Shown piece after piece: positions 1 through 64,000 of a stretch of DNA of 64,000 bases. Location: NCBI GenBank assembly GCA_964413645.1, contig CAYPSA010000004.1:25765-89764 (forward strand). The letters run 5' to 3'. How positions within the stretch are numbered: position 1 is the first letter of the stretch; each line of letters begins with the position of its first letter. Under the pieces are notes generated by a model. The model did not search any database. It had not been told where the DNA came from and saw only the letters and a program-made list of their open reading frames with translations. The DNA is from an uncultured Gammaproteobacteria bacterium (GTDB lineage Bacteria; Patescibacteriota; Microgenomatia; UBA1406; HO2-37-13b). The translations under genes were made by a program, and so were the position numbers.

Positions 1-1106
1 AGGTCTTCTTCATCTAAATACATGTGACTTGCAGTTGCAGATTTGTCAATCAAAGAAAGATCGAAAAAGTCATCAAACTTTTTGTCCTGCTTATTTACAA
101 TTTTATTATTACCTTCGCTCACTTTTTGTTCAAGCTCGGCAACTTCTTTTTCATATTTTTTTCCAACCTTTTTTTTCAAAGAAGCAACTTCATTTTGAGC
201 ATCAGTAATTAATAGTGTCGCGCGCTCAATATTTAATGGCGCAACATTCGTTGCTTCTTCAAGTTTTGTATTCACAATTTCGGAAGATGCAGCAATATTT
301 TTTTTTGCTATTTCTCTTTCACGCCGCGCAACTCCAAACACCACACTCCATGTTAATAATGAAAGAAGAATCACAACTGCTGCAATAGTGATTTTTTTAG
401 AACGAGTTGTTGGAATCTTTTCCGATATACCACTTCCGACTTCGCCATGAATGAGTGTGTTGGATGACCGCGAGGGTTGACTGCTCTGTGTGGTTTGGAT
501 AGTGACTTCATCCTTTTGTAACTGCTCTTGAAGTGTGGGAGCAGCTTCGATCGCAATTAACGGTTCTTTTACGAACGATGTTAATAAACATGCACTCCCA
601 GGTTTTTCGTGTGTCTTTTTGCCAACTTCCTCCGCGGCCGTTGCAAGGTCGGCGCTTTTAAGCGATTCTGTTAAAAGCTCCACACTTACACTCTTTACCG
701 CTGACACCGTTTGAAAAATAAATATATCGGCAGGCAATACTTTACCTGACGCGTTAATTGATCCGCTAACAATCTTGCGAATTACCCCATCGCGCTTAAT
801 ATGAACTGCCCCTCCTCCAATAACTACCACATAAATTACATCACTAACAACACATCCACACGAAGCCGAGAATGCTGAGTCGCTTTGTAATACTGATAAT
901 TCTCTCGTAATAGCTTCTTGGAATTCTTCCAAACTACTTGGTGGATGTATTTTCAACGATTCTCGAAGAGATTCAGTGGCTTCATTAATGGTCTCTTTTT
1001 CAATTTCATGTGTTTCTAACACTACAGCAACGCTTACATCGCTTATAAACGAGGTTGAAGCTGTTTCCGTATCTGAAGCTCGATAAATACCGTACCGTAC
1101 GTCCAT
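1..1106 (-). CDS. hypothetical membrane-anchored protein (start in window, 3' end runs off left edge)
   Basis: Minus-strand frame is open from the ATG (cat at 1104-1106) to the window edge. It is absent from the ORF track because there is no stop in the window. Translation MDVRYGIYRASDTE...; one TM (ITIAAVVILLSLLTWSVVFGV) followed by a Lys/Glu-rich coiled-coil-like region. No family recognised. Confidence 0.5.
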   Translation of the reverse strand, partial: MDVRYGIYRASDTETASTSFISDVSVAVVLETHEIEKETINEATESLRESLKIHPPSSLEEFQEAITRELSVLQSDSAFSASCGCVVSDVIYVVVIGGGAVHIKRDGVIRKIVSGSINASGKVLPADIFIFQTVSAVKSVSVELLTESLKSADLATAAEEVGKKTHEKPGSACLLTSFVKEPLIAIEAAPTLQEQLQKDEVTIQTTQSSQPSRSSNTLIHGEVGSGISEKIPTTRSKKITIAAVVILLSLLTWSVVFGVARREREIAKKNIAASSEIVNTKLEEATNVAPLNIERATLLITDAQNEVASLKKKVGKKYEKEVAELEQKVSEGNNKIVNKQDKKFDDFFDLSLIDKSATASHMYLDEED

Positions 1107-1107
1107 G

Positions 1108-1344
1108 TTATAGAATAAGGATACCGTATGTCAAAAGAATTAGCGACAAGATAAGTTGAACCGTAGATGCAAGCTTTAACACACCATTGTCATGCACCTG
1201 AATCGTTTTTATAAGAACCTGTACTTGTTTAACCATTACAAATGCGTACAATACGTACAAAAAGCTCAAAACAATACCGAATAGCTTAATAAACATCGCT
1301 ACAAGGTCGGGATAATGAAGGTACAATAAAAAATAGTCAAACAT
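1108..1344 (-). CDS. small hydrophobic membrane protein, unknown function
   Basis: 78 aa ORF, mostly hydrophobic helices, packed 1 nt from both neighbours on the same strand. Confidence 0.45.
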   Translation of the reverse strand: MFDYFLLYLHYPDLVAMFIKLFGIVLSFLYVLYAFVMVKQVQVLIKTIQVHDNGVLKLASTVQLILSLILLTYGILIL

Positions 1345-1345
1345 A

Positions 1346-1909
1346 TTATCTTGGACGCGATTCCATAAGTTTATTAATAATTGTTACGACTTCAGAAGGA
1401 TACGGCACACTGTGAAAGTCTATTCCTTGGTTGGTACCTGCAGTTTGAGCTTGTACATGCCCGTAATTAAAGACTGATGGGAGAAAACCAATTGACAAGC
1501 TCGAGGCATCAACGATATCATCCATGGTTGTAGCAGTCACCTCACGACTAATAATGAGATTATAGTCCACATCCAACACTCGTCGGTCGGTTACAATTCC
1601 AACATTGAATGTCCAGTCAACTATTTTTAGCAAAACGTAACCAAACACAGCTCCGTACCAAAACACATTCAAAAAAAGAATTTGACGTACATCAATGTTT
1701 GATGCAAGAGCCACATTAATTATTAAAGGAATAACCATTAAAACAAGCGCTGTAAGAACCCAGGGAATTTGCGTTATCGGATGAGCCCGCAGAACAAGAA
1801 TAACTTTTTCACCATCTTGCTGTTCTTCAAAGCGCGTATTGGGGCGGTAACAAAAGGAGTGAAAAACTCGATGTTGTTGCGCGGTGTTTACATCGTATAC
1901 CGTCGGCAT
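1346..1909 (-). CDS. membrane protein with bacterial PH-like (YdbS/YdbT-type) architecture
   Basis: 187 aa with two TM helices (PWVLTALVLMVIPLIINVALA, LNVFWYGAVFGYVLLKIV) followed by a beta-rich soluble domain. The layout resembles bPH_2 proteins; called by eye only. Confidence 0.45.
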   Translation of the reverse strand: MPTVYDVNTAQQHRVFHSFCYRPNTRFEEQQDGEKVILVLRAHPITQIPWVLTALVLMVIPLIINVALASNIDVRQILFLNVFWYGAVFGYVLLKIVDWTFNVGIVTDRRVLDVDYNLIISREVTATTMDDIVDASSLSIGFLPSVFNYGHVQAQTAGTNQGIDFHSVPYPSEVVTIINKLMESRPR

Positions 1910-1930
1910 AACTCAATTATATACTAAAAA

Positions 1931-2055
1931 TGCCCTGGCGATAACCCATTTTCCCCTGCGCATAAAGCACTGAGTATCGTAGGCGCATTTTCGTTTCATG
2001 ACTCTGTTCGAGATGAGAAGAGATGGTTCCAAAAATGCCAGAAATCACCAAGGCA
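1931..2055 (-). rRNA. rrf: 5S ribosomal RNA
   Basis: Minus-strand RNA reads GCCUUGGUGAUUUCUGGC...CUCGAACAGAGUCAUGAAAC...GCGCCUACGAUACUCAG...UAUCGCCAGGGC. The two ends pair over 9 bp (helix I), and the internal blocks match the bacterial 5S pattern (CCGAAC.., GCGCC.A.GGUA-like). Confidence 0.8.
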
Positions 2056-2075
2056 ATATGTATTATACTAAATTA

Positions 2076-2098
2076 TTTAGCGGTATACAACGGGTTTT
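2076..2098. repeat. direct repeat copy 1 (tttagcggtatacaacgggtttt), a displaced copy of the rpsA 3' end
   Basis: Perfect 23-bp identity with 3426-3448. Confidence 0.95.
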
Positions 2099-3425
2099 AA
2101 TAGTAATTGAATTTAATTCGTAAAGGCGTTCTGATACAATCAACCTATGAGTATTGCAGATCAGGAAGCAGAAGCATTTCAAAGCGGTGAACTCTTGCCC
2201 ACATATATAGAATATCTTTCATATAATGACGTATCACCTCAAACACCCCAAGAACACGAGAGCTATCTAAGTGGAAGCTTAAGCGCTCAACGATACACTG
2301 CGGAATTCAGAGCGATGATACTGAAGTATGGTGAGGACACGTTAGTTCTTGAAGCACGAAAGGCGGTCCAGGAATTGCGTAAAGCTTGTGATCAAATAGC
2401 AATCGAACCGAGTGTATATGGACAAAGTAAGTCGTGGTTTTTATGGCATGCTGCAAAAGAACGGTTCTTAGCAGAACATCCTGAGGCCCAGCAAACTATG
2501 CCAAATGCCGACAGATATTCACCAATTGATCCACTCAAATATAGAGATATCTCCGCTGCGCCTGATGAAAGAGCCCGCGCGAACAAAATGTTCGAGGAAA
2601 TCGTTAATAGTCATTTGGGCTGGGAAATACGACATGGATCGCCTACATCAAGTAGACCAGATTGGAATATCGCAGATCATCTGGATCCTGGAACGCCACC
2701 AGAAATCATCGCCGAAATCAACCAACTCATGCAGGAGCCGTTATCGGATGGGAGGCAAAGTCTTCCGGCTTACAAATTACAGCGATTAGGAGAATTAGTA
2801 ACAGCTCATCTTCCGCATGAAGATGGACAGCAATCAACCAGCATTGTTCATGTTCGGGAGCGCTTGTTAGACCGAATCAGACCGAGTCGGGCAATACAAA
2901 TATCCACCCCTCTGCGTCGTTCAGAACAAGGTCATTTCAGAGCAACGAATCGAGCACAATTTGAACGGGAAGCCCAAGCAGATGCAGGGACATTGGTCGT
3001 GGAATCATCATTTAATAACGTAGATGGTGGTACGGTAATAACATATACTGGACTCGGAAGATCGATTCAAAGACAAGAATGGAAATTTGATCCGACCGGC
3101 AAACTCGTTGGAATGTCACTTATTGATGCTGTCGATACTGAAGCCATGGGCGGAAATTTTTCTGGACAATCAGCCCGTACATATTTTACTAATCCTGACT
3201 TTCGCACTCAGAAACCTTCTGTAAGCACCGCACGAACGATCACTCTCGAGCGTGATCCTAATGATGAAAGCGTATTCAGGGTTGCTCCCGGCAGTGAAAA
3301 TTTTGACGGAGGATTAGTACAAAAATGGAATCAGCAGAGAGAGGCAAACAAATACAGATTGTTTTCAAGAAAAACTCCCTCTTCAAACGACGACTAGTTC
3401 ACATAGATGCAAGATCGAGAGATAC
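2099..3425. mobile_element. putative integrase-less single-gene insertion bounded by 23-bp direct repeats
   Basis: 1327 bp between the two repeat copies, carrying a single ORF. G+C is higher than in the flanking genes in hand-counted samples. Confidence 0.45.
2147..3397 (+). CDS. hypothetical protein (416 aa, no recognisable family, Lys-poor, Arg/Gln/Glu-rich)
   Basis: Long ATG-initiated ORF with TACAAT (2135-2140) 6 nt upstream of the ATG. No TM or signal peptide seen. Confidence 0.6.
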   Translation: MSIADQEAEAFQSGELLPTYIEYLSYNDVSPQTPQEHESYLSGSLSAQRYTAEFRAMILKYGEDTLVLEARKAVQELRKACDQIAIEPSVYGQSKSWFLWHAAKERFLAEHPEAQQTMPNADRYSPIDPLKYRDISAAPDERARANKMFEEIVNSHLGWEIRHGSPTSSRPDWNIADHLDPGTPPEIIAEINQLMQEPLSDGRQSLPAYKLQRLGELVTAHLPHEDGQQSTSIVHVRERLLDRIRPSRAIQISTPLRRSEQGHFRATNRAQFEREAQADAGTLVVESSFNNVDGGTVITYTGLGRSIQRQEWKFDPTGKLVGMSLIDAVDTEAMGGNFSGQSARTYFTNPDFRTQKPSVSTARTITLERDPNDESVFRVAPGSENFDGGLVQKWNQQREANKYRLFSRKTPSSNDD

Positions 3426-3448
3426 TTTAGCGGTATACAACGGGTTTT
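3426..3448. repeat. direct repeat copy 2 (last 7 codons plus stop of rpsA)
   Basis: Perfect 23-bp identity with 2076-2098; encodes ...KPVVYR* on the minus strand. Confidence 0.95.
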
Positions 3449-4560
3449 TCATGAGGGAGCAAAATGAGACTCATGCGGCGTTGAACGGTGTCAACCTTTT
3501 CTACATATACTTTAATTTTGTCGCCAATAGGAAGTTCTTTATCGTTAGTAATCTTGGAAATATGAATAAGTCCTTCGATACCTGGTTCTAGTCGAACGAT
3601 GTAGCCATATTTTTCTCGACGAATAAGTTCGCCTTCGAATTCTTTATCGGTTGGGTATTTCTTTTCAACATCATCCCAAGGATCTTTACTAAGTCTCTTC
3701 ACTGAAAGATTTAATTTAAAGTTTTCAAGATTCTTTTCAACAACAACCACATCAATTGTTTCCCCTTCCTTCAAATGAGTCTTTGGATCGCTGATTTTCT
3801 TCCATGAAATTTCAGAAATATGAATAAGTCCTTCAATATTTCCAACTTCACAAAAAACACCAAATTCAGTAAATCCAATAATGGTAGCCTTATATTTTTC
3901 GCCGACCTTAATACTATCGAATTCTTTATGAAGATCTTTATATGACAAGCCCATAACTGAAGCTTTTTGAGAAACAACGAGTCTATTTTTTGCACGGTCA
4001 ACTTCAAGAACTTTTACACGTACCTTTTGTCCTCGTAGTTTTTCAGGATTATTAATGAAATCTTTGGTAAGTTGGATTTTTGGAATGACTCCTCGAATTC
4101 CCATAAATTCAATGAATACGCCACCTTTGCCATAATCACCACATAATACGTCAATTTCTTCTTCACCTTTTTGTTTTTCTTCCAAAATGTCCCACTTACC
4201 TTTTTCAAAGAATTTGCGCATTGAAACGACCGGATATCCTTCTTTTGATTCTTCAACAACGATCCGAACTTTTACCATATCTCCTACTTTAAAGAATGGT
4301 AAGTATGTTGAAAGGTCAGCAGCCTCGAGTTGTCCTAAAACTGCATATGATTTCCATCCGATGTCGAATAAAATGCTCTTTTTTGTAATAGCAATGATTT
4401 TTCCTTCAATTTCAGATCCTTTTTTTGGTGGTTTGAAAGAATTTTTACTAAGCAAATCAGCCATAGAACCTGAAAGTGGTTTTTTTGCCTTAATTTCTTT
4501 TTGAACTACGGTTTCGGTAGCTTTTGCGGGTTTAGTAGTAGCAGCTTTTTTTGTTGGCAT
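3427..4560 (-). CDS. rpsA: 30S ribosomal protein S1-like (multiple S1 RNA-binding domains)
   Basis: 377 aa with repeated S1-domain signatures (G..v.G.V......G.fv..g...Glih.Se), for example GEKYKATIIGFTEFGVFCEVGNIEGLIHISEISW. AGGAGG lies upstream (4574-4579, revcomp). Confidence 0.8.
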   Translation of the reverse strand: MPTKKAATTKPAKATETVVQKEIKAKKPLSGSMADLLSKNSFKPPKKGSEIEGKIIAITKKSILFDIGWKSYAVLGQLEAADLSTYLPFFKVGDMVKVRIVVEESKEGYPVVSMRKFFEKGKWDILEEKQKGEEEIDVLCGDYGKGGVFIEFMGIRGVIPKIQLTKDFINNPEKLRGQKVRVKVLEVDRAKNRLVVSQKASVMGLSYKDLHKEFDSIKVGEKYKATIIGFTEFGVFCEVGNIEGLIHISEISWKKISDPKTHLKEGETIDVVVVEKNLENFKLNLSVKRLSKDPWDDVEKKYPTDKEFEGELIRREKYGYIVRLEPGIEGLIHISKITNDKELPIGDKIKVYVEKVDTVQRRMSLILLPHEKPVVYR

Positions 4561-4682
4561 TTCGTTAATTCGTCCTCCTTGATCGGTTTGATCAAGCTAT
4601 AGTATAGCAGAAAGTTGTGTAAAAACAATAATGAGTTTCATTCCTTTGCAGTAGACTGCTCTGTTTGGTATCATATAAATAT

Positions 4683-5327
4683 ATGAGTGCATCCGAAAGA
4701 GGAAAAATTGGTCTGCGTTTAGAGCGAACTGCTATGGCAAGTGAAGGCTGGACAACATGGGGGATGACTGAAGCAGATAAGGGGAGAGACGTTCTGCCTG
4801 GTATGATTGGATTTACTCGCGAAAATGTATTAGAAGGACTTGCTGCCAAGCCTCTCGGGTCAATTGCTGAGAGGACGCTACCAGATGTGGAGAATGGTAA
4901 TGGAATCCTTATTGCGGCCCCTTTACAAGGCGTCGATGGAATTGATAGGATTATTGGCTTTCTTCAGCCACAATTCAATCGGAAACGCGGACTAGACAGG
5001 TCTGCTCCAATACATTCATCTCTTACATACGTAGGGATTCGTACCAATGGTAGCTTAATGCAATCTAACCGGAGAGGTTTGTTTCAAATCGCATGGGAAC
5101 CACGCGTAGGCGAAAGACCAGACGAGTTATTCCTATCGCACGTATGGGGTTCGTTACCTATCGATCCAAGGAGCTTTATTTCCGACTCTGTTCTTCAAAC
5201 CGCTCAATGGGTAGAAGCAAATCCAAATGAAGATGGAACAATATTCGAGCTTCCAGATGAAATTGGACATCTAAAAGTACCACCTGTAATTATTGCGGGT
5301 TTTACAATGATGCGTATTCCAAGCTGA
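4683..5327 (+). CDS. hypothetical protein (about 214 aa, no recognisable family, higher G+C)
   Basis: The ORF track start at 4665 is TTG; the first ATG is 4683 (MSASERGK...). No TM. Composition resembles the other orphan genes. Confidence 0.5.
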   Translation: MSASERGKIGLRLERTAMASEGWTTWGMTEADKGRDVLPGMIGFTRENVLEGLAAKPLGSIAERTLPDVENGNGILIAAPLQGVDGIDRIIGFLQPQFNRKRGLDRSAPIHSSLTYVGIRTNGSLMQSNRRGLFQIAWEPRVGERPDELFLSHVWGSLPIDPRSFISDSVLQTAQWVEANPNEDGTIFELPDEIGHLKVPPVIIAGFTMMRIPS

Positions 5328-5334
5328 CAAGTTT

Positions 5335-6855
5335 CTATTCTTCCCGTACTCGATACTGAAGTGCCTCAGAAATTTCACTAACACCAATCGCTCTAATTCC
5401 TTCCAAATCTGCGATTGTTTGCGACAGTTTAATAATTTTGAAATATGACCGGGCTGAAAGGGAAAGTCGAGAGATTGCCTGAGTAAGAAGACTTGATGCT
5501 TCTGGCTCCATAGTTGTGTATTTTCGAATATCGGCGGCGCTCATTTCACTATTTGTCCGTAACCCACTGGAACCAAAACGCTTCATTTGAATTTCGCGGG
5601 CTTTTTGCACTTTTTCACGTATGCTTTTACTAGCTTCTTCGTGTATTTCGCTCACTAGATCCTCCTCTTTAACTGGCCCAACCGTTACGTGAATGTCAAT
5701 TCGATCTAAAATCGGCCCCGATACCCTTTTCTTATACTGACTTATTTGGAACACGTTACAATGACACCTCTTTTTAGGATGCCCCAGAAATCCACACGGA
5801 CAGGGGTTTGAAGCAGCAATAAGTAAAAATTTTGCAGGGAACGTAACCGACCCAGTTGCACGAGATATAGATACTACCCCGTCTTCGATTGGCTGTCGCA
5901 AGGCCTCAATAACGCTCCGTGGAAACTCTGGAAATTCATCAAGAAATAACGCTCCACGATGGGCCAGTGAAATTTCGCCCGGCGTAAGTTTTGCGCCTCC
6001 CCCAATAAGGCCAATTCGAGAAACCGTATGATGTGGTGCCCGAAATGGACGAATTGTTCGAATAATACCGTCAGTATTTTGACCAGCTACTGAATATATC
6101 TTAGTAACCTCTACCGCTTCCTCTTCATCCATGTCGGGTAATATAGAAGGAAATGCGCGCGACATGAGCGTCTTACCTCCTCCGGGAGGACCTTTTAAAT
6201 GAATATTATGAAAACCTGCTGCGGCAATTGTGAGGGCTCTTTTAGCTTGTTGCTGACCATGAATAGCTGAAAAATCACTTTCGTAATTATTTTTTCTTCG
6301 AACTGAACGTAATGAAATATACTGATGAGGTTCCTTGATTTTGATCTTATTAAGATGAAGTATGAGATCGGTAAGTTTTTCAAATGAATACACAAAAATT
6401 CCTTCAACCATTGCTGCTTCCGCGACGTTTTGCCGAGGTACAATAATATTTTTAATGTGCTCTTTTTTTGCAAGAATAGTAATGGGAAGCACTCCAGAAA
6501 CAGGTTGAATTTTACCTTCTAAGGATAGTTCTCCAATAAATAATGAGTTCTCTACAAAATCTCGTTCTAAATTACCCGATGAGGCGAGTATACCAACAGC
6601 TATGGGTAAATCAAATAACGACCCCTCTTTAGGAATATTTGCTGGTGCTAAATTCACAACAATTCGGGACTCCGGCATTTCAAAATCGGAATTATGAATC
6701 GCAGTTTTTACGCGTTCTTTTGATTCCTCAATTGATTTATTGGGAAGTCCTACAATATTAAATGCCGGAAATCCACGACTCGCCACATCAACTTCAACCT
6801 TAATCAACACTCCGTCCAGTCCCACTGTTGCTGCTGAATATACAGTGGTTAGCAT
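5335..6855 (-). CDS. comM: YifB/ComM family Mg-chelatase-like AAA ATPase
   Basis: 506 aa with an N-terminal Lon-S5-like domain, Walker A GPPGGGKT, FLDEFPEF Walker B, and a CPCG...C.C zinc motif typical of ComM/YifB. Confidence 0.85.
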   Translation of the reverse strand: MLTTVYSAATVGLDGVLIKVEVDVASRGFPAFNIVGLPNKSIEESKERVKTAIHNSDFEMPESRIVVNLAPANIPKEGSLFDLPIAVGILASSGNLERDFVENSLFIGELSLEGKIQPVSGVLPITILAKKEHIKNIIVPRQNVAEAAMVEGIFVYSFEKLTDLILHLNKIKIKEPHQYISLRSVRRKNNYESDFSAIHGQQQAKRALTIAAAGFHNIHLKGPPGGGKTLMSRAFPSILPDMDEEEAVEVTKIYSVAGQNTDGIIRTIRPFRAPHHTVSRIGLIGGGAKLTPGEISLAHRGALFLDEFPEFPRSVIEALRQPIEDGVVSISRATGSVTFPAKFLLIAASNPCPCGFLGHPKKRCHCNVFQISQYKKRVSGPILDRIDIHVTVGPVKEEDLVSEIHEEASKSIREKVQKAREIQMKRFGSSGLRTNSEMSAADIRKYTTMEPEASSLLTQAISRLSLSARSYFKIIKLSQTIADLEGIRAIGVSEISEALQYRVREE

Positions 6856-6856
6856 C

Positions 6857-9022
6857 TTACTTTTTTGGCTTGGCTTTAATCATTTGTATAATATCCGATC
6901 CTTGAAAATTCATACCATCTTTGAGTAATCCAGTAAGTGTGGCCGAGGTTGAAGAACACAAAAGCGATGTATCTTTCAATTTAAAATTGAATACTGCGTC
7001 CGGCCTACCATCTCTATTAATATCTTGGGTTAAATGAAACGCTTTATGCGTAATTGGATTGATAAATATGTTTCTAGCTCCAGCGAATGCAACCGAATTA
7101 TCATTAATATCTTTAACATCAAACATGTCTGTTCCTAGTACAGCAATCGGGATCATAAGGCCTGAATTATTGCAAAATCCAACATTATTCTTAACGTGTG
7201 GTTCAATATCAATTGTTACGCCTAATTTTAGGATGGTTTGTGCAGGCTGAGGATTGTAAATAAGTTTATATTTGTGTGTTGATTGTTCCGTATATGGATT
7301 ATGTTGTTCAAAAACTTTAATTTTCAATGTCCCAGAACTGTCAGACGCGTGCACCGCAAGAGGAATGTCTAGCAAGTCAGATGTAAGAGAAACAATGTAT
7401 TCTCCTGCCACAGGCGTTCCAATAGTTACCGTATTATTACTTGATGATAAGAGCGAGGAAGATAGATTGGCGTTTGGAATTTCCTCATTTACTCTTCCTT
7501 TTGGATCGGTTACTTGAATTTTCCCCGGATACTTTGTGGTAAATTCAAGAGAGCTAAAATCGCTCGCTGTTTTTTTATAGCGCCTTATTCCGAACGCACT
7601 GTTCGAATAAGGTTTTTGATTTAATCTCGAAATATCATTTCGCGGATCGTTAACAACAAATGTTTCCTGATCTATTCCGGTAATAAGCGCCCAGTGTTCA
7701 TTGTTTTGAACTTTTGCAACGACAGGCTGATCATTCTTAATATCCTCCGCGACTGTTTTTGGATCCCATTCCGTGCTTTTTGCATCACTGAAAGAAACAA
7801 TTTTTTGAGTTCCAAATTTTTTATTTGAATCAGCCGAATATCGATCGGCTGCAGACCAAATGACATTTCCAAATGCATATCCTTGACTCACGCACCCTGA
7901 AGAAACACATTGGGTATTTTTATTAAAGTACTCATTAAGTACTAGAGGACTTGTTTGTTTTCCATCGGGACTTTTGGTAACGCCGTGAAAGCTTAAAAGC
8001 ATTGACAAAGATGTAATAACACACCCGCAATCGGCAATTGTTTTACCGCAATTCAAAGGCTGTTTATCTGCGTTGCCATACAATTCATTTGCCCACAATT
8101 GATTGGTTTGCTTAACCAACGGAATATCTAAAATAAAGGGCGGCGGAGCAGAAGGTGTAAACACGACTACGCGATGATTTCGCGCATCTGCAACGTACAC
8201 TCTGCCCCGCCTATCAACTCCAGTGCCATGGGGGACATTAAGAATGCCTTCGCCAAACATGGTTAATAGTTGACCGTCTTTAGAATATTTCTCAACCCTA
8301 TTTTTATATGTATTTGCGACAAATATGTTGTCGTTTTGATCGATAAATAAGTCTTGTGCAAATGCAAACGAGCCCCATTGTGCAAGACGTATTCCTTGTG
8401 GTGTAAACTTCATTATTGAGTCGTTTGCCATAACATACACGTATCCTTGCGAGTCAACTCTCACAGCTTCCAAACGAGCATGAATATTTAAAACTCCGTT
8501 CGTTCCCCATGAAGTAATCGGGTTCCCAACTGAATCAAATTTTTCGATATAGTTATCTGCATGCACTGAGTACACATAATTATCTGGGCTCACGGCAATA
8601 CCTACTCCGCGTGGAGTAAAGTTTCCACCTTGCTCACCACGCCATTCCGTTAAATAGGTGCCATTTTTATCAAGTTTCACAATGCGATGATTATTTGTGT
8701 CGGCAATGTAAAAATTTCCGTCACTTCCTTGTGCGATTTTTTCGGGATTCTTAAAACCAGTCCATGCTGAAAGAACTTGCGCATTCTGATTAAATAATTG
8801 AATTCGATTATTCAAATAATCCGCAACCAAAACTCTTTCATCATAATCAACATACACATCAACGGGGAAATCAAAATATCCCAGACCAGATCCATACCCT
8901 TTCCAGATTTCAGATAATGAATATGTCGTTTCCGCAGCAATAATTGGGGAAACGAAAATGAATAGCGACAAGAATGTGACTGAAAACACTGATATTGCCA
9001 AACTAAAAAAGAGTCGGTTCAT
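6857..9022 (-). CDS. secreted NHL-repeat protein fused to a C39-like cysteine peptidase-type domain
   Basis: Signal/TM at the N-terminus. Repeated NHL motifs (LVADYLNNRIQLF, YIADTNNHRIVKL, FVANTYKNRVEKY, YVADARNHRVVVF), then CGKTIADCGCVITSLSMLL and NNEHWALITG (Cys/His of peptidase_C39_2-like domains), then a beta-rich C-terminus. Confidence 0.6.
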   Translation of the reverse strand: MNRLFFSLAISVFSVTFLSLFIFVSPIIAAETTYSLSEIWKGYGSGLGYFDFPVDVYVDYDERVLVADYLNNRIQLFNQNAQVLSAWTGFKNPEKIAQGSDGNFYIADTNNHRIVKLDKNGTYLTEWRGEQGGNFTPRGVGIAVSPDNYVYSVHADNYIEKFDSVGNPITSWGTNGVLNIHARLEAVRVDSQGYVYVMANDSIMKFTPQGIRLAQWGSFAFAQDLFIDQNDNIFVANTYKNRVEKYSKDGQLLTMFGEGILNVPHGTGVDRRGRVYVADARNHRVVVFTPSAPPPFILDIPLVKQTNQLWANELYGNADKQPLNCGKTIADCGCVITSLSMLLSFHGVTKSPDGKQTSPLVLNEYFNKNTQCVSSGCVSQGYAFGNVIWSAADRYSADSNKKFGTQKIVSFSDAKSTEWDPKTVAEDIKNDQPVVAKVQNNEHWALITGIDQETFVVNDPRNDISRLNQKPYSNSAFGIRRYKKTASDFSSLEFTTKYPGKIQVTDPKGRVNEEIPNANLSSSLLSSSNNTVTIGTPVAGEYIVSLTSDLLDIPLAVHASDSSGTLKIKVFEQHNPYTEQSTHKYKLIYNPQPAQTILKLGVTIDIEPHVKNNVGFCNNSGLMIPIAVLGTDMFDVKDINDNSVAFAGARNIFINPITHKAFHLTQDINRDGRPDAVFNFKLKDTSLLCSSTSATLTGLLKDGMNFQGSDIIQMIKAKPKK

Positions 9023-9060
9023 ATGGGTGCATATGATACTGACTCTTTTTTTTGAAGTCT

Positions 9061-9097
9061 ACGGTCTATAAGTCCCATTTATGGGACTTTGGGCCGT
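9061..9097. repeat. intergenic repeat/hairpin (acggtctataagtcccatttatgggactttgggccgt)
   Basis: Contains the hairpin aagtcccat/atgggactt. About 27 of 37 positions match 21589-21625, including the 12-mer tataagtcccat. Confidence 0.7.
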
Positions 9098-9107
9098 CAC
9101 AACAGTC

Positions 9108-9338
9108 TTACTTTTTCTTTGTACCAGTCTTCTTTTTTGCTTTTTTAGCCGTCTTTGGTTTCTTAGAAGTGACCTTTTTTACCAATTTTTTCTCAGCTGC
9201 AATTGCTTTTTTTCCTAGGCTCTTTGCAACTCTTACTGTTTTAGTTCTATTTTCTTTTTTTGAAAAAAATATTCCCGCAACAGTTGCGGCAACACCGGCA
9301 AGTACCATTCCAACGAGTCCTGCATTTTTCTTTGCCAT
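9108..9338 (-). CDS. small membrane protein with Lys-rich tail
   Basis: 76 aa with one TM (LVGMVLAGVAATVAGIFF) and a KKAKKK-rich C-terminus. GGAGGTG lies about 9 nt upstream. The overlapping plus-strand ORF 9052-9372 is rejected. Confidence 0.6.
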   Translation of the reverse strand: MAKKNAGLVGMVLAGVAATVAGIFFSKKENRTKTVRVAKSLGKKAIAAEKKLVKKVTSKKPKTAKKAKKKTGTKKK

Positions 9339-9395
9339 ATCAATACACCTCCCCCCAAATATTTCAAAATAATAAAAGTTTCGCCTACTTTTATA

Positions 9396-10121
9396 TTACA
9401 AATAAACTCGGGCAATAGTCAATGCATAAATATTTTTTGCTCCTTTCTTTTTTAATTCCTTGCAAAGTTCCGTTATTGTTGTTCCGGTAGTCCATACATC
9501 GTCGCAAATAATGAAATCTTTTCCTGAAATATTTTTTGTTACATAAAATGCGCCAGTAATATTTTTTTCTCGTTCTTCTTTTGATTTCATTTCTACTTGC
9601 GGCGTTGTATATTTCTCCCTTATGACGATTTCATTTTGTATTGGTATATTTAATTTTTCCGCAATGTTTTGAAAAAGTTTTTCTGATTGGTTAAATCCTC
9701 GATCTTTTTTTCTTTTCCTATGTAATGGAACTGGGATAAAGGAAATATCTGGAGATAAAGATTTGTAAAAGAGAATCTTGTCAAATGTGCTATTTGGAAT
9801 TACACCAATGATATCTTCAACCGCATCGTATACTAATCCGTACTTTATTTTTTTGATTAGCTTTTGCAACAAACTTTCGTATCGAAAAATACTTATACCT
9901 CCATCGAGTCCAAAATACTTCTTGCATCCGACATGAGTAATTCCCGCCATTGTACTTTTATTACAGTACATACATAAATCACTATTACTTAACACGAGAG
10001 TTTTAGCGCAATTTTTACATAGATATGCACCTATCCTATTACATCCAAAACAAAATTTAGGAAAGAAAATATTCTTAAGAATCTGAAAGATGTTTAGCGG
10101 CGAGCGTGTTTGGTTCGCCAT
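9396..10121 (-). CDS. comF: ComF family protein (zinc ribbon plus phosphoribosyltransferase fold)
   Basis: N-terminal CxxC...CxxC pairs (FCFGCNRIGAYLCKNC, CMYC) and the PRTase motif FIICDDVWTTGTT. Confidence 0.8.
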   Translation of the reverse strand: MANQTRSPLNIFQILKNIFFPKFCFGCNRIGAYLCKNCAKTLVLSNSDLCMYCNKSTMAGITHVGCKKYFGLDGGISIFRYESLLQKLIKKIKYGLVYDAVEDIIGVIPNSTFDKILFYKSLSPDISFIPVPLHRKRKKDRGFNQSEKLFQNIAEKLNIPIQNEIVIREKYTTPQVEMKSKEEREKNITGAFYVTKNISGKDFIICDDVWTTGTTITELCKELKKKGAKNIYALTIARVYL

Positions 10122-11122
10122 AACGTGAACAAGTAGTAGGTAAATGCCATGAGCCCTATCCCAACAAATATATATAGGATCTGAGATATTTTTTGCATAA
10201 CAGGAGTTGGTGAATTTGTATTATATTCGCGCAAAATATTTCCCAAGAAAGTTGCATTTTCGGCGGGCATTGTTAAAAACTGTTCTCGAACAAAACGCGA
10301 TGATGGTATAACCAATAGTCGTCCCCCTGATTTTGTAGTTGCTTGCACAATAACCTTCTGAATATTTTGTTGATCAGCAGAGATTATTGGAATTTCATTA
10401 GGTGCCAAATTAAATTCGTTTTGCTGGATCCATGAATTTTTTTCAGACGAAACGAGAACTTCTGTTTTTGCGTTTTTACTCGGAACAACATTGATCGACG
10501 AACTCCATGGAAATGTTAATGCAGTTATTGATTCAAATACCGATGATGTTTTCTTAAAGTTGGATGTTTTAATCCACAGCGGATACGCCGATGAAAATGC
10601 TGATTTATCGGTATAAATATTTGCGACAGCATTTGTTTGAGAAACGAGCAAATTTGTTTGTAACTCGATTCCATACTTTTCAAAAAAATTAAATAAATTA
10701 TGTGATGAAGGGCCTGGTTTATTTCCTTGAGGAATGTAAATTCCATCGACCATGAAAATAGCAGAACCTCCGCGATTGATAAATTTTTCAATTTCGTCAA
10801 TCTGTAGTTTTGTAACTGGAGTATTAGTATCGAAATAAATTAAAATTTTTGTTTCAGGACCAATTGTTTTTTTTGTTTTATCGGACCAATTTAAATATTG
10901 AACTGGTGCAATTTGGGTTGCAAGTGAGCGAATCGTATAAATGTCGTCTTTTTGGGGTGTAATATTACTGGGAACTCGAACGAATGAGATGGTGTTTGGA
11001 GATTTGTAAAAGAAACTTGCTATTGAAAGTAGAATAAGAAATACTAAAACCGCGGCAAGAAAAATCTGGTTTCTTTTCTTAGTAATATATTTGCGAAAGG
11101 GAAATCTTTTAAGATAATCCAT
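10094..11122 (-). CDS. membrane-anchored protein, possibly GldG-like/ABC-type uncharacterized transport system domain
   Basis: The track start 11161 is TTG; the ATG at 11122 (MDYLKRF...) is preferred. N- and C-terminal TM helices flank a large soluble domain. Family call is weak. Confidence 0.35.
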   Translation of the reverse strand: MDYLKRFPFRKYITKKRNQIFLAAVLVFLILLSIASFFYKSPNTISFVRVPSNITPQKDDIYTIRSLATQIAPVQYLNWSDKTKKTIGPETKILIYFDTNTPVTKLQIDEIEKFINRGGSAIFMVDGIYIPQGNKPGPSSHNLFNFFEKYGIELQTNLLVSQTNAVANIYTDKSAFSSAYPLWIKTSNFKKTSSVFESITALTFPWSSSINVVPSKNAKTEVLVSSEKNSWIQQNEFNLAPNEIPIISADQQNIQKVIVQATTKSGGRLLVIPSSRFVREQFLTMPAENATFLGNILREYNTNSPTPVMQKISQILYIFVGIGLMAFTYYLFTLWRTKHARR

Positions 11123-11172
11123 ACGGAGCACTATGATACACCAAATCGAATAAAAATTCAAAGGAGTTTTGG

Positions 11173-11214
11173 CAACCTCTTAGGTTGGCAATGCGGCGTC
11201 AACCTCTTAGGTTG
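11173..11214. repeat. two copies of the CAACCTCTTAGGTTG hairpin repeat
   Basis: caacctcttaggttg occurs at 11173-11187 and 11200-11214. The same motif is at 25155-25169, with variants at 34594-34665 and 39873-39891. Confidence 0.9.
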
Positions 11215-11977
11215 CCACGTCGAGTAGGTCAGGGCGTTTTTCTTTGGTCAATAAGTATGTTTGTCGCATTCTCCATTTTTCAATTTCGGTATGGTTTCCC
11301 GAAAGCAAAATTTCGGGAACTTTTTTCCCATCATATTCCTCAGGTCGTGTGTAGTGGGGATATTCTAAAAGCTTAAGGGCTTCGATTCCTTTCTTATTTA
11401 TCTCCACTAATCTCTCGTCATGTGGTACGACATTCATCAAATCTCTCACCGCAACTTCATAAAAACTTTCCTGCTCAGTTGCAGCTTCTTTTTTTAACAC
11501 CTGGGGAATTAATCGAACAATCGAATCAATAATCGCTGCGCTAGCAATTTCCCCACCGGTCATAACAAAATCGCCAATAGATACTTCTTCATCGATATAA
11601 TCAAGAACGCGTTCATCAACGCCTTCATAATGCCCGGCAATAATTACCAAATGAGATAGTTTTGAAAATTCGATTGCTTTATTCTGAGAATACGTCGTTC
11701 CTTTTGCGGAAGTGAGAATTTTTTTTGAGACCCCACCTTCGGCTCTACTTGATTCAATACTCTTAAGCGCATCAACAACACAGTCAACACGCAAAAGCAT
11801 ACCCGCTCCTCCACCATAAGGCCGATCGTCAACGGATCCATAGGAGTCTTTTGCAAATTCCCGCAAATTAACAACCTGAATATCGACCAATTGCTTATCA
11901 ATGGCGCGTTTTACAATACTTTCGCTCAAAAAAGCTTGGAAAAGCTTCGGAAAGAGCGTTACAACAGTGATTTTCAT
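11207..11977 (-). CDS. trmD: tRNA (guanine37-N1)-methyltransferase
   Basis: 256 aa with the SPOUT/TrmD pattern (ITLFP..F......S...[23 protein letters not shown]). The last codons run into the hairpin repeat. Confidence 0.9.
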
Positions 11978-11991
11978 GGTATTATTATACT
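11978..11991. promoter_or_regulatory. 14-bp divergent intergenic region with two overlapping -10 boxes
   Basis: The sequence is ggtattattatact. TATTAT (11980-11985) lies 6 nt before the yidD ATG, and TATAAT (revcomp of 11984-11989) lies 6 nt before the trmD ATG. Confidence 0.5.
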
Positions 11992-12228
11992 ATGAAACAT
12001 ATATTAATATATCTTATTCGCACATACCAAAAATTTCCAATTTTAGACAATCCTATTTCACATGCACTCTTGGGGCCATCGTCAGTATGCCGATACTCTC
12101 CCCGATGCTCGGATTATACAATTGATGCTCTTCAAAAATATGGTGTTTCCCGCGGTTCTTGGCTTGCTGTAAAACGAATAGCACGATGTAACCCATACGC
12201 CAAAGGTGGATTTGACCCAGTTCAGTGA
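11992..12228 (+). CDS. yidD: membrane protein insertion efficiency factor YidD
   Basis: 78 aa with the conserved CRY.PSCS.Y-like core ([19 protein letters not shown]) and C-terminal [13 protein letters not shown]. Confidence 0.85.
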
Positions 12229-12710
12229 AACTTTGTGCTCGTTCTCGTATAATATGCGCTATGAGAGTTGCTAATAAAACATTACATCGCGAATATACGC
12301 CTATTGAAAAATATGAGGCAGGGATTGTATTGACGGGTGCAGAAGTAAAAGCAATCCGAACTGGCAGTATGCGTCTTGAAAAAGCATATGTACGATTTAT
12401 AGATAATGAATTATTTTTGGTTAATGCGGAAGTTTCAATCTACAAATTCTCACGGCCACAAGATTATAATCCTAGCCGATCACGTAAGCTACTCCTAAAA
12501 CGCTCTGAATTACTCCGATTACAAACAAAGTTGAAAAGTGCCCCTAACTTGACCATTGTACCTATAGCATGCTATAATAAAAAGAGCTTAATTAAGCTCG
12601 AAATCGCACTTGCCAAAGGTAAAAAATCGTGGGAAGTTAAGCGAGTAGAACAGCGAAAAGACGAAGATAGGAAGGCTGAAAAAGAGTTAAAAGAATATAT
12701 TAAGAACTAA
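12225..12710 (+). CDS. smpB: SsrA-binding protein SmpB
   Basis: Contains [31 protein letters not shown]... Start is either GTG 12225 (GTGA overlap with the yidD stop) or ATG 12261. tmRNA follows directly. Confidence 0.85.
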
Positions 12711-12712
12711 TT

Positions 12713-13107
12713 GGGGATGAACGGTATCGACGGGAGGATCGCACGTTTACAAATCGCCAGGTCGGAGCTATTCGTTAAATAGCATACTAAATGCAGATAA
12801 CAAGTCTGTAGGTTCTTACGGTTACGGTTATGCATTTGCATAAACTTAATTGCTAAGACCCGTTTTCTTTCACGTTTTACTCTGTGTTTTACAGAAAGAA
12901 GGCGCCAACCAATACAGGGTGCGTAGTGTGTGGGTTTTAAAGCTAGTTTACTACACGCTTCAAAGATCTTATCGCAAGACAAGAACAAACAATTGTCGCT
13001 TTTTAAAATTGTTGATTATATAAAAAGCGTATAAATCATCTACACCTGGCTACACGATTGTAAAATTGCCCTTTCGGACCCGGGTTCAACTCCCGGCATC
13101 TCCACCA
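12713..13107 (+). ncRNA. ssrA: tmRNA (transfer-messenger RNA)
   Basis: The 5' end GGGGAUGAACGGUAUCGACGGG and the 3' end GGACCCGGGUUCAACUCCCGGCAUCUCCACCA form the tRNA-like domain. The internal tag frame gca gat aac aag tct gta ggt tct tac ggt tac ggt tat gca ttt gca taa gives ADNKSVGSYGYGYAFA*. Confidence 0.9.
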
Positions 13108-13111
13108 AAGA

Positions 13112-13495
13112 TCATTTCTTAAACAGACTCCTGAATATACTAAGAATCGAAGAAGAAGCGGACTTTCTTTCTGCAGCCGCCGGTACTACTTCAACAACGA
13201 CAGATGCTGAAGGAGGTAATTGATAACCAACTTCGCCGGCTAATTGATCTAACAGTTCCGCTCCTTTTTGAGTACGCGCAACTTGTTCTTGAGATAGTCC
13301 ACCAACTCGTCTTTCGGCTTCATCAAGACGAGCATTGGTCACTTCTAAATCTGCTTCCATTCCTGACCGAAGATCTCTTGGCCCACCAAGAGCGTTTTGA
13401 CCTACGACCGCTCTCATTCCAGCAAGACCACTTCCGGCTTCTAGCCTTAGTCCATTAGCCCTAGTAATTCTTGAAGATTCTCCATCTTCTGCCAT
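13112..13495 (-). CDS. hypothetical protein (127 aa, coiled-coil-like, higher G+C)
   Basis: ATG ORF ending 4 nt from the tmRNA 3' end. TAGAAT lies 6 nt upstream of the ATG. No family recognised. Confidence 0.45.
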   Translation of the reverse strand: MAEDGESSRITRANGLRLEAGSGLAGMRAVVGQNALGGPRDLRSGMEADLEVTNARLDEAERRVGGLSQEQVARTQKGAELLDQLAGEVGYQLPPSASVVVEVVPAAAERKSASSSILSIFRSLFKK

Positions 13496-13530
13496 AAAAC
13501 AATTCTACACAGAATGAATTAATGAAACAA

Positions 13531-14055
13531 TCAGATTTCCCGACGCTTGTTAGGAAAATCGCGAACAAATAATCGCTCTTCTTTAGAATATTTCATGTCC
13601 GATGAATGGACAAATTCGCGATATCTAGTCATTGCCTCGTCTGTCATATTCCCAATTCCCCGCATATTTATTACTGTTGGAATTACTAACCTAGTATAAG
13701 TTGTACCGGGATCTTGAATAAATTTTATGGATTGGTCTGCAAAATGGTCTACCCATCGCATTCCTGCTGAAACACGAATCCCTTTTTGCTTTGCTCCTTG
13801 AAGTTGTAAAACTTCTAAATCGTCGTTATCACACTCTTCGTAACTAATAACTGCACCTAAATGTTGTTTATATACAAGCGCCAGAGTAAAATCTCCAGCA
13901 ACCGGTGCTTTAAGACCTATTCTCGCCCCCCCCACTAACAATTGCGTCTCCAATTGTTCAACTTGTAGCGGCGGCATATCGCGATTTGAAATAATATACT
14001 GGCGATACTCTTCTGCTCTTGGCGGTGTCCATAACGCTTCTAAATTGTTTTTCAT
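13531..14055 (-). CDS. hypothetical protein (174 aa, higher G+C)
   Basis: ATG ORF with TGTATAAT 8 nt upstream. No TM and no recognised family. Confidence 0.5.
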   Translation of the reverse strand: MKNNLEALWTPPRAEEYRQYIISNRDMPPLQVEQLETQLLVGGARIGLKAPVAGDFTLALVYKQHLGAVISYEECDNDDLEVLQLQGAKQKGIRVSAGMRWVDHFADQSIKFIQDPGTTYTRLVIPTVINMRGIGNMTDEAMTRYREFVHSSDMKYSKEERLFVRDFPNKRREI

Positions 14056-14092
14056 GAAGACATATTATACAGGAAAGTGCTGTTAGAGCGCG

Positions 14093-14965
14093 TTATTCTG
14101 CAATTCTATTCATCTTATACGCGCTTATAATAATGATTGCGCCTGCAATCCATTCTTTTACCGAAGGGGCTTCCGAATAAAACAGAATTCCAAGAATTAT
14201 TGAAAAAAGTGGAGAAAGCGTTAATAGGTTATTCGCCAAAACTGCCTCGATTTTTTCAAAGCCATAATTTGCTGCTAATTGATATGCAACATTAATTCCT
14301 CCTGCTCCCAAAAGAGCGTAGTAAACAGATGTGCTTACTGGAATATGTACGCGTTCTCCAAGCAGTAGTGAGAGTGCCCACAATACAATAGTTGCAATAA
14401 ACAGGAGTAACGAAGAAATTTCATAGTTATTCAATAGTTGTGTATGTTTACTACGTAATACCTGACCTAACGATACAAATACTATTGAAAATAGTGCCAA
14501 CATCTCTCCTGTCCCCCAGCTAAACAAAGATGCATAGTCCTTAACAGAAACAAGCATAACTCCCAAGAAGCCCGTGAATAAATAGAGTGCTTTTGACCGA
14601 GTCAATTTTTCCCCTAGAACCAGAACTCCTAATAACGCAACAATTGGGAGCGAATCAATAAAAGCTACCGTACTTAATTTCGCCATACCTACTGCTATTG
14701 AAAACGGAACAACCCCTAACAAATATGTTGAAAGTGACCGAAGAACAAGTAGTCTCCATTCCCCAGCTGTAATTCGCACTAATTTTTTATAATCAATGTG
14801 TTTGGCAAAAACGACAATACTAAGCACGAAAGCAATGCCAACACGCAAATATACTTGTTGCAATGGAGTGAAAAATTCACCCAGTATTCTGGCAAACAAG
14901 CCTGTGAGGGAAAGAATGAGCGCAAGGCCAATAATTGCAATTATACCTTTCTGCTTCGTGTTCAT
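14093..14965 (-). CDS. EamA/DMT-family transporter
   Basis: 290 aa with about 10 TM helices in two EamA-like halves. Confidence 0.75.
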   Translation of the reverse strand: MNTKQKGIIAIIGLALILSLTGLFARILGEFFTPLQQVYLRVGIAFVLSIVVFAKHIDYKKLVRITAGEWRLLVLRSLSTYLLGVVPFSIAVGMAKLSTVAFIDSLPIVALLGVLVLGEKLTRSKALYLFTGFLGVMLVSVKDYASLFSWGTGEMLALFSIVFVSLGQVLRSKHTQLLNNYEISSLLLFIATIVLWALSLLLGERVHIPVSTSVYYALLGAGGINVAYQLAANYGFEKIEAVLANNLLTLSPLFSIILGILFYSEAPSVKEWIAGAIIIISAYKMNRIAE

Positions 14966-15162
14966 TGAGAAAGTATACCAGGATGTACTTCGCGAACATA
15001 CATGCCTTCTTCAGCCGAAAAACGCATTCCCGCTGATTCATATTTTGTTATAGGCGATAATCGATTAGTAAGTGCTGATTCACGAGTATTGGGAACAGTC
15101 CCGCGCAATTTAATACAAAGCACCTCCTAGTTTTGTTATGCGAACTGTGATCAGTAGATTGG

Positions 15163-15183
15163 GTATACAATTAGATTGTATAC
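15163..15183. promoter_or_regulatory. perfect 9-3-9 palindrome gtatacaat-tag-attgtatac
   Basis: Lies 5 nt downstream of the sigma-like gene stop. No U-tract follows, so it is either an atypical terminator or a protein-binding site. Confidence 0.5.
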
Positions 15184-15188
15184 ACTAT

Positions 15189-16244
15189 TTATGAGCTCAA
15201 TCCTCGACGCTGCATTTCTCTCTTAATTCTAGCAAAGGCTCTTTCCTTGCTTTGATGGATCGCGTTTCTCGCTACCCCAAGCTTTCTTGCAATCTCGGCT
15301 TGTGACAACTCAACACCATCTTCTGTTAGTCCATAAAGAAGTCGTATTATTTCCAGCTCTCGAGGAGTAACAACATTAAGTAGCGAACTTACCAGATCCG
15401 ACATAGTTTCGTGGTCCATCTCTTCCAACACCAAACCTTCTACATCGGCTTCTTGAGAAATGTCTCTAATATGTCTTTCTAAAACATCTCCTGATCGACT
15501 CCCTGTCATCTCTAATGACGTGATTCTCGGCAAATTTAAACGCCGCATTACTTTCTTTATCGATAATCCAGAGGCTTCGGCAATTTCCACCAAAGTAGGA
15601 TCTATGTTTCCATTAAGCTGGAGCTCCTGTCTCGCCTTTTGTATGGAGTGTAGGTCTGTATGAACGTGGCGCGGGAGACGAATCATACCACCATATCCCT
15701 GAACAAATCTCTGCACATCCCGCTCTACTAAACCTAAACAATATGTTAATAGCGTAACATCACGGGCCATATCAAATCTATATATGTTTTCTTGATATGA
15801 TTGGAATCCCACCTGTAGGAGATCTTGTATGGGAATCCCTGAGGCTGCGTACCTTCTTACAGTCTTACTAATTACCCTCATGTCGGCCAACAAAATTCGT
15901 GCGACCGCGAGTCTTCCGTGCTCAATTTTATGTAGGTCTGATTCACTAGGGCTTGCCCCGGCATTTTTGATTTCTAAATAGCGCGCGTTTCCATCTTGAG
16001 CAATTTTAACAAGTTCTCGCTTGCGTATTTCATCAATCTGCGCTCCTTGCTTAACCGCTCCCGGGAGCACCTCTCCATCTTCGGGGAATCTAATTATAAG
16101 ACCTTGATCCTCGGTTATTGCTGATAGTAAATATAGTTCTCGCTGCAAAGCGACAGCACTGTTTAAATCAGGCTTAATTAAACGATCTGTAGTGCTGGTG
16201 TCTAATTGGGAAGGGAATCCGGTAAAATGATCTTCTTTTGACAT
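15189..16244 (-). CDS. divergent sigma-70 family protein
   Basis: Region 2-like DLLQVGFQSYQENIYRFDMARDVTLLTYCLGLVERDVQRFVQGYGGMIRLPRHV aligns to DLIQEGN.GL..A..KFD...G..FSTYA.WWIRQAI.R......R.IR.P.H. Region 4-like VTPRELEIIRLLYG...LSQAEIARKLGVARNAIHQSKERAFARIK. G+C is higher than in neighbours. Confidence 0.7.
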   Translation of the reverse strand: MSKEDHFTGFPSQLDTSTTDRLIKPDLNSAVALQRELYLLSAITEDQGLIIRFPEDGEVLPGAVKQGAQIDEIRKRELVKIAQDGNARYLEIKNAGASPSESDLHKIEHGRLAVARILLADMRVISKTVRRYAASGIPIQDLLQVGFQSYQENIYRFDMARDVTLLTYCLGLVERDVQRFVQGYGGMIRLPRHVHTDLHSIQKARQELQLNGNIDPTLVEIAEASGLSIKKVMRRLNLPRITSLEMTGSRSGDVLERHIRDISQEADVEGLVLEEMDHETMSDLVSSLLNVVTPRELEIIRLLYGLTEDGVELSQAEIARKLGVARNAIHQSKERAFARIKREMQRRGLSS

Positions 16245-16359
16245 GTTTTTATGTCCTATATTATAGCATATGGTCGTGTTATAGGTTTATATTTTAACTT
16301 CAACGTTATTGATGTTGTTTTATTAGAACTCTTCAAAGCATTCAGAACGTCACTGAGGA

Positions 16360-17709
16360 ATGATAAAATGTGGCATGCGTATTCAGAAAATCAACTCTTT
16401 ATTATTCTTTCTGTTTTTCCTCCTCCTCCCAACACAACTAGGGAAACATTTCTTTTTGGATTTTTCGTATGTGAATGGGGTCAGGATAGATTATTTAGCG
16501 CCTACTCTCTATTTGATAGATTTTGTAGTTGTTGCGCTAATGGTAGTTAATTGGAAGGTGGTATGGGGATCCCTAGTCAACGCTCTGAGATTTCTCACTG
16601 CGTTCGAAATGACAAAGGTATCGCTCAGAATGACAAAGGGAGACGCGATGACAAAGAGAGACATGGTGACAAAGTGGTTAGGGATAACAGTACTCGCTCT
16701 GGTGGGAATGAATATTGTATTAGCACAGGAACCGATTATGGCTCTGTATATGGCAGTGAGATATGTGGAGATGTGGGTGGTGTTTGTTCTTGTCCGAAAC
16801 CTTTACGAGCTCCGGGGGCTCGTAAAACCGTTGTTTATTGGAGTAGTAATTCAATTCGGATTATCAATTTATCAAATATCCGCCCAGCATAGTGCGCATG
16901 GAATTTTTTATTGGCTCGGCGAGCGAGCATTCTCTATTTCCACGCCTGGAATTGCAACCATTTCCCTCTTCGACACAATCGCTTTGCGCCCATACGGAAC
17001 ATTCTCACATCCGAATAGTTTAGGAGGATTTTACGCATTGTCTTATGTGTTTTTTTTGATGAGCCAGCTTAAGCTCCCCCGACGTATAGAGATAATGAGG
17101 TATGGAATATTACTATTAAGTGGATTTTTAGTGCTCATGTCGTTTTCGAAAGTGGCTATTGGAGCCGTGTTACTCACCACGCTCTATTACGTACTCCGTG
17201 TTTTAAAAATAAATTGTCGGTGGTGCAAATGGGGTCGCGTGTTTATGTTGGGTATCATTTCTCTCATTTTTCTTAGTGGGAAATCTGACGTCGCATCGCT
17301 CGACAAGAGAGTTGCGTTAACCCAATCCTCTCTCCATACGATTGCAAATTATCCATTCTTCGGAACCGGCCTGGGAAACTCGTTGTATTCCCAGAGTGTT
17401 ATGAGTCAACAGCTTCCCTATTTTTTCCTGCAGCCGGTACATAATATTTTCTTGCTGTTTATAAGTGAGGCAGGATTATTACTAAGTGCTGTTATAGCTC
17501 TCATTGCGTGGAGAGAGATAAAAGGAAAGAAGAAGGATGACCCTTCGGCTTCGCTCAGGGTTAACAAGAAGCGTGTGCTACTCTCTATCATAGCCGTGAT
17601 CGTTATCACTGGAATGCTTGATCATTACTGGCTAACGTTAATTCAAAATCAACTTGCGTTAGCAGCGTTTTTAGGAGTTGGAATAGGAATAAAGAGGGCG
17701 ACTACCTAG
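16360..17709 (+). CDS. O-antigen ligase-like (Wzy_C) polytopic membrane protein with in-frame repeat insertion
   Basis: About 12 TM helices. Contains YGTFSHPNSLGGFYAL and LGERAF..STPGIA motifs typical of O-antigen ligase-like proteins. Codons covering 16585-16673 derive from a dispersed repeat. Confidence 0.6.
   Translation: MIKCGMRIQKINSLLFFLFFLLLPTQLGKHFFLDFSYVNGVRIDYLAPTLYLIDFVVVALMVVNWKVVWGSLVNALRFLTAFEMTKVSLRMTKGDAMTKRDMVTKWLGITVLALVGMNIVLAQEPIMALYMAVRYVEMWVVFVLVRNLYELRGLVKPLFIGVVIQFGLSIYQISAQHSAHGIFYWLGERAFSISTPGIATISLFDTIALRPYGTFSHPNSLGGFYALSYVFFLMSQLKLPRRIEIMRYGILLLSGFLVLMSFSKVAIGAVLLTTLYYVLRVLKINCRWCKWGRVFMLGIISLIFLSGKSDVASLDKRVALTQSSLHTIANYPFFGTGLGNSLYSQSVMSQQLPYFFLQPVHNIFLLFISEAGLLLSAVIALIAWREIKGKKKDDPSASLRVNKKRVLLSIIAVIVITGMLDHYWLTLIQNQLALAAFLGVGIGIKRATT
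16585..16673. repeat. GTCATYC-family repeat (inverted orientation) plus four tandem (R)ATGACAAAG heads, inside a CDS
   Basis: ctgagatttctcactgcgttcgaaatgacaaagg is followed by tcgctcagaatgacaaagg, gcgatgacaaag and ggtgacaaag. The first unit is the reverse complement of the gtcatttcgaac...gagaaatctc type seen at 19765-19843. Confidence 0.85.
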
Positions 17710-17722
17710 CCACCCTCTTTTG
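17693..17722 (+). terminator. putative intrinsic terminator
   Basis: Stem agaggg/ccctct spans the stop codon of the ligase-like gene and is followed by tttt. Confidence 0.4.
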
Positions 17723-17738
17723 ATAATAAAGGTAAAAA

Positions 17739-18011
17739 TTACTTAATTAATCGCTTAAGCGATTTTCCAGCAGTAAACCCTGGTGTTTTGGTAGCAGGAA
17801 TTTGAATTTCTGCTCCAGTTTGTGGGTTTCGTCCTTTTCGGGTTGCGCGTTTGCGAACCAAAAATGTTCCAAAACCGGTTACCACTACTTTTTCTCCGCG
17901 CTTCATAGCATCAGAAATCGTAGAAAAAACTACAGATACTGCATCTTTTGAAGCTTTTGATGTAAGATTTGCTTTTTTTGCAACTTGTGCAACTAGGTCG
18001 GCTTTTGTCAT
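17739..18011 (-). CDS. hup: HU family DNA-binding protein
   Basis: MTKADLVAQVA...GFGTF.VRKRA.R.GRNPQTG..I.IPA...P.F..GK.LK. GGGAAGGGG lies 9 nt before the ATG at 18011; the track start 18020 is GTG. Confidence 0.9.
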   Translation of the reverse strand: MTKADLVAQVAKKANLTSKASKDAVSVVFSTISDAMKRGEKVVVTGFGTFLVRKRATRKGRNPQTGAEIQIPATKTPGFTAGKSLKRLIK

Positions 18012-18111
18012 ATAATCCACCCCCTTCCCACGTTAATATATAAAACTATGGTAGAGAGTTTGAGGCCTCTTGTCAATCTATATTTTTGCAGTCCTATTGT
18101 AACAATCTATA

Positions 18112-19551
18112 TCAGGAATGACTTGTTGCAAAAGCACGCGTCTCGCGGATGATGGTAATTTTGACTTGCCCTGGGAAAGTTGGGAATTTTTCTTCCACTT
18201 CATCTTTCATTTTGTTGGCAAGTACGGTCATTTCCGCATCGGAAATATCATCGGGTTTTACGATTACGCGAAGCTCGCGACCAGCTTGCAATGCATATGC
18301 ATCAGCTATTCCGCTCTTTGATTTCGCAATATCTTCAATTGTTTTTATTCGCTTTAAGTATTCCTGGAAGTCTTCATGTCGAGCACCTGGTCGACCTCCT
18401 GAAATTGCATCAGCAATATATACAATCACTGCTTCTACTGACCCAAAAGGAATATCCTCGTGGTGTGAAGCAACTGTGTCGATCGCGTGTTGTGGAATTT
18501 TGTATTGCTTCAACAACTCCACTCCAAGCGTGACGTGCGAACCTTCTTTATCCATAATGACCTTTCCTATATCATGGAACAAACAACCAAGTTTAACCAC
18601 GTTTACATCTGCGCCCAGTTCATGCGCAAGCGCAATTCCAATTTTAGTTTCTTCAAGCGTATGAAGAATCATGTTTTGACCATATGAGAAACGATATTTG
18701 AATTTACCCAACATTTTCATAAGTTCGGGTGGAACTGAATAAAGTCCAACCTGATGACACAAATCTTCTCCGGCTTTGGCAATAATTTTATCCATGTCTT
18801 CACGGGTTTTATGTACGATTTCTTCGATTCGTTCTGGCTGAATTCGGCCATCGCGAAGCAAACGCTCCATAGAAACGCGAGCAATTTCACGCCGAACACC
18901 ATCGAATGATGAGAATTTAATAATTCCCTCTTCTTCCAAATCAACATCAACGCCAGTGGCCAGTTCAAAGGCACGAATATTTCGACCTTCCTTTCCAATA
19001 ATACGACCCTTTACGTCTTCGCTTGGAAGCGAAACAGTTGAAAGTGTATATTCCGCAGCATAATCAACAGCTCCAAATCGCATGGCATCAACCAAAAGCT
19101 CTCGAGCTTTTTCATCAGCCGTTGCCTTAACTTCCGCTTCACTTTCTTTAATTTTAGTAGCAATTTCTTCCTTTAATTTTTCTTCCCACCCTTTTAGAAT
19201 GAGTTCCTTTGCTGCAGCAGCATCGAGTTTAGCAACTTTTTCAAGCTTAGCCAATACTTCATCGCGCTTTGCTGCAAGTTCGGCTTTTTCTTTTTCAAGA
19301 CGTCCTTTTTCAGCGTTACTGTTTGCAACCTGGGAATCTAAACTCTGTTGCTGACTTCGAAGTTTTTTTTCAAGCTCTACAATTTCGGTTGTAGCAGCCT
19401 GTGCTTGATCTTCGGCTTTTTGTTTAATCTGAACCGCTTCTTCTTGAGCTTTTAAAACAAGTTCTCGAGCTTTAATTTGATTTTGCGCAAGTTCATCAAG
19501 CGCGTGTTGTTTTTTTTCCTTTAACGCAGGAATAAGGTTATATAATTTCAT
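18112..19551 (-). CDS. rny: ribonuclease Y
   Basis: 479 aa with an N-terminal coiled coil, a KH domain (GRIIGKEGRNIRAFE) and an HD domain (HDIGK...SHHE). Confidence 0.9.
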   Translation of the reverse strand: MKLYNLIPALKEKKQHALDELAQNQIKARELVLKAQEEAVQIKQKAEDQAQAATTEIVELEKKLRSQQQSLDSQVANSNAEKGRLEKEKAELAAKRDEVLAKLEKVAKLDAAAAKELILKGWEEKLKEEIATKIKESEAEVKATADEKARELLVDAMRFGAVDYAAEYTLSTVSLPSEDVKGRIIGKEGRNIRAFELATGVDVDLEEEGIIKFSSFDGVRREIARVSMERLLRDGRIQPERIEEIVHKTREDMDKIIAKAGEDLCHQVGLYSVPPELMKMLGKFKYRFSYGQNMILHTLEETKIGIALAHELGADVNVVKLGCLFHDIGKVIMDKEGSHVTLGVELLKQYKIPQHAIDTVASHHEDIPFGSVEAVIVYIADAISGGRPGARHEDFQEYLKRIKTIEDIAKSKSGIADAYALQAGRELRVIVKPDDISDAEMTVLANKMKDEVEEKFPTFPGQVKITIIRETRAFATSHS

Positions 19552-19764
19552 ACGAAAATGTTGATCGAGTAAAAGCGAAGGGGTTAATCGATTATTTTTG
19601 CAGCAAAACAGGCGCCAGTTGAATGGCGGAAAGCATGAATCGTGTTTTGATGATGGAAATAAACGGTGGTAACCATGTAGCTTTTATTCGAAAAATAACA
19701 AATAATTTCTAATTGGGAATATTATACCACAGATCGGATTATTGGATTACAAAAAGAAGTTGTT

Positions 19765-19843
19765 TGTCATTTCGAGCCTTCGCCAACTGGCGAAAGGCGA
19801 GAAATCCCGGGTTCTGAGATTGCTCACTCTGTTCGAAATGACA
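19765..19843. repeat. full-length GTCATYC-family element with 10-bp terminal inverted repeats
   Basis: tgtcatttcga...gccttcgccaactggcgaaaggc...tcgaaatgaca. The ends gtcatttcga and tcgaaatgac are perfectly complementary. The recX stop codon lies inside the element. Confidence 0.85.
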
Positions 19844-20330
19844 CGAGAGCATGTTTGATGACGTCGAAAGAAAATCCGCGACGTAGAAGCAGATCGGTGG
19901 CTTTTTTGCGATATGTTGCAGGGTCGTACATGGAGAGTGTTCGTTGTTTTTTGAGAAGTACTTGTTTGGCTAATTCTACTTCATCAAGTTCGCTTTTTGA
20001 GAAAAATACGTCTAAATCATCTTGTTTTATTCCTTTTGCACGAAGTTCTGCAATAAGTCCTCTTTTCCCCCGCGGCCTAAAGGAACTTCGATTTTCGACC
20101 CACCATTTTATAAAAGAGTTGTCATTCAGAAAATCTAACTTTGTCAATTTCTGAATAACTCTTTCAACGAAGGTTTCTTTATCCGCAATCGCCAGAGCAT
20201 ACTCAATAGCTTTTTTGTTTAGATAGAGCTGCATTTCGTGAACACTCCTCGGTCTACCACTTATGAGTTTTGTGCTCATGCCAAATATGATTTGTTCAGC
20301 TTCGTGTTCGGTCATATGCGTATCCAGCAA
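19824..20330 (-). CDS. recX: recombination regulator RecX
   Basis: 168 aa helical-repeat protein immediately downstream of recA, with RecX-like segments (...YLNKKAIEY..., ...LLRRGFSFDVI...). Confidence 0.7.
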   Translation of the reverse strand: MLDTHMTEHEAEQIIFGMSTKLISGRPRSVHEMQLYLNKKAIEYALAIADKETFVERVIQKLTKLDFLNDNSFIKWWVENRSSFRPRGKRGLIAELRAKGIKQDDLDVFFSKSELDEVELAKQVLLKKQRTLSMYDPATYRKKATDLLLRRGFSFDVIKHALVSFRTE

Positions 20331-20332
20331 TG

Positions 20333-20396
20333 CTGAGATCCTTCGACTCCCTTCGGTCGCTCAGGATGACAAAGGTACCGATCAGGACGACAAAGG
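20333..20396. repeat. GTCATYC-family repeat (inverted orientation) with duplicated GACAAAGG head
   Basis: ctgagatccttcgactcccttcggtcgctcaggatgacaaaggtaccgatcaggacgacaaagg fills the recA-recX intergenic region. Confidence 0.85.
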
Positions 20397-20397
20397 C

Positions 20398-21486
20398 TTA
20401 TTCTTCTGTCTCTTCCTCGGCCGCTTTCTTACTTGCCTTAGAGGGAGTCTCCGCGTCTTTCTCAGAACTCTTACTCGACTCTTTTCCAGCCTTTGGAAAT
20501 GCTTTTGCGTATACCTCTGCAGTAATTTTTTCTTGCAGTTTTTTATCTTCCGCAATTGCCTCTTTAGCCTGCTCACGACCTTGACCAACTACTTCGTCGT
20601 TGTATTTAATAAAAGCACCACTCTTTTGCAAGATTCCCAGGTCAATTGCCGCATCAATAACGCTTCCTTCCTTATCGATTCCGTCTTTAGTGACTACAAA
20701 TGTTGCTTCTTTAAATGGAGGGGCAACTTTGTTTTTAACGATCTTAACTCGCGTTTTGGAACCAATAATTTGGTCACCTTTTTTAAGTGTTTCGATTTTA
20801 CGCACGTCCATACGAAGCGAACAGTAAAACTTGAGTGCCATTCCACCCGGAGTGGTTTCTGGATTTCCAAACATAACACCAATTTTCATACGAAGTTGAT
20901 TCGTAAATACTACCGTTGTGTTTGATTTAGAAACGACACTCGTTAATTTTCGAAGCGCCTGACTCATAAGTCGAGCCTGAACTCCCATTTGTGCGTCACC
21001 CATGTCACCTTCAATTTCCGAGCGTGGAACAAGTGCCGCAACTGAGTCGACAACGACCACATCTACTCCTCCGGAACGAATCAGGCTCTCTGTAATTTCA
21101 AGTGCCTGTTCACCAGTATCTGGTTGGGAAATAAGAAGATCGTCTAAATTAACCCCGAGTGTTTTTGCCCATGCAGGGTCTAGTGCGTGTTCGGCATCAA
21201 TAAATGCTGCAATACCGCCTTCGCGCTGTACTTGAGCTATCAAATTTAAACAAAGAGTTGTTTTTCCTGAAGCTTCTGGCCCATACACCTCCATAATACG
21301 TCCCTTTGGAATTCCACCAACTCCAAGTGCGATATCCAAAGGTAAAATACCCGTCTTATATACTTCAATCGCCATTGAGGTTCTCTCCCCTAACCGCATA
21401 ATGGAACCTTTTCCATATTGTTTTTGAATTGCTTCGACTGCCATTCTAACTGCTTCTGATTTAGGATCTTGTTGTGCTATTGCCAT
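20398..21486 (-). CDS. recA: recombinase RecA
   Basis: [17 protein letters not shown] (Walker A), [19 protein letters not shown]. 362 aa with an acidic C-terminus. Confidence 0.95.
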
Positions 21487-21588
21487 AAATAAATTAAGAA
21501 CTTATAGATTGTACCCGACGGCACATACTGTACATTTACGTGTTGCGGGTGGTACGGCCCATGATAAAATATCACTGTGACAATGTCA

Positions 21589-21625
21589 ACGGCTTATAAG
21601 TCCCATAAGTGATGGTTTAGGGCGT
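21589..21625. repeat. second copy of the tataagtcccat-containing repeat
   Basis: acggcttataagtcccataagtgatggtttagggcgt, compared with 9061-9097. Confidence 0.7.
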
Positions 21626-21671
21626 TAGGACAACGTATATCGTCGTTTATAGTAAGCGAATTCTGTGCGTA

Positions 21672-21742
21672 CGGGGAGTAGTATAATGGTAGAATGCGCC
21701 GCTGGGGGTGGTGCGGTCCGGGTTCAATTCCCGGCTCCCCGA
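21672..21742 (+). tRNA. tRNA-Pro (anticodon GGG)
   Basis: Acceptor CGGGGAG/CUCCCCG with C1:G72 and A73 (the bacterial Pro pattern). Anticodon stem CGCCG/UGGUG and loop CUGGGGG. T arm CCGGG-UUCAAUU-CCCGG. No encoded CCA. Confidence 0.8.
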
Positions 21743-21758
21743 CACGAAAGACGGGTCA

Positions 21759-22397
21759 TTATTTTGATTTAGGCTGAATAAGAGGGATTAATCGCACAGA
21801 TTCATCAAGCTTATAATTCAGGGCCCAACCCAATACTCTCCTATTATCCTCTTCGATACTAACTGTCATTACGCCTACAGATGTAAGTATGGGACCTCCA
21901 AACACTGATAAATTGTCTGTTTCCTGGACCAAAAGCACTGTTTCAAGATAGTCTCGTGGGGTACCCAAGAAAACCTCACCCAATCTATTTCCGGTCTGTA
22001 CATTTTCACCAAGAAACAAAGCGCGTTCATCAAAATAGAGAAGGATATCTTCTGGATCAATAAAATTTTCAGGTACCACTTCGGTAAATTGTGGGTGAAA
22101 TGCAATTGATCGTTGTGGTGTCCTAACATCAAGCACGGTCCTCAACTTATGATTCACATCTGGTGAAACCTGTCCTATTAGATTGCGTAACGTATTTCCA
22201 GAATGTTCAACAATAACATACCCACTATCCAATAGTGATGTGCGCTCATTATCAAAAAAGTGACGCGGGCGATTATTAGGATCAATAGGAACATCTCCTC
22301 CAAGAATCTCACGAACTTCTCTAAGTTTTGTAATTGCCTCCTCTGCCTGTTCTGGCCGATATCCACGACGTATAGCCCCAATCGCTCTTTCTAGCAT
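21759..22397 (-). CDS. hypothetical protein (212 aa, higher G+C)
   Basis: ATG ORF with TATAAT 9 nt upstream. No family recognised. Shares an xF(H/L)xPQF motif at the same position as the 4665/4683-5327 product. Confidence 0.5.
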   Translation of the reverse strand: MLERAIGAIRRGYRPEQAEEAITKLREVREILGGDVPIDPNNRPRHFFDNERTSLLDSGYVIVEHSGNTLRNLIGQVSPDVNHKLRTVLDVRTPQRSIAFHPQFTEVVPENFIDPEDILLYFDERALFLGENVQTGNRLGEVFLGTPRDYLETVLLVQETDNLSVFGGPILTSVGVMTVSIEEDNRRVLGWALNYKLDESVRLIPLIQPKSK

Positions 22398-22421
22398 ATG
22401 GTGCGTATTATATCTCAGTCA

Positions 22422-24035
22422 TTACTCGCTTTTGTCTTGTTGTGAGCGCACAATCATGCTCCACAACCTCTCTTCCGCGTCGCTACCCCACCCACCACCA
22501 ACAATTTTTGAAACAGCTGCAACAACCGCACGAACGGAATAGTGTAGTATTTCTCCGGCTTTTTGCCCATAGGTTACATATATTTGCTCGGGTATAGCAG
22601 CATAGGTGCCATACATAGGAATTAGTGTTGTGCGCGCTGCTCTTTTAAGATCTGTTTCCGACATTGTGTCTACTACTGCCGTAGAAACCGCACGAAGAAT
22701 CCCGGGCGCAAAAATATTAAAAATAGACACTAATCCAATATTCCTAGCTGGATTTTCCGATGTGGCTGCAGCCACTCCCATAGGCACCGTCATCACGTCA
22801 ACAGCACGAGCGACCACCATATAGTAAGTACTCATACCCAAATACACAGCCATATCTTTTCTAGAAACCTTTTCAAGTGCCTGCTCAAGTTGCTCTGTAG
22901 AAACAAGACCCTGCGCGTGAGCCTGTTTCATCCCGAGCAGTATTGAGTTGTTCACGAGTGCTTTTGATAAATGACTTCTGTCCGTTGCTAATTTTGAAAC
23001 ACTTTCGTGAAATTCCGGACTCCTCAACAATTTTAGCTTTGAGTCACCACAAAAATCTAAGAACGCTTGTACTCCAAGCCTTGCAACCTCTTTTGTGCGA
23101 AATATTTCAAAAGCACGTGGAGAACGACGTAAATGTTCTGCTTGTTGTGGGCTAATTAAACCCCTCTCTTGTGCATCTTGAATGTAAAGATTGCGAGGAT
23201 CACCCGAAATAGCATCTTGATATCGTTTTGAGGCATCGTCATATAGCTCCATCGCTTCTGTAAGACCGTCAAAATCCTCAAAAGAAATACTGCTCGATCG
23301 TTTTGCAAGACTCTTTCTAAGCATGCTTGTATGGATACGATTATATGTCGACCCTAAAGAACCAAACGTTTTTCGAACATCATCATGGAACCCGAAGTTC
23401 AAAATTGGCCTTACATGTGCGGTGTGCCTAAACACAGGTAAATAATCGTGCCAAATAACACTTCCGTCCTGGGCAAGCCATAAATTAGGTTTCCCAAAGG
23501 GATTGCGCGGATGAACCTGTGCAACATGCTCTGAGCCAAGTGTTGTAGCAAGTCCCCACAGATCCTGCCGTGCTTGGCGAATTTTCGCGTTTTCTTTTCC
23601 ACCATCGTTAAAAATAGTGCCTCTCCCGTATGTTCTCTCTGCATGTTGCCCGTATCCCAATTCTCGACTCACACGAACATATCCATGAGCTTGCGGGGTA
23701 TGAACTTGTCCATCAGTAAAAATCGGAACTGCTTGATGGAGAATTCTCCCTGCTAAATAGTCTAATTGCGCAGCAGATTCAAAAGCTCGAGAAGGAAAGG
23801 GTATGTCCCAATTTAATACACGTAAAGCTTCGTGCAGCGCGTCGGGGGTAGTAGTTTTAATCACCGAATCGGGCAAGACAATAACACTTCCAAAGAAACC
23901 ATTTCCCGTTATGTGCTCGACTGGTTCAGAAATGGGCTGTTCAACTATTCCTTGTGATGTTACCTGCTTGCTTACAAAATCAAATGGTTCACCTTCAACA
24001 ATGCCCGCTCTATGAATATGTTCGTGACGTGACAT
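22422..24035 (-). CDS. atypical protein-kinase-like (UbiB/ABC1-like) protein with hydrophobic C-terminal segments
   Basis: Gly-rich loop GNGFFGSVIVLPDSVIK (GxGxxGxV...K). VHPRNPFGKPNLWL..DGSVIWHDY resembles the HPGN...DFG core of ABC1/APH-type kinases. C-terminal hydrophobic stretches (AVYLGMSTYYMVVARAV, IGLVSIFNIFAPGIL). TATAAT lies 6 nt before the ATG. Confidence 0.45.
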   Translation of the reverse strand: MSRHEHIHRAGIVEGEPFDFVSKQVTSQGIVEQPISEPVEHITGNGFFGSVIVLPDSVIKTTTPDALHEALRVLNWDIPFPSRAFESAAQLDYLAGRILHQAVPIFTDGQVHTPQAHGYVRVSRELGYGQHAERTYGRGTIFNDGGKENAKIRQARQDLWGLATTLGSEHVAQVHPRNPFGKPNLWLAQDGSVIWHDYLPVFRHTAHVRPILNFGFHDDVRKTFGSLGSTYNRIHTSMLRKSLAKRSSSISFEDFDGLTEAMELYDDASKRYQDAISGDPRNLYIQDAQERGLISPQQAEHLRRSPRAFEIFRTKEVARLGVQAFLDFCGDSKLKLLRSPEFHESVSKLATDRSHLSKALVNNSILLGMKQAHAQGLVSTEQLEQALEKVSRKDMAVYLGMSTYYMVVARAVDVMTVPMGVAAATSENPARNIGLVSIFNIFAPGILRAVSTAVVDTMSETDLKRAARTTLIPMYGTYAAIPEQIYVTYGQKAGEILHYSVRAVVAAVSKIVGGGWGSDAEERLWSMIVRSQQDKSE

Positions 24036-24070
24036 CGAGGTATTATACCCAATCTTAGCCCTTCATAGTG

Positions 24071-25075
24071 CTATAAAGGATTTTTTGGATCAATCCATTC
24101 TTTCGTATTACCCTCCAAATATCGCTCTATTTCCAGAGCTGCAGCAACGCCCATTCCTGCAGCGGTACTCGCCTGGCGGTACACAAAATCAACCACATCG
24201 CCTGCGGCAAAAATTCCCGGAATATTTGTGCCGTGCTGGAATGAAAAATCAAGTCCGTCTTTGGGAAGTTTGAGCGCTCCCTCACGCAGTGTGCGCCATG
24301 CATAAATTCCCCCGGTAACTATATATCCTTTTTCATCAAGCAAAATTCCCGAATCTTTCAAAAATTCAGTATCGGGCTTATGGCCAATACCCATAAATAA
24401 GCCAGAAAGCTCTAGCGTGGTGCCGTTATCAAGTTGTAGACCCTCCACTCTTTGTTCCCCGAGGACATCTGTTACTTGCGTATTAAACATGACCTCGACT
24501 TTAGGATTTTCCAGCACTCTTTTTTGCATTATTTTGCTTGCTCGAAAAGAGTCTTTTCGGTGAATAAGATATACCTTTTTTGCAAAACGGGTAAGCGTTT
24601 GAGCTTCTTCCATGGCTGTGTCTCCTCCACCCACAACCGCAACCACTTTTTCTTTAAAGAAAAAACCATCACACGTAGCACAAGCAGAAACTCCACGACC
24701 CCGCAGACGTTGTTCATTGGGAAGTCCAAGCCACAAAGCAGACGCGCCGGTTGCAATAAGAAGTGTTTCTGATTCCAGCTGTTCTCCGTCGGAGAGCGTA
24801 ATGGTTTGACCATCTTTGGAAGCAGAAATACTTTTTACATTATCGTCACGGAATTTTGTGTGAAATTTTTCAGCTTGAGCGCGCATTTTTCCAACAAGCT
24901 CAGGACCCAAAATTGAGTCAAAACCCGGAAAATTCTCAACATCCGACGTGAGCATGAGCTGACCTCCGGCAGGAGCTCCGGCGATGACCAGCGGGAATAT
25001 TTCCGCGCGGGCGGCGTAAATAGCTGCGGCAAGACCAGCCGGTCCACCACCAATAATAATGAGTTTTTCTTTCAT
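24071..25075 (-). CDS. trxB: thioredoxin-disulfide reductase
   Basis: MKEKLIIIGGGPAGLAAAIYAAR, redox motif CATCDG, second GGGDTAMEEA. The start at 25075 is preferred (TACAAT 8 nt upstream) over 25108. Confidence 0.9.
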   Translation of the reverse strand: MKEKLIIIGGGPAGLAAAIYAARAEIFPLVIAGAPAGGQLMLTSDVENFPGFDSILGPELVGKMRAQAEKFHTKFRDDNVKSISASKDGQTITLSDGEQLESETLLIATGASALWLGLPNEQRLRGRGVSACATCDGFFFKEKVVAVVGGGDTAMEEAQTLTRFAKKVYLIHRKDSFRASKIMQKRVLENPKVEVMFNTQVTDVLGEQRVEGLQLDNGTTLELSGLFMGIGHKPDTEFLKDSGILLDEKGYIVTGGIYAWRTLREGALKLPKDGLDFSFQHGTNIPGIFAAGDVVDFVYRQASTAAGMGVAAALEIERYLEGNTKEWIDPKNPL

Positions 25076-25125
25076 GTAAGGGTATTGTAGCGGAGAATAG
25101 CCAACCATGCAAGACCCGTACTAAC

Positions 25126-25169
25126 GGCAACCTGCGGGCAAAAGTAGGAACGCTCAACCTCTTAGGTTG
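25126..25169. repeat. hairpin-repeat family members (ggcaacctgcgggc and caacctcttaggttg)
   Basis: 25126-25139 is the reverse complement of gcccgcaggttgcc at 34652-34665. 25155-25169 is identical to the 11173 and 11200 copies. The second hairpin abuts TGTATAAT of the HIT gene. Confidence 0.85.
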
Positions 25170-25181
25170 TATAATGGATTT

Positions 25182-25592
25182 ATGGACATCTGTATTTTCT
25201 GCAAAATTGTGACGAAGGAAGTTCCCAACTATAAAGTATATGAGGACGAATATTTTCTGGGGTTTTTAGATGTATATCCAATAAGCAAAGGACATACGCT
25301 CTTGGTTCCCAAAAAACATTATCGATGGACACATGACGTTGAAAATTTTGGGGCATATTGGGAAGCGGCGAAGGTTGTTGCACTGAAACTTCAAAAAGCT
25401 CTTGGCGCTTCGTGGATACAATTCGTTACTCACGGACAAATTCCTCATGCACATATTCATATTATTCCCCGATATGACGATGTAAAGACGGCTCCACAGG
25501 TTGCAAATGGTGGAAAAACACTCACATTTTCTAAGGAAGAATTTGGGGAAATACTCAGATCTCTCGATTCGACTCCGTCTCTGACGGGATGA
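25182..25592 (+). CDS. HIT (histidine triad) family protein
   Basis: CIFCKIV...GHTLLVPKKH...HAHIHIIPR. TATAAT 25170-25175 lies 6 nt before the ATG at 25182. The C-terminal ~13 aa are read from a GTCATYC-family repeat. Confidence 0.85.
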   Translation: MDICIFCKIVTKEVPNYKVYEDEYFLGFLDVYPISKGHTLLVPKKHYRWTHDVENFGAYWEAAKVVALKLQKALGASWIQFVTHGQIPHAHIHIIPRYDDVKTAPQVANGGKTLTFSKEEFGEILRSLDSTPSLTG

Positions 25593-25598
25593 CAAAGG
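25554..25598. repeat. degenerate GTCATYC-family repeat (inverted orientation)
   Basis: ctcagatctctcgattcgactccgtctctgacgggatgacaaagg. Confidence 0.7.
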
Positions 25599-25623
25599 CT
25601 CGCCAATTCTATATACTGAATAT

Positions 25624-26415
25624 ATGGAACCCCATCCGGTACCTCGACAGATTACTACATTTGAGTTCAAATTAATTGGGTTTATGACCTTAAAAGAGTT
25701 TGCGTATATGATTGTGTTTGCAGGCTTGGCGACAATTACATATTTTTTGACACCGGGGGAACTGTTTAAATATATAGGCGCCGCGATAGTTTTTGCCATT
25801 GGAATCTTTTTAGCTTTTTACAAATATAATGAACGGTCAGTAGACGTGTGGATTCGTAATTTAGTACTTAAGATGTTTTCATCGTCGCAGTACTATTACC
25901 ATAAGAAAAACGATCCTCCTTCATTCTTAGAAAACATTATTTACGATAAAAATATTGCGGTTTTGCACGCAGATGCGCAGAAGAAGCTAACGAGCTATTT
26001 GGGAAAAGTTGAGAAAGCTCCTGTCGTAGGGACAAAGGTTGAAATGGCGCCCCCTACTCCAGTAGACACTGTTGAAACAGAGCCAGTTCAGACTCCCACT
26101 CCTATCGATACTTCTCCTCCTGAGCCAGTAGTGGAGACACTCGTCTCCGAACACCCGGCGCTCTCCGGAATTGTAAAAAACGGCAAAGATTTACCTATCC
26201 CAAATATTTTGGTGTATGTGAAAAATAAAGAAGGTCAAGTTGCGCGGATTCTTAAAACAGACAATCATGGTGTGTTTTCGACCACAAAACCCCTCGGAAG
26301 CGACCAGATTATTCTTGAACCCAAAGATAGCGCGAATCGATTCTTTTTTGATACACTGAATATTAATCCGGGTGCCGGTACGCCCCTTGTTATTCGTTCC
26401 CGAGAGGCATTGTAG
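25624..26415 (+). CDS. PrgI/VirB3-like T4SS membrane protein with C-terminal carboxypeptidase-regulatory-like beta domain
   Basis: The N-terminus VPRQITTFEFKLIGFMTLKEFAYMIVFAGLATITYFL matches the PrgI-family pattern. A Pro/Thr/Val linker follows, then GIVKNGKDLPIPNILVYVKNKEGQVARILKTDNHGVF. Confidence 0.55.
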   Translation: MEPHPVPRQITTFEFKLIGFMTLKEFAYMIVFAGLATITYFLTPGELFKYIGAAIVFAIGIFLAFYKYNERSVDVWIRNLVLKMFSSSQYYYHKKNDPPSFLENIIYDKNIAVLHADAQKKLTSYLGKVEKAPVVGTKVEMAPPTPVDTVETEPVQTPTPIDTSPPEPVVETLVSEHPALSGIVKNGKDLPIPNILVYVKNKEGQVARILKTDNHGVFSTTKPLGSDQIILEPKDSANRFFFDTLNINPGAGTPLVIRSREAL

Positions 26416-26423
26416 CCACATAT

Positions 26424-27077
26424 ATGACTATTCGAAAACCAACAAGCCCCGTAAAATCATCTACACAAGACTTCATCGAAATCGAAGCGGTATTTGAAGA
26501 TGTGGTTATGATGAAAGATTATTCGTGCGCCATTTTAATAGAGGCAGGAACAACAAACTTCGGCCTCCTTTCAGAAGAAGAGCAACAGGCATTAATATAC
26601 TCTTATGCTTCGCTATTAAATTCTCTATCATTCCCTGTTCAAATTTCAATCATTTCCAAACGAATGGATATTTCATCGTACCTGAGCTACTTAGAAGAAA
26701 AATTGGAGTCTCAAAAAGATGAAACGCTTCGCAAGCGACTAATAACATACACGGAGTTCATTAAAAACATGGTGAAAAAAAGTACAATTTTGGAAAAGAA
26801 CTTTTATTTTGTAATTCCATTCTCCCCGCTTGAGCTTGGACTTTCATCAAATACAAAGAGGAAGCTAGAAAAAGACTATGTATTTACCCGAGCAAAAACA
26901 GCGCTATATCCCAAGCGCGATCATTTATTGCGACTGTTAAAAAAAGCGGGTCTTGGAGGAAGGGCATTGTATGAGCAAGAAGTTTCTGAGATTTTTTATA
27001 ACCTATACAATCCTTCAGCGACTGGCCGAAAACTTTCTGCAATTAAAAGTTACACCGACATTATTTTAACGTCATGA
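26424..27077 (+). CDS. VirB4/TrbE-type N-terminal domain encoded as a separate ORF
   Basis: TQDFIEIEAVFEDVVMMKDYSCAILIEAGTTNFGLLSEEEQQALIYSYASLLNSLSFPVQISIISKRMD follows the pattern of the N-terminal region of Gram-positive VirB4 homologues. Overlaps the next ORF by ATGA. Confidence 0.55.
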   Translation: MTIRKPTSPVKSSTQDFIEIEAVFEDVVMMKDYSCAILIEAGTTNFGLLSEEEQQALIYSYASLLNSLSFPVQISIISKRMDISSYLSYLEEKLESQKDETLRKRLITYTEFIKNMVKKSTILEKNFYFVIPFSPLELGLSSNTKRKLEKDYVFTRAKTALYPKRDHLLRLLKKAGLGGRALYEQEVSEIFYNLYNPSATGRKLSAIKSYTDIILTS

Positions 27078-28780
27078 AAAACTTAGCGAGTACGTTATTA
27101 ATGCCAGGAGCCGTGTCGCTTAAAGATATTGTTGCGCCTTCATTTGTAGAGGTCGATTTTAACAATATTAAAATTGATGAAAAGTTTTATCGAACGCTAT
27201 TCGTTGTCGGTTACCCTCGATTCGTGGCTCCAAACTGGCTCTCATCGCTCATAGCTTTTGATCACCCACTTTATGTTTCCATGTTCATTTATCCAAATGA
27301 GTCCAAAGATATCTTGAAAGACTTGCGTAGAAAAGTCGCTGAAATGGAAGCAACCATTGATTCAGATATTAAGGCTGGGAAAGTTGTAGATCCTTCCGTT
27401 CAGGTAGCGCTTGATGATGCACTTATGCTTCAAAATGAACTTGCCGCCGGAAGTGAGCGCTTTTTTCAGTTCGGGTTGTATGTAACAATTCCAGCCGACA
27501 CCAAGATCGAACTTGATCGAATTACTAAGGAAGTTGAATCTTCTCTGTCGTCGCTCCTTATTGTCGCAAAAACCGCCACGCTTGAAATGGAAGAAGGATT
27601 CAAATCTACTCTACCTTTGTTCTTAGATAAATTGCGTATTTGGAGAAATATGGACACTACATCACTCGCTACGTCGTTTCCGTTTGTAACTTCAAGCCTT
27701 ACTCAAAACGAAGGAATTATGTATGGGGTAAATGAGCACGATGGTAGTTTGGTAATTTTTGATCGGTTCTCACTTGAAAGTGCAAACTCTATTATCTTGG
27801 GAAAGTCAGGAGGAGGAAAAAGCTTTTTGGTTAAATTAGAAGCACTTCGCTTACTCCTTATGGGAACTGACGTTATTATTATCGATCCAGAAAACGAGTA
27901 TGAAAAGCTAACCACAGCCGTAGGCGGTGAATTTGCTTCATTTTCAATCTCATCGACATTCAAAATCAATCCATTCGACCTTGGCAGCGATGATCAAGAG
28001 CCCGATGAGCTAGCAAACAAAATTCAAAGCCTCCATTCACTTATGCGTGTAGTAATGGGCGATCTTACGCCTGCACAAGACGCACTTTTAGATCGTTCGC
28101 TCGTTACTACCTATGCTCAGAAGGGAATAACGCAAGACGTCACCACCCACAAAAAGGAACCACCTCTTATGGAAGATCTTTATAAAGTTCTTTTGGGAAC
28201 CGAAACTGCCGAAGGCGCAGAATTAGCTGCTCGTCTAGAGAAATTCATTAAAGGGTCTGCGAGTGGAATTTTTAATCAGCAATCAAATTTTGATATTAAG
28301 AATAAATTTACCGTGTTTGGTGTGCGTGATTTAGAAGAGAACCTTCGACCGATTGCCATGTATATTATTCTTGATTTCGTATGGAGTAGAATTCGAAAAG
28401 ACAAAAGAAAGAGAGTACTCGTTGTTGACGAGGCATGGTACCTTATAAAACACAAAGACTCTGCAGCATTCTTATTTAGTCTCGCCAAACGTGCGCGAAA
28501 ATATCAACTCGGACTCACTACCATTACTCAAGACGTGGAGGATTTCTTGAGCGTTGAAGAGGGTCGGGCTATATTGACTAACTCAAGCCTTCAAATACTG
28601 TTAAAACAAAGCACAGCAGCAATAGACCGGGTCGCAGATACTTTCAACCTAACCGCCGGAGAAAAACACTTTTTACTATCTGGTGGCGTAGGAGAAGGTC
28701 TCTTTTTTGCAGGATCTTCGCATGTAGGTATTAAAATCTTAGCTTCCGAAGAAGAAAATGCAACAATTTCGCAATCGTAG
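27074..28780 (+). CDS. virB4: VirB4-like T4SS ATPase (middle and ATPase domains)
   Basis: Walker A GKSGGGKSFLVK, Walker B VLVVDEAWYL, and TTITQDVEDF. The N-terminal YRTLFVVGYPRFVAPNWLSSL is typical of VirB4. Confidence 0.8.
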   Translation: MKNLASTLLMPGAVSLKDIVAPSFVEVDFNNIKIDEKFYRTLFVVGYPRFVAPNWLSSLIAFDHPLYVSMFIYPNESKDILKDLRRKVAEMEATIDSDIKAGKVVDPSVQVALDDALMLQNELAAGSERFFQFGLYVTIPADTKIELDRITKEVESSLSSLLIVAKTATLEMEEGFKSTLPLFLDKLRIWRNMDTTSLATSFPFVTSSLTQNEGIMYGVNEHDGSLVIFDRFSLESANSIILGKSGGGKSFLVKLEALRLLLMGTDVIIIDPENEYEKLTTAVGGEFASFSISSTFKINPFDLGSDDQEPDELANKIQSLHSLMRVVMGDLTPAQDALLDRSLVTTYAQKGITQDVTTHKKEPPLMEDLYKVLLGTETAEGAELAARLEKFIKGSASGIFNQQSNFDIKNKFTVFGVRDLEENLRPIAMYIILDFVWSRIRKDKRKRVLVVDEAWYLIKHKDSAAFLFSLAKRARKYQLGLTTITQDVEDFLSVEEGRAILTNSSLQILLKQSTAAIDRVADTFNLTAGEKHFLLSGGVGEGLFFAGSSHVGIKILASEEENATISQS

Positions 28781-29881
28781 CTATTCTGTTTCCTCGATCC
28801 GAATAGGCATTACAATGTGAATAAAGTCATTATTTCCCTCGATCTTAAACACCCCAGGAGCCGTTGGTGACGAAGATTCAAAAATCACCGATTCGGTATC
28901 GATAGCATTTAGAAACTCTAAAATAAATCTAAAATTAAATGCAACCCGCGTGTCTTCACCCTCATATGTTTGAATGTCCTGAAATATCACGGTCCCATCA
29001 CGTTCTACCCCACGTGGAACCAAATGCATTCCAGCTTTTTTAATCTCCAAAATTGCTGTGCTTGAAATATCGCGAGCAAATACCGAAACAAGTTTCACGT
29101 TTCGTAAAAATTCTTCTCGATTTACAATAATCCTCGTACGATGTTCCTGGGGAATTACGCGCGCAAATGGAGGGAATTCACCGTCAATAAGGCGTGAAAA
29201 AATCGTTGTGTCACCGTTTACAAACTTTACAAATTTTTCAGTCTCAGAAATTACTAATGAGAGCTGTTTTTTTCCAAACAATCTTAATACTTCTTCCAAG
29301 ATCGAGGCAGAAATTGTAAATGCAGCAAATTCTCCTTCGTGCTTGCCCGAAACGAGTGATAGTCTAAATCCATCGGTAGCAGATATATAGAGTGTGTTTG
29401 CTTTGCATGAAAAATTAACACCCGTCAAAATCGGTCGGGCTAGATCTTTAGAAGCTGCAAGTAATACAAGCGGGAGATCTTTAAGCATTTTCTCTTTAAA
29501 TTCAATTGCTTCTCCTTCAAATGCTGGTAGTGCTGGATAGTCGGTGGCAGAAATTACGGGGAATGTTCCCTTTGTTTTATCGGTTTCAATAAGTACGGTA
29601 CTCGCCGTTGATGAAAGAGTAACATCGCCGGGTTTCAAATAACTTAGAAAATCCACGATGTGTCGGATATCACAAACACCTTCTCCTTCTTCAATTACCG
29701 TCGCTTTAATCTTTGTATAAAAGAAGTCGTTTAGATTTGTAGCAATGATTTCGATATGTCCATCCTTTACTCTGAGCAATCCTCCTTGTAATGAAGATAG
29801 TGATGATGTTCGAGATACACAAAACTTTGTTGCAGTTACCAACGCATCCTTTAATTGTGTGTTTGGAATGGTTACTTTCAT
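28781..29881 (-). CDS. dnaN: DNA polymerase III beta sliding clamp
   Basis: 366 aa three-domain clamp pattern, immediately downstream of dnaA. Confidence 0.9.
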   Translation of the reverse strand: MKVTIPNTQLKDALVTATKFCVSRTSSLSSLQGGLLRVKDGHIEIIATNLNDFFYTKIKATVIEEGEGVCDIRHIVDFLSYLKPGDVTLSSTASTVLIETDKTKGTFPVISATDYPALPAFEGEAIEFKEKMLKDLPLVLLAASKDLARPILTGVNFSCKANTLYISATDGFRLSLVSGKHEGEFAAFTISASILEEVLRLFGKKQLSLVISETEKFVKFVNGDTTIFSRLIDGEFPPFARVIPQEHRTRIIVNREEFLRNVKLVSVFARDISSTAILEIKKAGMHLVPRGVERDGTVIFQDIQTYEGEDTRVAFNFRFILEFLNAIDTESVIFESSSPTAPGVFKIEGNNDFIHIVMPIRIEETE

Positions 29882-30009
29882 CGTATATATTAATTAGTTC
29901 TAGTAGTGTGTGTGCATAAGTTTATAACGCCCATTTTAATAATGCAATAGACCGATACAGCAATTAAATAATCTCAAATTCCTATGTGGACTTCGTCTGA
30001 ATACTTTGT
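29882..30009. other. AT-rich dnaA-dnaN intergenic region with DnaA-box-like sites (possible second oriC half)
   Basis: tgtgcataa (29911-29919) has 1 mismatch to TGTGGATAA. tgtggactt (29985-29993) is weaker. The flanks are AT-rich. Confidence 0.4.
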
Positions 30010-31344
30010 TCATAGCGCAAGCGATTGGGTTATCCTGTCAATCTCTTCCTTAAAATTTGGGTTTTTAAGCATGAGGTTTGTTATCTTGTCGGAGGCATGA
30101 ATTACGGTTGTGTGGTCTTTTCTTTTAAGCATGTATGCTACGTCTTCAAGATTGAGTTTTAAATGATTTCGCAAGATGTACATTACAATCTGGCGCGGTA
30201 ATACAATGCTTTCCTTGCGTCCAGGTTTTTTTAATACCGCTGGACTCACATTATAATAGGCACACACCACTCGGATTACATCTTGAGGAGTTACTTTCGA
30301 AGCTTGTTTTGCATTGTGTTTGTCGATATCCTTCCCCACAGAGTCGGGAGTGATTACTCCCCCATGGTCTAAAGAGTTGGTATAAATTCGTAATAATTGT
30401 CCTTCCAATTCACGGGCGTCGGCTGTTTTTTGGGCGATCAGACTTGCTGTTTGGAAGTCGATATCAATATTTCGCGCCTTTGCCTTGATTAAAAGAATGG
30501 CTGTACGAAGCTCAAAATCGGGCTTTTGAATATCGATTGCAAGTCCTCCGGCAAAGCGCGACTTTAATCGATCTTCAAGCTTCTTGATTTCACCTGGGGG
30601 CCGGTCGGACACTAAGATTATCTGTCCACCCTTCTTAATAATCGTATTAAAAGTATGATAAAACTCCTCTTGCACATAATTTTTCCCGGCTAGAAACTGC
30701 ACATCGTCAACTATTAGCAAGTCAAGCTCGCGATATTTCTTTCGGAATTCGTTTGTGCTCTTTTCACGTATAAGCTCGACTAAGTCGTTGGTGAACTCTT
30801 CGGAAGTACAGAACAATACTTTCTTGGTTGGATTTACTTCTAATATGCTATGTGCAATTGCTTGTGAAATATGTGTTTTGCCTACCCCTACCCCACCGTA
30901 GATAAAGAGTGGATTGTATGAGGTCCCTGGATTTCGACTTACGGCTGTTGCGGCAGCATAGGCTATTTGGTTGCTTGACGAAACTGCAAAGCTCTCGAAT
31001 GTAAACTGGGGTAATAGTCCCGCATCGGCTACGCTTGTTTCTTTGGCCTTTTCAAATACCGCCAGCGGAAGCGGTTCGGCTTCCTTCTTTTTTATTCGAG
31101 CACCTGCTTTAAATTCAAATCGTATTGTTATTGGAGTGCCCGCTACCGCCGTTAGGAGCTCTTCAAGCCGCGCCTTTTGCTTTTCAAGGTACATATGCAC
31201 TCCTTCATTAGGGTAATTGATAGTAAAAACCCCTTCTTCCAACGATTCTGGCGAAGCTTGTTTTACTACCTGTAAGAACGTAGAAGAATCGGGAAGATTT
31301 TGAATTGTTGTTAAGAGTTTGTCCCAGGAAGCCAAAACTGTCAT
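30010..31344 (-). CDS. dnaA: chromosomal replication initiator DnaA
   Basis: Walker A GGVGVGKTHISQA, box VII/VIII region, and a C-terminal DNA-binding domain (HTTVIHA). The start at 31344 (MTVLASW) is preferred because the longer track ORF translates through the DnaA boxes. Confidence 0.95.
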   Translation of the reverse strand: MTVLASWDKLLTTIQNLPDSSTFLQVVKQASPESLEEGVFTINYPNEGVHMYLEKQKARLEELLTAVAGTPITIRFEFKAGARIKKKEAEPLPLAVFEKAKETSVADAGLLPQFTFESFAVSSSNQIAYAAATAVSRNPGTSYNPLFIYGGVGVGKTHISQAIAHSILEVNPTKKVLFCTSEEFTNDLVELIREKSTNEFRKKYRELDLLIVDDVQFLAGKNYVQEEFYHTFNTIIKKGGQIILVSDRPPGEIKKLEDRLKSRFAGGLAIDIQKPDFELRTAILLIKAKARNIDIDFQTASLIAQKTADARELEGQLLRIYTNSLDHGGVITPDSVGKDIDKHNAKQASKVTPQDVIRVVCAYYNVSPAVLKKPGRKESIVLPRQIVMYILRNHLKLNLEDVAYMLKRKDHTTVIHASDKITNLMLKNPNFKEEIDRITQSLAL

Positions 31345-31351
31345 AATAAAT

Positions 31352-31370
31352 TGTGGATAACTTATCCACA
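31352..31370. promoter_or_regulatory. two perfect DnaA boxes in inverted orientation
   Basis: tgtggataa (31352-31360) and ttatccaca (31362-31370), 8 nt upstream of the dnaA start. An A/T-rich stretch follows. Confidence 0.85.
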
Positions 31371-31474
31371 GATAATAAACAATAAAAACGGGGTTTTCAA
31401 CGAGAAGAAGACTATAGGAGGTGAAGTTTGGGAGGTATCTTTTCAAGGAAGAGTAGAGAGAAAGGAGGAGGTGG

Positions 31475-31500
31475 ATTGTGGACCGGAGGGGACTTGAACC
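31475..31500. repeat. direct repeat copy, a displaced 3' fragment of tRNA-Ala (attgtggaccggaggggacttgaacc)
   Basis: Perfect 26-bp identity with 32433-32458, which covers the T-arm 3' half, the acceptor 3' strand and 4 nt downstream of the intact tRNA-Ala. Confidence 0.95.
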
Positions 31501-32432
31501 GCCTCCAATTACTCCTTTGTAAGAATATTCTGGGGTTTCCCAGAAACAAAGGTCTCAATATTTTGAACTGCTATTTCAGCACCATTCATTACTGCTTGCT
31601 TTGACGAAAATGCGATATGAGGAGTTACTAATATTTTAGGATTTGAAAGTGCTTTTTGATAAAATTCATTTGTTGTATCTCCAAACTTTTCTGGATCACA
31701 GTCTATGGCTGCTCCTGCAATAATATTATTTTCAATTGATTTTATAAGACCCCCCAGATCATATGTGTATTGTCTGACGAAAGTTATGTAGTAGGCACCT
31801 TTTTTAAGCGACATAAAAAAATTCTCATCCAACAAGTTCTTACTTGAAGTATTGCAATTCAAAGAGTTAATTATTAAATCGGAATCAGCAGATCTATCGT
31901 GTAAATCATCATCTCGCTCAAAAAAGTCGACCCGCATTCCAAAAGCTTCGCAGAGAAGAGCGATTTTCGTACCAATACTACCTTTTCCAATAATCAACAC
32001 TTTTTTGTCGACTAAACTTTCTTGAAGTTCAACGGGAAAATTCTCATTCACTCTAACCATAGGAATAAACTTCCGGAAAAGTGATAGTGTCATAAACATT
32101 ACCCACTCTATAATCGAGGATCTATTTCCTCCCTGGGAGTTTGCTATTAATACTCCGCTCTTCTCTAATTCCTTTGTATTAAACAGACCAAGCTCAACGT
32201 ACGGATAGGTAATAAAAACGTTTCTAAGAGAAGACAGGCTATCAAGCAAGAATGCACCGTCGCTATATAGTATATCTGAGCTTGCGGCCTGTTTTATTAG
32301 TTCGTCAGAAGATGAGGGGCTTGGTAAATATTTAACTTCACCAAGTATTTGCAGGCGTGCTTTTTGCTTATCATCTAAATTTCCCCCAAAGACAACAATT
32401 TTTCTCATAATAGTTATTTAGAGATAAACATA
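31501..32432. mobile_element. putative integrase-less single-gene insertion at the tRNA-Ala 3' end
   Basis: 932 bp between the two 26-bp repeat copies, containing only the 2-hydroxyacid dehydrogenase gene. Confidence 0.5.
31509..32408 (-). CDS. D-isomer-specific 2-hydroxyacid dehydrogenase family protein
   Basis: NAD-binding VLIIGKGSIGTKIALLCEAFGMRV and catalytic-region ...AAIDCD...LVTPHIAFSS. Confidence 0.75.
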   Translation of the reverse strand: MRKIVVFGGNLDDKQKARLQILGEVKYLPSPSSSDELIKQAASSDILYSDGAFLLDSLSSLRNVFITYPYVELGLFNTKELEKSGVLIANSQGGNRSSIIEWVMFMTLSLFRKFIPMVRVNENFPVELQESLVDKKVLIIGKGSIGTKIALLCEAFGMRVDFFERDDDLHDRSADSDLIINSLNCNTSSKNLLDENFFMSLKKGAYYITFVRQYTYDLGGLIKSIENNIIAGAAIDCDPEKFGDTTNEFYQKALSNPKILVTPHIAFSSKQAVMNGAEIAVQNIETFVSGKPQNILTKE

Positions 32433-32436
32433 ATTG

Positions 32437-32510
32437 TGGACCGGAGGGGACTTGAACCCCTGACCCCTTCACTGCCAGCGAAGTGCTCTAGCCAACTGAG
32501 CTACCGGCCC
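32437..32510 (-). tRNA. tRNA-Ala (anticodon GGC)
   Basis: Revcomp is GGGCCGGUAGCUCAGUUGGCUAGAGCACUUCGCUGGCAGUGAAGGGGUCAGGGGUUCAAGUCCCCUCCGGUCCA. It has the G3:U70 identity pair and anticodon loop CUGGCAG. No encoded CCA. Confidence 0.9.
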
Positions 32511-32542
32511 AACAGGCTTATTATACCAAGTAGAAATACTAT

Positions 32543-32731
32543 TTAATAAGGAGCTGGATCGATTGGAGTAGAATGTGGTTCTACTTTCGGACCGGTCCCT
32601 GGTGTGGGGGAACCATATGGCTCGGGCCCGTCGGGAGTTGGGGTGGGCGTGGATCGAGGAAAATCAAAGGGACTTGGTCTTGTGTCATCTGGTGGTCCTG
32701 GAATTCGGTCTTTTTGATATTCGTTTGGCAT
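32543..32731 (-). CDS. possible small proline-rich protein
   Basis: 62 aa, about one third Pro (PGPPDDTRPSPFDFPRSTPTPTPDGPEPYGSPTPGTGP). Locally high G+C. No good promoter or SD seen, so it could be non-coding. Confidence 0.3.
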   Translation of the reverse strand: MPNEYQKDRIPGPPDDTRPSPFDFPRSTPTPTPDGPEPYGSPTPGTGPKVEPHSTPIDPAPY

Positions 32732-32770
32732 ATTTTATATCAAATTTAAATATTTACATTATGGTGATTT

Positions 32771-32962
32771 TTATTCTCCCTCAAATACTATCGTGGCAAC
32801 TTCCAAGGCTTCGACAGTTGCGCCATTAACTAGATTTTTTAGGGGAATTTCTGAAGCTCGAGCCTGCTCTCTAACCAAGAGCTCTCCATGAATAAGTCCC
32901 GCGTCAATTGGCCAATCTTCTCTATCTCCGGTAGTGAGAGGAGTATTTTCACAACGTGCCAT
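32771..32962 (-). CDS. small hypothetical protein translationally coupled to the DsbB-like gene
   Basis: The ATG at 32962 overlaps the upstream stop (TAATG). 63 aa, MARCENTPLTTGDREDWPIDAG... Confidence 0.4.
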   Translation of the reverse strand: MARCENTPLTTGDREDWPIDAGLIHGELLVREQARASEIPLKNLVNGATVEALEVATIVFEGE

Positions 32963-33381
32963 TAATTTTTTCCTTCCTTCCACACAACCGCCATACTCAC
33001 GACAATTATTACAAATGCAACTAAACTCATAAATGGAATAGTAACAAACCCAAAATACTCAATATATCGACTGGTACATGAAATTCCTTGTACGCATGGG
33101 GCGAGGTTGTCGGGTATGACTTTCATCTGTAATAAATAGTGGAACAATGCAATTACTCCTCCAACACCACTCAATACAAGAGTATACAGCGGCATGTTTT
33201 TATCTTTTTTTACAATTCCAATACCAATAATAAGCACAAGCGGATACATAAAAATGCGCTGATACCAACACAAAACACATGGCGGGAGTTTAAGGATTTC
33301 ACTAAAAAACAAACTTCCGAAGGTTGCGAAAAAAGAAGTTGCCCAGGCAAGTAATACTGCGTTTTTTTTAAGTAGGCTCAT
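32962..33381 (-). CDS. dsbB: disulfide bond formation protein B (BdbC/DsbB-like)
   Basis: 139 aa with 4 TM helices, a CVLCWYQR motif in TM1 and a second Cys pair (APCVQGISC). Confidence 0.7.
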   Translation of the reverse strand: MSLLKKNAVLLAWATSFFATFGSLFFSEILKLPPCVLCWYQRIFMYPLVLIIGIGIVKKDKNMPLYTLVLSGVGGVIALFHYLLQMKVIPDNLAPCVQGISCTSRYIEYFGFVTIPFMSLVAFVIIVVSMAVVWKEGKN

Positions 33382-34547
33382 TATTGTACATGGAGGTAGT
33401 AGCTAATGATTCCTCCCCCATGGTCCACGTATTTTATCTTAATAGTTGAAGATCCGCAACTCTGAGATGTTGAATAGAGCGTTCCATCGGCTGGTGCGCG
33501 AATTACATCGGACGACTTACTTATCATATCGATACCTGTGTGGATTCCACCACTGTATGAATATCGATACGACCACGGTGTTTGTCCGTAATTTTGTGTA
33601 ATAACAATAGGGTCAGTAAGTGGCCAATCCCAACTTCCCCCACCCGGGGAACTATCGTTACCTTCTTGGTCATTATGCAGAGAATGAGAGCTTAAGAAAT
33701 TGAGTGGACTTGTCCAACTTCCTCCTTGTCGAACTTCAAAATGCAAATGTGCACCCGTAGAGCAGCTTGGATATCCCGTGTTCCCTACCAATGCAATTGG
33801 ATCACCCTTTTTTACCGGACCAACCAGACTTCCTGTTCCAACAGCTCGTTCAATAGCCTGGAACTCAGCAAGCGCCTGAGCAAGAAGTTGCTCGTATTTT
33901 TTTTGATCATTTCCTGTTTGGCTTAAAATTGACTGTTTTTCGGTTTTTTGGACGCCTAAAACCTTCTTCTGTGAATTCAGATCGATCTCAAGTTGTTCGA
34001 GTTGTTTCTTTTTTTCTTCTCTCAAATTCTTTTGCTCTTCAAAATTTTGTTTTGTTTGTTGGAGTCTAAACGCCAAGCGCCTATCGCTATTTTGAGCGAC
34101 GTCAAGGTATTTGATTTTGTTTCCTAAAACTCCTGCGCTTTGAGAATCAAGAACAATGTCTAAGGCCGTGACGTCTTTGTTTTTGTACGATTCGACGATT
34201 TTTTCAAGCAACACACGGGTTAAGTAATCAAGAGAAGAGTTTAGTCCGGTGATTTTATCGCCTAAACTATCAATCTCTGATGCAGTCTTTTCAATTGTAT
34301 ATTCTGTGGTTTTAATTTTTGTCGTGGTAAGCGATATTTTTGCATCCATCAGGCCAATTTGCGTCGAAAGTGTTTTCTTTTGATCTTGTAGTTGGGTAAT
34401 TTTTTTCTCATAATCCCTAATTTGATTAGTACATTCGTCTTTATTTGAACATTGGGCATAAGAACCGCTGGCCGTAACGAGAGAATAAATTACTACAAAA
34501 AAAGAAAGAATAAAAAGTCCCCTCTTTTGAGTAAATATCATGCGCAT
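33381..34547 (-). CDS. secreted coiled-coil protein with M23 metallopeptidase domain(s)
   Basis: Signal-like N-terminus and a long coiled coil. M23 motifs GNTGYPSCSTGAHLHFEV, plus a second GIHTGIDM...YYLHVQ region. The start at 34547 is preferred (TACAAT 6 nt upstream); the track start is 34574. Confidence 0.75.
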   Translation of the reverse strand: MRMIFTQKRGLFILSFFVVIYSLVTASGSYAQCSNKDECTNQIRDYEKKITQLQDQKKTLSTQIGLMDAKISLTTTKIKTTEYTIEKTASEIDSLGDKITGLNSSLDYLTRVLLEKIVESYKNKDVTALDIVLDSQSAGVLGNKIKYLDVAQNSDRRLAFRLQQTKQNFEEQKNLREEKKKQLEQLEIDLNSQKKVLGVQKTEKQSILSQTGNDQKKYEQLLAQALAEFQAIERAVGTGSLVGPVKKGDPIALVGNTGYPSCSTGAHLHFEVRQGGSWTSPLNFLSSHSLHNDQEGNDSSPGGGSWDWPLTDPIVITQNYGQTPWSYRYSYSGGIHTGIDMISKSSDVIRAPADGTLYSTSQSCGSSTIKIKYVDHGGGIISYYLHVQ

Positions 34548-34593
34548 ATATTTATTGTAGCAGATTACAGCCATCCTGTCTTCGTAAAGTTTA

Positions 34594-34665
34594 GCAACCT
34601 TCCAGGTTGTCTAGGCACTGTCCACCCTCCAGGTTGTCTAGGCATAGGCAAGCCCGCAGGTTGCC
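34594..34665. repeat. three tandem ~27-bp units of the hairpin-repeat family
   Basis: gcaaccttccaggttgtctaggca / ccaccctccaggttgtctaggca / gcaagcccgcaggttgcc. ccaggttgtctaggca is repeated exactly at 34602 and 34629. Confidence 0.9.
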
Positions 34666-34795
34666 AAGTTAATTACGAGCCCTGGGTCCGCCGTCTGGCG
34701 GATCGTAGAGAGTTTTGCGGGTATTATGCGGTAAATATGCGGGAAATAAGATTATTTTACTCATTTTATGTGATTTATGCCTTATAATAGGCCGT

Positions 34796-36067
34796 ATGAA
34801 GATTGCTATTCTTGGTGGAGGTGTAACAGGGCTAATCGCTGCATACGATTTATCTAAAAAAGGCCACAAGGTTGTGGTTTTTGAAAAGTCCCCTGTCTTA
34901 GGAGGTCTTGCTGTAGGATTTAAACAAAAAAATTGGGAATGGCCAATTGAGCGAGCGTATCATCATGTGTTTTCAAGTGACACCGATATTTTAAAGTTTG
35001 CCAAAGACACTGGTTTTGATGGGTTCTTTTTTAAAAAACCCCACACAGATTCTCTGTATGAAGAGGGATTGTTTCCACTCGGAAGCCCCCTCAGCCTACT
35101 TCGCTTCCCTCTTTTAACCATATTGGACAAATTTCGTTCTGGAGTTATTTTAGCGTATCTCAAACTTTCTCCATTTTTAGGTATATATGAACGGATGACT
35201 ACTGAAGAATTTTTGATCAAAACAATGGGAAAACATGCCTACGGAGTACTGTTCCAAGAGCTTTTGCGGAAAAAGTTCGGGAAATATGCGGGAAATATTG
35301 TTGCTAGTTGGATATGGTCACGAGTCAATAAAAGAACACAAAAACTTGGATATATTAACGGTGGATTTCAGACATTTATCGAACACGTGGAAGCAGAAAA
35401 TGTAAAACAAGGAGTGAAGTTTAAAAAGGGAAAGGGAATAGACGCGATTACGAAGAAAGGAAAGAATTATATTGTTGATGGTGAAATCTTTGACGTTGTC
35501 ATTTCTACCCTTCCGACCCAAACACTTGCATTTGTAGGTAAAAAAATATTTCCAACCGCATACTTAAAGCGTTTCGCAAAACTACATTACTTGTGGGCTC
35601 AAGTGCTGATTATCGAGACCGACAAGCCACTCCTTAAGAAATCATACTGGCTAAATATATGTATTCCTTCGTTTCCAATAACGGTTTTAGTACAACATAC
35701 AAACTTTGTTAGTAAAAAACATTATGGCGACAAACACCTATTGTATGTAGGAAATTATTTGGAAGACAACTCTCCATTGCTTAAAATGACTGACAGAACA
35801 CTTTTTAACCACTTTAAACCATATTTACAAGCAATTGGGCCAAAGGGATCTTTGCAAAAGCCCAAAGTCTATCGATTCCAGGCGCCATATGCTCAACCAA
35901 TCTTTGATAAAGAATTCCTTGAAAATAAGCCCGATTTTATAACGCCTGCAAAAAACTTTTACATCGCAAATCTTGACATGACGTATCCACACGATCGGGG
36001 AACAAATTATGCGGTGAAATTGGGACGGGAAGTGTCAGAACTTGTTTTGAACCGTGTTTTGAAGTGA
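34796..36067 (+). CDS. FAD-dependent oxidoreductase (amine oxidase/HemY/CrtI-like fold)
   Basis: MKIAILGGGVTGLIAAYDLSKKGHKVVVFEKSPVLGGLA dinucleotide-binding motif. TATAAT 34783-34788 lies 7 nt before the ATG. The track N-terminal extension is rejected. Confidence 0.7.
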   Translation: MKIAILGGGVTGLIAAYDLSKKGHKVVVFEKSPVLGGLAVGFKQKNWEWPIERAYHHVFSSDTDILKFAKDTGFDGFFFKKPHTDSLYEEGLFPLGSPLSLLRFPLLTILDKFRSGVILAYLKLSPFLGIYERMTTEEFLIKTMGKHAYGVLFQELLRKKFGKYAGNIVASWIWSRVNKRTQKLGYINGGFQTFIEHVEAENVKQGVKFKKGKGIDAITKKGKNYIVDGEIFDVVISTLPTQTLAFVGKKIFPTAYLKRFAKLHYLWAQVLIIETDKPLLKKSYWLNICIPSFPITVLVQHTNFVSKKHYGDKHLLYVGNYLEDNSPLLKMTDRTLFNHFKPYLQAIGPKGSLQKPKVYRFQAPYAQPIFDKEFLENKPDFITPAKNFYIANLDMTYPHDRGTNYAVKLGREVSELVLNRVLK

Positions 36068-37296
36068 TCGGTACCTACATTGGGTTGATTGATAAGTTTG
36101 TCTAGAATATTCCACCGGGCTTTTTTTATGGGGTGGGGAACATCATCTTCCATTAGCTTAGTAGCCGCTGTCATAGCTCGTTGTGAATAGATGCTAATAT
36201 ATGCTTTCTCAAAATTCGCCTTCTTACACAATGCTACCGTGCTTTCAAATTCCTTATCTGTTTCTCCGCAAAAGCCCACAATAATATCAGTGGTAAATCG
36301 AATGTCGGGAACTTTTGCACGAATTCTCTCCAATAGAGCCAGATAGTCTTTAGCTGTATACCATCGATTCATGCGGCGAAGCACAGCATCATCACCTGAT
36401 TGCAAGGCAAAATGGAGCGTTCGAGAAATGTTTTTATTCTTCGCAATTACCTCAATAAGTTCGTCCGAAAAATCCCACGGGTTTGAGGAAATAAAATCAA
36501 CTACGGTAAATCCCATTTGCGCGACTTCATCCAATAAATGAGGGAAGAGAGTTGGAATACGTAGTCTACCCAAATGTTTCACATACACCGGTTTTTTACC
36601 AAGGTACAGATCGCTCTCTCCAGTGGGTGCGGGAGTGTGGGTCGGGGAGTCGAGAGAGTCCTTAGCGCTCCCTTTAAAATACGATTTCCCCGGTACATCG
36701 CGCATAACCTGCACGGCCTTTTCGCCCATAATCAAATCTGCACCATAAGAATTTACGTTTTGCCCAAGCAACATAATATTCTCGTATCCCTTGTTTCTCA
36801 AATCCTGACACTCTTGAATAATTGCCTCATACGGCCGCGAGATCTCTCTGCCTCGGGTAAACGGCACAATACAAAACGTGCAAAAATTATTACATCCATT
36901 AGAAATCGGCACCCACGCACTTTTATCGTTTGTTCGCACAGGTGGATGATCAAACCCTACTTCTTCAATCGGCATGAATTCATCGACTTGGGGCATAATG
37001 TCTTTAAGACGAGCGAGGTATTTTCCAGATTTATCTCGGAATGCTACCCCAACCATACAGCCCGTAACGATAATTTTTAGATTCGGGTTTTGAGCCTTTC
37101 GAGTTTTGAGATTATTTACCAATCCATACACTCTGTTTTCCGCGGTTTCCCGAACCATGCACGTGTTTATTACAATATAGTCGGCGTCTTTCATGGAATT
37201 TGCCGGTTCCATTCCCCGCGACTGGCATGCTTGGGCAACCCGTTCTGAATCAGCGGCGTTTTGCTGGCACCCAAATGTTTTGATGAAATATTTCAT
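36007..37296 (-). CDS. miaB: radical-SAM methylthiotransferase (MiaB family)
   Basis: N-terminal FGCQQN...TC, radical SAM CNNFCTFCIVP, C-terminal TRAM-like region. The last ~20 codons overlap the convergent gene. Confidence 0.8.
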   Translation of the reverse strand: MKYFIKTFGCQQNAADSERVAQACQSRGMEPANSMKDADYIVINTCMVRETAENRVYGLVNNLKTRKAQNPNLKIIVTGCMVGVAFRDKSGKYLARLKDIMPQVDEFMPIEEVGFDHPPVRTNDKSAWVPISNGCNNFCTFCIVPFTRGREISRPYEAIIQECQDLRNKGYENIMLLGQNVNSYGADLIMGEKAVQVMRDVPGKSYFKGSAKDSLDSPTHTPAPTGESDLYLGKKPVYVKHLGRLRIPTLFPHLLDEVAQMGFTVVDFISSNPWDFSDELIEVIAKNKNISRTLHFALQSGDDAVLRRMNRWYTAKDYLALLERIRAKVPDIRFTTDIIVGFCGETDKEFESTVALCKKANFEKAYISIYSQRAMTAATKLMEDDVPHPIKKARWNILDKLINQPNVGTDHFKTRFKTSSDTSRPNFTA

Positions 37297-37353
37297 GCAG
37301 CTATTATACCTGAGTGCGTGAGTAGCATGCGTGGGAGTATGGAAAGTGTCAAG

Positions 37354-38400
37354 TTATTCGGGTCTAGGATGCGATTCGACCAATCCATTACGGGAAATCT
37401 GAATAAATTCTGCCTTTTTCCACAGTTGTTCGAGCGTGGAAGCTCCGGTATATGAAAATCCTGAGCGCACGCCTCCAAGAAGTTGATGAAGCACGTCCGC
37501 GACCGTTCCTTTGTAGCGGACAATTGCCGAAATTCCCTCGGCAGTATACATATTTAGATCTTTATGAGCAATATCATTTGTTGTTTTTTTTCTATCCTGA
37601 CTTGCTTGTAAAGAAGCCATTCCTCGAACAAGCTTGAATTTTTCTCCATTTTGAAAAAAGGCTGCGCTTGGACTTTCTTTGCATCCGGCAAGTAAAGTTC
37701 CAATCATTACCGTTGAGGCGCCAGCTGCGAGTGATTTAACAATATCGCTTGAATAACGTATCCCACCATCGGCAATAATAGGGACGTTAAATTTTTGAGC
37801 TATTTTTGCACAGTCAGCAATTGCAGTAAGTTGTGGAACTCCAGCTCCAGCAACTATACGAGTTGAGCACATAGCCCCTGGACCAATTCCAACTTTTAAA
37901 GCAGATGCTCCGCCATTGATTAAATCTTTTGCAGCTTGAGCAGTTGCGACATTCCCCGCAATAATGTCTGTTTTTTTAAAACGTTTTTTTAATTGTGTAA
38001 GGATTTTGAGCAAATGCGTGCTGTGGCCATGGGCAATATCGATAACAAGGACATCGCAACCGGCATTAATGAGTGCCGCTGCTCTATCGAAACAATCGTC
38101 TTTTATTCCTATGGCTCCACCCACGAGTAGGTCGAGCGATTTTACCAAAGAAACTTCTTCAACCTGTCTTTCAATCGTTAAAAAACGGTGAATAATGCCA
38201 ATACCTCCCATGTGTGCCATTTGAATTGCCATAGCACCTTCCGTAACCGTATCCATGTTGGAAGAAACAAGTGGGATACGGAGCGAAACAGAGGGTGTTA
38301 ATTGGGTATCTAAAATAACGTCGGCTCGAGAAGCAAGCGAGCTTTTTTGTGGAACAAGCAAGACGTCATCAAATGTTAGACCTTGTGGGCGTACGTTCAT
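37354..38400 (-). CDS. IMP dehydrogenase/GMP reductase family protein lacking the CBS subdomain
   Basis: [11 protein letters not shown], catalytic loop [28 protein letters not shown]. 348 aa. Confidence 0.8.
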
Positions 38401-38434
38401 ACCGCCTATACTATATTCCTATCGAATCGATTTG

Positions 38435-38878
38435 TCAATTGCCCAGGAGTTCCTTCACCATTTTCGTAATTCTACTTGGATCAGCTTTTGCACGTAGCTC
38501 TTTTATTGTTACTCCAAATAAAGCGTTTGGGCTCGACTCTCGCAACGCAGTATTTGCAGAGATAACGCGCTCAACTTCTGCTCGAAGCTCTTCATCGCTT
38601 ATCTCAGTAGGGAGATACGCAGAGAGCACTGTAATTTGCGCCTCGTTTTCAGCTACCAAATCTGCCCGCCCACCTTTTTCAAACATTTCTTTTGCATCAT
38701 TCAATTGTTTTACTTGTTTTCGAATTACTCCCATTGCTTCCTCGTCTGAAAGTTCGTGCCCTAAATCGATCTGTTTGTTTTTTAACTCAGCGCTTAGGAG
38801 TCGGAGTGTTGTAAGCGTAGATTCATCTTTTGCCTTTAAAGCAGTGAGCTGGTCTTGTTGAATTTTTTCTGTAAGCAT
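38435..38878 (-). CDS. GatB/YqeY domain protein
   Basis: The pattern L.......A.K.kd......lR.l.s..kn..i......l.deE...vi.k..Kq is visible (LTALKAKDESTLTTLRLLSAELKNKQI). Confidence 0.8.
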   Translation of the reverse strand: MLTEKIQQDQLTALKAKDESTLTTLRLLSAELKNKQIDLGHELSDEEAMGVIRKQVKQLNDAKEMFEKGGRADLVAENEAQITVLSAYLPTEISDEELRAEVERVISANTALRESSPNALFGVTIKELRAKADPSRITKMVKELLGN

Positions 38879-38896
38879 TGTATAGTTGATTATACC

Positions 38897-39283
38897 ATGA
38901 ATTCAGTCTCTGCAAAAACTCAAAAGGCGATTTCGTTAATCGAACGCGTACAAGCACTTGATCTTTCTCAACCAGGTCACAAGACTATGATCGACGACAT
39001 TAAAATGACGAATGTTAAAATTCGTTCTGTTGAAGGAGATATTTTTAGCCTGAATCATGATGAGGATCATTTCATAAAATCATTGTGGAAAATTACGAAG
39101 ATCGAGCAAATTGCGCGTGAAGCGAGCGAGATTCTTGATGATACTGAAGCGGAACACTTTTTTTCTTATCTTGATTCCCGTACACAATGGCGCTATGATT
39201 CTGATTCTAGCGATTCTTTTGATCGCACAGTCAAGCTTGAGGTTTTCAACCGCGATGATGCCGACTCCAAATTAGTTAACTAA
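38897..39283 (+). CDS. hypothetical protein
   Basis: 128 aa acidic protein. The first ATG is 38897; the track start 38855 is TTG. Confidence 0.4.
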   Translation: MNSVSAKTQKAISLIERVQALDLSQPGHKTMIDDIKMTNVKIRSVEGDIFSLNHDEDHFIKSLWKITKIEQIAREASEILDDTEAEHFFSYLDSRTQWRYDSDSSDSFDRTVKLEVFNRDDADSKLVN

Positions 39284-39286
39284 CGT

Positions 39287-39862
39287 ATGAATAAGCCTGT
39301 TGTTTTGGATCTAGAAACAAAATATACCTTTCGTGATTTTTCTGATCACAAAAAGTTGGGAATTTCTATTGCCTCATTATATGACTACGCGACTGGTACT
39401 ATGAGTAGTTATTTGGAAAATGAGTTGGGAGAACTTTATAAAAAGCTTGAACAAGCATCGTTTATTATTGGATTCAACATTGTAAGTTTTGATTTGCCTG
39501 TTTTGCAAGCGTACTATCCGGGCAATGTAGAGCAGTTCAAGACATTTGATATTTTGGATGATATTAAAGAAAAATTAGGCCATCGCTTGGCCCTTAACGA
39601 TGTTGTTGGAGCAACACTTGGACTTAAAAAAAACGGGCATGGTCTTCATGCGATTGAACTATATAAGGAAGGAAAGATCGACGAGCTTCGTGAATATTGC
39701 GAAGGTGATGTAGATATTACTCGACAACTTTTTGACTACGGCGTAGAACACGGAGAGATATATTATCTCAACCATGCTGGTAAGGCCACCATTCGGGTGA
39801 ATTGGAAAAGTGCGCTTGCAAGCAAACCGCAGAGCGATATTAGCATGACCTTGCCGTTTTAA
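39287..39862 (+). CDS. RNase H-like/DEDD-type 3'-5' exonuclease domain protein
   Basis: VVLDLETK (ExoI-like DxE), FNIVSFDLPVL (ExoII-like), YCEGDVDITRQL (ExoIII-like). Confidence 0.5.
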   Translation: MNKPVVLDLETKYTFRDFSDHKKLGISIASLYDYATGTMSSYLENELGELYKKLEQASFIIGFNIVSFDLPVLQAYYPGNVEQFKTFDILDDIKEKLGHRLALNDVVGATLGLKKNGHGLHAIELYKEGKIDELREYCEGDVDITRQLFDYGVEHGEIYYLNHAGKATIRVNWKSALASKPQSDISMTLPF

Positions 39863-39872
39863 AGTCTTTGGC

Positions 39873-39891
39873 GACAACCTTCCAGGTTGTC
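39873..39891. repeat. hairpin repeat gacaaccttccaggttgtc
   Basis: Same core as 34595-34609. Lies between the exonuclease stop and the UbiA-like start. Confidence 0.9.
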
Positions 39892-39927
39892 AAATTTGAA
39901 CAGATAAATTCGTGGTATAATTCCCTT

Positions 39928-40848
39928 ATGAACCTTGTGAAACTGAAAGCAGTATATCGTGCCGCTCGACCGAATCAATGGCTCAAGAACCTCATCATTT
40001 TTACTTCGCTCATCTTTTCAGGTCAGCTATTTAACGGCGACCTATTCGTAAAAACACTTATTGGATTTGGACTTTTTTGCTTACTTTCATCAGTATCATA
40101 CATTCTTAATGACATTATTGATTACCCCTTCGATAGAAAACACCCATCAAAAAAATTCCGACCCATTGCTTCGGGTGAATTAACCGTTCCCGACGCCACA
40201 TTCGTAATATTTGCTACGTCGCTTGTAACCATGATTGCGGCGCTTTTTTTCTCGGTCCCATTCTTTTTTGTGGCGTTTGCATTTTTGCTTCTACACTTTT
40301 TTTATTCTCTCTATTTTAAAATGCATCCAGTGCTCGATATTTTTACGATTTCGTTTTCATTTATGCTACGAGCATTTGCCGGCTCGATTATTACCGGATA
40401 TCATATTCAAATTTGGCTCCTTTTGACCGTATTTTTTATCTCTCTCTTTATCGCAACCGTTAAGCGTCATGCTGAGCTTGTCGCCCATGGAACCCAAACC
40501 CGCTCGTCTCTGTATCGATATAAAGAGCATTTGATTGATTTTCTTACCACCACATTTGCAACGCTCACTATTACCTCGTATTCACTTTATACTTTCCTGG
40601 AAAAGCCACCAGTAATTTCTACTCCAATTAGCATCTACTTCAGTTCGTTATTCCCTTCGTTTGAAGCTCGAAAGTGGATTATGGTAACTGTACCAATTGT
40701 GGTTTATGGAATTGCCCGATATGCACAACTTTTGTACGAGAAAGAGCAGGGAGAATCGCCAGAAACAATTATTACCAAAGATAAACCGCTCATTGCGGCC
40801 ATATTAGCATGGGGAGCGATTGTAATTGGTCTTATATATCTCTTTTAA
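39928..40848 (+). CDS. UbiA-family prenyltransferase (decaprenyl-phosphate phosphoribosyltransferase-like)
   Basis: RPNQWLKNLIIF, NDIIDYPFDRKHPSKKFRPIASG (Asp-rich motif), about 8 TM helices. TATAAT 39916-39921 lies 6 nt before the ATG. Confidence 0.75.
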   Translation: MNLVKLKAVYRAARPNQWLKNLIIFTSLIFSGQLFNGDLFVKTLIGFGLFCLLSSVSYILNDIIDYPFDRKHPSKKFRPIASGELTVPDATFVIFATSLVTMIAALFFSVPFFFVAFAFLLLHFFYSLYFKMHPVLDIFTISFSFMLRAFAGSIITGYHIQIWLLLTVFFISLFIATVKRHAELVAHGTQTRSSLYRYKEHLIDFLTTTFATLTITSYSLYTFLEKPPVISTPISIYFSSLFPSFEARKWIMVTVPIVVYGIARYAQLLYEKEQGESPETIITKDKPLIAAILAWGAIVIGLIYLF

Positions 40849-40853
40849 GCAAT

Positions 40854-40909
40854 CGTCATTCTGAACCGTAGGTGAACCCGCCAGCCGGCAGGCATGGTAC
40901 TCAGAATGA
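40854..40909. repeat. full-length GTCATYC-family element with 10-bp terminal inverted repeats
   Basis: gtcattctga (40854-40863) ... cccgccagccggcagg ... tcagaatgac (40900-40909). Confidence 0.85.
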
Positions 40910-40941
40910 CAACGATATTGCTCCTCCTGTATAATACTCTC

Positions 40942-41562
40942 ATGGATTCCTACATTATCGATACTAATTTTTTCTTCAATCTTGAAGTAAAAACGGGATT
41001 TGGTTCTACTGCTCACGAGGTAATTACCAATTTCACTGAGCTTGCAAAAAAACTTAAAGCCGAAAAAAAGGCAGAATTTTTTATGCCTGCAAGTGTGGCG
41101 CGTGAAACAAGTGAGTTTACCAGTAATACTGCGACTGAAGAAGACATTAAAACGCTTCTTGCCTGCATTACAATTAAATCCCCCGATGTTTCCAAAGTGG
41201 AATTTCCCGCGACTATTTTTTACACCATGGTTGATGAAATTCGCACACGTTCGTATCGAGGCTTAACAGTTGCTCAAGAACAAGTTGAAGCAGGCGCTCA
41301 GCTCATGTCGAGCAAAACGTTTGAGAATAAAATTGAATATCAAAAAGGACTCGGAGATGTTATTACTAAGCTTCGTGATCGGTACCGTCAGGCTACCCGG
41401 TTTAACTTTCTCGATAGCGTTGCAGACCTTGATCTTATCGTGCTTTCAAAAGAGCTTGATGGATATCTTGTTTCAGCTGACGAAGGAGTTCTTCGTTGGG
41501 GACGAATGTTTGGAATTAAAGAAGTTCCCGCAGAATTACTTCTAAGCAAAATCTCTCATTAA
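40942..41562 (+). CDS. PIN_5-type protein resembling HARP (RNA-free RNase P, Aq_880/MJ_0950 RNA-ligase-partner family)
   Basis: MDSYIIDTNFF, AEFFMPASVARE, IKSPD...FPATIFYTMVDEIRTRSYRGL, LRDRYRQA...FLDSVADLDLIVLSKELDGYLVSADEGVLRWGRMFGIK. This matches my recollection of conserved blocks of the Aquifex Aq_880 family. TGTATAAT lies 6 nt before the ATG. Confidence 0.6.
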   Translation: MDSYIIDTNFFFNLEVKTGFGSTAHEVITNFTELAKKLKAEKKAEFFMPASVARETSEFTSNTATEEDIKTLLACITIKSPDVSKVEFPATIFYTMVDEIRTRSYRGLTVAQEQVEAGAQLMSSKTFENKIEYQKGLGDVITKLRDRYRQATRFNFLDSVADLDLIVLSKELDGYLVSADEGVLRWGRMFGIKEVPAELLLSKISH

Positions 41563-41589
41563 CGCGCGGGCAGAACCCCGTGCGGCACC

Positions 41590-42081
41590 TCACTCGTTTG
41601 GCATAAGTCTCGATAAAGCTCCAATCATTTTATCGGTTAGTGTTTTTCGAGGATGTTCTTGGTACACCAAATAATCCGACAGTATCTCAATTACTTGGTC
41701 TCGAATTTCTTCGTTGGGCACAACAAAGTATATGTGGTATGAGAGCGGTGGGTGGGAAACTACTACCAACATGTAATAGTCAAACTGCTTAGTAATATAA
41801 AAGTATGATAGGTGGTCAAATCGAAATGTTTTACTATCAGCGGTAAGTCCAAACTTTGTAATGCTATTCTTTACCGCTGGAGGTTTGGTGATTGTAAGCG
41901 TGTAAAACAAAAAGAGCATTGCCCATATGGGTAGCACGAGAATTTTTTCACCCCAGAAGAAAACAATTAACGAAAGTAATAAGGCAAGCGCTAGGTAAAA
42001 CCGCAATACCCCTTTAGACTCATTTTTGTATGCTCGTAATGGAGCTTCCCATGAAAAGATTGTTTGTGGATTTGAATACAT
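41590..42081 (-). CDS. hypothetical membrane protein
   Basis: Two TM helices (LRFYLALALLLSLIVFFWG, LVLPIWAMLFLFYTL) followed by a soluble domain. The ATG at 42081 is preferred over the long track ORF. Confidence 0.45.
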   Translation of the reverse strand: MYSNPQTIFSWEAPLRAYKNESKGVLRFYLALALLLSLIVFFWGEKILVLPIWAMLFLFYTLTITKPPAVKNSITKFGLTADSKTFRFDHLSYFYITKQFDYYMLVVVSHPPLSYHIYFVVPNEEIRDQVIEILSDYLVYQEHPRKTLTDKMIGALSRLMPNE

Positions 42082-42295
42082 ATTCTCATTTTCTCCAATT
42101 GAGCAAGCATTGTCAATTGAAGAAATTCTTTCATACTGTACAAGTTTTTTCACGCAAATGACATAAAATTTCTTTCTATTTTTTCCTAGGCACACCCAAA
42201 AATGTTTGATATAGTTTGAATATAATTTGATCCGTTGACAGGGGCTAATTAGTGTAATAAAGTGTTACTTGACACTAGATAAGAAGGAACAAGGT

Positions 42296-42742
42296 ATGCA
42301 ATGTATTTTTTGCCAAAACACTAACACAGACGTTGTAGAGACACGAGTATCAAGCGAAGGAATAACGATTCGACGACGACGAGCTTGCCCAAAGTGCGAC
42401 AAACGCTTTACCACATATGAGCGAGTAGAGGAATTACCGGTTGTTGTGATAAAGCGCGATGGAAAACGTGAGCGGTTTGATCGAAATAAATTACGCCAAG
42501 GTATTTTAAAATCGATTGAAAAGACGCCGGTAACTCAAGAGCAAGTAGAAGACATTATTTCATCAATCGAAATGGATTTGAAGCAAGAAGCGTCAACTGA
42601 AGTATCTAGTAGTACCGTTGGTAAGCTAGCAGCAAAAAAACTAAAAAAAATCGACAAAATTGCGTACATTCGCTTTGCATCGGTATTTTGGAGGTTTTTA
42701 GATGTGCATGATTTTGAGCGAGAGATTAAAAAATTACTGTAA
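42296..42742 (+). CDS. nrdR: transcriptional repressor NrdR
   Basis: MQCIFCQNTNTDVVETR...CPKCDKRFTTYE zinc ribbon plus an ATP-cone (VVIKRDGKRERFDRNKL). Confidence 0.9.
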   Translation: MQCIFCQNTNTDVVETRVSSEGITIRRRRACPKCDKRFTTYERVEELPVVVIKRDGKRERFDRNKLRQGILKSIEKTPVTQEQVEDIISSIEMDLKQEASTEVSSSTVGKLAAKKLKKIDKIAYIRFASVFWRFLDVHDFEREIKKLL

Positions 42743-42753
42743 AACATAAAAAA

Positions 42754-44034
42754 ATGGAAATAAAAAAAATTCAAAAACGCGACGGTAGTATTGTAGATCA
42801 CAACCCCGGAAAGATTGTCAAGGCGATTCAGCTAGCAATGAAAGCAGCCAAGAATGGAAATAAGGAAAACGCAGAATACGTAGCTAATAAAGTGGAAAAA
42901 GCGCTTTCCAAAATGGAAAAAGCAGCAAAGAAAAAGCCATACGTTCCAAATGTAGAAGATGTTCAGGATATTGTTGAAGGAATGTTAATGGAAACAGGTT
43001 TTCATGACGTTGCAAAAGTATATATATTGTACCGAGAGAAGAAGCGACAAGAAAGAAGACGCGATATTTTCAAAAAACGCATTAATTTAAAACCCTATGA
43101 ATATCCGGAACTTGCCGAATATGTTAATGCTATCCGTCATTCATATTGGTTGCACACGGAATTTAATTATACAAGCGATGTGCAGGATTTTAAGGTTAAT
43201 GTAACTCCATCGGAACGCAATGCGCTAAAAAATACCATGCTTGCGATTTCACAAATCGAAGTTGCGGTTAAAATGTTCTGGGCCGACATATATAAGCGTT
43301 TGCCAAAGCCCGAAATTGGGTCTGTTGGCGTTACCTTCGCAGAGAGTGAAGTACGACATCATGATGCCTATTCACATCTGCTTGAGCTCTTAGGACTTAA
43401 TAACGAATTCGAAAGGATTTTTGATATTCCAGTAATTAATAATCGTGTTCGATATTTAAACAACGCGCTTGAAACTGCAAAAAGCGAAGATAATCGAGAC
43501 TATACCCGTTCTATTCTTCTATTTTCACTCTTTATTGAGCACGTTTCGCTTTTTTCACAGTTTCTTATTATTATGTCGTTTAACAAGTATAAGAATCTAT
43601 TCAAGGGAATTTCCAATGCTGTTGAAGCCACATCAAAAGAAGAACAGATTCATGGGCTTTTTGGCATAGATTTAATTAAAATCATCAAACACGAAAATCC
43701 CGATTGGTTTGATGAACAATTGACGCAAGACATTTATACTGCGTGTAAAGAAGCATACGAAGGAGAAGAACAGGTAATTGAGTGGATTTTTGAAAAAGGT
43801 GAATTTGATTTCCTTCCCAAAGACCAAATCAAAGAATTCATTAAAAACCGACTTAACAACTCGCTTGTGAGTATTGGAATGAAGAGAATCTTTACGGTTG
43901 ATGACAAGCTTTTAGAAAAAACAGAATGGTTTAACGACGAGATTATTGCAACCAAACATAATGACTTTTTTAACAAGCGCTCGATAAACTACAACAAACG
44001 AAGCAAAAGCGTTACGGGAGACGATTTATTTTAA
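42754..44034 (+). CDS. nrdB: ribonucleotide reductase small (radical-generating) subunit with N-terminal ATP-cone
   Basis: Residues 1-95 form an ATP-cone (IQKRDGSIVDHNPGKIVKAI...VEDVQDIVEGML...VAKVYILYREKK). A ferritin-like R2 core follows, with AESEVRHHDAYSHLLE (E-x-x-H...Y) and a later EEQIHG. Confidence 0.8.
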   Translation: MEIKKIQKRDGSIVDHNPGKIVKAIQLAMKAAKNGNKENAEYVANKVEKALSKMEKAAKKKPYVPNVEDVQDIVEGMLMETGFHDVAKVYILYREKKRQERRRDIFKKRINLKPYEYPELAEYVNAIRHSYWLHTEFNYTSDVQDFKVNVTPSERNALKNTMLAISQIEVAVKMFWADIYKRLPKPEIGSVGVTFAESEVRHHDAYSHLLELLGLNNEFERIFDIPVINNRVRYLNNALETAKSEDNRDYTRSILLFSLFIEHVSLFSQFLIIMSFNKYKNLFKGISNAVEATSKEEQIHGLFGIDLIKIIKHENPDWFDEQLTQDIYTACKEAYEGEEQVIEWIFEKGEFDFLPKDQIKEFIKNRLNNSLVSIGMKRIFTVDDKLLEKTEWFNDEIIATKHNDFFNKRSINYNKRSKSVTGDDLF

Positions 44035-44052
44035 TTATTAATTTCAAAATCT

Positions 44053-45747
44053 ATGAAACAACAAGCACCCGCTATGGAATGGTTGAATGAGAACAGTCGC
44101 AAATTTTTAAGTCGAGGATATTTGACCGAAGGAGTGACGCCAGAAGAGCGGATCATGTTTATTGCAAAAACAGCAGAAAAAATCTTAAAGAAAAAAGGCT
44201 TTGCAGATAAATTCTATGGCTACATGGCAAAGGGGTATTATTCTCTATCAACTCCAGTGTGGGCGAATTTTGGTTTAAAAAAAGGACTACCAATAAGTTG
44301 CTTCTCATCTCATATTAGTGATAACATGGCTGACATTTTATTTACTCATGCAGAAATTGGAATGTTCAGTAAATATGGCGGTGGAACGGCGGGTTATTTT
44401 GGTGATCTTCGCGGCCGAGGAACCGACATTACGAATAACGGAGTGTCATCGGGAGCTGTGCATTTTATGCAATTGTTTGAAACGCTTGTTGACGTAGTCA
44501 GCCAAGGCTCTACGCGACGTGGACATTTTTCGCCATATTTACCAATTGAACACCCAGACATCGAAGAATTTCTTGAAATTGGAACTGAAGGGAATTCAAT
44601 TCAAAAGTTAACCCACGGAGTAACGGTTACAGATAAGTGGATGCAAGAAATGATTGATGGAGACGCGAAAAAACGCAAAACCTGGGCAAAAGTAATTCAA
44701 AGTCGTGTGGAAATGGGATATCCATACATCTTTTTTACAGACAACGTAAATAATGGTACGGTTGATGTATATAAAGATAAAAAATTGCCTATTCGTCACA
44801 GCAACATGTGTTCTGAAATTGTGCTTCCAACCAACGAGGAATGGTCGTTTGTGTGTGACCTTTCATCGATGAATTTACTTCATTATGACGAGTGGAAAGA
44901 AACCGATGCAGTGCAAACCATGGTGTATTTCCTTGACGCGGTTATGGAAGAGTTTATTCAAAAGCTTGAAGAGCTCCGCGACAGTAAAGACAGAAGTAAG
45001 CAAGAGGCATTTTATTTTATGCAAAAAGCTCATCGATTTGCCGTTGCTAATCGTGCAATTGGATTGGGTGTACTCGGATACCACTCATATCTACAATCAA
45101 AGATGATTGCTTTTGAAAGCAAGGAAGCCAAAAAAGCCAACATACAAATATTTAAATTCATTAAAGAAAAGTCGTACGAAGCATCTGCTCAGCTTGCCAA
45201 AGAGCTTGGAGAGCCATCACTTTTGAAAGGCTATGGTCGACGCAATACAACGCTTAATGCGATTGCCCCAACCACATCGTCCGCCTTTATTTTAGGCCAA
45301 GTTTCCCAAAGTATTGAGCCGGTGTTGTCAAATTGTTACGTAAAAGATTTGGCAAAAATGAAGACAACCATTAAAAATCCATTCCTTGAAAAATTACTTA
45401 AAGAAAAGGGGAAGAATACTAAGGAAGTGTGGGAATCTATTCGAAGTAAAGATGGATCGGTGCAACATTTGTCGTTTTTGTCTGATGCGGAGAAAGAGGT
45501 ATTTAAAACGTTCTCGGAAATTGATCAGATTGCGATTATTGATCAGGCGGCCACACGCCAGCAATACATTGATCAAGCCCAATCGCTTAATCTCATGATC
45601 AACCCAAGCGTTCCTACAAAGGACATCAATGCCTTGTACATTTTCGCATGGCAGGCAAAAATTAAAACACTGTACTATCAACACAGTACCAACGCCGCAC
45701 AACAGTTTAATCAATCCAAGATGTGTGTCGATGGATGTGAAGCGTAA
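44053..45747 (+). CDS. nrdA: ribonucleotide reductase large subunit (short form, no ATP-cone)
   Basis: 564 aa with the NMCSEI active-site Cys-Glu region, PTTSSAFI, and a C-terminal Cys pair CVDGC. Confidence 0.8.
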   Translation: MKQQAPAMEWLNENSRKFLSRGYLTEGVTPEERIMFIAKTAEKILKKKGFADKFYGYMAKGYYSLSTPVWANFGLKKGLPISCFSSHISDNMADILFTHAEIGMFSKYGGGTAGYFGDLRGRGTDITNNGVSSGAVHFMQLFETLVDVVSQGSTRRGHFSPYLPIEHPDIEEFLEIGTEGNSIQKLTHGVTVTDKWMQEMIDGDAKKRKTWAKVIQSRVEMGYPYIFFTDNVNNGTVDVYKDKKLPIRHSNMCSEIVLPTNEEWSFVCDLSSMNLLHYDEWKETDAVQTMVYFLDAVMEEFIQKLEELRDSKDRSKQEAFYFMQKAHRFAVANRAIGLGVLGYHSYLQSKMIAFESKEAKKANIQIFKFIKEKSYEASAQLAKELGEPSLLKGYGRRNTTLNAIAPTTSSAFILGQVSQSIEPVLSNCYVKDLAKMKTTIKNPFLEKLLKEKGKNTKEVWESIRSKDGSVQHLSFLSDAEKEVFKTFSEIDQIAIIDQAATRQQYIDQAQSLNLMINPSVPTKDINALYIFAWQAKIKTLYYQHSTNAAQQFNQSKMCVDGCEA

Positions 45748-45767
45748 AAAAATTATATACTCATTAC

Positions 45768-46223
45768 ATGAGTGTTAATTTTACGTCGATTGATTATTTG
45801 CTTAACCAAACCGACCCGGTCACAACGGCTCCTGAACCAATTTCTACGGGTAGTGTAGAAAAAACAGAACCTGTTGGGGGAAGGATTATTGAATCAAAGC
45901 CGATTGCTGAAATTAAGGAAGAGGTGGTCGAAGAGCAGCCTAAACAACCAAGCGTTCAAGACTATGTACAGGTTCAGTCAGCAATACCAAAGATCTCTGC
46001 CGACGTGGCTGCTGCAGGGGTGCAAGCATCAGGTCCGTCTGTTATCGCCGAGGATCCCATTTTGGAACTTCCGCTGCCCGACGAACAAATTCCCGCAGCC
46101 CTTAAAAAACCCGTATCTTCTGGATTACGATGGATTGCCGAAATTTGTTTATACATACTAAGAAAAGCTCATTTGAAGCTGAAAACAATTCATGGGAAAG
46201 TTATGCGTGTTGCAGATAAGTAA
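45768..46223 (+). CDS. hypothetical protein
   Basis: 151 aa with an acidic low-complexity N-terminal part and a C-terminal amphipathic/hydrophobic helix. TATACT lies 6 nt before the ATG. Confidence 0.4.
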   Translation: MSVNFTSIDYLLNQTDPVTTAPEPISTGSVEKTEPVGGRIIESKPIAEIKEEVVEEQPKQPSVQDYVQVQSAIPKISADVAAAGVQASGPSVIAEDPILELPLPDEQIPAALKKPVSSGLRWIAEICLYILRKAHLKLKTIHGKVMRVADK

Positions 46224-46234
46224 AGAAGTAGTTT

Positions 46235-46263
46235 GTCATCCTGAACGTGTTTCATGATCCTAC
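46235..46263. repeat. short GTCATYC-family copy
   Basis: gtcatcctgaacgtgtttcatgatcctac. Confidence 0.6.
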
Positions 46264-46270
46264 GAGAGCT

Positions 46271-46594
46271 TTATAGAAGTTTATCGATTTCGCTTTTAAA
46301 TCCACCCTTGTCTCGAGCGCCAGAGACAGTATTTACGACCTCTCCGCCTTTAAACGAGATAAAAGTTGGAATAGAGAAAACATTATATTGTTGTGCTAAT
46401 TCGTTATTTTCGTCGACGTCAATTTTTACAAATAGGACTTTGCCTTTGTATTCGTCGGATTCAGAAAGGTCTTCAATGACTGGTTCTGTAATTTTGCATG
46501 GTCCACACCACTCCGCAAAAAAATCTGCAAACACAGGAAGGGTGCTTTCTAAAACTTCTTTTTGGAATTCTGCAGTAGTTATTTGTTTAACCAT
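46271..46594 (-). CDS. trxA: thioredoxin
   Basis: WCGPC active site. The start at 46594 (MVKQITTAEF) is preferred because the track N-terminal extension is translated from repeat 46604-46641. Confidence 0.9.
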   Translation of the reverse strand: MVKQITTAEFQKEVLESTLPVFADFFAEWCGPCKITEPVIEDLSESDEYKGKVLFVKIDVDENNELAQQYNVFSIPTFISFKGGEVVNTVSGARDKGGFKSEIDKLL

Positions 46595-46603
46595 AGCGCT
46601 TGC

Positions 46604-46641
46604 GTCATCCTGAGCGACCGTAGGAAGTCGAAGGATCTCAG
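46604..46641. repeat. GTCATYC-family half element
   Basis: gtcatcctgagcgaccgtaggaagtcgaaggatctcag. The internal hairpin atcct..gcgac/gtcg..aggat is visible. Confidence 0.85.
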
Positions 46642-46698
46642 TTAACGGATACTCATCATACCGAAACAATACAACAAAATCAACACGTATTTGAAAAC

Positions 46699-48381
46699 TT
46701 ATTTCTTCTCCACATTATACAAAGGTCCTACTATTTGAATATTTGCCGGAGCGCGCAGGTTAAACCAATCTTTAAATTCATTTCCGCTAAATGTTGTTCC
46801 ACCAACGCTTATTGAGCTCGTTTTTCCGGATCCAAAGTCGGGCGACACGGAAACATTCGTTCCATCTGTTACTGGACTTCCACCGCGATTGCGCAATTCT
46901 TGAGCAACTCGATTTGCATCCCACGTTTCTTTTCCAGCAGGGTTTGAATTGTCTACTTGGTATAAATGTTCTTTATCTACATCTGAATATCGGGCGAGTA
47001 AAATGACATTTGCAATATCGGCCACTTCCTCACTCTTTAGCCACGCAGTTCCACCATATTGACTTCGCGATCCCCAGTTACAGTAAAACCATGGAGAAGC
47101 TTTATCGTACGCGCGCTCATTTAGTTCCGCAAAACTGCCGGGATTTCCGCCACTTCCATCAAACTTTCCCAAGTTCAGAATATATCCTCCGTGTGTTGAA
47201 GCATATTGAGTGAAACCGGGGTTTCCACCATCCATAATTACCCACCCTTTGGTTGCTTCTACTGCTGCGTCCCAATTACCCCCCTTTGGTTCAGGTCGGA
47301 ATACTTGACATGCTTCTGTTGTACAAATACGTCCATTGCGTTGCATAGAATTGAGCGCATATGTTCGAGCAGCAACGGCTTGTGCTTTCAAAGCGGCCAT
47401 TCCTCCATCGTCGCCCCATGAATTAGGAACTTCCCAAATGCGTTTTACATAATCTTCAATCGAAAACGTTCCGTGACCATCTACATTAACTTGGGCATTT
47501 TGGTCATAATCTTTCTTAAGTGAGAATTGTGGATAATATTCTGAAATAATTTGCTCTTCTGATTGACCAGCTTTAGCGCGTGCATATGCTCCATATTGAT
47601 TAAGTCCATTTCGATGCGGAGCTCCATAGGTAAAAAATCCAACCGCAGGTGAGAACCCGGGAGATTTTCCATTGGTTAAATCGCTCGAACATCGTCCACC
47701 CGACGATCCGGCCGATCGTGGAATTCCCAAGCCCGCAAGTTTAGATGCGACTAAACTTTGCTGGCGAGCAGAAAGGGAAGCGATTTTTCCTGAAAGTTCG
47801 CTTTGATATTTTTTTGCTTTTGAAACTTCTCCGGAGAGAAATGTAGATTGTGTATCAACCGTTTTTTTAGTTACTGCAAGTCGTGAGCGCTCACTCTCAA
47901 GCGTCTTTTTACTTTCCTCAAGACTGGTAATGTAAACGATTAAATTAATAATGACCGCTTTGTCTTGGTCGGCTACTGTTTTTTGATAAAAAAAGTTTTT
48001 CAAAGAAACAGAAAGATCGTCGGCAGCAAGAAGAGTGAGGAGTGATACTTCGGCCTTTTTAACATTTCGATAATATGCGTTTACTCGTTTGTCCAGAATT
48101 TTTTTTTGGTTCACCAGTGCTTCTTCTCCTTTTTTAACGGCAACTTCTTTTTTAACAATATCGTTTTCAATGGTGGTTAGGCGACCCTTTATCGCATTTA
48201 ATTGGGTTTGGAGCTTTGCCATGTCTGACTCAAGGGGTTTGGTGGCTTTTTGAGAAGCTTCTAGATCGTTTTTGAGTTTACTCAATTGACTATTAATATC
48301 GTCAATTTCATCGGCACGAATAGTGGTAGCGAGCCCAAAACATAAAAATAGAGCCAATAGTAGGGTCAGAAATCTACGCAT
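46699..48381 (-). CDS. secreted coiled-coil protein with SpoIID/LytB-like domain
   Basis: Signal peptide and a ~200 aa coiled coil. The SpoIID signature region is ALKAQAVAARTYAL...CTTEACQVF. Confidence 0.7.
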   Translation of the reverse strand: MRRFLTLLLALFLCFGLATTIRADEIDDINSQLSKLKNDLEASQKATKPLESDMAKLQTQLNAIKGRLTTIENDIVKKEVAVKKGEEALVNQKKILDKRVNAYYRNVKKAEVSLLTLLAADDLSVSLKNFFYQKTVADQDKAVIINLIVYITSLEESKKTLESERSRLAVTKKTVDTQSTFLSGEVSKAKKYQSELSGKIASLSARQQSLVASKLAGLGIPRSAGSSGGRCSSDLTNGKSPGFSPAVGFFTYGAPHRNGLNQYGAYARAKAGQSEEQIISEYYPQFSLKKDYDQNAQVNVDGHGTFSIEDYVKRIWEVPNSWGDDGGMAALKAQAVAARTYALNSMQRNGRICTTEACQVFRPEPKGGNWDAAVEATKGWVIMDGGNPGFTQYASTHGGYILNLGKFDGSGGNPGSFAELNERAYDKASPWFYCNWGSRSQYGGTAWLKSEEVADIANVILLARYSDVDKEHLYQVDNSNPAGKETWDANRVAQELRNRGGSPVTDGTNVSVSPDFGSGKTSSISVGGTTFSGNEFKDWFNLRAPANIQIVGPLYNVEKK

Positions 48382-48431
48382 ATGTATCCATTATAGCAGT
48401 TGTTATCTTGAGAGAGTGAGGCGACCTACTT

Positions 48432-48472
48432 GTCATTCCGATCCTGAGCGAAGTCGAAGGAGAGGAATCTCA
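48432..48472. repeat. GTCATYC-family half element
   Basis: gtcattccgatcctgagcgaagtcgaaggagaggaatctca. Confidence 0.85.
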
Positions 48473-48475
48473 GTC

Positions 48476-48931
48476 TTAGGATTTTCTACGTAAGTACACA
48501 CCACCGAATAAGGCAGAAGCCAAAAGTGGCAAGAGCGCTGTTTGTGCGCCCGCATTTGGAATTGTTTGAATGGACTGTGTCGTGTTTAAACCACCTTTAG
48601 TATTGGTAATATATACAGTTTTGGTTGGAGCAGCCGCTTTGGTTGCAGCAACAGTGGGAGTAGCGATTTGAGCGTTGTTAACTTGCTCGACTGTGCGTAC
48701 TTTAGATGTGTCGCTATCAACGATTTGTTTAATAGTAAGCTTTTTAGATGCGTTAGGTGTTGGAGCAACTGTTTTATCATCTTTTCCGAAAAGACCGGCC
48801 AAGACACCGCCATTTTTAGCAGTAGTTTTGTTTTTGTCATAGAAGCCCAACTTGCCGAAGGCATAAGAAATCACGAATAGAACTACGATTAGTCCCACAA
48901 AGAGCGATATGATACGTCGAATATTATCCAT
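48476..48931 (-). CDS. surface protein with N-terminal TM and C-terminal sorting-signal-like tail
   Basis: N-terminal TM (IISLFVGLIVVLFVISYAF). The C-terminus IPNAGAQTALLPLLASALFGGVYLRRKS has a motif, hydrophobic stretch and basic tail, as in sortase substrates. Confidence 0.5.
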   Translation of the reverse strand: MDNIRRIISLFVGLIVVLFVISYAFGKLGFYDKNKTTAKNGGVLAGLFGKDDKTVAPTPNASKKLTIKQIVDSDTSKVRTVEQVNNAQIATPTVAATKAAAPTKTVYITNTKGGLNTTQSIQTIPNAGAQTALLPLLASALFGGVYLRRKS

Positions 48932-49023
48932 ATAGTCCTGTAGTATACCATATTCAACTAACTATGTCAAATTCCCTCAAATTACCCATTGACAACTTAT
49001 TATTTTTATCTATACTGTTAATT

Positions 49024-49506
49024 ATGGAAGTAATTAGCACTGTCGGAGAAAAACTATTTCATCTTGTAAACGCCCCTTTTGTTAAGGTTGCTCAAGCGAC
49101 AAATCATTTGCCTCCATGTGGAACTATTCAAGTTAACGAAGGGACACTCGGTTTTGTAATTCCAAACTTCGGAGAAATGCTTACCTTTTTAGTTAAGGGA
49201 TTTTTTGTTATCGCTGGTCTTGCAGCATTAGTTATGCTCCTTTGGGGTGCACTTGAATGGGTCCTTTCAGGTGGCGATAAGGAAAAGGTTGAAGGTGCTC
49301 GTGACCGAATCACTGCTGCAATCATTGGTGTTTTTATGATTCTTGTTGCGCTGGCAATCATCTGGACTCTAGAAAATATCGTATTCCAGAAGACAATATG
49401 TTTCGGTCTTTCATGCCCAGTCAGCTTGCCAACACTACTTAAGAAAACAACAGGCCCAACACCACCTCCAGATTGCTTGACTCCGACTGCTATTCCAAGA
49501 CCGTAG
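49024..49506 (+). CDS. T4SS pilin-like (TrbC/VirB2-type) membrane protein, paralog 1
   Basis: Two TM helices flank a GG(D/E)xEK...A..R loop (LVMLLWGALEWVLSGGDKEKVEGARDRITAAIIGVFMILVALAII). Promoter TTGACA (48989-48994), 16 nt, TATACT (49011-49016), 7 nt, ATG. Confidence 0.6.
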   Translation: MEVISTVGEKLFHLVNAPFVKVAQATNHLPPCGTIQVNEGTLGFVIPNFGEMLTFLVKGFFVIAGLAALVMLLWGALEWVLSGGDKEKVEGARDRITAAIIGVFMILVALAIIWTLENIVFQKTICFGLSCPVSLPTLLKKTTGPTPPPDCLTPTAIPRP

Positions 49507-49565
49507 TGTCGAATTTTATTAATTAATCCTCTTGCTTTATTTCTTTTTTAGTTTTACCATTAAGC

Positions 49566-50171
49566 ATGGATGTTCAAGTAAACGAAAGCACTCTCGGATT
49601 TCAAATTCCTACCTTCGGAGAAATGTTAACGTTCATGGTTAAGGGATTTTTCGTGGTTGCAGGAATTGCCGCGCTCGTTATGCTTCTGTGGGGTGCACTT
49701 GCATGGGTTCTTTCCGGAGGAGACAAAGAGAAAGTCGAAGCTGCTCGCGATCGAATGACCGCGGCAATCATTGGGGTTTTTATGATTCTTGTAGCGCTTT
49801 CTATTGTTTGGACTCTTGAACAAATAGTGTTTCAAAAGACAGTCTGTTTTGGACTTTCGTGTCCTGTCTCGATTCCTACGCTTCTCAAGTCGTCTAAAAG
49901 TGGAGGAGCTGGAGGATCGGGTGGATCCGGAGGTTCAACCGGTGGATCAAGCACGTCATCGCATATTTTTGCTCGACCAACAACCACCTCAGGAACTGGT
50001 ACTAATGGAGGAAGCACTAATGGATCCGCAACGAGTGGTTCTGGTTCGCAGACTAGTACTTCTGGGACAAACAGTGCTAATGGAGCAGCGACCAGCTCCA
50101 AAACTAGTACGCAAGGTGGAACAAATCCTTCCCCTACAGGATTGCAAAAACTCCCCGGGACTGGACTCTAA
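49566..50171 (+). CDS. T4SS pilin-like protein, paralog 2, with long Gly/Ser/Thr-rich tail
   Basis: The core is highly similar to paralog 1 (high identity by eye over the shared ~105-residue core). The tail is SGGAGGSGGSGGSTGGSS...TSGTNSANGAATSS and ends in KLPGTGL. Confidence 0.6.
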   Translation: MDVQVNESTLGFQIPTFGEMLTFMVKGFFVVAGIAALVMLLWGALAWVLSGGDKEKVEAARDRMTAAIIGVFMILVALSIVWTLEQIVFQKTVCFGLSCPVSIPTLLKSSKSGGAGGSGGSGGSTGGSSTSSHIFARPTTTSGTGTNGGSTNGSATSGSGSQTSTSGTNSANGAATSSKTSTQGGTNPSPTGLQKLPGTGL

Positions 50172-50201
50172 AAACTTCTAAAAAATTGGTATACTGATCG
50201 T

Positions 50202-50660
50202 ATGTTATCGTTCTTTGTGAATGCTCAAATTGCTTCTCTCTCGAATAGTGCTTGTGTTGTCGATGGTGTCGTTACTATTAGGTGTGCGGAAGTCATTTTC
50301 GAGCGACTACTTACCATATCATCATCGCTTGTATTATTAGTTTTATTTATCATGCTTATTGTCGGTGCGTTTAAGTATATTACTTCGGGAGGAGAAGCGG
50401 AAAAGCTTGCGGGTGCACAGAATACACTTAAGTTTGCCTTTATTGGAACATTTCTATTTTTGGGCTCCTATTTGTTCCTTACTATTCTTCAAACGCTTTT
50501 CTTGGGTGGTAAAAACAATACGCAATTTAATTTATTCAAGTTTTCGATTCCTGAATATGGAGTTTCCCCTATGCCAACTCCAACTCCAAGACGACGTTTC
50601 GAAAGAATGACACCAATCCCAACTATTGATTCTCGCAGGCCAAGGCCCACAGCTATTTGA
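50202..50660 (+). CDS. T4SS pilin-like protein, paralog 3
   Basis: LVLLVLFIMLIVGAFKYITSGGEAEKLAGAQNTLKFAFIGTFLFLGSYLFL has the same TM-GGExEK-TM layout. Pro/Arg-rich tail. TGGTATACT lies 6 nt before the ATG. Confidence 0.55.
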   Translation: MLSFFVNAQIASLSNSACVVDGVVTIRCAEVIFERLLTISSSLVLLVLFIMLIVGAFKYITSGGEAEKLAGAQNTLKFAFIGTFLFLGSYLFLTILQTLFLGGKNNTQFNLFKFSIPEYGVSPMPTPTPRRRFERMTPIPTIDSRRPRPTAI

Positions 50661-50810
50661 TTACGGAACCGGAGATAGCTGAATAACCTTTATACCACCC
50701 GCATCGGGAACCGGCGTAACAAGACCTTCATTTCTGCCAAAAAATAAATAGCCAAGAAAAACCAGAATGCCAAACCCAATCGCGATAAATATATACCCAA
50801 GCAGCTTCAT
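50661..50810 (-). CDS. unlisted small membrane protein (49 aa)
   Basis: MKLLGYIFIAIGFGILVFLGYLFFGRNEGLVTPVPDAGGIKVIQLSPVP*. The ATG overlaps the GT2 stop (ATGA). Below the ORF-track length cutoff. Confidence 0.4.
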   Translation of the reverse strand: MKLLGYIFIAIGFGILVFLGYLFFGRNEGLVTPVPDAGGIKVIQLSPVP

Positions 50811-51742
50811 AGATTAACTTTTTTCTTTACCAAAAACATTGGTCGACCTTGCACTTCTTTGTAAATTTTTCCGATATACTCTCCGATAATTCCCATTGTC
50901 ATAAGTTGTATGCCACCAAAGAACATAATTGACACAAAAAGAGCTGTCCAGCCGGTTATCCAGAATTCATGGGGTAAAAATATACGTCGAGCGAGTGCAT
51001 AAATGATACCTAAAAAGCCAAAAAGTGATATGAATATTCCTAAATACGAAGCTATTTTAAGCGGTTTGGTGGAAAACGACACCATCCCATCGATTGCCAA
51101 ATTGAGCATTTTGAATAGTGGGTAGTGCGTTTTTCCAAATTGTCGTTTATGACGAGTAAATGTTACTGTTTCAGTTTTAAATCCTCCCCAGGCTACTAAA
51201 CCCCGCAGAAAACGTGATTTTTCGGGAAGGCTGACGAGTAGTCGTGCGACTGATTTGTCGATTAAACGAAAGTCTCCTACATCAACCGGAACGGGAACTT
51301 CTGAGAACGTATTCAAAAATCGGTAAAACATGCTTGCCGTAGCGCGCTTGAAGAGCGTTTCTCGGCGCGCAGAGCGTCGTGCGTACACAATGTCTGCGCC
51401 TGCTTGCCATTTATGAATGAGCTCAGGAATCAATTCGGGTGGATCTTGCATGTCGGCATCGATACTTACCATACAATCACCTTTGGCAAACTCATATCCG
51501 GCTGAAAGTGCCATTTGGTGACCAAAATTACGTGAAAACGAAACTATTTTTATGTTTTTATTTTTTTGTGCGCTTGCTGTAAGGATTGCAAGCGTATCAT
51601 CTGTTGATCCGTCGTCGACAAAAAGAATTTCATGGGGAATATGGTTCAAAACACCAGTGATTTTTTCAATAAATGCAGAAATGCCAATCGATTCGTTGTA
51701 GGCGGGAACAATGACGGAAACTAAGAATTTTTCTCGTTGCAT
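50807..51742 (-). CDS. GT2 polyprenyl-phosphate glycosyltransferase (GtrB/ArnC/DPM1-like)
   Basis: VSVIVPAYNES, DDGSTD, DADMQDPPE, two C-terminal TM helices. The start at 51742 has TATAAT 6 nt upstream. The track N-terminal extension runs through a tRNA gene and is rejected. Confidence 0.85.
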   Translation of the reverse strand: MQREKFLVSVIVPAYNESIGISAFIEKITGVLNHIPHEILFVDDGSTDDTLAILTASAQKNKNIKIVSFSRNFGHQMALSAGYEFAKGDCMVSIDADMQDPPELIPELIHKWQAGADIVYARRSARRETLFKRATASMFYRFLNTFSEVPVPVDVGDFRLIDKSVARLLVSLPEKSRFLRGLVAWGGFKTETVTFTRHKRQFGKTHYPLFKMLNLAIDGMVSFSTKPLKIASYLGIFISLFGFLGIIYALARRIFLPHEFWITGWTALFVSIMFFGGIQLMTMGIIGEYIGKIYKEVQGRPMFLVKKKVNL

Positions 51743-51783
51743 GAAGTAATTATACACGATCCAACCGTGGGGGTTTTGAAAAG

Positions 51784-51812
51784 TTGCTATATATCTTTGT
51801 GCGTAGTATAAT
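51784..51812 (+). promoter_or_regulatory. sigma-70-type promoter for the tRNA
   Basis: TTGCTA (51784-51789), 17 nt, TATAAT (51807-51812), about 9 nt before the tRNA 5' end. Confidence 0.6.
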
Positions 51813-51821
51813 AAACCGTAT

Positions 51822-51892
51822 AGCGGGGTAGTGTAAGGCCGCACAGGAGGCTCATAATCTCCTAGGCCGTGGTTCGATTCCCGGCCCCGCAA
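51822..51892 (+). tRNA. tRNA with CAU anticodon (elongator Met or Ile2)
   Basis: D stem GUGU/GCAC. Anticodon stem GGAGG/UCUCC with loop CUCAUAA. T loop UUCGAUU. The T stem needs a bulged U (CCGUGG/CCCGG) and position 1:72 is A:A in the best fold. The GGG/CCC initiator signature is absent. Confidence 0.65.
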
Positions 51893-51903
51893 CATATATA
51901 AAA

Positions 51904-51927
51904 GCCGCCCGAATGGGCGGTTTTTTT
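51904..51927 (+). terminator. intrinsic terminator
   Basis: gccgccc-gaat-gggcgg followed by ttttttt. Confidence 0.8.
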
Positions 51928-51941
51928 GATATTATTCGTAT

Positions 51942-52313
51942 ATGAATTCTTACCAGAAGCAGATAAAGAAATTTAATGATGCTCGCAATTGGGATCAGTT
52001 CCAATCCCCCAAAGACCTCCTTTTGGGCATAGTAGAAGAAATTGGAGAACTTCGCAATATTATTAAATGGGAACAGGATCCTGAGATAATCCGCAAGGTG
52101 ATTTTGGATAATAAAGATGAATTTGAGGATAATATTGGTGATATTTATTGGTTTTTGGCAGTTTTGGCCAACAAGTATGACATTGATATGGATCAAGCAA
52201 TTACCAAAGTCATTAAGGGAAACAAGAAAAGGTTTCCACTAAAACAAACGAAGGATCACCATACTAATCTCAAACTCGGAGGCACGGACAAGCAGTATAA
52301 AAACAAAGCTTAA
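51942..52313 (+). CDS. MazG-like nucleotide pyrophosphohydrolase
   Basis: FNDARNWDQFQSPKDLLLGIVEEIGELRNIIKWE and EDNIGDIYWFLAVLANKYDIDMDQA (EExxE/DxxD-type helices). Confidence 0.75.
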   Translation: MNSYQKQIKKFNDARNWDQFQSPKDLLLGIVEEIGELRNIIKWEQDPEIIRKVILDNKDEFEDNIGDIYWFLAVLANKYDIDMDQAITKVIKGNKKRFPLKQTKDHHTNLKLGGTDKQYKNKA

Positions 52314-52633
52314 AAAAACACTTTTCTCCATTGTTCATATGGAGGCAGGATTACTGTTGGGGTAGGTGTGGGAACTCTTGAAGGTCGGGGAATAATTAAC
52401 TCGGTCTCATTCGGTTTGGTTTTGCCCAATTTATTTCGAATAATTTTTTCTACTTCGTAATAGTCTTTACTCTTTGCAAGATCACTTTTTAATTTTTTAT
52501 TAATTTCTAGCTGCTCATTATATTGTTGTAGACTCGTGTCATAAAACGAATTCTTCTGTAAAGAATCCCAAATACTCTTTGACAGAGCCAAGATCGGCAA
52601 CGCTAAAAGAATAACGATGAGTAGTTTTTTCAT
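52310..52633 (-). CDS. FtsB/DivIC-like septum formation initiator
   Basis: N-terminal TM, a short coiled coil, and YYEVEKIIRNKLG resembling the family C-terminal motif. Confidence 0.55.
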   Translation of the reverse strand: MKKLLIVILLALPILALSKSIWDSLQKNSFYDTSLQQYNEQLEINKKLKSDLAKSKDYYEVEKIIRNKLGKTKPNETELIIPRPSRVPTPTPTVILPPYEQWRKVFF

Positions 52634-52701
52634 AGTATGTATGAGTTCAATATCGTTAGTTGCGGTTGCAATTTGACCATGATAATGATATTATAGGTTA
52701 T

Positions 52702-53544
52702 ATGGATTCAGGAGACCTTCGAGGACTCGTTAGTTCTTTTGTTGAAAACCTCAAGAACCAAGGAAAATCGAATTACACAATTGTAGCATATAAGAAAGAT
52801 TTGGAGCAATTTATTGCCTTCATATCTTCTCGTGAAAAAAACGACATCAAAGAAGTCAAGCGCGATGAGATTGATGGCTTTATTCAAAAGCTATTAGGTG
52901 AAGGATATACAAAGAAATCAGCCTCACGAAAGCTTAATTCAATTAGAACGTTCTTCCGATTCTTAAAGTTAGAAGGTGTTATTGGTCTAAATCCTGCTCT
53001 TGAGGTATCACATCCAAAATATACCCAAGCTCCTCCCCGCATTCTTTCCAAATTAGAATACCGCGCTCTTCGAGATTTTTCTAAAGAAGACCTTCGAACA
53101 TACGCCATTGTAGAACTCTTGCTTCAAACAGGTGTTCGTATTGGAGAGCTTGCAGAAATTAAGACAACCGATATTGGTACGGACTCATTAAAAGTAAATG
53201 GCCGATCAATTCCATTGAATAAGGCTGTTAAAAAAGCTATTGAAGAATATTTAACCATTCGACACAAAACGGATAGCGCGTATTTGTTTGTCACTAAAAC
53301 CGGTCGTCCCCTTTTGGTTCGTAACATTCGCACACTAATTACTCGATGCTTCAGAGAAGTTGGAATCGAAAACGCTAAAGTTCAAGATTTACGAAACACA
53401 TTTATTGCTTATCAGCTCGTTGGAGGCGGATCAATCGCCTATATTTCAAAGATTGTTGGTCACAAACGTCTTTCATCAACTGAAAAATATCTAAACCTCA
53501 TTAAAGAAGAAACCGAACGCAAAGAAAAGCTTGGAGAACTCTAA
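52702..53544 (+). CDS. tyrosine recombinase (XerC/XerD-like)
   Basis: N-terminal SAM-like core-binding domain. Catalytic LLLQTGVRIGEL (Arg), VQDLRNTF (box II with Gln in place of the usual His), VGHKRLSSTEKY (His, Tyr). The ATG at 52702 has TATTAT 7 nt upstream. Confidence 0.8.
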   Translation: MDSGDLRGLVSSFVENLKNQGKSNYTIVAYKKDLEQFIAFISSREKNDIKEVKRDEIDGFIQKLLGEGYTKKSASRKLNSIRTFFRFLKLEGVIGLNPALEVSHPKYTQAPPRILSKLEYRALRDFSKEDLRTYAIVELLLQTGVRIGELAEIKTTDIGTDSLKVNGRSIPLNKAVKKAIEEYLTIRHKTDSAYLFVTKTGRPLLVRNIRTLITRCFREVGIENAKVQDLRNTFIAYQLVGGGSIAYISKIVGHKRLSSTEKYLNLIKEETERKEKLGEL

Positions 53545-53571
53545 GCAACTCAATTCTGCTATCATAAGTAT

Positions 53572-53976
53572 ATGATTCTCTCAATTCACACTGACGGTGG
53601 TTCAAAAGGAAATCCAGGTCCTTCTTCGATTGGTATCTTAATAACGTCTCCAGAGGGAGAACTGCAGCGCTACCGAGAAGATATTGGAATAGCTACCAAT
53701 AATGTTGCGGAATATACAGCGGTCAGTAGAGCGTACGACCTTATTACAACACTTATTAAAGAACGCGGTTTAGATGTAGCCCGACTCAACTTTTATTCTG
53801 ATTCACAGCTTATTGTTCGACAGCTTTCGGGAATTTACAAAGTCAAGAATCCCGTTATGAAAACATTTGTTAATCAAGTTAAGGAAAAAGAAATGATGTT
53901 AGGTATTCCGGTCAGTTACACTTCTGTTCCCCGCGAAGAAAATACGGTTGCTGACGGGCTTGTTAACGGGAATTAA
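53572..53976 (+). CDS. rnhA: ribonuclease HI
   Basis: IHTDGGSKGNPGPSSIG, NNVAEYTAV, YSDSQLIVRQL, NTVADGLVN (DEDD carboxylates). Confidence 0.85.
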   Translation: MILSIHTDGGSKGNPGPSSIGILITSPEGELQRYREDIGIATNNVAEYTAVSRAYDLITTLIKERGLDVARLNFYSDSQLIVRQLSGIYKVKNPVMKTFVNQVKEKEMMLGIPVSYTSVPREENTVADGLVNGN

Positions 53977-54376
53977 TCCATGGATCGATTGCTTTTGCTG
54001 CGTTTAAATACTTATCTGCAGTGTCAATTTCTGCATTTGCACGGTATAGGTGGCCCAAATTTATTAAGATATCCGTACTTTTTGGATTTTTTGCCAACAC
54101 TGATTCTAAGTTTTGGATTGTTGCAACGCGCTGATTTTCTTCACTGAATACCTTCTCATGAAACTCTGGTCCATAGAGACTCTCAAAATATGCTAATTGT
54201 GCAGGAAATTCTTGTGAGGCGCGAATATTTTTCAAAAATAGCACTGTTTGGTCAACATCTTTATACCGTGTTATAGCAGGAAAAAAAGGGGAAACAGCCT
54301 GGGAAATTACCGCATTTGAAATGACCAGAACAGACAGGGCTATTATTAAAAGGGAAGCACCAATTGGGCTGATCAT
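53963..54376 (-). CDS. membrane-anchored protein with TPR-like C-terminal helices
   Basis: N-terminal TM. The C-terminal LINLGHLYRANAEIDTADKYLNAAKAIDP is TPR-like. Overlaps the convergent rnhA by 14 nt. Confidence 0.45.
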   Translation of the reverse strand: MISPIGASLLIIALSVLVISNAVISQAVSPFFPAITRYKDVDQTVLFLKNIRASQEFPAQLAYFESLYGPEFHEKVFSEENQRVATIQNLESVLAKNPKSTDILINLGHLYRANAEIDTADKYLNAAKAIDPWINSR

Positions 54377-54461
54377 AAAAATATCGCAACTACCTTGACT
54401 TAGTATAACAAAGGAAAACCATTCCTTGATTCGATATTAAGAATGCTGTACTATCTCAAGT

Positions 54462-56897
54462 ATGGGTAAAATTAGGACCATCGTGTTATTGAGTAGTTTC
54501 TTTATTGGTTTTATCGTTCTTCTTACCGCAATACAATTACCCCAGTTTATTAAAAAAAATGCTCAAGAACGTGCAATAGACCGCCTAAAAGTAACAGATA
54601 AAACGACAACATCAGAAAAGGCTCTCAAGAATGCTCTCAATAATCGACTGATTGTTAAACTTAAAAAAAATACAACAACACCCATAAAGATTCTTACTAA
54701 AGCAGGATTGAGCAATTCTTACAAATTGCAATCCATAGAAACACCGCTCCTACGTTTTCCACCAAAAGATATGGGAACGTATTTTAGACTTACTGTGCCC
54801 AATTCAAAAGACATTAATAAAACAATCGCCGTGTTAAAGAAAGATAATAATGTTGAATATGTTGAGTCTGATTATATAGTTACAGCAGAAAATCACATCA
54901 ATGACGAGTTTTTCTTGGATCCAAATCCTCCGGCTGAAATAAGAGGATTGGTAAATGGAAGTGGTAAATGGGACCCATCGTTTGATATCCAGTGGAATCT
55001 GAAAAAAATTTCATTTCCACATAATTTGCCGATTGTTAACCCATCTGTAATTATTGCCGTAATAGATACGGGTGTTGATTATAGCCATCCAGAGCTTATA
55101 GATCACATGTGGAAGAATCCTAATGAAATTGTTGGAAATGGAGTAGATGATGACAGGAACGGATATATTGACGATGTTAGAGGGTGGGATGCTGTTACCT
55201 ATGACTTTGTTCCTGAAGATGCGACTGATCCAAACACACGATTTATTAAAAAACCAGACAACGATCCTATGGATGATCCTCGGGAAGACTTTTTTACATA
55301 TTATTACTCGAGTAAGGCTGTTGCGGGTGGGCATGGCACGCATGTTGCGGGAATAGCTTCTGCAACCAGTAATAATTATGGAATGGTTGGGATTAACCCG
55401 GGCGCCACCATTATGCCACTGCGCGTGCTAAATGCCGATGGGTTAGGTTATGCGTCCGATATTGCTGAAATGATTAATTATGCAGTATTTAATAAGGTCA
55501 AAGTGATAAATCTAAGTTTAGTAACATATGGACACTCAAAGATGCTGTACGATGCGATTAAATTTGCCAACGAAATGGGTGTTGTTATTGTCGCTGGTAA
55601 TGCGAACCTTGCTCGAGACTTCAATATGGCTTATCCAGCAGATTACCCAGAAGTCATGGCCGTTTCATCGATAGACTCCTCGAACCGCAAGGTGAACTAT
55701 AATAACGAAAAAACGGATATAGCCGCTCCTGGCGATCAAATTATTGCACCGCGGGCAAAAGGCACAGACATTGCCTGCATACATGATGCTGGCTGTTTAG
55801 GCGGTCGTAAAAAGGAAACAGAATATGTAGTAGGGAAAAATAAAGATTATTATATTATGTCAGGTACGTCTATGGCTACTCCGCATGTTTCAGCACTAGC
55901 GAGTTTAGTAATGACAAAGTGGCCAAATTATACTTCCTCGCAGGTAAAACAAGCTATTTTTGGGAATGTTGATTATGTTGTCCCTGCTCCAGAAGGTATA
56001 TCAACACACTTTGGAGTTATTAATGTCGATCGAACACTCAACAATCCGAAACCATTACCCACTCAATATCCCAGTTTCAAAAACTGGAAACTTTCTTTCG
56101 TTCCTTCCTGTACAAATGGCAATGTACTGTGGGAACAGCGAACCTACTTATCATTAAGGACCGAAAAAATCCTTAATAATGGCCAAAAAAGTTCGGATGG
56201 TCGAGTTCTTTCAAAAAAAGCTCTTGAAGAAAAAACGTTCAACATAACATCACCCGATATAGATACACCGATTATGATTTCAATGTGGACGGGCTATGAT
56301 GGAAAACTAACTCGAAGCAATACCGCAGCACTTCCGCATAAAAGCATGATTTTTGACAGATTTGATGAGTCGGTTATTTGGAATGCTCGAGATTTGCCAT
56401 CAGGAGAATACGAATTCAAATATAAAATTGATGACCCTATTGCATGTAATCCCTTAAAATGGAACATTACAGCTGAAATAGTATGTAAGAATAATCGAAT
56501 GTCTGAATTACTTGAGACCCAAATGGCATATATGATTTGGCCTCCTGGAAAGCAAAAATGGCAAACACTTCCAATAAATAAAGTTTTGAGTCATGAATTC
56601 GATATGAATACAGTTGCACCGTTTTCAAAAATATATATTGCGATGAAAACGGGTGATGGTTTATTTCTACAGCCAAATTATAAAGTTATGCGAGACCGTG
56701 AATCTTTCACACCGACTAATGAATATATTACTTTCTCAAACTTTGGATCAAATAAAAAATATCCAGTGATTGACTGGTATATAAATGACACTCTCGAACA
56801 AAGGCCGCGATTTATACAGGCAGTGCAAGCAGATGGATATATCGAAAAGCTTACTTTTCAATTTTACGCTCCAGATGAATGGTGCCAGCGTTTATAG
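54462..56897 (+). CDS. secreted subtilisin-family (S8) serine peptidase with large C-terminal extension
   Basis: Catalytic triad contexts VIAVIDTGVDYSHPEL (Asp), GHGTHVAGIA (His), SGTSMATPHVSALASL (Ser). N-terminal TM/signal. About 290 aa C-terminal region of unknown fold. Confidence 0.85.
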   Translation: MGKIRTIVLLSSFFIGFIVLLTAIQLPQFIKKNAQERAIDRLKVTDKTTTSEKALKNALNNRLIVKLKKNTTTPIKILTKAGLSNSYKLQSIETPLLRFPPKDMGTYFRLTVPNSKDINKTIAVLKKDNNVEYVESDYIVTAENHINDEFFLDPNPPAEIRGLVNGSGKWDPSFDIQWNLKKISFPHNLPIVNPSVIIAVIDTGVDYSHPELIDHMWKNPNEIVGNGVDDDRNGYIDDVRGWDAVTYDFVPEDATDPNTRFIKKPDNDPMDDPREDFFTYYYSSKAVAGGHGTHVAGIASATSNNYGMVGINPGATIMPLRVLNADGLGYASDIAEMINYAVFNKVKVINLSLVTYGHSKMLYDAIKFANEMGVVIVAGNANLARDFNMAYPADYPEVMAVSSIDSSNRKVNYNNEKTDIAAPGDQIIAPRAKGTDIACIHDAGCLGGRKKETEYVVGKNKDYYIMSGTSMATPHVSALASLVMTKWPNYTSSQVKQAIFGNVDYVVPAPEGISTHFGVINVDRTLNNPKPLPTQYPSFKNWKLSFVPSCTNGNVLWEQRTYLSLRTEKILNNGQKSSDGRVLSKKALEEKTFNITSPDIDTPIMISMWTGYDGKLTRSNTAALPHKSMIFDRFDESVIWNARDLPSGEYEFKYKIDDPIACNPLKWNITAEIVCKNNRMSELLETQMAYMIWPPGKQKWQTLPINKVLSHEFDMNTVAPFSKIYIAMKTGDGLFLQPNYKVMRDRESFTPTNEYITFSNFGSNKKYPVIDWYINDTLEQRPRFIQAVQADGYIEKLTFQFYAPDEWCQRL

Positions 56898-56942
56898 AGC
56901 TGAACCTACCATACGGACTTAGAATTCATCTATAATATAACC

Positions 56943-59282
56943 ATGGATGATGTAACCGGCAGAATCGTACTCTCTATACTTGTAATATTCACGTTTATAT
57001 TCGCTGCTTTATTGACTGTTGGCATCTTTTACCTATATGTCATGTACGTACGGCTTAAAAAGCGAGAAAAGGCCTCTTTGGACATGGTTACGATGGAAGT
57101 TCGGGTTCCAAAAGATAATGAAATCAAAATAGATGCTGCTGAACAGATGTTTTCAGGGTTTTCTGGACTTGCAACGCATGGGTTTTGGCATTTTTTTGAA
57201 GTTTCAGACACGATTGCATTTGAGATTGTTGCCAAAGAAGCTGAAATCCGGTTTTATGTTACTGCTCCATCAAAGCTCCGTGATTTAGTTGAAAAACAGA
57301 TTTATGGATATTATTCTGCGGCCGATATTAAGCTAGTTGACGAGCCACACGTGTTTACTGAAGATGGTGCGGTAGCCTGGGCAGAGCTTCGACAAAAAAA
57401 GGATGAATTTAAGCCAATTAAAACATACAAAGAGCTTCCCACCGACCCATTGTCGGGAATAACGTCTGCTCTTTCGAAGATGGGTGTAGGTGAAGGAGCT
57501 GTGCTGCAAATTCTTATTCGTCCAATCAATAGTCATTGGAAACATAAGGGAAAAGAATATATTTCTGGTACAAAAAAGAAAGAAGCAACCCCCGATGAGG
57601 CAAGTTTTAGCGTAGATGCAAAAACACTTGAGAAAATTGATGAAAAAGTTTCGCGATCGGGTTTTGAAACGGCAATTCGCATTGTTGTGTCATCAAAAAA
57701 TAAAGACATGGCAGATTTACATTTGAAAAATATCAAATCGTCTTTTTCACAATTTACATCTGACTTAAATAACTTTGGATCTGCTAACATGCTTTTCAAA
57801 AGCAGCTTTATGTTGAATTTTATTTATAAATTTTTCCCCGTGTTTAATTTACCCATTTATAAGACAACGTCTATCCTTTCGACCGATGAACTGGCGAGTA
57901 TTTTCCATTTCCCAAATAAAACAATAGAAACACCGCATATTAAATGGTTAAAAGCGAAAACTGCTCCAGTGGCCGCAGAGGTTCCTCAGAGTGGCGGAAC
58001 AAGTATTGGAATGGGACAATATCGAGGTGTTCGACGACCGATTCATATTCAGCTCGTCGATCGTCGCAGACACACGTATATTATCGGAAAAACAGGTACT
58101 GGAAAATCACAACTGCTTTTGGAAATGGCCCGACAAGATATTGTTGCGGGTCATGGTGTTTGCGTCATTGATCCGCATGGAGATTTGATTGAGGATATTA
58201 TTAAGCACATTCCTCCTTCACGAGCCGAGGATATTATTTATTTCGATCCTTCCGATGGGGAACGGCCCATGGGGCTTAACTTGCTCGACGCTCGGACCGA
58301 GGAAGAGCAGCATTTTATTACATCTGCAATTATTAACTTGATGTATAAATTGTACGATCCACAGAGAACGGGAATTATTGGTCCACGATTTGAACACGCG
58401 GTTCGTAATGCAATGCTTACGGTTATGGTCGATCCTGGTGCTACGTTTATTGAGGTCGTTCGAGTGCTGACGGATCAAAAATATGTGCAGGAACTCCTGC
58501 CAAAAGTAAAAGATCCTATTATTCGTCGATACTGGACTGATCAAATCGCTCAAACGTCAGACTTCCATAAGTCCGAAGTTCTTGATTATATCGTTTCAAA
58601 ATTTGGTCGATTTGTTACCAACAAAACAATGCGAAATATTATTGGGCAATCAAATTCCGCATTTAATTTCCGAGAAGTTATGGATGAAGGAAAGGTGCTT
58701 CTTATTAATCTTTCCAAAGGAAAATTGGGAGAAGAAAATTCTAACTTCTTAGGTCTTGTTTTGGTCCCAAAAATATTGGTTGCGGCAATGAGCCGACAAG
58801 ATATTCCAGAAGAAAAACGCCGAGATTTTTTCTTGTACGTCGACGAGTTTCAAAATTTTGCAACGCCAGATTTTGCGACAATTCTTTCAGAGGCTCGAAA
58901 ATATCGATTATCGCTTACCGTAGCAAATCAGTTCATCGGACAAATGGATGAAGAAGTCAAAAATGCTGTTTTTGGAAACGTAGGAACCTTGATGTGTTTC
59001 CGTGTTGGTGTAACGGATGCTTCATATATGTCACATGAATTCCAACCTATTTTTAGTGAATCAGATTTAATTAACATTGATCGATTTAATGCATACATGA
59101 AAACAATCGTTGATAATGAACCAGTTCCTCCATTCTCGGTCGACACAACAAAAGATATGACCGAGCTTAATGCAGCAGCAAATCCAAAAGTTGCTGATGC
59201 TATAATTCAGCTATCACGACTTAAATATGGCCGACCTCGTGAACTTGTTGAGGCCGAAATTATTCAACGCTCCAAACTATGA
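56943..59282 (+). CDS. T4SS coupling-protein-like (TraD/VirD4/TcpA-type) ATPase
   Basis: N-terminal TM (IVLSILVIFTFIFAALLTVGIFYLYVMY), Walker A GKTGTGKSQLL, Walker B FFLYVDEFQNF, and LTVANQF. TATAAT lies 6 nt before the ATG. Confidence 0.7.
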   Translation: MDDVTGRIVLSILVIFTFIFAALLTVGIFYLYVMYVRLKKREKASLDMVTMEVRVPKDNEIKIDAAEQMFSGFSGLATHGFWHFFEVSDTIAFEIVAKEAEIRFYVTAPSKLRDLVEKQIYGYYSAADIKLVDEPHVFTEDGAVAWAELRQKKDEFKPIKTYKELPTDPLSGITSALSKMGVGEGAVLQILIRPINSHWKHKGKEYISGTKKKEATPDEASFSVDAKTLEKIDEKVSRSGFETAIRIVVSSKNKDMADLHLKNIKSSFSQFTSDLNNFGSANMLFKSSFMLNFIYKFFPVFNLPIYKTTSILSTDELASIFHFPNKTIETPHIKWLKAKTAPVAAEVPQSGGTSIGMGQYRGVRRPIHIQLVDRRRHTYIIGKTGTGKSQLLLEMARQDIVAGHGVCVIDPHGDLIEDIIKHIPPSRAEDIIYFDPSDGERPMGLNLLDARTEEEQHFITSAIINLMYKLYDPQRTGIIGPRFEHAVRNAMLTVMVDPGATFIEVVRVLTDQKYVQELLPKVKDPIIRRYWTDQIAQTSDFHKSEVLDYIVSKFGRFVTNKTMRNIIGQSNSAFNFREVMDEGKVLLINLSKGKLGEENSNFLGLVLVPKILVAAMSRQDIPEEKRRDFFLYVDEFQNFATPDFATILSEARKYRLSLTVANQFIGQMDEEVKNAVFGNVGTLMCFRVGVTDASYMSHEFQPIFSESDLINIDRFNAYMKTIVDNEPVPPFSVDTTKDMTELNAAANPKVADAIIQLSRLKYGRPRELVEAEIIQRSKL

Positions 59283-59998
59283 TCGCCGATTTTCATCCAA
59301 CCCTAACTGAAAAAATACAATTATCCCATGATGTATGGAGACTGGTTTTTACATTACAGCCAGGTGAGCAGCTGGAATTTGCTGCTGGACAATACATGAT
59401 TTTGCGCGTTGGAGAGGTCCGACGACTGTACTCAATTCTTTCTACACCAACTGAAAAAGGCAAGTTTGAATTGTTGATTGAAGTGGTTCCAAACGGAATT
59501 GGATCAAAGTACTTGTGTGATTTGAAAGTTGGGGACACTGCTTTTTTTCAAGGACCTGCGGGAATTTTTACGTTAAAAGACGAGCGACCCGAAAAAGTTT
59601 TTATGGCAACGGGAACGGGTATTGCTCCAATTTTGAGCATGATCGGAACGCTTTTGCAAAGTGGATGGGATAAAGATATGTATCTGTATTGGGGGCTACG
59701 TGCGCAAAAAGATTTATATTTTGTACAAGAAATTAAGGATCTTATGGTGGCACATCCAAACCTTAAGGCCATTATTTGCTTATCGCAAGAAACTGATGAA
59801 ACAGTTTTTTCTGATCCGCTTTTTCGAAAGGGAAGAATAAATATGTATGTTCACGGACATATTACAAAAGATGTGGAAATAAAAAATTCGACAACATTTT
59901 ATATCTGCGGCGCCCAGCCAATAGTGGAATCGCTTAAAACATTTGTGGCAGAAAATGGAATCGATAAAGCCAATATTCATTTTGAAAAATTTGTATGA
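59279..59998 (+). CDS. FNR-family FAD/NAD(P)H oxidoreductase (flavin-reductase-like)
   Basis: FAD-binding RLYSI, NAD(P)-binding ATGTGIAP, and a C-terminal ...CGAQPIVESL...HFEKF. ATGA overlap with the upstream ATPase gene. Confidence 0.7.
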   Translation: MIADFHPTLTEKIQLSHDVWRLVFTLQPGEQLEFAAGQYMILRVGEVRRLYSILSTPTEKGKFELLIEVVPNGIGSKYLCDLKVGDTAFFQGPAGIFTLKDERPEKVFMATGTGIAPILSMIGTLLQSGWDKDMYLYWGLRAQKDLYFVQEIKDLMVAHPNLKAIICLSQETDETVFSDPLFRKGRINMYVHGHITKDVEIKNSTTFYICGAQPIVESLKTFVAENGIDKANIHFEKFV

Positions 59999-61770
59999 GA
60001 CAAATATTCTCTGTCATTCCGATTCCCTTAGTCATTCTGATCCGCCGACTGGCGGAGAAGAATCTCCTCGTCACTAAATTGCCGATACTCTTAATCCTTA
60101 TCTTCGCCCTCTGCATACGTCTTTATGGACTTAACTGGGATCAAGGACAGCATTTACATCCGGATGAACGGTTTTTGACGATGGTCGCAGTTGCCCAGGA
60201 ATTTCCAAAAACATTGTCGCAGTATTTTGACCCTACAACCTCAAAATTAAACCCTTCAAATATCGGACACCAATTTTATGTATACGGAACATTTCCCATT
60301 ACGTTTGTAAAATATGTCGCTACACTTCTTGGTAAAGGAGATTATTTCAACCTAACGCTAGTAGGTAGAGCGGTGAGTGCGGTTTTGGATGTGGGGATTG
60401 TTTTACTGGTTTATCTATTCGTAGCCCTTTTTGAAAAACAATACAAATGGGATCGTAGAATTAAATACGTAAGTGCGTTTTTGTATTCAGTTATGGTCTT
60501 TCCGATTCAGCAAGCCCATTTTTTTACTGTAGATAGTTTTGTTACTTTTTTTATGCTCTGCTCGCTCTATTTTGCATATCGCGCGCGCCTGCTACGCCCT
60601 TACCGAGAATTAAATATTATTCTGACTGCAGTTTTTTTTGGATTAGCACTTGCTAGTAAAGTAAATACTCTATATATCGCCCCACTACTCGGTGCAATCC
60701 TTTTTGTAAGGAGCATAAAGCGATTTAATTTTCGTGAAATTCCTTCGATAGTTATTTCAGGACTTTTTTTTATTGCTACAACATATATTTTTCTTCGTCT
60801 AGCTGACCCCTATTTGTTTGCAAATGGAAATTTTTTTGATCCTCAAATAAGTAAAATTTTTATAAAGAATATTCTTGAATTACAAATACTCAACACCCCC
60901 GAGGCCTGGTACCCGCCAGGAGTTCAGTGGATTTCAAAAACAAAAATTCTGTTTCCACTACAAAACATTTTTTTCTTTGGTATGGGGCCGGTGCTTTTTA
61001 TCTCGGCTATCCTTGGAGTAATTATGCTACTGAAAAATAATCTCCGTTTGGAGCTGTACCTACTTTATCTGTGGGTCTTTGCGTTTTTTATATACCAAGG
61101 AATGCAGTTCGGTATGACGATGCGATATTTTTCTATTTTGTATCCACTTTTGACAATTCCTGCTGGGTATTTTGTAGCCAATCTTTTTTCTTTTAATATC
61201 ATCAAATCCTCCAGAGATGGTTCTCATAGAGCGTGGAGCAAGGCAAAGAGACCTATTTTTATTATCTACGTAATTCTCATACTCATATGGCCTCTCGCAT
61301 TTCTGTCTATTTACTCTCGACCTCATTCTAGGGTGACCGCTTCCAAATGGATGTATGAAAATTTACCACCCACAGCGGTTCTTGCTCAGGAACATTGGGA
61401 TGATTCGCTCCCTCTTGGGTTTCCTGAGAACATAAACTCTTTTACCACTATTCAAATGCCCGTTTTTGCACCTGACGATGCGGTCAAATGGGCAGAGATT
61501 ACGGATGCGCTTCAAAAAGCTGACTACATCGTTTTTACGAGCAATCGCGGGTATGGTAGCATGACAACTGCTCCGCAGCGATTTCCCAGAATGGTCCAAT
61601 TTTATACTGATCTATTCGCTGGGAAACTCGAGTTTAAAAAAATAAAAGAATTTACCTCATATCCGGGCATTCATATTGGAAGCATTGGCTTTGAAATTCC
61701 CGATCAATGGAGTGAGGAAGCGTTTACAGTGTATGATCATCCGAAAATAACTATTTTCAAGAAAGAATAA
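59995..61770 (+). CDS. GT39/ArnT-like polyprenyl-phosphate-sugar-dependent glycosyltransferase
   Basis: About 12 TM helices and LHPDERF (DE motif) in the first loop. The ATG at 59995 overlaps the upstream stop (ATGA), but codons 6-25 come from a repeat; an alternative TTG start is at 60079. Confidence 0.7.
   Translation: MRQIFSVIPIPLVILIRRLAEKNLLVTKLPILLILIFALCIRLYGLNWDQGQHLHPDERFLTMVAVAQEFPKTLSQYFDPTTSKLNPSNIGHQFYVYGTFPITFVKYVATLLGKGDYFNLTLVGRAVSAVLDVGIVLLVYLFVALFEKQYKWDRRIKYVSAFLYSVMVFPIQQAHFFTVDSFVTFFMLCSLYFAYRARLLRPYRELNIILTAVFFGLALASKVNTLYIAPLLGAILFVRSIKRFNFREIPSIVISGLFFIATTYIFLRLADPYLFANGNFFDPQISKIFIKNILELQILNTPEAWYPPGVQWISKTKILFPLQNIFFFGMGPVLFISAILGVIMLLKNNLRLELYLLYLWVFAFFIYQGMQFGMTMRYFSILYPLLTIPAGYFVANLFSFNIIKSSRDGSHRAWSKAKRPIFIIYVILILIWPLAFLSIYSRPHSRVTASKWMYENLPPTAVLAQEHWDDSLPLGFPENINSFTTIQMPVFAPDDAVKWAEITDALQKADYIVFTSNRGYGSMTTAPQRFPRMVQFYTDLFAGKLEFKKIKEFTSYPGIHIGSIGFEIPDQWSEEAFTVYDHPKITIFKKE
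60013..60067. repeat. GTCATYC-family element with duplicated head
   Basis: gtcattccgattcccttagtcattctgatccgccgactggcggagaagaatctcc. Confidence 0.85.
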
Positions 61771-61776
61771 TTATAT

Positions 61777-62544
61777 ATGATAGGAGAACTTATACTAAGA
61801 AAAACAGGATACTATGCTTCATCATTATTAGTGATAGTACTGTCACTGAAGAATCCGTGGAATTTATTGCCGATATTTTTCAAAAAAGAGGCCCGATTAA
61901 ATTTTCGGAACGGGATGTCTTTGTATGCAAGTCAGCCGTTAGATGTATTAGTAATGAAAGAAACAATATTTGATGATGTCTATGGGGTGAGTACTCTGAG
62001 GCAAACTGATGAATTGGAGCCTGCGTACATTATTGACGTAGGAGCAGCAATGGGAGATTTCGCGATTTTCGCTAGTCGAACATTTCCAAACGCAAAAATT
62101 GTAGCATTCGATCCGAATCCACAGCTGTTTAAACTTTTGGAAAAAAATATCAGAGCGAATCAGATGAAAAACATAATGACACGACCTTTACCACTTGGCA
62201 ATAAGCCAGTATATACAATTTATGTAGGTGCTTCGAATGTACGCAGTTCGACTATTAAAGATGATTTAACACGGAAGATAATTAAGCTAAAACCAGAACC
62301 ACTTGAAAAGTACTTAACCCGAAATGTTGATTTGCTGAAAATCGACACAGAAGGCGGTGAGGTAGATATCTTAAAAAGTGTTAAATCGTGGCAAAAAATT
62401 AGGCGCGTTGTATGTGAGTATCACCGACATCTGGTGAAAGACCAAGACTTGCTTATAATAAAAATTTTATCTAACCACTTTAAAGATGTTCGCAAAAATC
62501 CGGACCAGTACAATAAAGATATTGGATATATCATTGCGTGCTAG
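61777..62544 (+). CDS. FkbM-family methyltransferase
   Basis: IIDVGAAMGDFAIFA SAM motif and LLKIDTEGGEVDIL, typical of the FkbM family. Confidence 0.7.
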   Translation: MIGELILRKTGYYASSLLVIVLSLKNPWNLLPIFFKKEARLNFRNGMSLYASQPLDVLVMKETIFDDVYGVSTLRQTDELEPAYIIDVGAAMGDFAIFASRTFPNAKIVAFDPNPQLFKLLEKNIRANQMKNIMTRPLPLGNKPVYTIYVGASNVRSSTIKDDLTRKIIKLKPEPLEKYLTRNVDLLKIDTEGGEVDILKSVKSWQKIRRVVCEYHRHLVKDQDLLIIKILSNHFKDVRKNPDQYNKDIGYIIAC

Positions 62545-62556
62545 CGCATCGCCTCG

Positions 62557-63381
62557 TTACTTTATTGCATGTACAACTAAATTTGTTGAGGTTTTAGTTG
62601 GTATTTTTTTGTCTAGTAAATGCGACGGAAATCGCATAAATGATGCGAGAAATTTTGAAAGTGGTTTTGATGCGTCTATATTAAACCTGTCAAAGCCAGA
62701 AGTTCCAAATCTTTCTACTAGATTTTTTCCGATACCGTATAGTAAGAAATGACTGAAAGGCCACGACCACATAACCACATCTTCATTATTCAATACTACA
62801 AAGCCAGAATTCTCAATTTTTGATAACAGTTCCTTTTTGGTATATAGACGAACGTGATCAGCCCAAATTCCCGCAATCCACCAGCGATCGGGATTCATAT
62901 GAGTGTTGAAAAACTTCATCAGCGTCCAGTTAATAGGATCCCAAAGAAAAGGAAAGTTTTGGTGCGGAACAGAGATGAGTAACGATCCGCCCGGTTTAAG
63001 GACGCGCCTAAGTTCGGCAAGTGCCTTTTTATCAGCGTTCAAATGTTCAAGTATTTCGGAACATACAACGGCGTCAAAAGTACTACGTGCAAAGGGCAAA
63101 GAATAAATAGATCCACTGATTACTGTCGCTTTTGATTCTCCTCTAATTGTTTCGTGAGCGCGTTTTAGATAGTTGTTATTAATATCGATACCAATAACCT
63201 TTTTTGTATGGGGAAGCATACTAATGAGTTTTACATAGTAACCACGACCGCATCCGGCGTCTAAAACTTTGTGGGCCTTAATTTTATGGAGTTTGTCTAT
63301 AATATATTCTGATCGCTGTGCAAAAGCTGGATCTATCTCCTGATCAAAAATGTTCTTAAAAATTTGCCGAGAATTTTTCAT
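62557..63381 (-). CDS. class I SAM-dependent methyltransferase
   Basis: VLDAGCGRGYY (motif I), DAVVCSEILEHL, LKPGGSLLISVP. Confidence 0.8.
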   Translation of the reverse strand: MKNSRQIFKNIFDQEIDPAFAQRSEYIIDKLHKIKAHKVLDAGCGRGYYVKLISMLPHTKKVIGIDINNNYLKRAHETIRGESKATVISGSIYSLPFARSTFDAVVCSEILEHLNADKKALAELRRVLKPGGSLLISVPHQNFPFLWDPINWTLMKFFNTHMNPDRWWIAGIWADHVRLYTKKELLSKIENSGFVVLNNEDVVMWSWPFSHFLLYGIGKNLVERFGTSGFDRFNIDASKPLSKFLASFMRFPSHLLDKKIPTKTSTNLVVHAIK

Positions 63382-64000
63382 ATTTTTTTAGAAACGGAAT
63401 AACGTTCTTTTTGCTCTGCATGTACTTTATGCGATTTTCTAGTACGTCAATGATACCATCTGCAAGTGCGTTTGGGTCATTAGAAACGACAATCCTCCCT
63501 AACCCTGTCTCCTTTACCAACATACGAGCTCCAGGAATATCGGTGCATACAATTGGAACTCCTGCATGAGCTGCTTCCATTTGCGTAAGCGCTAAACAAT
63601 CAGATCTCGAACTTATTACAAATACATTGAGACTGTTGTAGAATTCGGCAAGTTTTTTTCCATCTAATAATCCTAAATATTTAACGTGTTTTTTCTGACT
63701 GTTAAAAAGTTTTTTTTGTGATTCATAAAATGGTTCATAATCCATTTTGGTACTTCCTGCAAATACAAATTTTGCAGAAGGAACTTTTTTTATTACTTTA
63801 TCCATTGCTTTGTAGAGAATGTCGAACCCTTTTTCTTCTACAAACCTGCCAGCAAACCCAATGAGTATTTGTTTGGATGGTGATGATCTTTGCGCATTGG
63901 GGAGTGTGACAGCGGGAATATACGCAAAAAACTTAAATAGAAAATATTTCATAGTTCGAGAATGACGCGCGTAGTCTTTTGTAAATGTCGCAATTCTGTC
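63356..64000 (-). CDS. GT1/GT4-family glycosyltransferase, C-terminal part (5' end beyond window)
   Basis: The frame stays open from 63952 to the window edge. FAGRFVEEKGFDIL, ISSRSDCLALTQMEAAHAGVPIVCTD (E-x7-E-like region). Confidence 0.7.
   Translation of the reverse strand, partial: DRIATFTKDYARHSRTMKYFLFKFFAYIPAVTLPNAQRSSPSKQILIGFAGRFVEEKGFDILYKAMDKVIKKVPSAKFVFAGSTKMDYEPFYESQKKLFNSQKKHVKYLGLLDGKKLAEFYNSLNVFVISSRSDCLALTQMEAAHAGVPIVCTDIPGARMLVKETGLGRIVVSNDPNALADGIIDVLENRIKYMQSKKNVIPFLKKYEKFSANF

Follow-up and report, generated by a model that had tools for sequence, protein, structure and literature searches.

Integration at the 3′ ends of tRNA, tmRNA, and protein-coding genes is known from a class of small genomic islets and integrative elements, whose att sequence rebuilds the target. 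Flexible genomic islands and hypervariable slots are swapped by homologous recombination via their conserved flanks, and recombining populations undergo gene-specific sweeps. A further group of systems is defined by protein composition: the A chains of ER-translocating AB toxins and the "lysine desert" proteins are depleted of lysine, a property tied to ubiquitin systems.

Seven ORFs (o1–o7) within the window—the whole 64,000-nt stretch of DNA analysed here, derived from a genome of the Microgenomates, tiny-celled members of the CPR—can be compared with each of these. All seven lie where the preliminary description had placed them and are called genes in public assemblies, as established by exact-sequence look-up; the same look-up returned the ATG at 4683 as the start of o2. 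They are genuine protein genes, each apparently transcribed independently from a predicted −10 box of its own, and they alternate with stable-RNA genes and with core genes that evolve slowly, and do not form one block of foreign DNA. In comparisons with five related Microgenomates assemblies (related contigs are few, and the set of genomes compared differs slot by slot), each of the seven evolves unlike its adjoining core genes with respect to presence or absence, identity, or synonymous divergence (dS). Their histories are nevertheless heterogeneous, comprising insertions (o1 and o6), hyper-divergent genes (o2, o3, and o4), and near-identical genes (o5 and o7). The reading favoured here, with a probability of about 0.6, is that the seven represent a part of the genome that is specific to the lineage, evolves fast, and is exchanged horizontally, that their lysine-poor make-up is selected, and that they are not the contribution of one foreign source.

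The preliminary description had set these ORFs apart as G+C-rich and lysine-poor, and it is the second property that stands in full. The G+C content is higher (0.40–0.46 per gene, with a mean of 0.436, versus 0.393 in the 54 other ORFs and 0.352 in rpsA; Mann–Whitney p = 3e-4), albeit by a much smaller margin than hand-counted values of roughly 40–57 percent had implied. This excess is confined to codon positions 1 and 2 (GC1 0.575 versus 0.492; GC2 0.420 versus 0.358), while GC3 is the same in the seven and the rest (0.312 versus 0.330; p = 0.47). Lysine makes up 3.5% of residues versus 8.1% and arginine 8.4% versus 4.3% (each p about 1e-6), and the ratio K/(K+R) is 0.21–0.39 versus 0.65, falling below 0.40 in all seven but in just two of the 54 other ORFs. 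Of the remaining residues said to be enriched, Gln (p = 0.005) and Glu (p = 0.04) are mildly so but His is not (p = 0.29); FYMINK residues are scarcer and GARP residues commoner. AGR triplets account for 44% of Arg codons in the seven versus 21% in the rest (chi-square p = 2e-9), and outside Arg no difference in synonymous usage was found. The whole dinucleotide signature deviates to an extent matched by none of 500 random gene sets; that of the codon 3–1 junction shows no deviation and is native (p = 0.29). The "foreign" look thus stems from protein make-up, with Arg in place of Lys and a preference for AGR codons, and not from a foreign DNA signature. Two other ORFs in the window are also lysine-poor: one is T4SS-pilin-like, and the other may be a membrane protein, judging by an extended hydrophobic stretch.

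Relatives' homologues of o2, o3, o4, o5, and o7 retain the lysine-poor make-up, and because homologues only about 25%–45% identical keep it, it appears to be under selection. Accessory genes that share these slots in relatives (TA pairs, an S26 peptidase, and a 234-aa ORF of contig L085) are not lysine-poor, and "accessory" and "lysine-poor" are therefore different sets. Proteins strongly favouring Arg over Lys within an otherwise Lys-using proteome recall the lysine-depleted proteins; the ubiquitin tie, however, belongs to the AB-toxin A chains and lysine deserts.

The clearest insertion is that of o1. A repeat search identified an exact 23-nt direct repeat, TTTAGCGGTATACAACGGGTTTT, whose left copy (2076–2098) adjoins the 5S gene and whose right copy (3426–3448) provides the last codons and stop of rpsA. 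Between them lies a unit of 1,327 bp (2099–3425, plus strand) that has no counterpart in relatives and contains an extended −10 box, TGATACAAT (2132–2140), and o1 itself (2147–3397, plus strand; 416 aa). The 23-nt sequence is single-copy in L086 and L090, and o1 is missing from five relatives (L086, L090, L101, L102, and L104), where the gap between rpsA and 5S is about 170 bp. The duplication therefore marks o1 as an insertion here, not a deletion elsewhere. Despite o1, rpsA remains intact and is 98% identical to that of L086. This single-gene unit of 1.3 kb would have entered the last rpsA codons through a duplicative and probably site-specific event. The position in these codons, the repeat that restores the rpsA end, and the absence from relatives are all shared with 3′-end islets; unlike these, the unit is a single gene, and no recombinase, terminal inverted repeat, or excised form of it was found. 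The N-terminal domain of o1 (residues 15–222) has 80 homologues among representatives and occurs N-terminally, C-terminally, or internally in modular proteins whose length reaches 1,831 aa. It is all-alpha, with an AF2 pLDDT above 93, and has no fold match in PDB or BFVD.

A second segment absent from relatives adjoins tRNA-Pro(GGG) (21672–21743, plus strand), a conserved anchor recognised by ARAGORN and Rfam. The segment, of 714 bp (21746–22459, minus strand), begins 2 nt past the 3′ end of the tRNA and contains o6 (21759–22397, minus strand; 212 aa) with its own −10 box, together with a replaced 3′ end of o7. L083 and L085, which count as two independent relatives (L084 duplicates L083), lack o6 and have about 55 bp in its place. 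The breakpoints are clean, as are those of the o1 unit, and no repeat flanks the segment. A homologue of o6 was not found in the sets compared, which include phage, plasmid, and viral-contig sequences and are narrower than a database-wide search. We treat o6 as a single-gene insertion or replacement beside tRNA-Pro. Proximity to conserved 3′ ends, which had been proposed for the whole group, holds for four of the seven: o1, in the last rpsA codons (with respect to the 5S gene it lies on the 5′ side, and not at the 3′ end as described); o2, with 8 nt between it and the comM stop; o3, separated from the tmRNA 3′ end by 4 nt; and o6, 15 nt from that of tRNA-Pro. The others (o4, o5, and o7) sit one gene further in.

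Three genes keep their slots but not their sequences. In the slot between comM and rpsA, o2 (4683–5327, plus strand; 214 aa) is oriented divergently from rpsA, and the homologues that occupy this slot with the same orientation in L086, L101, L102, and L104 are 23%–26% identical (E 1e-8 to 1e-12), all with a K/(K+R) of 0.18–0.38; the flanking rpsA and comM are 98% and 91% identical, respectively, to those of L086. The tmRNA gene (12713–13107, plus strand; ARAGORN and Rfam) is a conserved anchor on one side of a variable island; the island comprises o3, o4, and an EamA-type transporter, and its contents differ in L086 and L098. Here, o3 (13112–13495, minus strand; 127 aa), which is rich in Ala, Gly, Glu, and Arg, converges on the tmRNA 3′ end. 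Its same-position counterpart in L098, an ORF of 115 aa, is 34% identical in a global alignment, with BLAST covering the first 21 residues only (E 0.58), and matches its composition (K/(K+R) 0.29; GC3 0.25), so that positional homology rests more on position and composition than on sequence. The fast-evolving o4 (13531–14055, minus strand; 174 aa), between tmRNA and the sigma gene, is 42% identical (E 8.5e-38) to a 217-aa ORF of the same L098 island, whose flanks, sigma and smpB, are 87% and 99% identical at the amino acid level. Overall, across the related contigs compared, identity in these three slots is only about 25%–44%, compared with 84%–99% in flanking genes, and the genes may either diverge extremely fast or be replaced by distant alleles. 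The dN/dS ratio is 0.19–0.41 for o2, o4 (0.19), o5, and o7, and 0.72 for o3 against its counterpart.

The opposite pattern is seen in o5 (15189–16244, minus strand; 351 aa) and o7 (22422–24035, minus strand; 537 aa), which are 92%–98% identical to their counterparts at the DNA level, with a dS of 0.07–0.17 compared with 0.4–2.2 in neighbours. For o5, dS is 0.17 versus 1.1–1.7 in adjoining genes; for o7, which is syntenic in L083 and L085 (97% amino acid and 98% nucleotide identity), it is 0.07 versus 0.6–2.2. Sliding-window identity to both relatives is at least 95% over a tract (22451–24151) that spans o7 and ends just inside trxB. An alternative sigma factor (o5) and o7 may thus have been exchanged recently between otherwise diverged genomes, probably by homologous recombination across the conserved flanks; comF and comM, both in the window, are competence genes of this lineage. 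Conserved flanks around alleles that are either very divergent (o2, o3, and o4) or nearly identical (o5 and o7) recall flexible islands, as does the occupation of these slots in relatives by unrelated genes, TA modules among them. Unlike in such islands, each slot holds one or two small genes and not a multi-gene cluster, and the genes share a lysine-poor make-up, with a sigma factor among them.

Further high-identity tracts were, however, detected inside trxB and rpsA, so that ordinary mosaic recombination that happened to hit o5 and o7 could account for their low dS. This bears on a purely native origin: the seven would be lineage-specific proteins passed on vertically, with a make-up that follows from function; relatives would have lost by deletion what they lack; and the dS contrasts would stem from recombination tracts that fell by chance, with no relation to the class. 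Positional homologues for five of the seven, along with GC3 and codon usage of native type, are consistent with it; the duplication around o1 is not, and vertical drift alone would hardly produce identities of 25%–45% beside flanks of 84%–99%. In a comparison of 20 conserved gene pairs, moreover, the two protein genes with the lowest dS are exactly the two conserved lysine-poor ones, and we consider this origin unlikely.

Selection on make-up could also be read as a sign of export. The products would then be effectors delivered to a host cell or to the cell surface, for example via the T4SS-like system at 25.6–28.8 kb, with lysine avoidance providing escape from lysine-directed modification or proteolysis and an arms race driving diversification. 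The retention of make-up despite extreme sequence turnover, the signs of diversification and recent exchange, the recurrence of the o1 domain at varied positions in modular proteins, the conserved PrgI/TraC-like/VirB4 cluster nearby, and the nature of the two further lysine-poor ORFs are all compatible with this. Signal peptides were nevertheless not seen at any of the seven N-termini, the domain searches gave no match to known toxins, effectors, or immunity proteins, and a sigma factor is unlikely to be exported; export of the group is thus distinctly improbable.

The preliminary description had itself proposed a single foreign donor or accessory regulon, delivered piecemeal into conserved 3′ ends and transcribed by the divergent sigma factor from a promoter distinct from TATAAT. 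The compositional class, the atypical evolution, and the two insertions beside rpsA and tRNA-Pro survive from this proposal, and the make-up and AGR preference common to all seven, the four genes abutting 3′ ends, and the divergence of o5 speak in its favour. The single donor, the special promoter, and piecemeal delivery of all seven find no support: GC3, non-Arg synonymous usage, and junction dinucleotides are native, the seven show no sequence similarity when compared with each other, and their phylogenetic spreads differ from gene to gene. Positional homologues of five genes (o2, o3, o4, o5, and o7) exist in relatives, and members of the o7 family occur in several Microgenomates lineages with other genes around them. 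Although o3/o4 and o6 directly follow tmRNA and tRNA-Pro as islets would, neither RNA end is duplicated, no integrase was found, and searches with the seven and with the o1 family gave no relatives among phages, plasmids, or viral contigs. The −10 boxes of all seven are ordinary and TATAAT-like and lie 6–15 nt before the ATG; many other genes here have such a box too, although the proportion is lower (16 of the 54 other ORFs; Fisher p = 6e-4). A common donor or regulon is accordingly very improbable. An artefact, in which some of the ORFs (o3 and o6 above all) would not be genes, is extremely improbable: the missing homologue of o6 and the dN/dS of o3 would fit, but open frames of 127–212 codons in 40% G+C DNA, a coding-type gradient (GC1 > GC2 > GC3), private −10 boxes at the right distance, and the conserved composition of the o3 counterpart would not.

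Six of the seven products match no family in Pfam, NCBIfam, PADLOC, or PHROG, as the preliminary description had anticipated; the exception is o5, the sigma-like product, which is indeed a divergent sigma-70 family protein (regions 1.2–4). Pfam Sigma70_r4 is matched at E 2.6e-10, with r2 and r3 slightly under cut-off, and NCBIfam TIGR02937 above it. Like group 1/2 factors (SigA, RpoS, and SigB), o5 aligns across regions 1.2 to 4 with SigA and RpoS structures, its best PDB matches (about 1e-17), and also with cyanobacterial RpoD-family models. Unlike them, it falls far below every equivalog cut-off, RpoD and RpoS models included (e.g., RpoD_Cterm, 80 versus 354 bits), is about 25% identical to SigA as estimated from PDB match scores, and has a single homologue below 1e-20 among 5.8 billion proteins (L098; 87% identity).

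The kinase-like product, o7, is a conserved protein restricted to Microgenomates, with only ten homologues (32%–97% identity), one of them labelled Roizmanbacteria. Its AF2 model has a pLDDT of 72 and a helical C-terminal half. Most of the Foldseek PDB matches listed, including all of the best, are protein-kinase-like folds (eukaryote-like kinases, aminoglycoside phosphotransferases, and Legionella Lpg2603), albeit at non-significant scores (E at least 0.14; TM about 0.2), and no Pfam kinase model matches. No canonical HxD catalytic Asp stands out, but some of the invariant motifs are reminiscent of a Gly-rich loop (GxFxG), a Lys (VIK), and an HPxNP...N...D segment, and the modelled N-terminal half is possibly protein-kinase-like.

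Seven ORFs of the window, o1 to o7, are united by a lysine-poor, arginine-rich make-up and by flexible-genome behaviour: insertion, allele turnover, and recent exchange. They lie at 2147–3397 (o1) and 4683–5327 (o2) on the plus strand and at 13112–13495 (o3), 13531–14055 (o4), 15189–16244 (o5), 21759–22397 (o6), and 22422–24035 (o7) on the minus strand; as the preliminary description had it, all seven are present, and all are called genes in public data. The first 32 kb of the window otherwise contains rpsA, comM, comF, trmD, smpB–tmRNA, HU, RNase Y, recX, recA, and trxB, followed by a PrgI/TraC-like/VirB4 cluster, dnaN, and dnaA, with an isolated 5S gene, one tmRNA, and tRNA-Pro as its RNA genes. 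Direct abutment on 3′ ends, proposed for the whole set, applies to four ORFs (at rpsA, comM, tmRNA, and tRNA-Pro) and not to the other three. The 5S rRNA gene (1933–2052, minus strand) is solitary, the 64 kb containing neither a 16S nor a 23S gene, and is 97%–100% identical across relatives.

The genome is of the CPR/Patescibacteria: the label ‘Microgenomates group bacterium’ is attached to a cluster mate of a gene next to the set. By exact look-up, the sequence was traced to an NCBI contig of 110,986 bp and to the Logan assemblies of SRR8893623 and SRR8893624. Syntenic contigs of related Microgenomates were obtained through cluster look-ups and exact-protein look-ups. These comprised L083 (GCA_038127095.1), L084, and L085; L086–L089 (from ENA), L090 (GCA_034680565.1), and L098; and L101–L105, which include GCA_964422025.1 and GCA_049662945.1. 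Each comparison draws on few relatives, and the set differs from slot to slot, a slot being a place between conserved genes where content varies. Core genes of the window and these relatives share 70%–99% protein identity and about 68%–92% DNA identity. A genome scan anchored on RecA reached best loci of only 55%–65% identity, without homologues of any of the seven, because RecA is too conserved for this purpose.

The seven ORFs were compared with the 54 other ORFs of the window, whose overall G+C is 0.40. Their proteins are Lys-poor and Arg-rich, as first proposed, and the signal is strong: Lys makes up 3.5% of residues against 8.1%, and Arg 8.4% against 4.3% (both p about 1e-6), and the Lys share of Lys plus Arg, K/(K+R), is 0.21–0.39 against a mean of 0.65 (p = 4e-5). 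Just two other ORFs fall below 0.40, at 1346–1909 and 50202–50660, the next value up being 0.50, and the first 24 kb holds eight of the nine Lys-poor ORFs. Gln and Glu are slightly raised, as had been suggested, but His is not. The higher G+C first reported is a real, modest excess in codon positions 1 and 2 (0.436, range 0.40–0.46, against 0.393; p = 3e-4), far below the hand-counted 40%–57%. A compositional difference thus exists, and it lies in protein make-up with a small G+C excess. G+C at codon position 3 (GC3) is 0.312 in the seven and 0.330 in the others (p = 0.47), and overall synonymous codon usage is no different (scaled chi-square p = 0.36), the sole synonymous difference being the share of AGA plus AGG (AGR) among Arg codons, at 44% against 21% (chi-square p = 2e-9). 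The overall dinucleotide signature is unlike that of random gene sets; that of codon 3–1 junctions, the dinucleotide measure least dependent on protein make-up, shows no difference (p = 0.29). Since GC3, codon usage other than the AGR share, and junction dinucleotides are all native, unlike those expected of recently acquired foreign DNA, the distinctness resides in protein composition and not in a DNA mutational signature.

The same make-up recurs in homologues of o2, o3, o4, o5, and o7 elsewhere, with K/(K+R) of 0.18–0.38, AGR shares of 44%–61%, and low GC3; it is retained even at 25%–45% sequence identity, and the toxin–antitoxin (TA) and core genes adjoining those homologues in relatives are Lys-rich. 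Lys-poor members predominate in the o7 family, and the o1 family is mixed. From these sequence comparisons we infer that selection acts on the Lys-poor, Arg-rich composition. A derivation of the AGR-coded arginines from former Lys codons is ruled out, these residues aligning with Lys in homologues no more often than do CGN-coded arginines.

Each of the seven has a TATAAT-like box (at least five of six matches) 6–15 nt before its ATG, at 6–9 nt in six cases, compared with 16 of the 54 other ORFs (p = 6e-4), and only o5 has a Shine–Dalgarno-like motif, a weak AGGA. With their own −10 boxes in a layout like that of core genes, the seven appear to be self-contained transcription units with an ordinary −10. 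A shared promoter distinct from TATAAT, part of the original proposal, is therefore not borne out, as the seven use the same −10 element as many core genes. A generic promoter and terminator scan gave no excess over shuffles. The leaderless layout is common in the window, the −10 box ending at most about 20 nt before the ATG (usually 5–10 nt) in 23 of 61 ORFs; examples lie at 1910–1920, 11978–11990, and 56930–56942, and trmD is an example among core genes. A Shine–Dalgarno-like motif precedes only 5 of the 61.

One of the insertions is o1. Homology to L086 and L090 ends at 2098 and picks up at 3422, with the two flanks contiguous in those relatives, and the o1 DNA lies between two exact copies of a 23-nt direct repeat, TTTAGCGGTATACAACGGGTTTT, at 2076–2098 and 3426–3448. 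The right copy provides the last codons and the stop of rpsA; relatives carry a single copy. The gene is missing from five relatives (L086, L090, L101, L102, and L104). The broken homology and the bracketing repeat, single in relatives, mark o1 as a 1.3-kb one-gene insertion, placed at the 3′ end of rpsA by a duplicative event.

On its sequence features, o1 fits site-specific-like duplicative integration. Of the att-like direct repeats that mark an integrase-type island, an exact copy duplicating the target 3′ end, including the rpsA stop, is seen for o1. Presence varies among relatives, as that of such islands does, for o1, for o6, and for the content of the tmRNA island (the tmRNA-to-sigma stretch with o3, o4, and an EamA-type transporter gene), which differs in L086 and L098. 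The tmRNA island and the segment beside tRNA-Pro have no duplicated target 3′ end. No recombinase or integrase was found among the non-overlapping ORFs of at least 90 aa scanned between 1.3 and 29.9 kb, the repeat used as an att-site query had no match in JGI metagenomes, and no flanking repeats were found around the other orphans or around o1-family genes elsewhere. An insertion sequence or MITE agrees poorly with the o1 unit, in which neither terminal inverted repeats nor a transposase family match were found and whose 23-nt duplication exceeds the usual target duplications of insertion sequences.

When 1.84 billion representatives were searched exhaustively with HMMER, o1 had 81 matches at E ≤0.001, 80 of them besides o1 itself. 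Nearly all fall on residues 15–222, a domain found in about 80 protein clusters and carrying the motifs YLSY.DV, SWFLWHAAK, Y.P.DP, LGWE, and LSSYKL..LG. AlphaFold models it as all-alpha (pLDDT >93), and Foldseek with this model found no significant match in PDB or BFVD. The domain occurs alone, N-terminally, C-terminally in proteins of 500–900 aa, or internally in proteins of 1,755 and 1,831 aa, and Pfam domains are nearly absent from the family. The C-terminal part of o1 (residues 254–409) matches a few small proteins and the repeats of an adhesin-like giant. With regard to a possible polymorphic toxin or modular effector, the domain does lie C-terminally or internally in these larger proteins; no known delivery or toxin domains were found in the family, and no immunity candidate adjoins o1. 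In other CPR contigs, o1-family genes lie among core genes (in L097, one is upstream of dnaA), and a scan of metagenomes yielded two loci only, one of them already known. The two longest proteins, P0047 and P0050 (1,755 and 1,831 aa), carry the domain near residues 316–540; Pfam finds almost nothing in them, and they are an uncharacterised giant-protein family.

Beside tRNA-Pro, a segment at 21746–22459 carrying o6 begins 2 nt past the tRNA and stands in place of about 55 bp in L083 and L085, a stretch that takes in the final eight codons of o7. The gene is missing from both relatives, and a search for a flanking repeat found none.

Other members of the set occupy fixed slots and are highly divergent. 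Homologues of o2 in L086, L101, L102, and L104 have the same position and strand, divergent from rpsA, and are 23%–26% identical to it (E 1e-8 to 1e-12), while the flanking rpsA and comM share 98% and 91% identity, respectively, between the window and L086; the homologues are 45% identical among themselves. In the tmRNA island, o4 shares 42% identity (E 8.5e-38) with a 217-aa ORF of L098; for o3 and its positional counterpart there, BLAST covers the first 21 residues only and is not significant (E 0.58), and a global alignment gives 34%. The L098 island also contains a MazE–PIN pair (L098 2772–3406), which is Lys-rich, and an S26 peptidase. The comM–rpsA slot of L101 (7228–7893), and that of L102 and L104, holds a Gp49/HigB-like and HTH pair of normal Lys-rich make-up. 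The same slot in L090 (8600–9780) has about 1.1 kb at 62% G+C in a genome of roughly 37%; its minus-strand ORF 8811–9779 (322 aa, GC3 0.83, signal-peptide-like N terminus) looks like the real gene, and the DNA either was truly acquired from a foreign high-G+C source or is a chimera of the assembly. In the interval from recX to RNase Y, L085 has a 234-aa ORF without a Pfam family (7016–7720) where the window has 117 bp only (19729–19846), which makes this a further variable single-gene slot.

The opposite pattern is seen for o5 and o7, which have the two lowest dS values among 20 conserved gene pairs compared. Against L083 and L085, o7 shows 97% protein identity and 98% DNA identity; its dS is 0.07, compared with 0.6–2.2 for the genes around it, among them trxB, recA, RNase Y, VirB4, and dnaN. 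The high-identity tract spans 22451–24151, beginning at the o6 breakpoint and ending just within trxB. Against L098, o5 shows 87% protein identity and 92% DNA identity (dS 0.17), with adjoining genes at 1.1–1.7. Shorter high-identity tracts also occur within trxB and rpsA, so that mosaic recombination is general in this group. One of these, at 24551–24901 in trxB, is at least 95% identical to L083 and L085; DNA of 75%–88% identity lies between it and the o7 tract, a pattern that points to mosaic recombination between the lineages of the window, L083, and L085.

Six of the seven could be placed in none of the families of Pfam, NCBIfam, PADLOC, or PHROG, in keeping with the first impression, and the only match to PADLOC, Pfam, and NCBIfam models of defence and TA systems is that of o5 to the MzaA sigma portion. 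The product of o5 belongs to the sigma-70 family, with regions 1.2–4 and regions 2, 3, and 4 in order. In Pfam, region 4 scores 40.1 bits (cut-off 24.1), regions 3 and 2 score 24.7 and 21.3, both just below cut-off, and NCBIfam TIGR02937 scores 46.7 (cut-off 42.9); it aligns full-length to SigA structures at about 1e-17. For RpoD_Cterm, it scores 79.9 bits where the cut-off is 354, with the RpoD and RpoS cut-offs far out of reach, and a single homologue was found at E <1e-20. A primary RpoD/SigA sigma factor is poorly matched by scores below the RpoD equivalog cut-offs and by orthologues that are not widely conserved; o5 resembles an alternative sigma factor restricted to its lineage.

For o7, ten homologues were found in 5.8 billion proteins, at 32%–97% identity and in varied gene contexts, one of them labelled ‘Candidatus Roizmanbacteria’; there was no Pfam match and no PDB sequence match. 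Foldseek hits for its model (pLDDT 72) are for the most part kinases and aminoglycoside phosphotransferases, none significant (E ≥0.14), and its invariant motifs fit the protein-kinase-like set (Gly-rich loop, catalytic Lys, HxD...N, DFG-type Asp) only partly. The o7 proteins are a Microgenomates-only family that, by weak structural inference, may be kinase-like.

CPR bacteria have many unannotated genes, and it is hard to tell which matter for symbiosis; the group is usually regarded as streamlined and static. Taken jointly, the data allow a reading, improbable as a whole at about 0.12, in which the Lys-poor genes form a new CPR host-interaction class in which selection acts on composition and not on sequence, Lys being avoided against Lys-directed host or environmental attack. 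Its members would be kept diverse or be swept from species to species by recombination, some would be one-gene, self-promoted, leaderless cassettes (the o1 unit with its att-like 23-nt repeat), and o5 may co-travel. A putative export or effector role of the Lys-poor proteins is compatible with the data. Searches of the literature for variable regions in CPR genomes, effectors poor in lysine, and leaderless genes of Patescibacteria found nothing directly relevant.

The alternative first put forward, a distinct class delivered piecemeal from one foreign source, stands as to the class, which is real, but fails as to the single source: the DNA signature is native, the seven are mutually unrelated, and five have positional homologues in relatives. 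Their placement beside conserved genes and stable RNAs fits recombination via conserved flanks, together with insertion into intergenic spaces between convergent 3′ ends, where it does no harm. A high-G+C donor is ruled out by the low GC3 and by Arg codons that are AGR-rich and not CGS-rich. A phage or plasmid origin was likewise rejected, as tblastn against phages and plasmids with o1–o4 and o6 and IMG/VR scans with o6, o7, o5, and the o1 family gave nothing, PHROG matches were to generic sigma families for o5 only, and o1 has no significant BFVD fold.

A simple signature of low Lys/Arg, native GC3, a private leaderless promoter, and a place next to conserved anchors flags genes of three kinds: insertions, hyper-divergent genes, and genes recently exchanged between species. 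Should the signature hold across the whole genome, candidate host-interaction genes could be shortlisted cheaply, and gene-specific exchange across species would be shown in CPR. Leads include the o1 alpha domain without PDB or viral-structure match, the o7 family, and the insertion of a single gene, o1, which has a 23-nt duplication and lacks a recombinase.

Of the two further Lys-poor ORFs, that at 1346–1909 (minus strand, 187 aa, K/(K+R) 0.23) has a long hydrophobic stretch, and in relatives a DUF5657 gene comes after it, its identity being about 76% against 94%–98% for the nearby rpsA; that at 50202–50660 weakly matches the type 4 secretion system (T4SS) pilin family PF18895 (E 1e-5, just below cut-off). 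The T4SS-like cluster (PrgI-like, TraC-like, VirB4) at 25624–28780 adjoins dnaN and dnaA and is kept in L083, L085, and L097. Finally, a repeated element with the core GTTCGAAATGACAAAGG has five matches against 0.22 expected, with 31-nt pairs 87%–90% identical, at 16584–16639, 19761–19777 (minus strand), 19813–19847, and 20366–20396. It lies in the N-terminal part of a 449-aa ORF and on either side of recX; its position within the former suggests that the annotated start of that ORF may be wrong.

Follow-up and report, generated by a model that had tools for sequence, protein, structure and literature searches.

In the CPR lineage Candidatus Roizmanbacteria, we describe a gene that on balance appears to encode a functional accessory (alternative) initiation factor of the sigma-70 family. 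The protein is a member of a very small subfamily confined to this lineage, which we named TYCL for its region 2.3 motif. Every TYCL copy sits in one variable island, which runs from a Wzy_C gene to tmRNA-SmpB. The copy studied here lies in a 64-kb window (the whole stretch of DNA that was analyzed), and its coordinates and the parts of its AlphaFold2 (AF2) model are as follows:

15189..16244, minus strand: sigma-70-family gene (TYCL subtype T1), product of 351 aa
Residues 1-70: N-terminus, low confidence
Residues ~72-95: region 1.2-like helix
Residues ~101-186: sigma2
Residues ~192-236: sigma3
Residues ~241-267: region 3.2 linker
Residues ~268-346: sigma4

A divergent sigma-70-family protein

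The product had been described from its sequence as sigma-70-like, and profile and structure comparisons bear this out. The Pfam Sigma70_r4 profile (PF04545; 40.1 bits, cutoff 24.1) and TIGR02937 (46.7, cutoff 42.9) both pass, and r2 (PF04542; 21.3 bits, cutoff 24) and r3 (PF04539; 24.7 bits, cutoff 25.3) fall narrowly under. The PDB sequences that match best, at about 1e-17, belong to SigA and RpoS. In the AF2 model, pLDDT exceeds 90 from residue ~70-72 on, the helices of sigma2, sigma3 and sigma4 included; Foldseek ranks SigA chains on top, with a probability of 1.0, and region 3.2 can still be aligned with the SigA finger. The preliminary description gave the protein a unique N-terminus of ~130 aa. 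That figure is too long: only residues 1 to about 70 are unique and modeled with low confidence, and from about residue 72 the chain forms region 1.2/2.1 helices with pLDDT above 90. Helix 72-95 superposes on region 1.2, a DPNS..L..EL motif resembles DPVRMYLREI, and the TIGR02997 alignment begins at residue 64; Pfam r1_1 and r1_2 gave no match at E <= 1.

Assignment to a known sigma group is less straightforward, as no NCBIfam subfamily cutoff is attained. The domain order (a 1.2-like helix, sigma2, sigma3, 3.2 linker, sigma4) is that of group 1/2 factors (RpoD/SigA, RpoS, cyanobacterial group 2), which also provide the best profile, sequence and fold matches. However, scores are far under the cutoffs (TIGR02997, 99.4 versus 384.5 bits; TIGR02393, 79.9 versus 354), Pfam r1_1 and r1_2 matches are lacking, and TYCL is island-borne, not conserved across the clade. 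Group 3 (sigma-28/FliA, SigB/SigF/SigG) is of similar size, and TIGR02980 scores near the best group 2 value at 76.8 bits, but the curated cutoffs are again out of reach (234 for TIGR02980; 49.5 versus 189.6 for TIGR02479), and the TYCL context holds no flagellar, sporulation or RsbW-type genes. Group 4 (ECF) does not fit either: sigma3 helices are confidently modeled and PF07638 reaches only E = 0.11. The highest single-profile score, 113 bits, comes from the phage sigma family phrog_351, a match that is non-specific because this is a broad RpoD-like family. Finally, we rejected the sigma of the MZA defense system (MzaA): NF041931 scores 68 versus 800 bits, the PADLOC MzaA match (52.7 bits) covers the sigma domain only, and the neighboring genes have no PADLOC matches.

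Two further features singled out in the preliminary description carry less weight. The G+C content of the gene, said to exceed that of its neighbors, is 43.4%, whereas genes average 40.0 +/- 3.0% (z = 1.1) and 8 of 58 are higher; the excess is not significant, and the argument from composition is not supported. The second feature is a palindrome:

15163..15183: perfect 9+3+9 palindrome GTATACAATTAGATTGTATAC, 5 nt past the sigma stop codon; on its other side lies a convergent S26 peptidase remnant

The 21-bp repeat is real, but hairpins this good are no more frequent than chance predicts: the window holds three perfect hairpins with a stem of at least 9 bp, versus 3.1 expected from first-order Markov simulations. 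Its stem has two G-C pairs only, the sigma strand carries no U-tract, the local fold reaches -11 kcal/mol (z = -2.4), and the sequence occurs once within the window. It is identical in L003, the locus of the 87%-identical orthologue, which is uninformative given a background identity of 90% there, and it is absent 3' of the other subtypes. We rejected it as a significant feature; a weak hairpin or bidirectional terminator is what it may represent.

A family of very few sequences

Across all protein collections searched, TYCL comprises four subtypes with mutual identities of about 30%, confined to a few close relatives within one Candidatus Roizmanbacteria subclade. Among 1.84 billion representative proteins, matches better than 1e-30 were restricted to the protein's own cluster; TYCL clusters have one or two members each, which amounts to a handful of sequences among ~15 billion. 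Scans of IMG/VR and JGI metagenomes with the family profile retrieved ordinary sigma-70s at most 31% identical (24-31% in IMG/VR), none with the TYCL motif. A contig scan with the sigma sequence as query returned no relative, exact 8-mers being too specific; synteny and taxonomy were obtained from a second scan with RNase Y as query. Eight TYCL copies are known from seven loci. All are complete reading frames except the L136 copy, which is truncated by a contig end, and none of the eight has a frameshift or internal stop. Another Microgenomates locus, L016, also carries an odd sigma-domain protein.

A mosaic island at the tmRNA gene

In the window, the island and its boundaries comprise the following features in addition to the sigma gene:

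16360..17709, plus strand: Wzy_C (O-antigen-ligase-like) gene, divergent from the sigma gene; left-hand island boundary
15026..15130, plus strand: S26 signal-peptidase gene, 3' remnant ending in IPADSYFVIGDNRLVSADSRVLGTVPRNLIQSTS before the stop; full-length in L003, L005 and L135
14962..15123, minus strand: ORF of 53 aa; its C-terminal half, ESAGMRFSAEEGMYVREVHPGILSQ, is what remains of another copy (L130-type) of the gene for the 174-aa partner; overlaps the EamA start
14093..14965, minus strand: EamA-family transporter gene, co-directional island gene
13531..14055, minus strand: 174-aa orphan (partner family); no Pfam, PHROG or PADLOC match
13112..13495, minus strand: 127-aa Ala/Gly/Arg-rich orphan
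12713..13107, plus strand: tmRNA gene, whose 3' end is the right-hand island boundary

This island is a mosaic, exchanged among related genomes. One and the same slot holds sigma subtypes that are 29% identical, with flanks 69-97% identical and RNase Y 92% identical between the loci concerned. The EamA gene shares 92% nucleotide identity with L005, versus 76% for core genes. For the sigma segment, nucleotide identity is 90%, versus 74% for the core. The S26 remnant marks a recombination joint. The synonymous divergence of the sigma gene (dS 0.17, versus 1.1-2.0 in flanking genes) indicates that it is far younger than its flanks and was exchanged laterally in recent times. The slot holds neither a sigma gene nor remnants of one in the two sigma-less relatives compared, L004 (RNase Y 94%) and L006 (77%), absence being judged at the syntenic position, and L005 has two sigma paralogs. 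The preliminary description had reasoned that a sole sigma of its genome with universal orthologs would be the housekeeping sigma of the clade; the orthologs are not universal.

The 174-aa family is present in 7/7 sigma-bearing loci and in 0/2 sigma-less loci. Given this linkage, the 174-aa protein would be the first choice as a partner of the sigma, such as an anti-sigma or a co-factor, or as its target; its structure model, built from a six-sequence alignment, has a pLDDT of 42. The 127-aa orphan occurs in most island versions, sigma-less L004 included, and hence is not sigma-specific. The tie to the orphan gene set, for which a regulator role was also proposed earlier, stands only as genetic linkage to the 174-aa orphan; the orphans do not carry the promoter motif of the sigma gene.

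An island of this kind suits mobile-element cargo, and the sigma could belong to a degraded element or prophage at the tmRNA gene, with a role that serves the element, such as expressing its genes, and not host physiology. In support of this, all loci have the island directly at the 3' end of tmRNA: only 5 nt separate that end from the sigma stop in L134, and in L005 a 9-nt remnant of it is found downstream of the T2B copy. Some versions hold MazE/PIN modules and an insert of 53.6% G+C, the dS values and mosaic structure speak for lateral exchange, and phrog_351 is the best single profile. However, no integrase, structural or replication gene is found in any island version and no phage genes are adjacent. 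Furthermore, the islands are ~1-8 kb long with cellular-type genes (EamA, S26 peptidase), and the nearest viral sigmas are the distant IMG/VR proteins mentioned above. We consider cargo of this sort unlikely, although it survives best among the alternatives to an accessory sigma of the host.

Loss of the Trp wedge and retention of the -11A pocket

Both HMMER and MAFFT place TYCLGLVERDV opposite the TYATWWIRQAI of primary sigmas. The replacement of the Trp pair in region 2.3/2.4, first noted from the sequence alone, is thus confirmed, and realignment of region 2 by HMM does not restore the conserved residues. W434 is present in 145 of the 154 best matches among the 1.84 billion representative proteins searched. 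The T1 copy carries Y425V, F427L, W433G, W434L and Q437R, and keeps Y430. Its -7T pocket is altered by N383D, L386V and S428L; N383 is invariant in 147/147 other matches. Equivalents of the core-binding residues D403 and Q406, of the -11A pocket (F419, D420, T429, Y430) and of R441 are retained (pocket definitions and roles from PMC5101437 and PMC4496690). T2A and T3 have a canonical region 4.2, which is altered in the T1 copy (E585N, R586A, R588H).

Group 3 sigmas such as sigma-28 are already known to lack the Trp pair and yet initiate transcription, a conserved Arg substituting for W434 (PMC12784957). The loss is less novel than stated, and the finding is therefore interesting but not categorically new. 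TYCL differs from group 3 in lacking this Arg: at W434 the family has L, V, Y, G or P, never R.

These residues suggest how a TYCL holoenzyme may work. Contacts with core RNA polymerase would be made by the region 2.2 residues that are kept (equivalents of D403 and Q406), by the 3.2 finger and by sigma4, and a flipped -11-type base would be captured in the retained pocket of F419, D420, T429 and Y430. DNA would be opened without a Trp wedge, in the manner of group 3 sigmas. Since the -7T pocket is remodeled (N383D, L386V/A, S428L/I), a different downstream -10 position may be read, and specificity for the -35 element presumably varies by subtype, with region 4.2 canonical in T2A/T3 and altered in T1.

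Alternatively, the protein may no longer initiate, and act as a decoy or competitor on core RNA polymerase or as a sigma-derived DNA-binding regulator. Its Trp wedge is gone, as are F427, Q437 and the residues of the -7T pocket; even orthologs that are 87% identical vary freely at the wedge positions, and dN/dS is elevated (0.41, versus 0.01-0.13 in flanking genes). Against this, initiation by group 3 sigmas does not require the Trp pair, and all four domains are modeled at high confidence. The -11A pocket, D403, Q406 and the finger-like 3.2 linker are kept, whereas a pure decoy needs neither finger nor base pocket. The decoy role suggested in the preliminary description is disfavored on these grounds, and we regard a non-initiating protein in general as doubtful, behind the cargo explanation.

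The promoter of the sigma gene and the search for a housekeeping sigma

Two elements precede the sigma gene:

16255..16268, minus strand: promoter core TGcTATAATATAGG (TG at 16268-16267, -10 hexamer TATAAT at 16265-16260, then ATAGG)
16280..16285, minus strand: CCTATA, inverted counterpart of TATAGG (16260-16255), which follows 19 nt downstream

The sigma ATG lies just 15 nt downstream of the -10 hexamer, so that the transcript would be near-leaderless, with a very short leader and no Shine-Dalgarno sequence. The TAnAATATAGG core is found upstream of all seven complete TYCL genes, as TATAATATAGG exactly in six and as TAGAATATAGG in L134, and the extended -10 TG is found in five of the seven. 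CCTATA is kept upstream of T1, T2A and T3 genes and may act as a -35-like element or as half of an operator. Searching for the motif upstream of the orphans and other genes yielded only a one-mismatch match at IMPDH, which we rejected as a sigma-specific site: it is simply a consensus promoter.

No canonical rpoD was found in the 64-kb window, in the 10-kb extension of its right end (L132) or in any related locus. With an HMM built from 154 sigma matches, neither the window ORFs nor L001-L003 yielded a second sigma. In L132 and the left-end contig L131, tblastn with the four TYCL subtypes as queries (and no general sigma model) returned nothing, and none of the genes called there has a sigma Pfam domain. 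TTGACA-17-TAnnAT promoters are present at recA, HU, tmRNA and IMPDH; at recA and HU they are conserved whether the slot of the genome holds T1, T2A or no TYCL sigma. This conservation, irrespective of TYCL type or presence, implies a separate housekeeping sigma, whose canonical holoenzyme probably also transcribes the TYCL genes. As sigma-70-like sites are not enriched overall (37 versus 40.8 expected), the promoter evidence is restricted to top-scoring, well-placed and phylogenetically conserved sites.

Could TYCL itself be the primary sigma of the lineage, highly divergent like many CPR proteins? That no other sigma appears in the window or its 10-kb extension would fit, as would the group 1/2 profiles as best matches, the Foldseek result pointing to SigA, the region 1.2-like helix and an own promoter of consensus extended -10 type; odd sigma-domain proteins also occur in the wider group, as the Microgenomates locus shows. 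Yet a primary sigma would not be expected to be missing from its syntenic slot in L004 and L006 and to occur as two paralogs in L005, nor to be 29% identical between loci with a 92%-identical RNase Y, nor to number a handful of sequences among ~15 billion with a dS that speaks for recent lateral exchange. Furthermore, T1 has lost E585 and R588 in region 4.2, yet TTGACA is kept at recA and HU whatever the subtype, or with none in the slot, and position N383, otherwise invariant, is Asp. We judge a primary role very unlikely. The earlier proposal of an alternative sigma with non-canonical specificity fits, if indirectly, the empty slots, the two copies in L005, the rarity and hypervariability of the family and the conserved recA and HU promoters.

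Evolutionary rates and the cassette hypothesis

Residues 71-351 evolve at an omega of 0.33 and the N-terminus at 0.61. The two closest orthologs (87% identical) differ at the W433, W434, N409 and R588 positions, with one synonymous versus seven non-synonymous changes in sigma2; this could reflect relaxed constraint, not adaptive change. That the gene is altogether decaying under relaxed selection, with no current function, is the least credible explanation: its overall dN/dS, the N-terminal and sigma2 values and its loss from some relatives agree with decay, but no copy is interrupted, four subtypes are full-length at ~30% identity, and the family-invariant motifs, conserved across subtypes, as well as the promoter and the omega of 0.33, argue against it.

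Beyond the accessory sigma that we favor, we may speculate, with a modest chance of being right, that sigma and 174-aa protein form a swappable cassette at the tmRNA 3' end, of which highly diverged alleles (~30% identity) pass between Roizmanbacteria, with the fastest evolution at DNA-reading and melting positions. TYCL would then be a new sigma-70 group opening promoters without a Trp wedge or canonical -7T pocket. Such a cassette may reflect co-evolution with a partner, as in a sigma/anti-sigma-like pair, or an arms race with phage or host.

Implications

Hardly any work has addressed how CPR/Patescibacteria control transcription, and regulators are believed to be very few in their small genomes. 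For such bacteria, a hypervariable, laterally exchanged sigma that comes with its own partner protein would be a rare case of accessory regulatory capacity. The findings also point to a hot spot of recombination in Roizmanbacteria, between tmRNA and Wzy_C. Finally, TYCL variation amounts to a natural experiment on which sigma2 residues are dispensable when a promoter is opened: the Trp wedge and -7T pocket are lost and the -11A pocket is kept.

A divergent sigma-70-like protein

The sigma gene and the features discussed with it lie in the window as follows.

15189..16244, minus strand: sigma gene, an ORF of 351 aa
15163-15183: palindrome GTATACAATTAGATTGTATAC, 5 nt past the TAA stop of the sigma gene
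13531-14055: 174-aa orphan
15026-15130, plus strand: 3' remnant of a truncated S26 signal-peptidase gene (terminating in YFVIGDNRLVSADSRVLGTVPRNLIQSTS and a stop); the gene is full-length in loci L003, L005 and L135 from other genomes or contigs
15123..14962, minus strand: 53-aa ORF that overlaps the EamA start and is predicted as a gene in Logan contigs

The divergent sigma-70-like protein reported in the preliminary description is real. Among Pfam domains, Sigma70_r4 passes its cutoff (40.1 bits), and Sigma70_r3 (24.7 bits) and Sigma70_r2 (21.3 bits) lie slightly below theirs. Many NCBIfam sigma models match residues ~64-350; the best, TIGR02997 (RpoD/SigA-family), scores 99 bits against a cutoff of 384, and the superfamily model TIGR02937 is the only one whose cutoff is reached. 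Searching PDB chains with phmmer retrieves SigA and RpoS at ~1e-17 and aligns TYATWWIRQAI opposite the TYCLGLVERDV of our protein; aligning it with its 154 best hits in MAFFT reproduces this register. Replacement of the Trp pair, as first described, is confirmed, and since both methods agree on the register, HMM alignment does not restore it.

The AF2 model has pLDDT above 90 from ~residue 70 onward, where helix 72-95 corresponds to region 1.2 and helices 101-130 to region 2.1; only ~70 N-terminal residues are thus unique, not the ~130 initially proposed. Foldseek groups the model with primary SigA chains, and the SigA finger is still alignable to region 3.2.

The argument from palindrome and composition is not significant. 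The 21-bp palindrome does follow the stop codon as noted, but perfect hairpins with a stem of at least 9 bp occur at the level of chance (3 in the window versus 3.1 expected), and this one includes two G-C pairs and is not followed by a U-tract on the sigma strand. The supposedly higher G+C of the sigma gene (43.4%, versus 40.0 +/- 3.0% over 58 genes) gives z = 1.1.

A rare family with a small partner

Neighbouring genes (RecA, RecX, RNase Y, HU, SmpB, tmRNA, TrmD) form a typical CPR context. The RNase Y gene, 2 kb from sigma, has its relatives in Candidatus Roizmanbacteria and Microgenomates MAGs, with 94%, 92% and 77% identity to the window in L004, L005 and L006.

When 1.84 billion representatives were searched exhaustively with HMMER, nothing except the cluster of the query itself fell below 1e-30, all remaining matches being at most 35% identical. 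Two of these (P0011, P0044) carry the region 2.3 motif after which we name the TYCL subfamily; loci and profile searches added P0002 (87% identical to the sigma protein), P0155, P0156 and one copy in L136. TYCL clusters hold 1-2 members apiece among ~15 billion proteins, and JGI metagenomes and IMG/VR yielded none. The family comprises four subtypes of ~30% mutual identity.

T1: window, L003
T2A: L005, L130
T2B: L005, L134, L136
T3: L135

Every one of the seven sigma-bearing loci has a homologue of the 174-aa orphan, and the two sigma-less ones have none. A search started from the orphan gave six clusters only, with one new informative locus, L136, again with a TYCL sigma. The orphan has no match in Pfam, PHROG or PADLOC, and its structure model is unreliable.

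A recombining island at tmRNA

All TYCL copies are flanked by a divergently transcribed Wzy_C gene on one side and by the tmRNA-SmpB 3' end on the other. This interval is a recombining island. Its remaining genes differ among versions (EamA, S26 peptidase, MazE/PIN, small orphans), and the slot holds no sigma gene or remnant in L004 and L006 and no sigma gene in the more distant L007-L013. In L005 the same-slot T2A gene is 29% identical to ours, versus 97% for HU, 92% for RNase Y and 90% for EamA, and a second sigma copy is T2B.

Between the window and L003, sigma shows dS 0.17 and dN/dS 0.41, versus dS 1.1-2.0 and dN/dS 0.01-0.13 for five flanking genes, a ~10-fold lower dS; the T2A pair behaves similarly. 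By blastn the locus is a mosaic: identity to L003 is 90% in the sigma block (74% for the core), and identity to L005 is 92-97% in the EamA block with the S26 remnant (76% for the core). The 53-aa ORF contains the final ~25 codons of another partner-type gene, a C-terminal remnant of L130 type. That the sigma gene itself is in decay ranks lower than an accessory role.

The Wzy_C-to-tmRNA interval (window 13108-16359; also L003, L005, L130, L134, L135 and L136) is a mosaic recombination hot spot. Wzy_C beside sigma (16360-17709) shares only 69-75% aa identity with L004, L005 and L130, adjacent genes being far less diverged (HU 97-99%, RNase Y 92-94%). In the stretch from EamA to its second sigma copy, L005 carries a 2-kb insert (7247-9321) that looks foreign, with 53.6% G+C in a 42.6% locus and three ORFs (two paralogous, 312 and 233 aa, and one of 153 aa) lacking Pfam/PADLOC matches. 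The sigma-less L004 (RNase Y 94%) has at 11564-14902, in the slot beside Wzy_C, a 1112-aa ORF that matches nothing in Pfam.

In L134 the tmRNA 3' end lies 5 nt from the sigma stop; in L005, 9 nt of that end survive after the homologous T2B copy. The sequence agatt+tggtggaga follows both stops (L005 10579-10592, L134 1400-1413), continuing as the genuine tmRNA 3' end in L134 and losing homology after 9 nt of that end in L005. This junction looks like an attachment-site-like remnant, with no integrase nearby. The sigma gene might be mobile-element cargo; the island contains no integrase or phage genes, and we rank this explanation lower too. Elsewhere, two stretches of the window with many orphan ORFs (25624-28780 and 56943-59282) also contain type IV secretion or conjugation-like genes (PrgI family, VirB4/TraG P-loop, TrwB/TraG-like coupling protein).

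Functional residues

Positions follow E. coli sigma-70 numbering, using a reference segment that is consistent with the B. subtilis SigA alignment. W434 is kept in 145 of the 154 best hits. Residue roles are those of PMC4496690 and PMC5101437. The TYCL family retains D403 and Q406 (region 2.2, core binding), the -11A pocket (F419, D420, T429, Y430) and mostly R441; F427, W433, W434 and Q437 are lost, and the -7T pocket is remodelled (N383D, L386V/A, S428L/I), position 383 being Asn in 147/147 other hits. The two closest orthologues differ precisely at the W433, W434, N409 and R588 positions, their other changes falling mostly in the disordered N-terminus.

Loss of the Trp wedge is compatible with function, because sigma-28, a group 3 factor without the Trp dyad, nevertheless initiates (PMC12784957). 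Group 3 sigmas, however, have a conserved Arg at the W434 position that is absent from the TYCL family. A decoy role again ranks below that of an accessory sigma.

Promoters and the role of the TYCL sigma

A TAnAATATAGG(C/A)C core lies directly upstream of all seven complete TYCL genes, with 10-15 nt from -10 hexamer to ATG; TATAATATAGG is exact in six, L134 having TAGAATATAGG. Five of the seven have an upstream TG (extended -10), and in T1, T2A and T3 CCTATA stands 19 nt upstream of TATAGG as an inverted repeat. The only further occurrences of the motif in the window and the other loci are one exact copy in L032 and, with one mismatch, the consensus promoter of IMPDH. Since DNA-reading residues vary among the paralogues, the TYCL genes are most likely all transcribed through one common factor; this would be the holoenzyme of the housekeeping sigma, and a repressor may act at the inverted repeat.

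The TYCL protein could itself be the housekeeping sigma, and no other sigma was found in the window, its 10-kb extension or the compared loci, except an unrelated protein in the distant L016. This 1155-aa protein (2298-5762; Microgenomates MAG, RNase Y 55%) carries a sigma-70 domain in its last ~330 residues (FSVYASFWIQNEF), after an uncharacterised N-terminal extension of ~800 residues. A housekeeping role is argued against by the gene's rarity and extreme allelic divergence, its duplication and lateral exchange, and its presence in some relatives but not in others. In the window, recA (TTGACA-17-TATCAT) and HU (TTGACA-17-TACCAT) have near-consensus promoters, as do tmRNA and IMPDH (TTGACA-17-TATAGT), and those of recA and HU are kept in compared relatives whether T1, T2A or no TYCL sigma occupies the slot. 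Moreover, T1 lacks the -35-reading residues (E585N, R588H), and regions 2.4 and 4.2 vary between subtypes. Together these features argue for a separate, common canonical sigma, and the housekeeping explanation ranks lower. The IMPDH promoter (38401-38446, minus strand) lies only 9 nt from the ATG with no Shine-Dalgarno, which suggests that this organism has mRNAs with no leader or almost none.

On balance, the TYCL sigma is probably an accessory, island-borne alternative sigma-70-family factor, forming a module with a small uncharacterised protein. It matters for regulation in CPR bacteria and for the question of which sigma2 residues are dispensable.

Follow-up and report, generated by a model that had tools for sequence, protein, structure and literature searches.

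A dehydrogenase gene between two copies of a tRNA-Ala 3′ end upstream of dnaA in a Microgenomates genome: a candidate integrase-less islet

Results

One gene lies between two copies of a tRNA-Ala 3′ end

In the 64-kb stretch of DNA analysed here (the window), an intact tRNA-Ala(GGC) gene with a G3:U70 pair and no encoded CCA lies at 32437..32510 (−). It folds into a cloverleaf and was called both by ARAGORN (32436-32510, −) and by the Rfam model RF00005 (32437-32510, 62.7 bits). Its discriminator A73 is at 32437, so that the 26-mer ATTGTGGACCGGAGGGGACTTGAACC takes in 22 nt at the tRNA's 3′ terminus (standard positions 52-73) and 4 nt downstream (CAAT). In a search allowing 3 mismatches, this 26-mer had exactly two copies in the 64 kb: a proximal, attL-like copy (32433..32458, −) and a distal, attR-like copy (31475..31500, −), the latter a displaced tRNA-Ala 3′ fragment. 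An independent repeat search of the window returned the same 26-bp pair; no match is expected by chance, and 0 of 100 dinucleotide shuffles gave one. Sequence comparison of the two copies showed immediate divergence past both repeat ends. Across the 80 loci compared, every match to the 26-mer was a tRNA-Ala gene, except the second copy in the window's own genome. Three relatives (L002, L003 and L081) have the same tRNA-Ala sequence for 77 nt, as far as CCACAA, and L076 has it for 75 nt. No 3′-end duplications were found for the tRNA-Pro, tRNA-Met and tmRNA genes of the window.

The 932 bp between the copies contain one convincing open reading frame, the sole one with family or homologue support. 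It encodes, at 31509..32408 (−), a divergent 299-aa member of the D-isomer-specific 2-hydroxyacid dehydrogenase family (dh hereafter), the sole cargo gene. The NAD-binding domain is recognized by Pfam (2-Hacid_dh_C, PF02826, E = 2.5e-19, 69.8 bits against a cut-off of 25.1), and the catalytic-domain match, at 22 bits, falls slightly below its cut-off of 24.6. Every NCBIfam match was far under cut-off and no equivalog was reached; the best PDB matches were D-3-phosphoglycerate dehydrogenases and phenylpyruvate reductase (E about 1e-14). Homologues numbered 619 at E ≤ 0.001, the best 120 of the 619 being 66-91% identical. The gene starts 28 nt past the tRNA discriminator, with a 24-nt spacer (32409..32432, −) between the proximal repeat and its start codon, and its stop codon lies 8 nt before the distal repeat (31501..31508, −; TTGGAGGC). 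Composition was uninformative as to a foreign origin: dh, at a GC content of 0.361, is not anomalous in a window that averages 0.403 (sd 0.032), and GC and GC3 are within about 1.3 sd of window genes.

These results agree with the original prediction, made from the same DNA, of a perfect 26-bp duplication composed of 22 nt of the tRNA 3′ end plus 4 nt, with two copies at these coordinates that diverge completely beyond the repeat. The 299-aa frame and its Pfam match likewise bear out the claim that the 932 bp hold a dehydrogenase gene alone, and the positions of the discriminator and of dh confirm that the gene lies on the tRNA strand, 28 nt downstream. The prediction had named a 26-mer scattered over many tRNA-unrelated loci as the finding that would speak against it; what the 80 loci held was tRNA-Ala genes only, bar the window's own distal copy.

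Upstream of the tRNA, an extended −10-like element, TGgTATAAT, can be read at 32520..32528 (−), and five relatives (L002, L003, L076, L081 and L088) keep a TATAAT box 11-12 nt upstream of where the tRNA begins. Judged from the sequence, TGgTATAAT is likely the promoter of tRNA-Ala and, through read-through, of dh. A scan of the 24-nt spacer revealed no promoter-like site. Because the 28-nt gap is too short for a promoter and TGgTATAAT lies upstream of the tRNA, co-transcription of tRNA-Ala and dh is plausible.

At the distal junction, a T-arm-like hairpin (31485..31506, −), GGAGG(C)GG-TTCAAGT-CCCCTCC (GGAGGCGG-TTCAAGT-CCCCTCC), has inverted arms that pair better than those of the tRNA itself, with a centroid fold of −11 kcal/mol. 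Its fold is not significantly better than that of shuffles (z = −1.05 in a 91-nt context) and there is no T-run; we rejected a function of the distal fragment as a terminator or otherwise. One might speculate that the hairpin is a putative recombinase core site.

The insertion separates tRNA-Ala from the dnaA control region

Beyond the distal repeat lies a poorly conserved host spacer (31420..31474, −), which in alignments matches the post-tRNA spacer of L002 and L003 in position and length. It is followed by a block of about 75 nt upstream of dnaA (31345..31419, −) that is conserved in all close relatives and undisturbed by the insertion. Inside this block are a promoter-like TTGAAA-17-TATTAT (31400-31372, −) and two perfect, inverted DnaA boxes (31352-31360 and 31362-31370) that lie 104 nt from the distal repeat; dnaA itself is at 30010..31344 (−; Pfam Bac_DnaA, E = 2.6e-63).

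In L002 and L003, whose DnaA is 92% identical to that of the window at the amino acid level (~80% at the nucleotide level), and in the distant relative L004, tRNA-Ala(GGC) lies 132-186 nt upstream of dnaA, without the dehydrogenase. Homology between the window and these unoccupied sites extends as far as the tRNA end (32434) and picks up again from 31500, exactly at the distal copy, the overlap being the repeat itself. After the distal copy come a spacer matching the post-tRNA spacer of L003 and then the conserved dnaA block, the order that would follow if the distal copy were the host's original 3′ end. The dh segment is a real insertion at tRNA-Ala.

A comparison of dnaA upstream regions in relatives had been named in the original prediction as a check, and the adjacency of tRNA-Ala and dnaA in L002, L003 and L004 upholds its claim that the insertion split tRNA-Ala from the DnaA-box region. 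Its further claim that the insert lies beside oriC stands in part: two perfect boxes and dnaA are found at 104 nt, but the oriC assignment draws on these two boxes only. There is no excess of DnaA boxes (19 near-matches in the window against 17 expected).

Two further contigs bear on the structure. L001 (Logan contig SRR8893623) comes from another assembler, and its reads may be those behind the window; over window positions 32463-24000 it is 100% identical, with both repeat copies included. L021, a second lineage from another sample (SRR31616034), carries a dh 91% identical in amino acids and 89.6% in nucleotides, with the same tRNA-side junction, CACAAT, and a similar 24-nt spacer; its right junction is unreadable, the contig ending in a poly-G run. 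Flanking genes are 81-93% identical to L076, a range that takes in the 89.6% of dh, so that shared ancestry suffices, and we rejected L021 as a sign of horizontal spread or repeated excision. With dh some 10% diverged, the still perfect match of the two repeat copies in the window is only a mild surprise.

Across relatives, the slot between tRNA-Ala and the ~75-nt dnaA block is variously empty or filled by dh, a gene for a 185-aa protein, an M29 peptidase, an aldo-keto reductase, an HD-like gene or five genes. Flanking repeats surround dh alone, the five other occupants having none: mismatch-tolerant searches found no repeat at the slots of L076, L081 and L016, and exact and ≤5-mismatch searches at L088 returned the tRNA itself only. 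Relative to L076, dnaA is 93% identical in nucleotides and the adjacent dnaN 81%. Given the five repeat-less occupants and this disparity, the slot has also been remodelled by other routes, probably homologous recombination in the conserved flanks.

No recombinase or parent element accompanies the insert

There is no recombinase between the repeats, as would be found inside an Islander-type element, in line with the earlier remark that the insert comes without an integrase. The sole recombinase detected in the 64-kb window is an Xer-like tyrosine recombinase (52660..53544, +; Pfam Phage_integrase and SAM_1), 20 kb from the insert, with XerC-, XerD- and XerA-like NCBIfam matches that are all under cut-off. 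Its neighbours are the housekeeping genes DivIC, MazG and RNase H. The Xer-like protein is a candidate trans-acting enzyme only, with a putative link to the element. With this protein as query, phmmer found orthologues among the loci compared in L008 and L015 only, a search of low sensitivity for distant integrases, and no recombinase was seen among the annotated genes of the relatives' slots.

The 22-nt core, the 18-nt core of the tRNA-Thr duplication described below and the dh protein were absent from IMG/VR, and the whole insert had no BLAST match in phage and plasmid collections; we rejected a phage or plasmid source on these grounds. Neither IMG/VR nor the phage and plasmid collections yielded an integrase-bearing element with the same core.

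Other tRNA 3′ ends are duplicated in related DNA

Among 29 tRNAs in 610 kb of related DNA, two further 3′-end duplications were found. In L050, from a distant genome, a dh homologue (68% amino acid identity) is bracketed by an 18-nt duplication of tRNA-Thr, from position 56 to the discriminator; in L047, a 23-nt stretch of tRNA-Trp is duplicated, from position 57 to 3 nt past the CCA. All three duplications (tRNA-Ala, -Thr and -Trp) start in or at the T-loop (positions 52, 56 and 57) and end at or just past the tRNA terminus. This shared layout fits an identity block that restores the tRNA, not a target duplication of fixed length. The actual strand-exchange point is unreadable from identical repeats; the left edge of identity is at the T-stem/T-loop boundary in the three cases.

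In 5-6 of about 55 loci, a tRNA (Ala, Thr, Gln, Gly or Arg) immediately precedes dh on the same strand. Flanking repeats of at least 14 nt around dh were found in L050 only among 39 other full-length loci, and a mismatch-tolerant search found no repeat at the tRNA-adjacent copies in L035, L039, L054 and L068. Outside the window's lineage, dh adjoins tRNA-Ala in 0 of about 50 dh loci. The neighbours of dh differ in practically every locus, with none conserved beyond near-duplicate contigs, and therefore no donor context is identifiable; among the matches listed, the closest homologues (L085, L086 and L087, 78-79%) have unrelated, tRNA-free surroundings. The non-coding flanks of the window insert and the L050 insert share no sequence.

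Discussion

We consider it probable (roughly 60%) that the insert is an integrase-less, att-flanked islet of the CIME-like kind, produced by conservative Campbell-type recombination in the segment from the T-loop to tRNA-Ala's 3′ end. In the ancestral state, tRNA-Ala(GGC) stood immediately upstream of the DnaA boxes and promoter of dnaA. The incoming 958-bp segment would have consisted of one repeat copy, a 24-nt leader, dh and 8 nt; bringing along a copy of the tRNA's final 22 nt and 4 nt more, it would have rebuilt the tRNA on the attL side, the original 3′ end being pushed to the far side of the cargo, as attR. Such an outcome would be the product of tyrosine integrases crossing over in the T-loop, and we infer that a site-specific recombinase or integrase made the crossover. 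The enzyme would have acted in trans, supplied by another element or as the host Xer-like recombinase, or else the remainder of a larger element would have been deleted later; either course may apply. The promoterless dh would most likely be read through from the tRNA promoter. An excised circle would carry the junction ...GGAGTAATTGGAGGC-GGTTCAAGTCCCCTCCGGTCCACAAT-TATGTTTATCTC..., and the restored empty site would be the full tRNA joined to ...CACAAT-CCACCTCCTCC....

The reconstructed attP has 58 nt of non-coding DNA. As this is too short for lambda-type arm sites, a larger element that decayed would need very tidy deletions, and action in trans would call for a simple Xer/Cre-like recombinase. 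The lack of an integrase in cis, the failure of our searches to find a parent element, the tiny attP and the five repeat-less slot occupants count against a site-specific model.

The layout has close counterparts. In mycobacteriophage Ms6, attP and attB share a 26-bp common core on tRNA-Ala with crossover in the T-loop (PMC1762012), and the identity block here likewise spans 26 bp from the T-arm to just past the tRNA 3′ end. As in Ms6 and in Islander-type tDNA islands (PMC1762012, PMC4383910), insertion took place in the 3′ part of a tRNA gene, which here too is tRNA-Ala(GGC). As in the islands (PMC4383910), the tRNA gene is regenerated, the displaced 3′ fragment stands as a direct repeat at the far end and empty sites exist in relatives. 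The classical attL/attR signature originally proposed fits, the repeat beginning at the edge of the T-loop and stopping just beyond the tRNA, like the Ms6 core (PMC1762012). Unlike these elements, which are integrase-defined and several kb to more than 100 kb in length, the insert measures 958 bp with 58 nt non-coding and lacks an integrase, excisionase or other mobility gene. CIMEs are a recognized class that has kept attL and attR and lost the integration genes (PMC5704250); the insert resembles them in having att-like repeats at the 3′ end of its target gene and cargo only, with no recombination or transfer genes, but its size is far below that of described CIMEs, and no ICE or IME parent sharing its att is known.

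In the streamlined genome of Prochlorococcus, partial tRNAs mark the integration of tycheposons (bioRxiv 10.1101/2020.12.28.424599). Our locus shares with them a streamlined genome, variable genes beside particular tRNAs, partial tRNAs and a metabolic cargo; the tyrosine or serine recombinase of tycheposons, and their frequent replication module, are present neither in the insert nor in the relatives' slots. Integron cassettes are single promoterless open reading frames expressed from an outside promoter, and IMEX exploit host Xer recombinases and have no recombinase of their own. One tightly packed promoterless frame behind an outside promoter recalls the former, but attC, intI and attI are absent, the T-arm-like hairpin is the sole palindromic feature, and the Xer-like protein scores a weak 45 bits with the integron-integrase model, whose cut-off is 265. 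The insert is like IMEX in having no recombinase of its own in a host with a candidate Xer-like enzyme, and unlike them in its target, a tRNA T-loop next to dnaA in place of the chromosomal dif that IMEX enter through a dif-like attP.

To our knowledge, gene gain in CPR/Patescibacteria is poorly understood, integrases, plasmids and prophages being rarely recognized in these small genomes, and ICEs are essentially undescribed in CPR bacteria, the host group of the insert. Known both empty and occupied, and with the same junction in a second lineage, the locus offers a clean, dated case of gene gain, in a unit about as small as an att-flanked one can get. The stretch from tRNA-Ala to the dnaA control region is a hot spot of gene turnover in the clade. 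Practical consequences are modest: the pattern of events is well known and the cargo is an ordinary oxidoreductase with no substrate assigned.

An unlikely alternative is that a circle from a related bacterium entered by a short-homology single crossover (RecA-type or homology-facilitated) through the 26-bp tRNA-Ala identity, without a site-specific recombinase. The identical or near-identical tRNA-Ala of many relatives would be a ready anchor for it, the locus bears signs of exchange (dnaA and dnaN against L076), the content of the slot differs by lineage and mostly lacks repeats, and no integrase was found. In principle, RecA-type recombination could make use of a 26-bp identity. Such a length is at the lower limit for RecA-dependent exchange, which counts against this route, and the route leaves unexplained both the origin of a circle or fragment joining dh to a tRNA 3′ end, an arrangement absent at tRNA-Ala from the dh loci outside the window's lineage, and the three independent duplications from T-loop to terminus.

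Rather more doubtful is a special form of the islet reading, in which a minimal cassette system sends ~1-kb circles, made of dh and a tRNA-mimicking core, repeatedly into tRNA T-loops by a recombinase in trans, much as integron cassettes or Xer-exploiting elements move. The bracketing of the same family at tRNA-Thr in L050, the placement of dh behind same-strand tRNAs elsewhere and its ever-changing neighbours are what such a system would leave, as are the tight packing (24 nt and 8 nt) without a promoter of its own and the improved inverted repeat around the T-loop at the distal junction. Repeats bracket two cases only, however, and these have nothing in common in their non-coding flanks; the other tRNA-adjacent copies lack a repeat even with mismatches, no circular form, L050 empty site or recombinase was identified, and poor synteny is common in CPR genomes at such divergence. 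By extension, and with equally low confidence, CPR (Microgenomates) may gain genes in a cassette-like manner, as ~1-kb promoterless single-gene units with a mimic of the tRNA from T-loop to 3′ end, inserted in trans, possibly by the single Xer-like enzyme of the host, with the tRNA promoter driving their expression; dh, found at tRNA-Ala here and at tRNA-Thr in L050, would be a passenger that recurs. Should minimal units of this sort be moved by a recombinase in trans, the whole class would escape island finders that depend on an integrase.

Target-site duplication, in which a transposase- or casposase-like enzyme would cut the tRNA 3′ end with a 26-bp stagger before linear insertion and gap repair, seems highly improbable. 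It would give direct repeats of the target around an insert, and casposons do target tRNA 3′ ends. A repeat search found no terminal inverted repeats at the insert ends, such as DNA transposons and casposons have, Pfam scans of the genes surrounding the insert and the Xer-like gene showed no transposase, and a fixed stagger would not give lengths of 18, 23 and 26 nt that each end at a tRNA terminus.

Least probable of all is an assembly artefact or chance repeat: this is a metagenome assembly, in which tRNAs common to co-occurring species break contigs (L001 and L021 both end in the tRNA), but chance predicts no match, 26 bp is shorter than typical assembly k-mers, a second assembler gave the identical structure, and the same left junction recurs in a second lineage from another sample.

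An insertion between tRNA-Ala and the dnaA control region

The window contains just two exact copies of the 26-mer ATTGTGGACCGGAGGGGACTTGAACC, one at 31475-31500 and the other at 32433-32458; no further copy was found in the window with up to three mismatches allowed, none of 100 shuffled sequences contained a match, and a separate repeat search returned the same 26-bp pair (family D2). The copy at 32433-32458 lies in a tRNA-Ala(GGC) gene on the minus strand (32436-32510 by ARAGORN, 32437-32510 by Rfam) that folds as a normal cloverleaf with its G3:U70 pair retained. The repeat has the sequence GGTTCAAGTCCCCTCCGGTCCA-CAAT on the tRNA strand: standard tRNA positions 52-73, which take in the final two T-stem pairs, the T-loop, the 3' strands of both T-stem and acceptor stem and the discriminator, followed by four bases from downstream of the tRNA. 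The exact pair and the intact tRNA support the original prediction of a duplicated tRNA-Ala 3' end, and its coordinates, counts (a repeat of 22 + 4 nt, 932 bp between copies) and distances (28 nt from tRNA to gene, DnaA boxes about 100 bp away) were correct.

By DnaA, the relatives of this genome are CPR bacteria of the Microgenomates/Candidatus Roizmanbacteria type. In two species-level relatives (L002, JAYPGZ010000008.1; L003, CAYQYZ010000002.1; DnaA 92% identical in amino acids, flanking DNA ~80%), tRNA-Ala(GGC) lies 132-134 nt upstream of dnaA and the dehydrogenase gene is absent; in a distant locus, L004 (DnaA 49%), the same tRNA lies 186 nt upstream. BLASTN homology between the window and the empty-site loci reaches the tRNA end (32434) and picks up again at 31500; in the relatives' coordinates the two stretches overlap by ~25 nt, and this overlap corresponds to the repeat. 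These alignments identify a 958-bp insertion (one repeat unit plus 932 bp) with target duplication, a standard signature. The distal copy is followed by a poorly conserved ~55-nt spacer, the counterpart of the post-tRNA spacer in L003, and then by a ~75-nt block, almost invariant in all relatives, containing two inverted DnaA boxes and a promoter-like site. The insertion parted tRNA-Ala from the dnaA control region and left the latter untouched; the predicted separation of the tRNA from the putative origin region with its DnaA boxes is borne out by the empty sites in L002, L003 and L004.

An assembly artefact is very unlikely: a Logan contig from a different assembler (L001, SRR8893623), which may come from the same reads as the window, is 100% identical over window positions 32463 to 24000 and includes both repeat copies. 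In a contig from another sample (L021, SRR31616034), the dehydrogenase is 91% identical in amino acids and 89.6% in nucleotides, and the contig opens with CACAAT and a recognisably similar 24-nt leader, the same tRNA-side junction and the only one readable, the other end being lost in a poly-G run. By this comparison the insertion is common to two lineages ~10% diverged in the dehydrogenase gene. The nearest non-carrier, L076, has 81-93% nucleotide identity to the window across five flanking genes; since divergence of the dehydrogenase is comparable with this flanking-gene divergence, common ancestry would be enough to explain the sharing.

Just upstream of tRNA-Ala, a 62-aa proline-rich ORF (32543-32731, minus strand) has no Pfam match. 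Its nucleotide identity to L003 is 87%, higher than that of its neighbours, and it is probably a real small gene on that ground.

The insert carries a single dehydrogenase gene

The sole convincing ORF between the copies (31509-32408, minus strand, 299 aa) has a match to PF02826 (E = 2.5e-19), the NAD-binding domain of D-isomer-specific 2-hydroxyacid dehydrogenases. No NCBIfam equivalog came near its cut-off, and among solved structures the best matches are to D-3-phosphoglycerate dehydrogenases and a phenylpyruvate reductase (E about 1e-14); on these matches the protein is classed as a divergent member of the family. The gene starts 24 nt past the proximal repeat and stops 8 nt ahead of the distal one. 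A promoter scan of the 24-nt leader gave no candidate, and TGgTATAAT stands directly upstream of tRNA-Ala, with the TATAAT box kept at the same position in relatives. With a promoter-free leader and a conserved box upstream of the tRNA, the dehydrogenase is most likely expressed by read-through transcription started at the tRNA promoter.

The base composition of the insert is not anomalous. Homologues of the dehydrogenase number 619 at E <= 0.001, the best 120 of these being 66-91% identical; those recovered in loci share 63-91% identity, and their neighbours differ practically every time (~55 loci from genomes and metagenomes). Apart from the 91% homologue in L021, none above 80% identity was found, and since the genomes of L002 and L003 are both within the searched collection, these two appear to have no close orthologue, MAG incompleteness aside. 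In 5-6 of the ~55 loci a homologue immediately follows a tRNA in the same orientation, and the tRNAs vary (Arg, Thr, Gly, Gln, Trp).

Three duplicated tRNA 3' ends begin at or in the T-loop

Across 610 kb of the window and related loci, 3 of 29 tRNA genes are followed by a copy of their own 3' end. The window's tRNA-Ala has a 26-nt copy starting at position 52, the tRNA-Thr of L050 an 18-nt copy starting at position 56, and the tRNA-Trp of L047 a 23-nt copy starting at position 57, with a 109-nt insert that contains no gene between tRNA and copy. All three copies begin at or in the T-loop and stop 0-4 nt after the tRNA, as would be expected if an element supplied a replacement 3' end through a T-loop crossover, and not of a transposase with a fixed stagger.

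In L050 (PJEL010000143.1, 4844-5947), a homologue of the dehydrogenase (68% amino acid identity) has tRNA-Thr(TGT) on one side and, on the other, a perfect repeat of the tRNA-Thr 3' end, TGACTCCCTTCGCAGGCT, running from T-loop position 56 to the discriminator. The stop codon, ending at 5894-5897 depending on the call, precedes this copy by 35 nt (5895-5929), and the chance probability of the 18-nt match is of the order of 1e-6. No flanking repeat was found at the remaining tRNA-adjacent homologues. About 95 nt on (start to start), L050 has a second, ~70%-similar copy of the fragment plus ~47 nt of flank, which suggests serial events or tandem duplication.

Elsewhere, L047 (Ga0180007_10011548, 543-748) has tRNA-Trp(CCA), the gene-less insert and an exact 23-nt copy spanning T-loop position 57 to 3 nt past CCA, and looks like the scar of an element integrated and then deleted. 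In loci L035 and L039 (80-312), a tRNA-like 3' fragment, CGGTTCGATCCCTACCACCGAAGCCA, lies between tRNA-Arg(TCT) and the dehydrogenase; it does not match that tRNA and may be the displaced end of a different one. The window's tmRNA (12713-13107, plus strand; tag peptide ADNKSVGSYGYGYAFA) and 5S rRNA gene (1933-2052, minus strand) have no duplicated 3' end in the window.

Probable site-specific integration without a resident integrase

The best-supported reading is a site-specific integration of the Campbell type within the stretch of tRNA-Ala from T-loop to 3' end, where a crossover would leave an att-flanked islet without an integrase. Empty sites and repeat geometry support the original prediction's interpretation of an element integrated at a tRNA 3' end, which also held that the insert lacks an integrase; its single convincing ORF agrees, and no recombinase was found between the copies. 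The closest documented parallel is mycobacteriophage Ms6, whose attP/attB common core, AGGGGTTCGAATCCCCTTAGCTCCAC, has 26 bases from the T-arm to tRNA-Ala's 3' terminus, exchange probably taking place in the seven-base T-loop (PMC1762012); the window repeat is likewise 26 bp and covers the same part of tRNA-Ala. CIMEs keep attL and attR and lack integration and transfer genes (PMC5704250), as does this islet with its attL- and attR-like repeats. Tycheposons leave material marked by partial tRNAs beside tRNA genes in another streamlined genome (bioRxiv 10.1101/2020.12.28.424599), and here too the islet adjoins a tRNA gene and is marked by a partial tRNA. Islander maps islands by a regenerated target and a displaced fragment (PMC4383910); the window shows just this arrangement, with an intact tRNA-Ala and a displaced 3' fragment across the cargo. 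The event pattern is already well known, that of a tRNA-targeted integrative islet without an integrase; above routine are the islet's minimal size and the recurrence, independently in L050, of a member of the same dehydrogenase family bracketed by tRNA sequence.

Such an islet could have arisen by decay of a larger element until a single useful gene was left, which would need very tidy deletions sparing a 26-bp non-coding fragment, or as a natively minimal cassette moved by a recombinase in trans, to which the L050 case and the tight packing lend slight weight. A trans-mobilised system of single-gene cassettes at tRNA T-loops seems improbable to us. Short-homology recombination of imported DNA would explain neither where the tRNA-tagged fragment came from nor why the repeats start at the T-loop. 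A transposase-like enzyme that duplicated its target site fits poorly with the varying duplication lengths and with the insert, on which no terminal inverted repeats were found.

The only tyrosine recombinase detected in the window (52660-53544) matches XerC, XerD and XerA models, all below cut-off, in a housekeeping setting of DivIC, MazG and RNase H genes. Used as a phmmer query on every locus, with all frames of 100 aa or longer included, this protein returned its orthologues only. The repeat core and the dehydrogenase were both absent from IMG/VR, and the insert had no match in phage and plasmid collections. With the insert ends joined, the notional attP has just 58 nt that are non-coding. 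In the sequence of the distal junction, GGAGG(C)GG-TTCAAGT-CCCCTCC, the inverted arms on either side of the T-loop match each other better than those of the tRNA itself; this would suit a simple core-type recombinase site, but may also reflect chance.

A tRNA-Met(CAT) gene lies ~770 nt upstream of the Xer-like gene, with the MazG and DivIC genes between. That this region (51822-53544) is an integrated element is unlikely, as the tRNA-Met 3' end had no second copy in the window.

The tRNA-Ala/dnaA slot is a gene-turnover hot spot

We surveyed the space between tRNA-Ala(GGC) and the conserved ~75-nt block upstream of dnaA (30010-31344, minus strand) in genomes with DnaA at least 79% identical, plus the more distant L016, taking window positions 31345-31474 and their counterparts as the reference. 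It is empty in L002 and L003, whereas the window and L021 have the dehydrogenase there. In the other genomes it holds a 185-aa gene without a family match in L076-L080 and L083-L084 (opposite strand), a Peptidase_M29 gene in L081 and L082 (tRNA strand), an aldo-keto reductase in L088 (opposite strand), a gene possibly for an HD-domain hydrolase in L089 (opposite strand) and five genes in L016. None of the other occupants has a tRNA 3'-end copy beside it, even with mismatches allowed. The region upstream of tRNA-Ala varies too: L002 and L076 have a gene of 437-441 aa there, and L081 has a PIN/MazE pair. Judged by these gene contents, the slot is a hot spot of gene turnover, and the islet's location in it, right beside the control region of dnaA in a CPR bacterium, is a further feature above routine.

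Homologous exchange between lineages also appears to act at the locus. Compared with L076, dnaA is 93% identical in nucleotides, the adjacent dnaN (28781-29881) 81% and other flanking genes 85-88%; the difference between dnaA and dnaN suggests a recent exchange covering dnaA. Adjoining dnaN, a type IV secretion-like cluster (25624-28780, plus strand; PrgI-like/TraC-like/VirB4-type ATPase) keeps its position in all close relatives.

L081 (ERZ27275293 k141_1648549) has at 2518-2532 a 15-nt copy of tRNA-Ala positions 42-56, AAGGGGTCAGGGGTT, 20 nt upstream of the intact tRNA-Ala and at the -35 position of the tRNA promoter. It stops within the T-loop, near the starting point of the window's repeat, and may be what an earlier event with the same crossover point left behind on its left-hand side.
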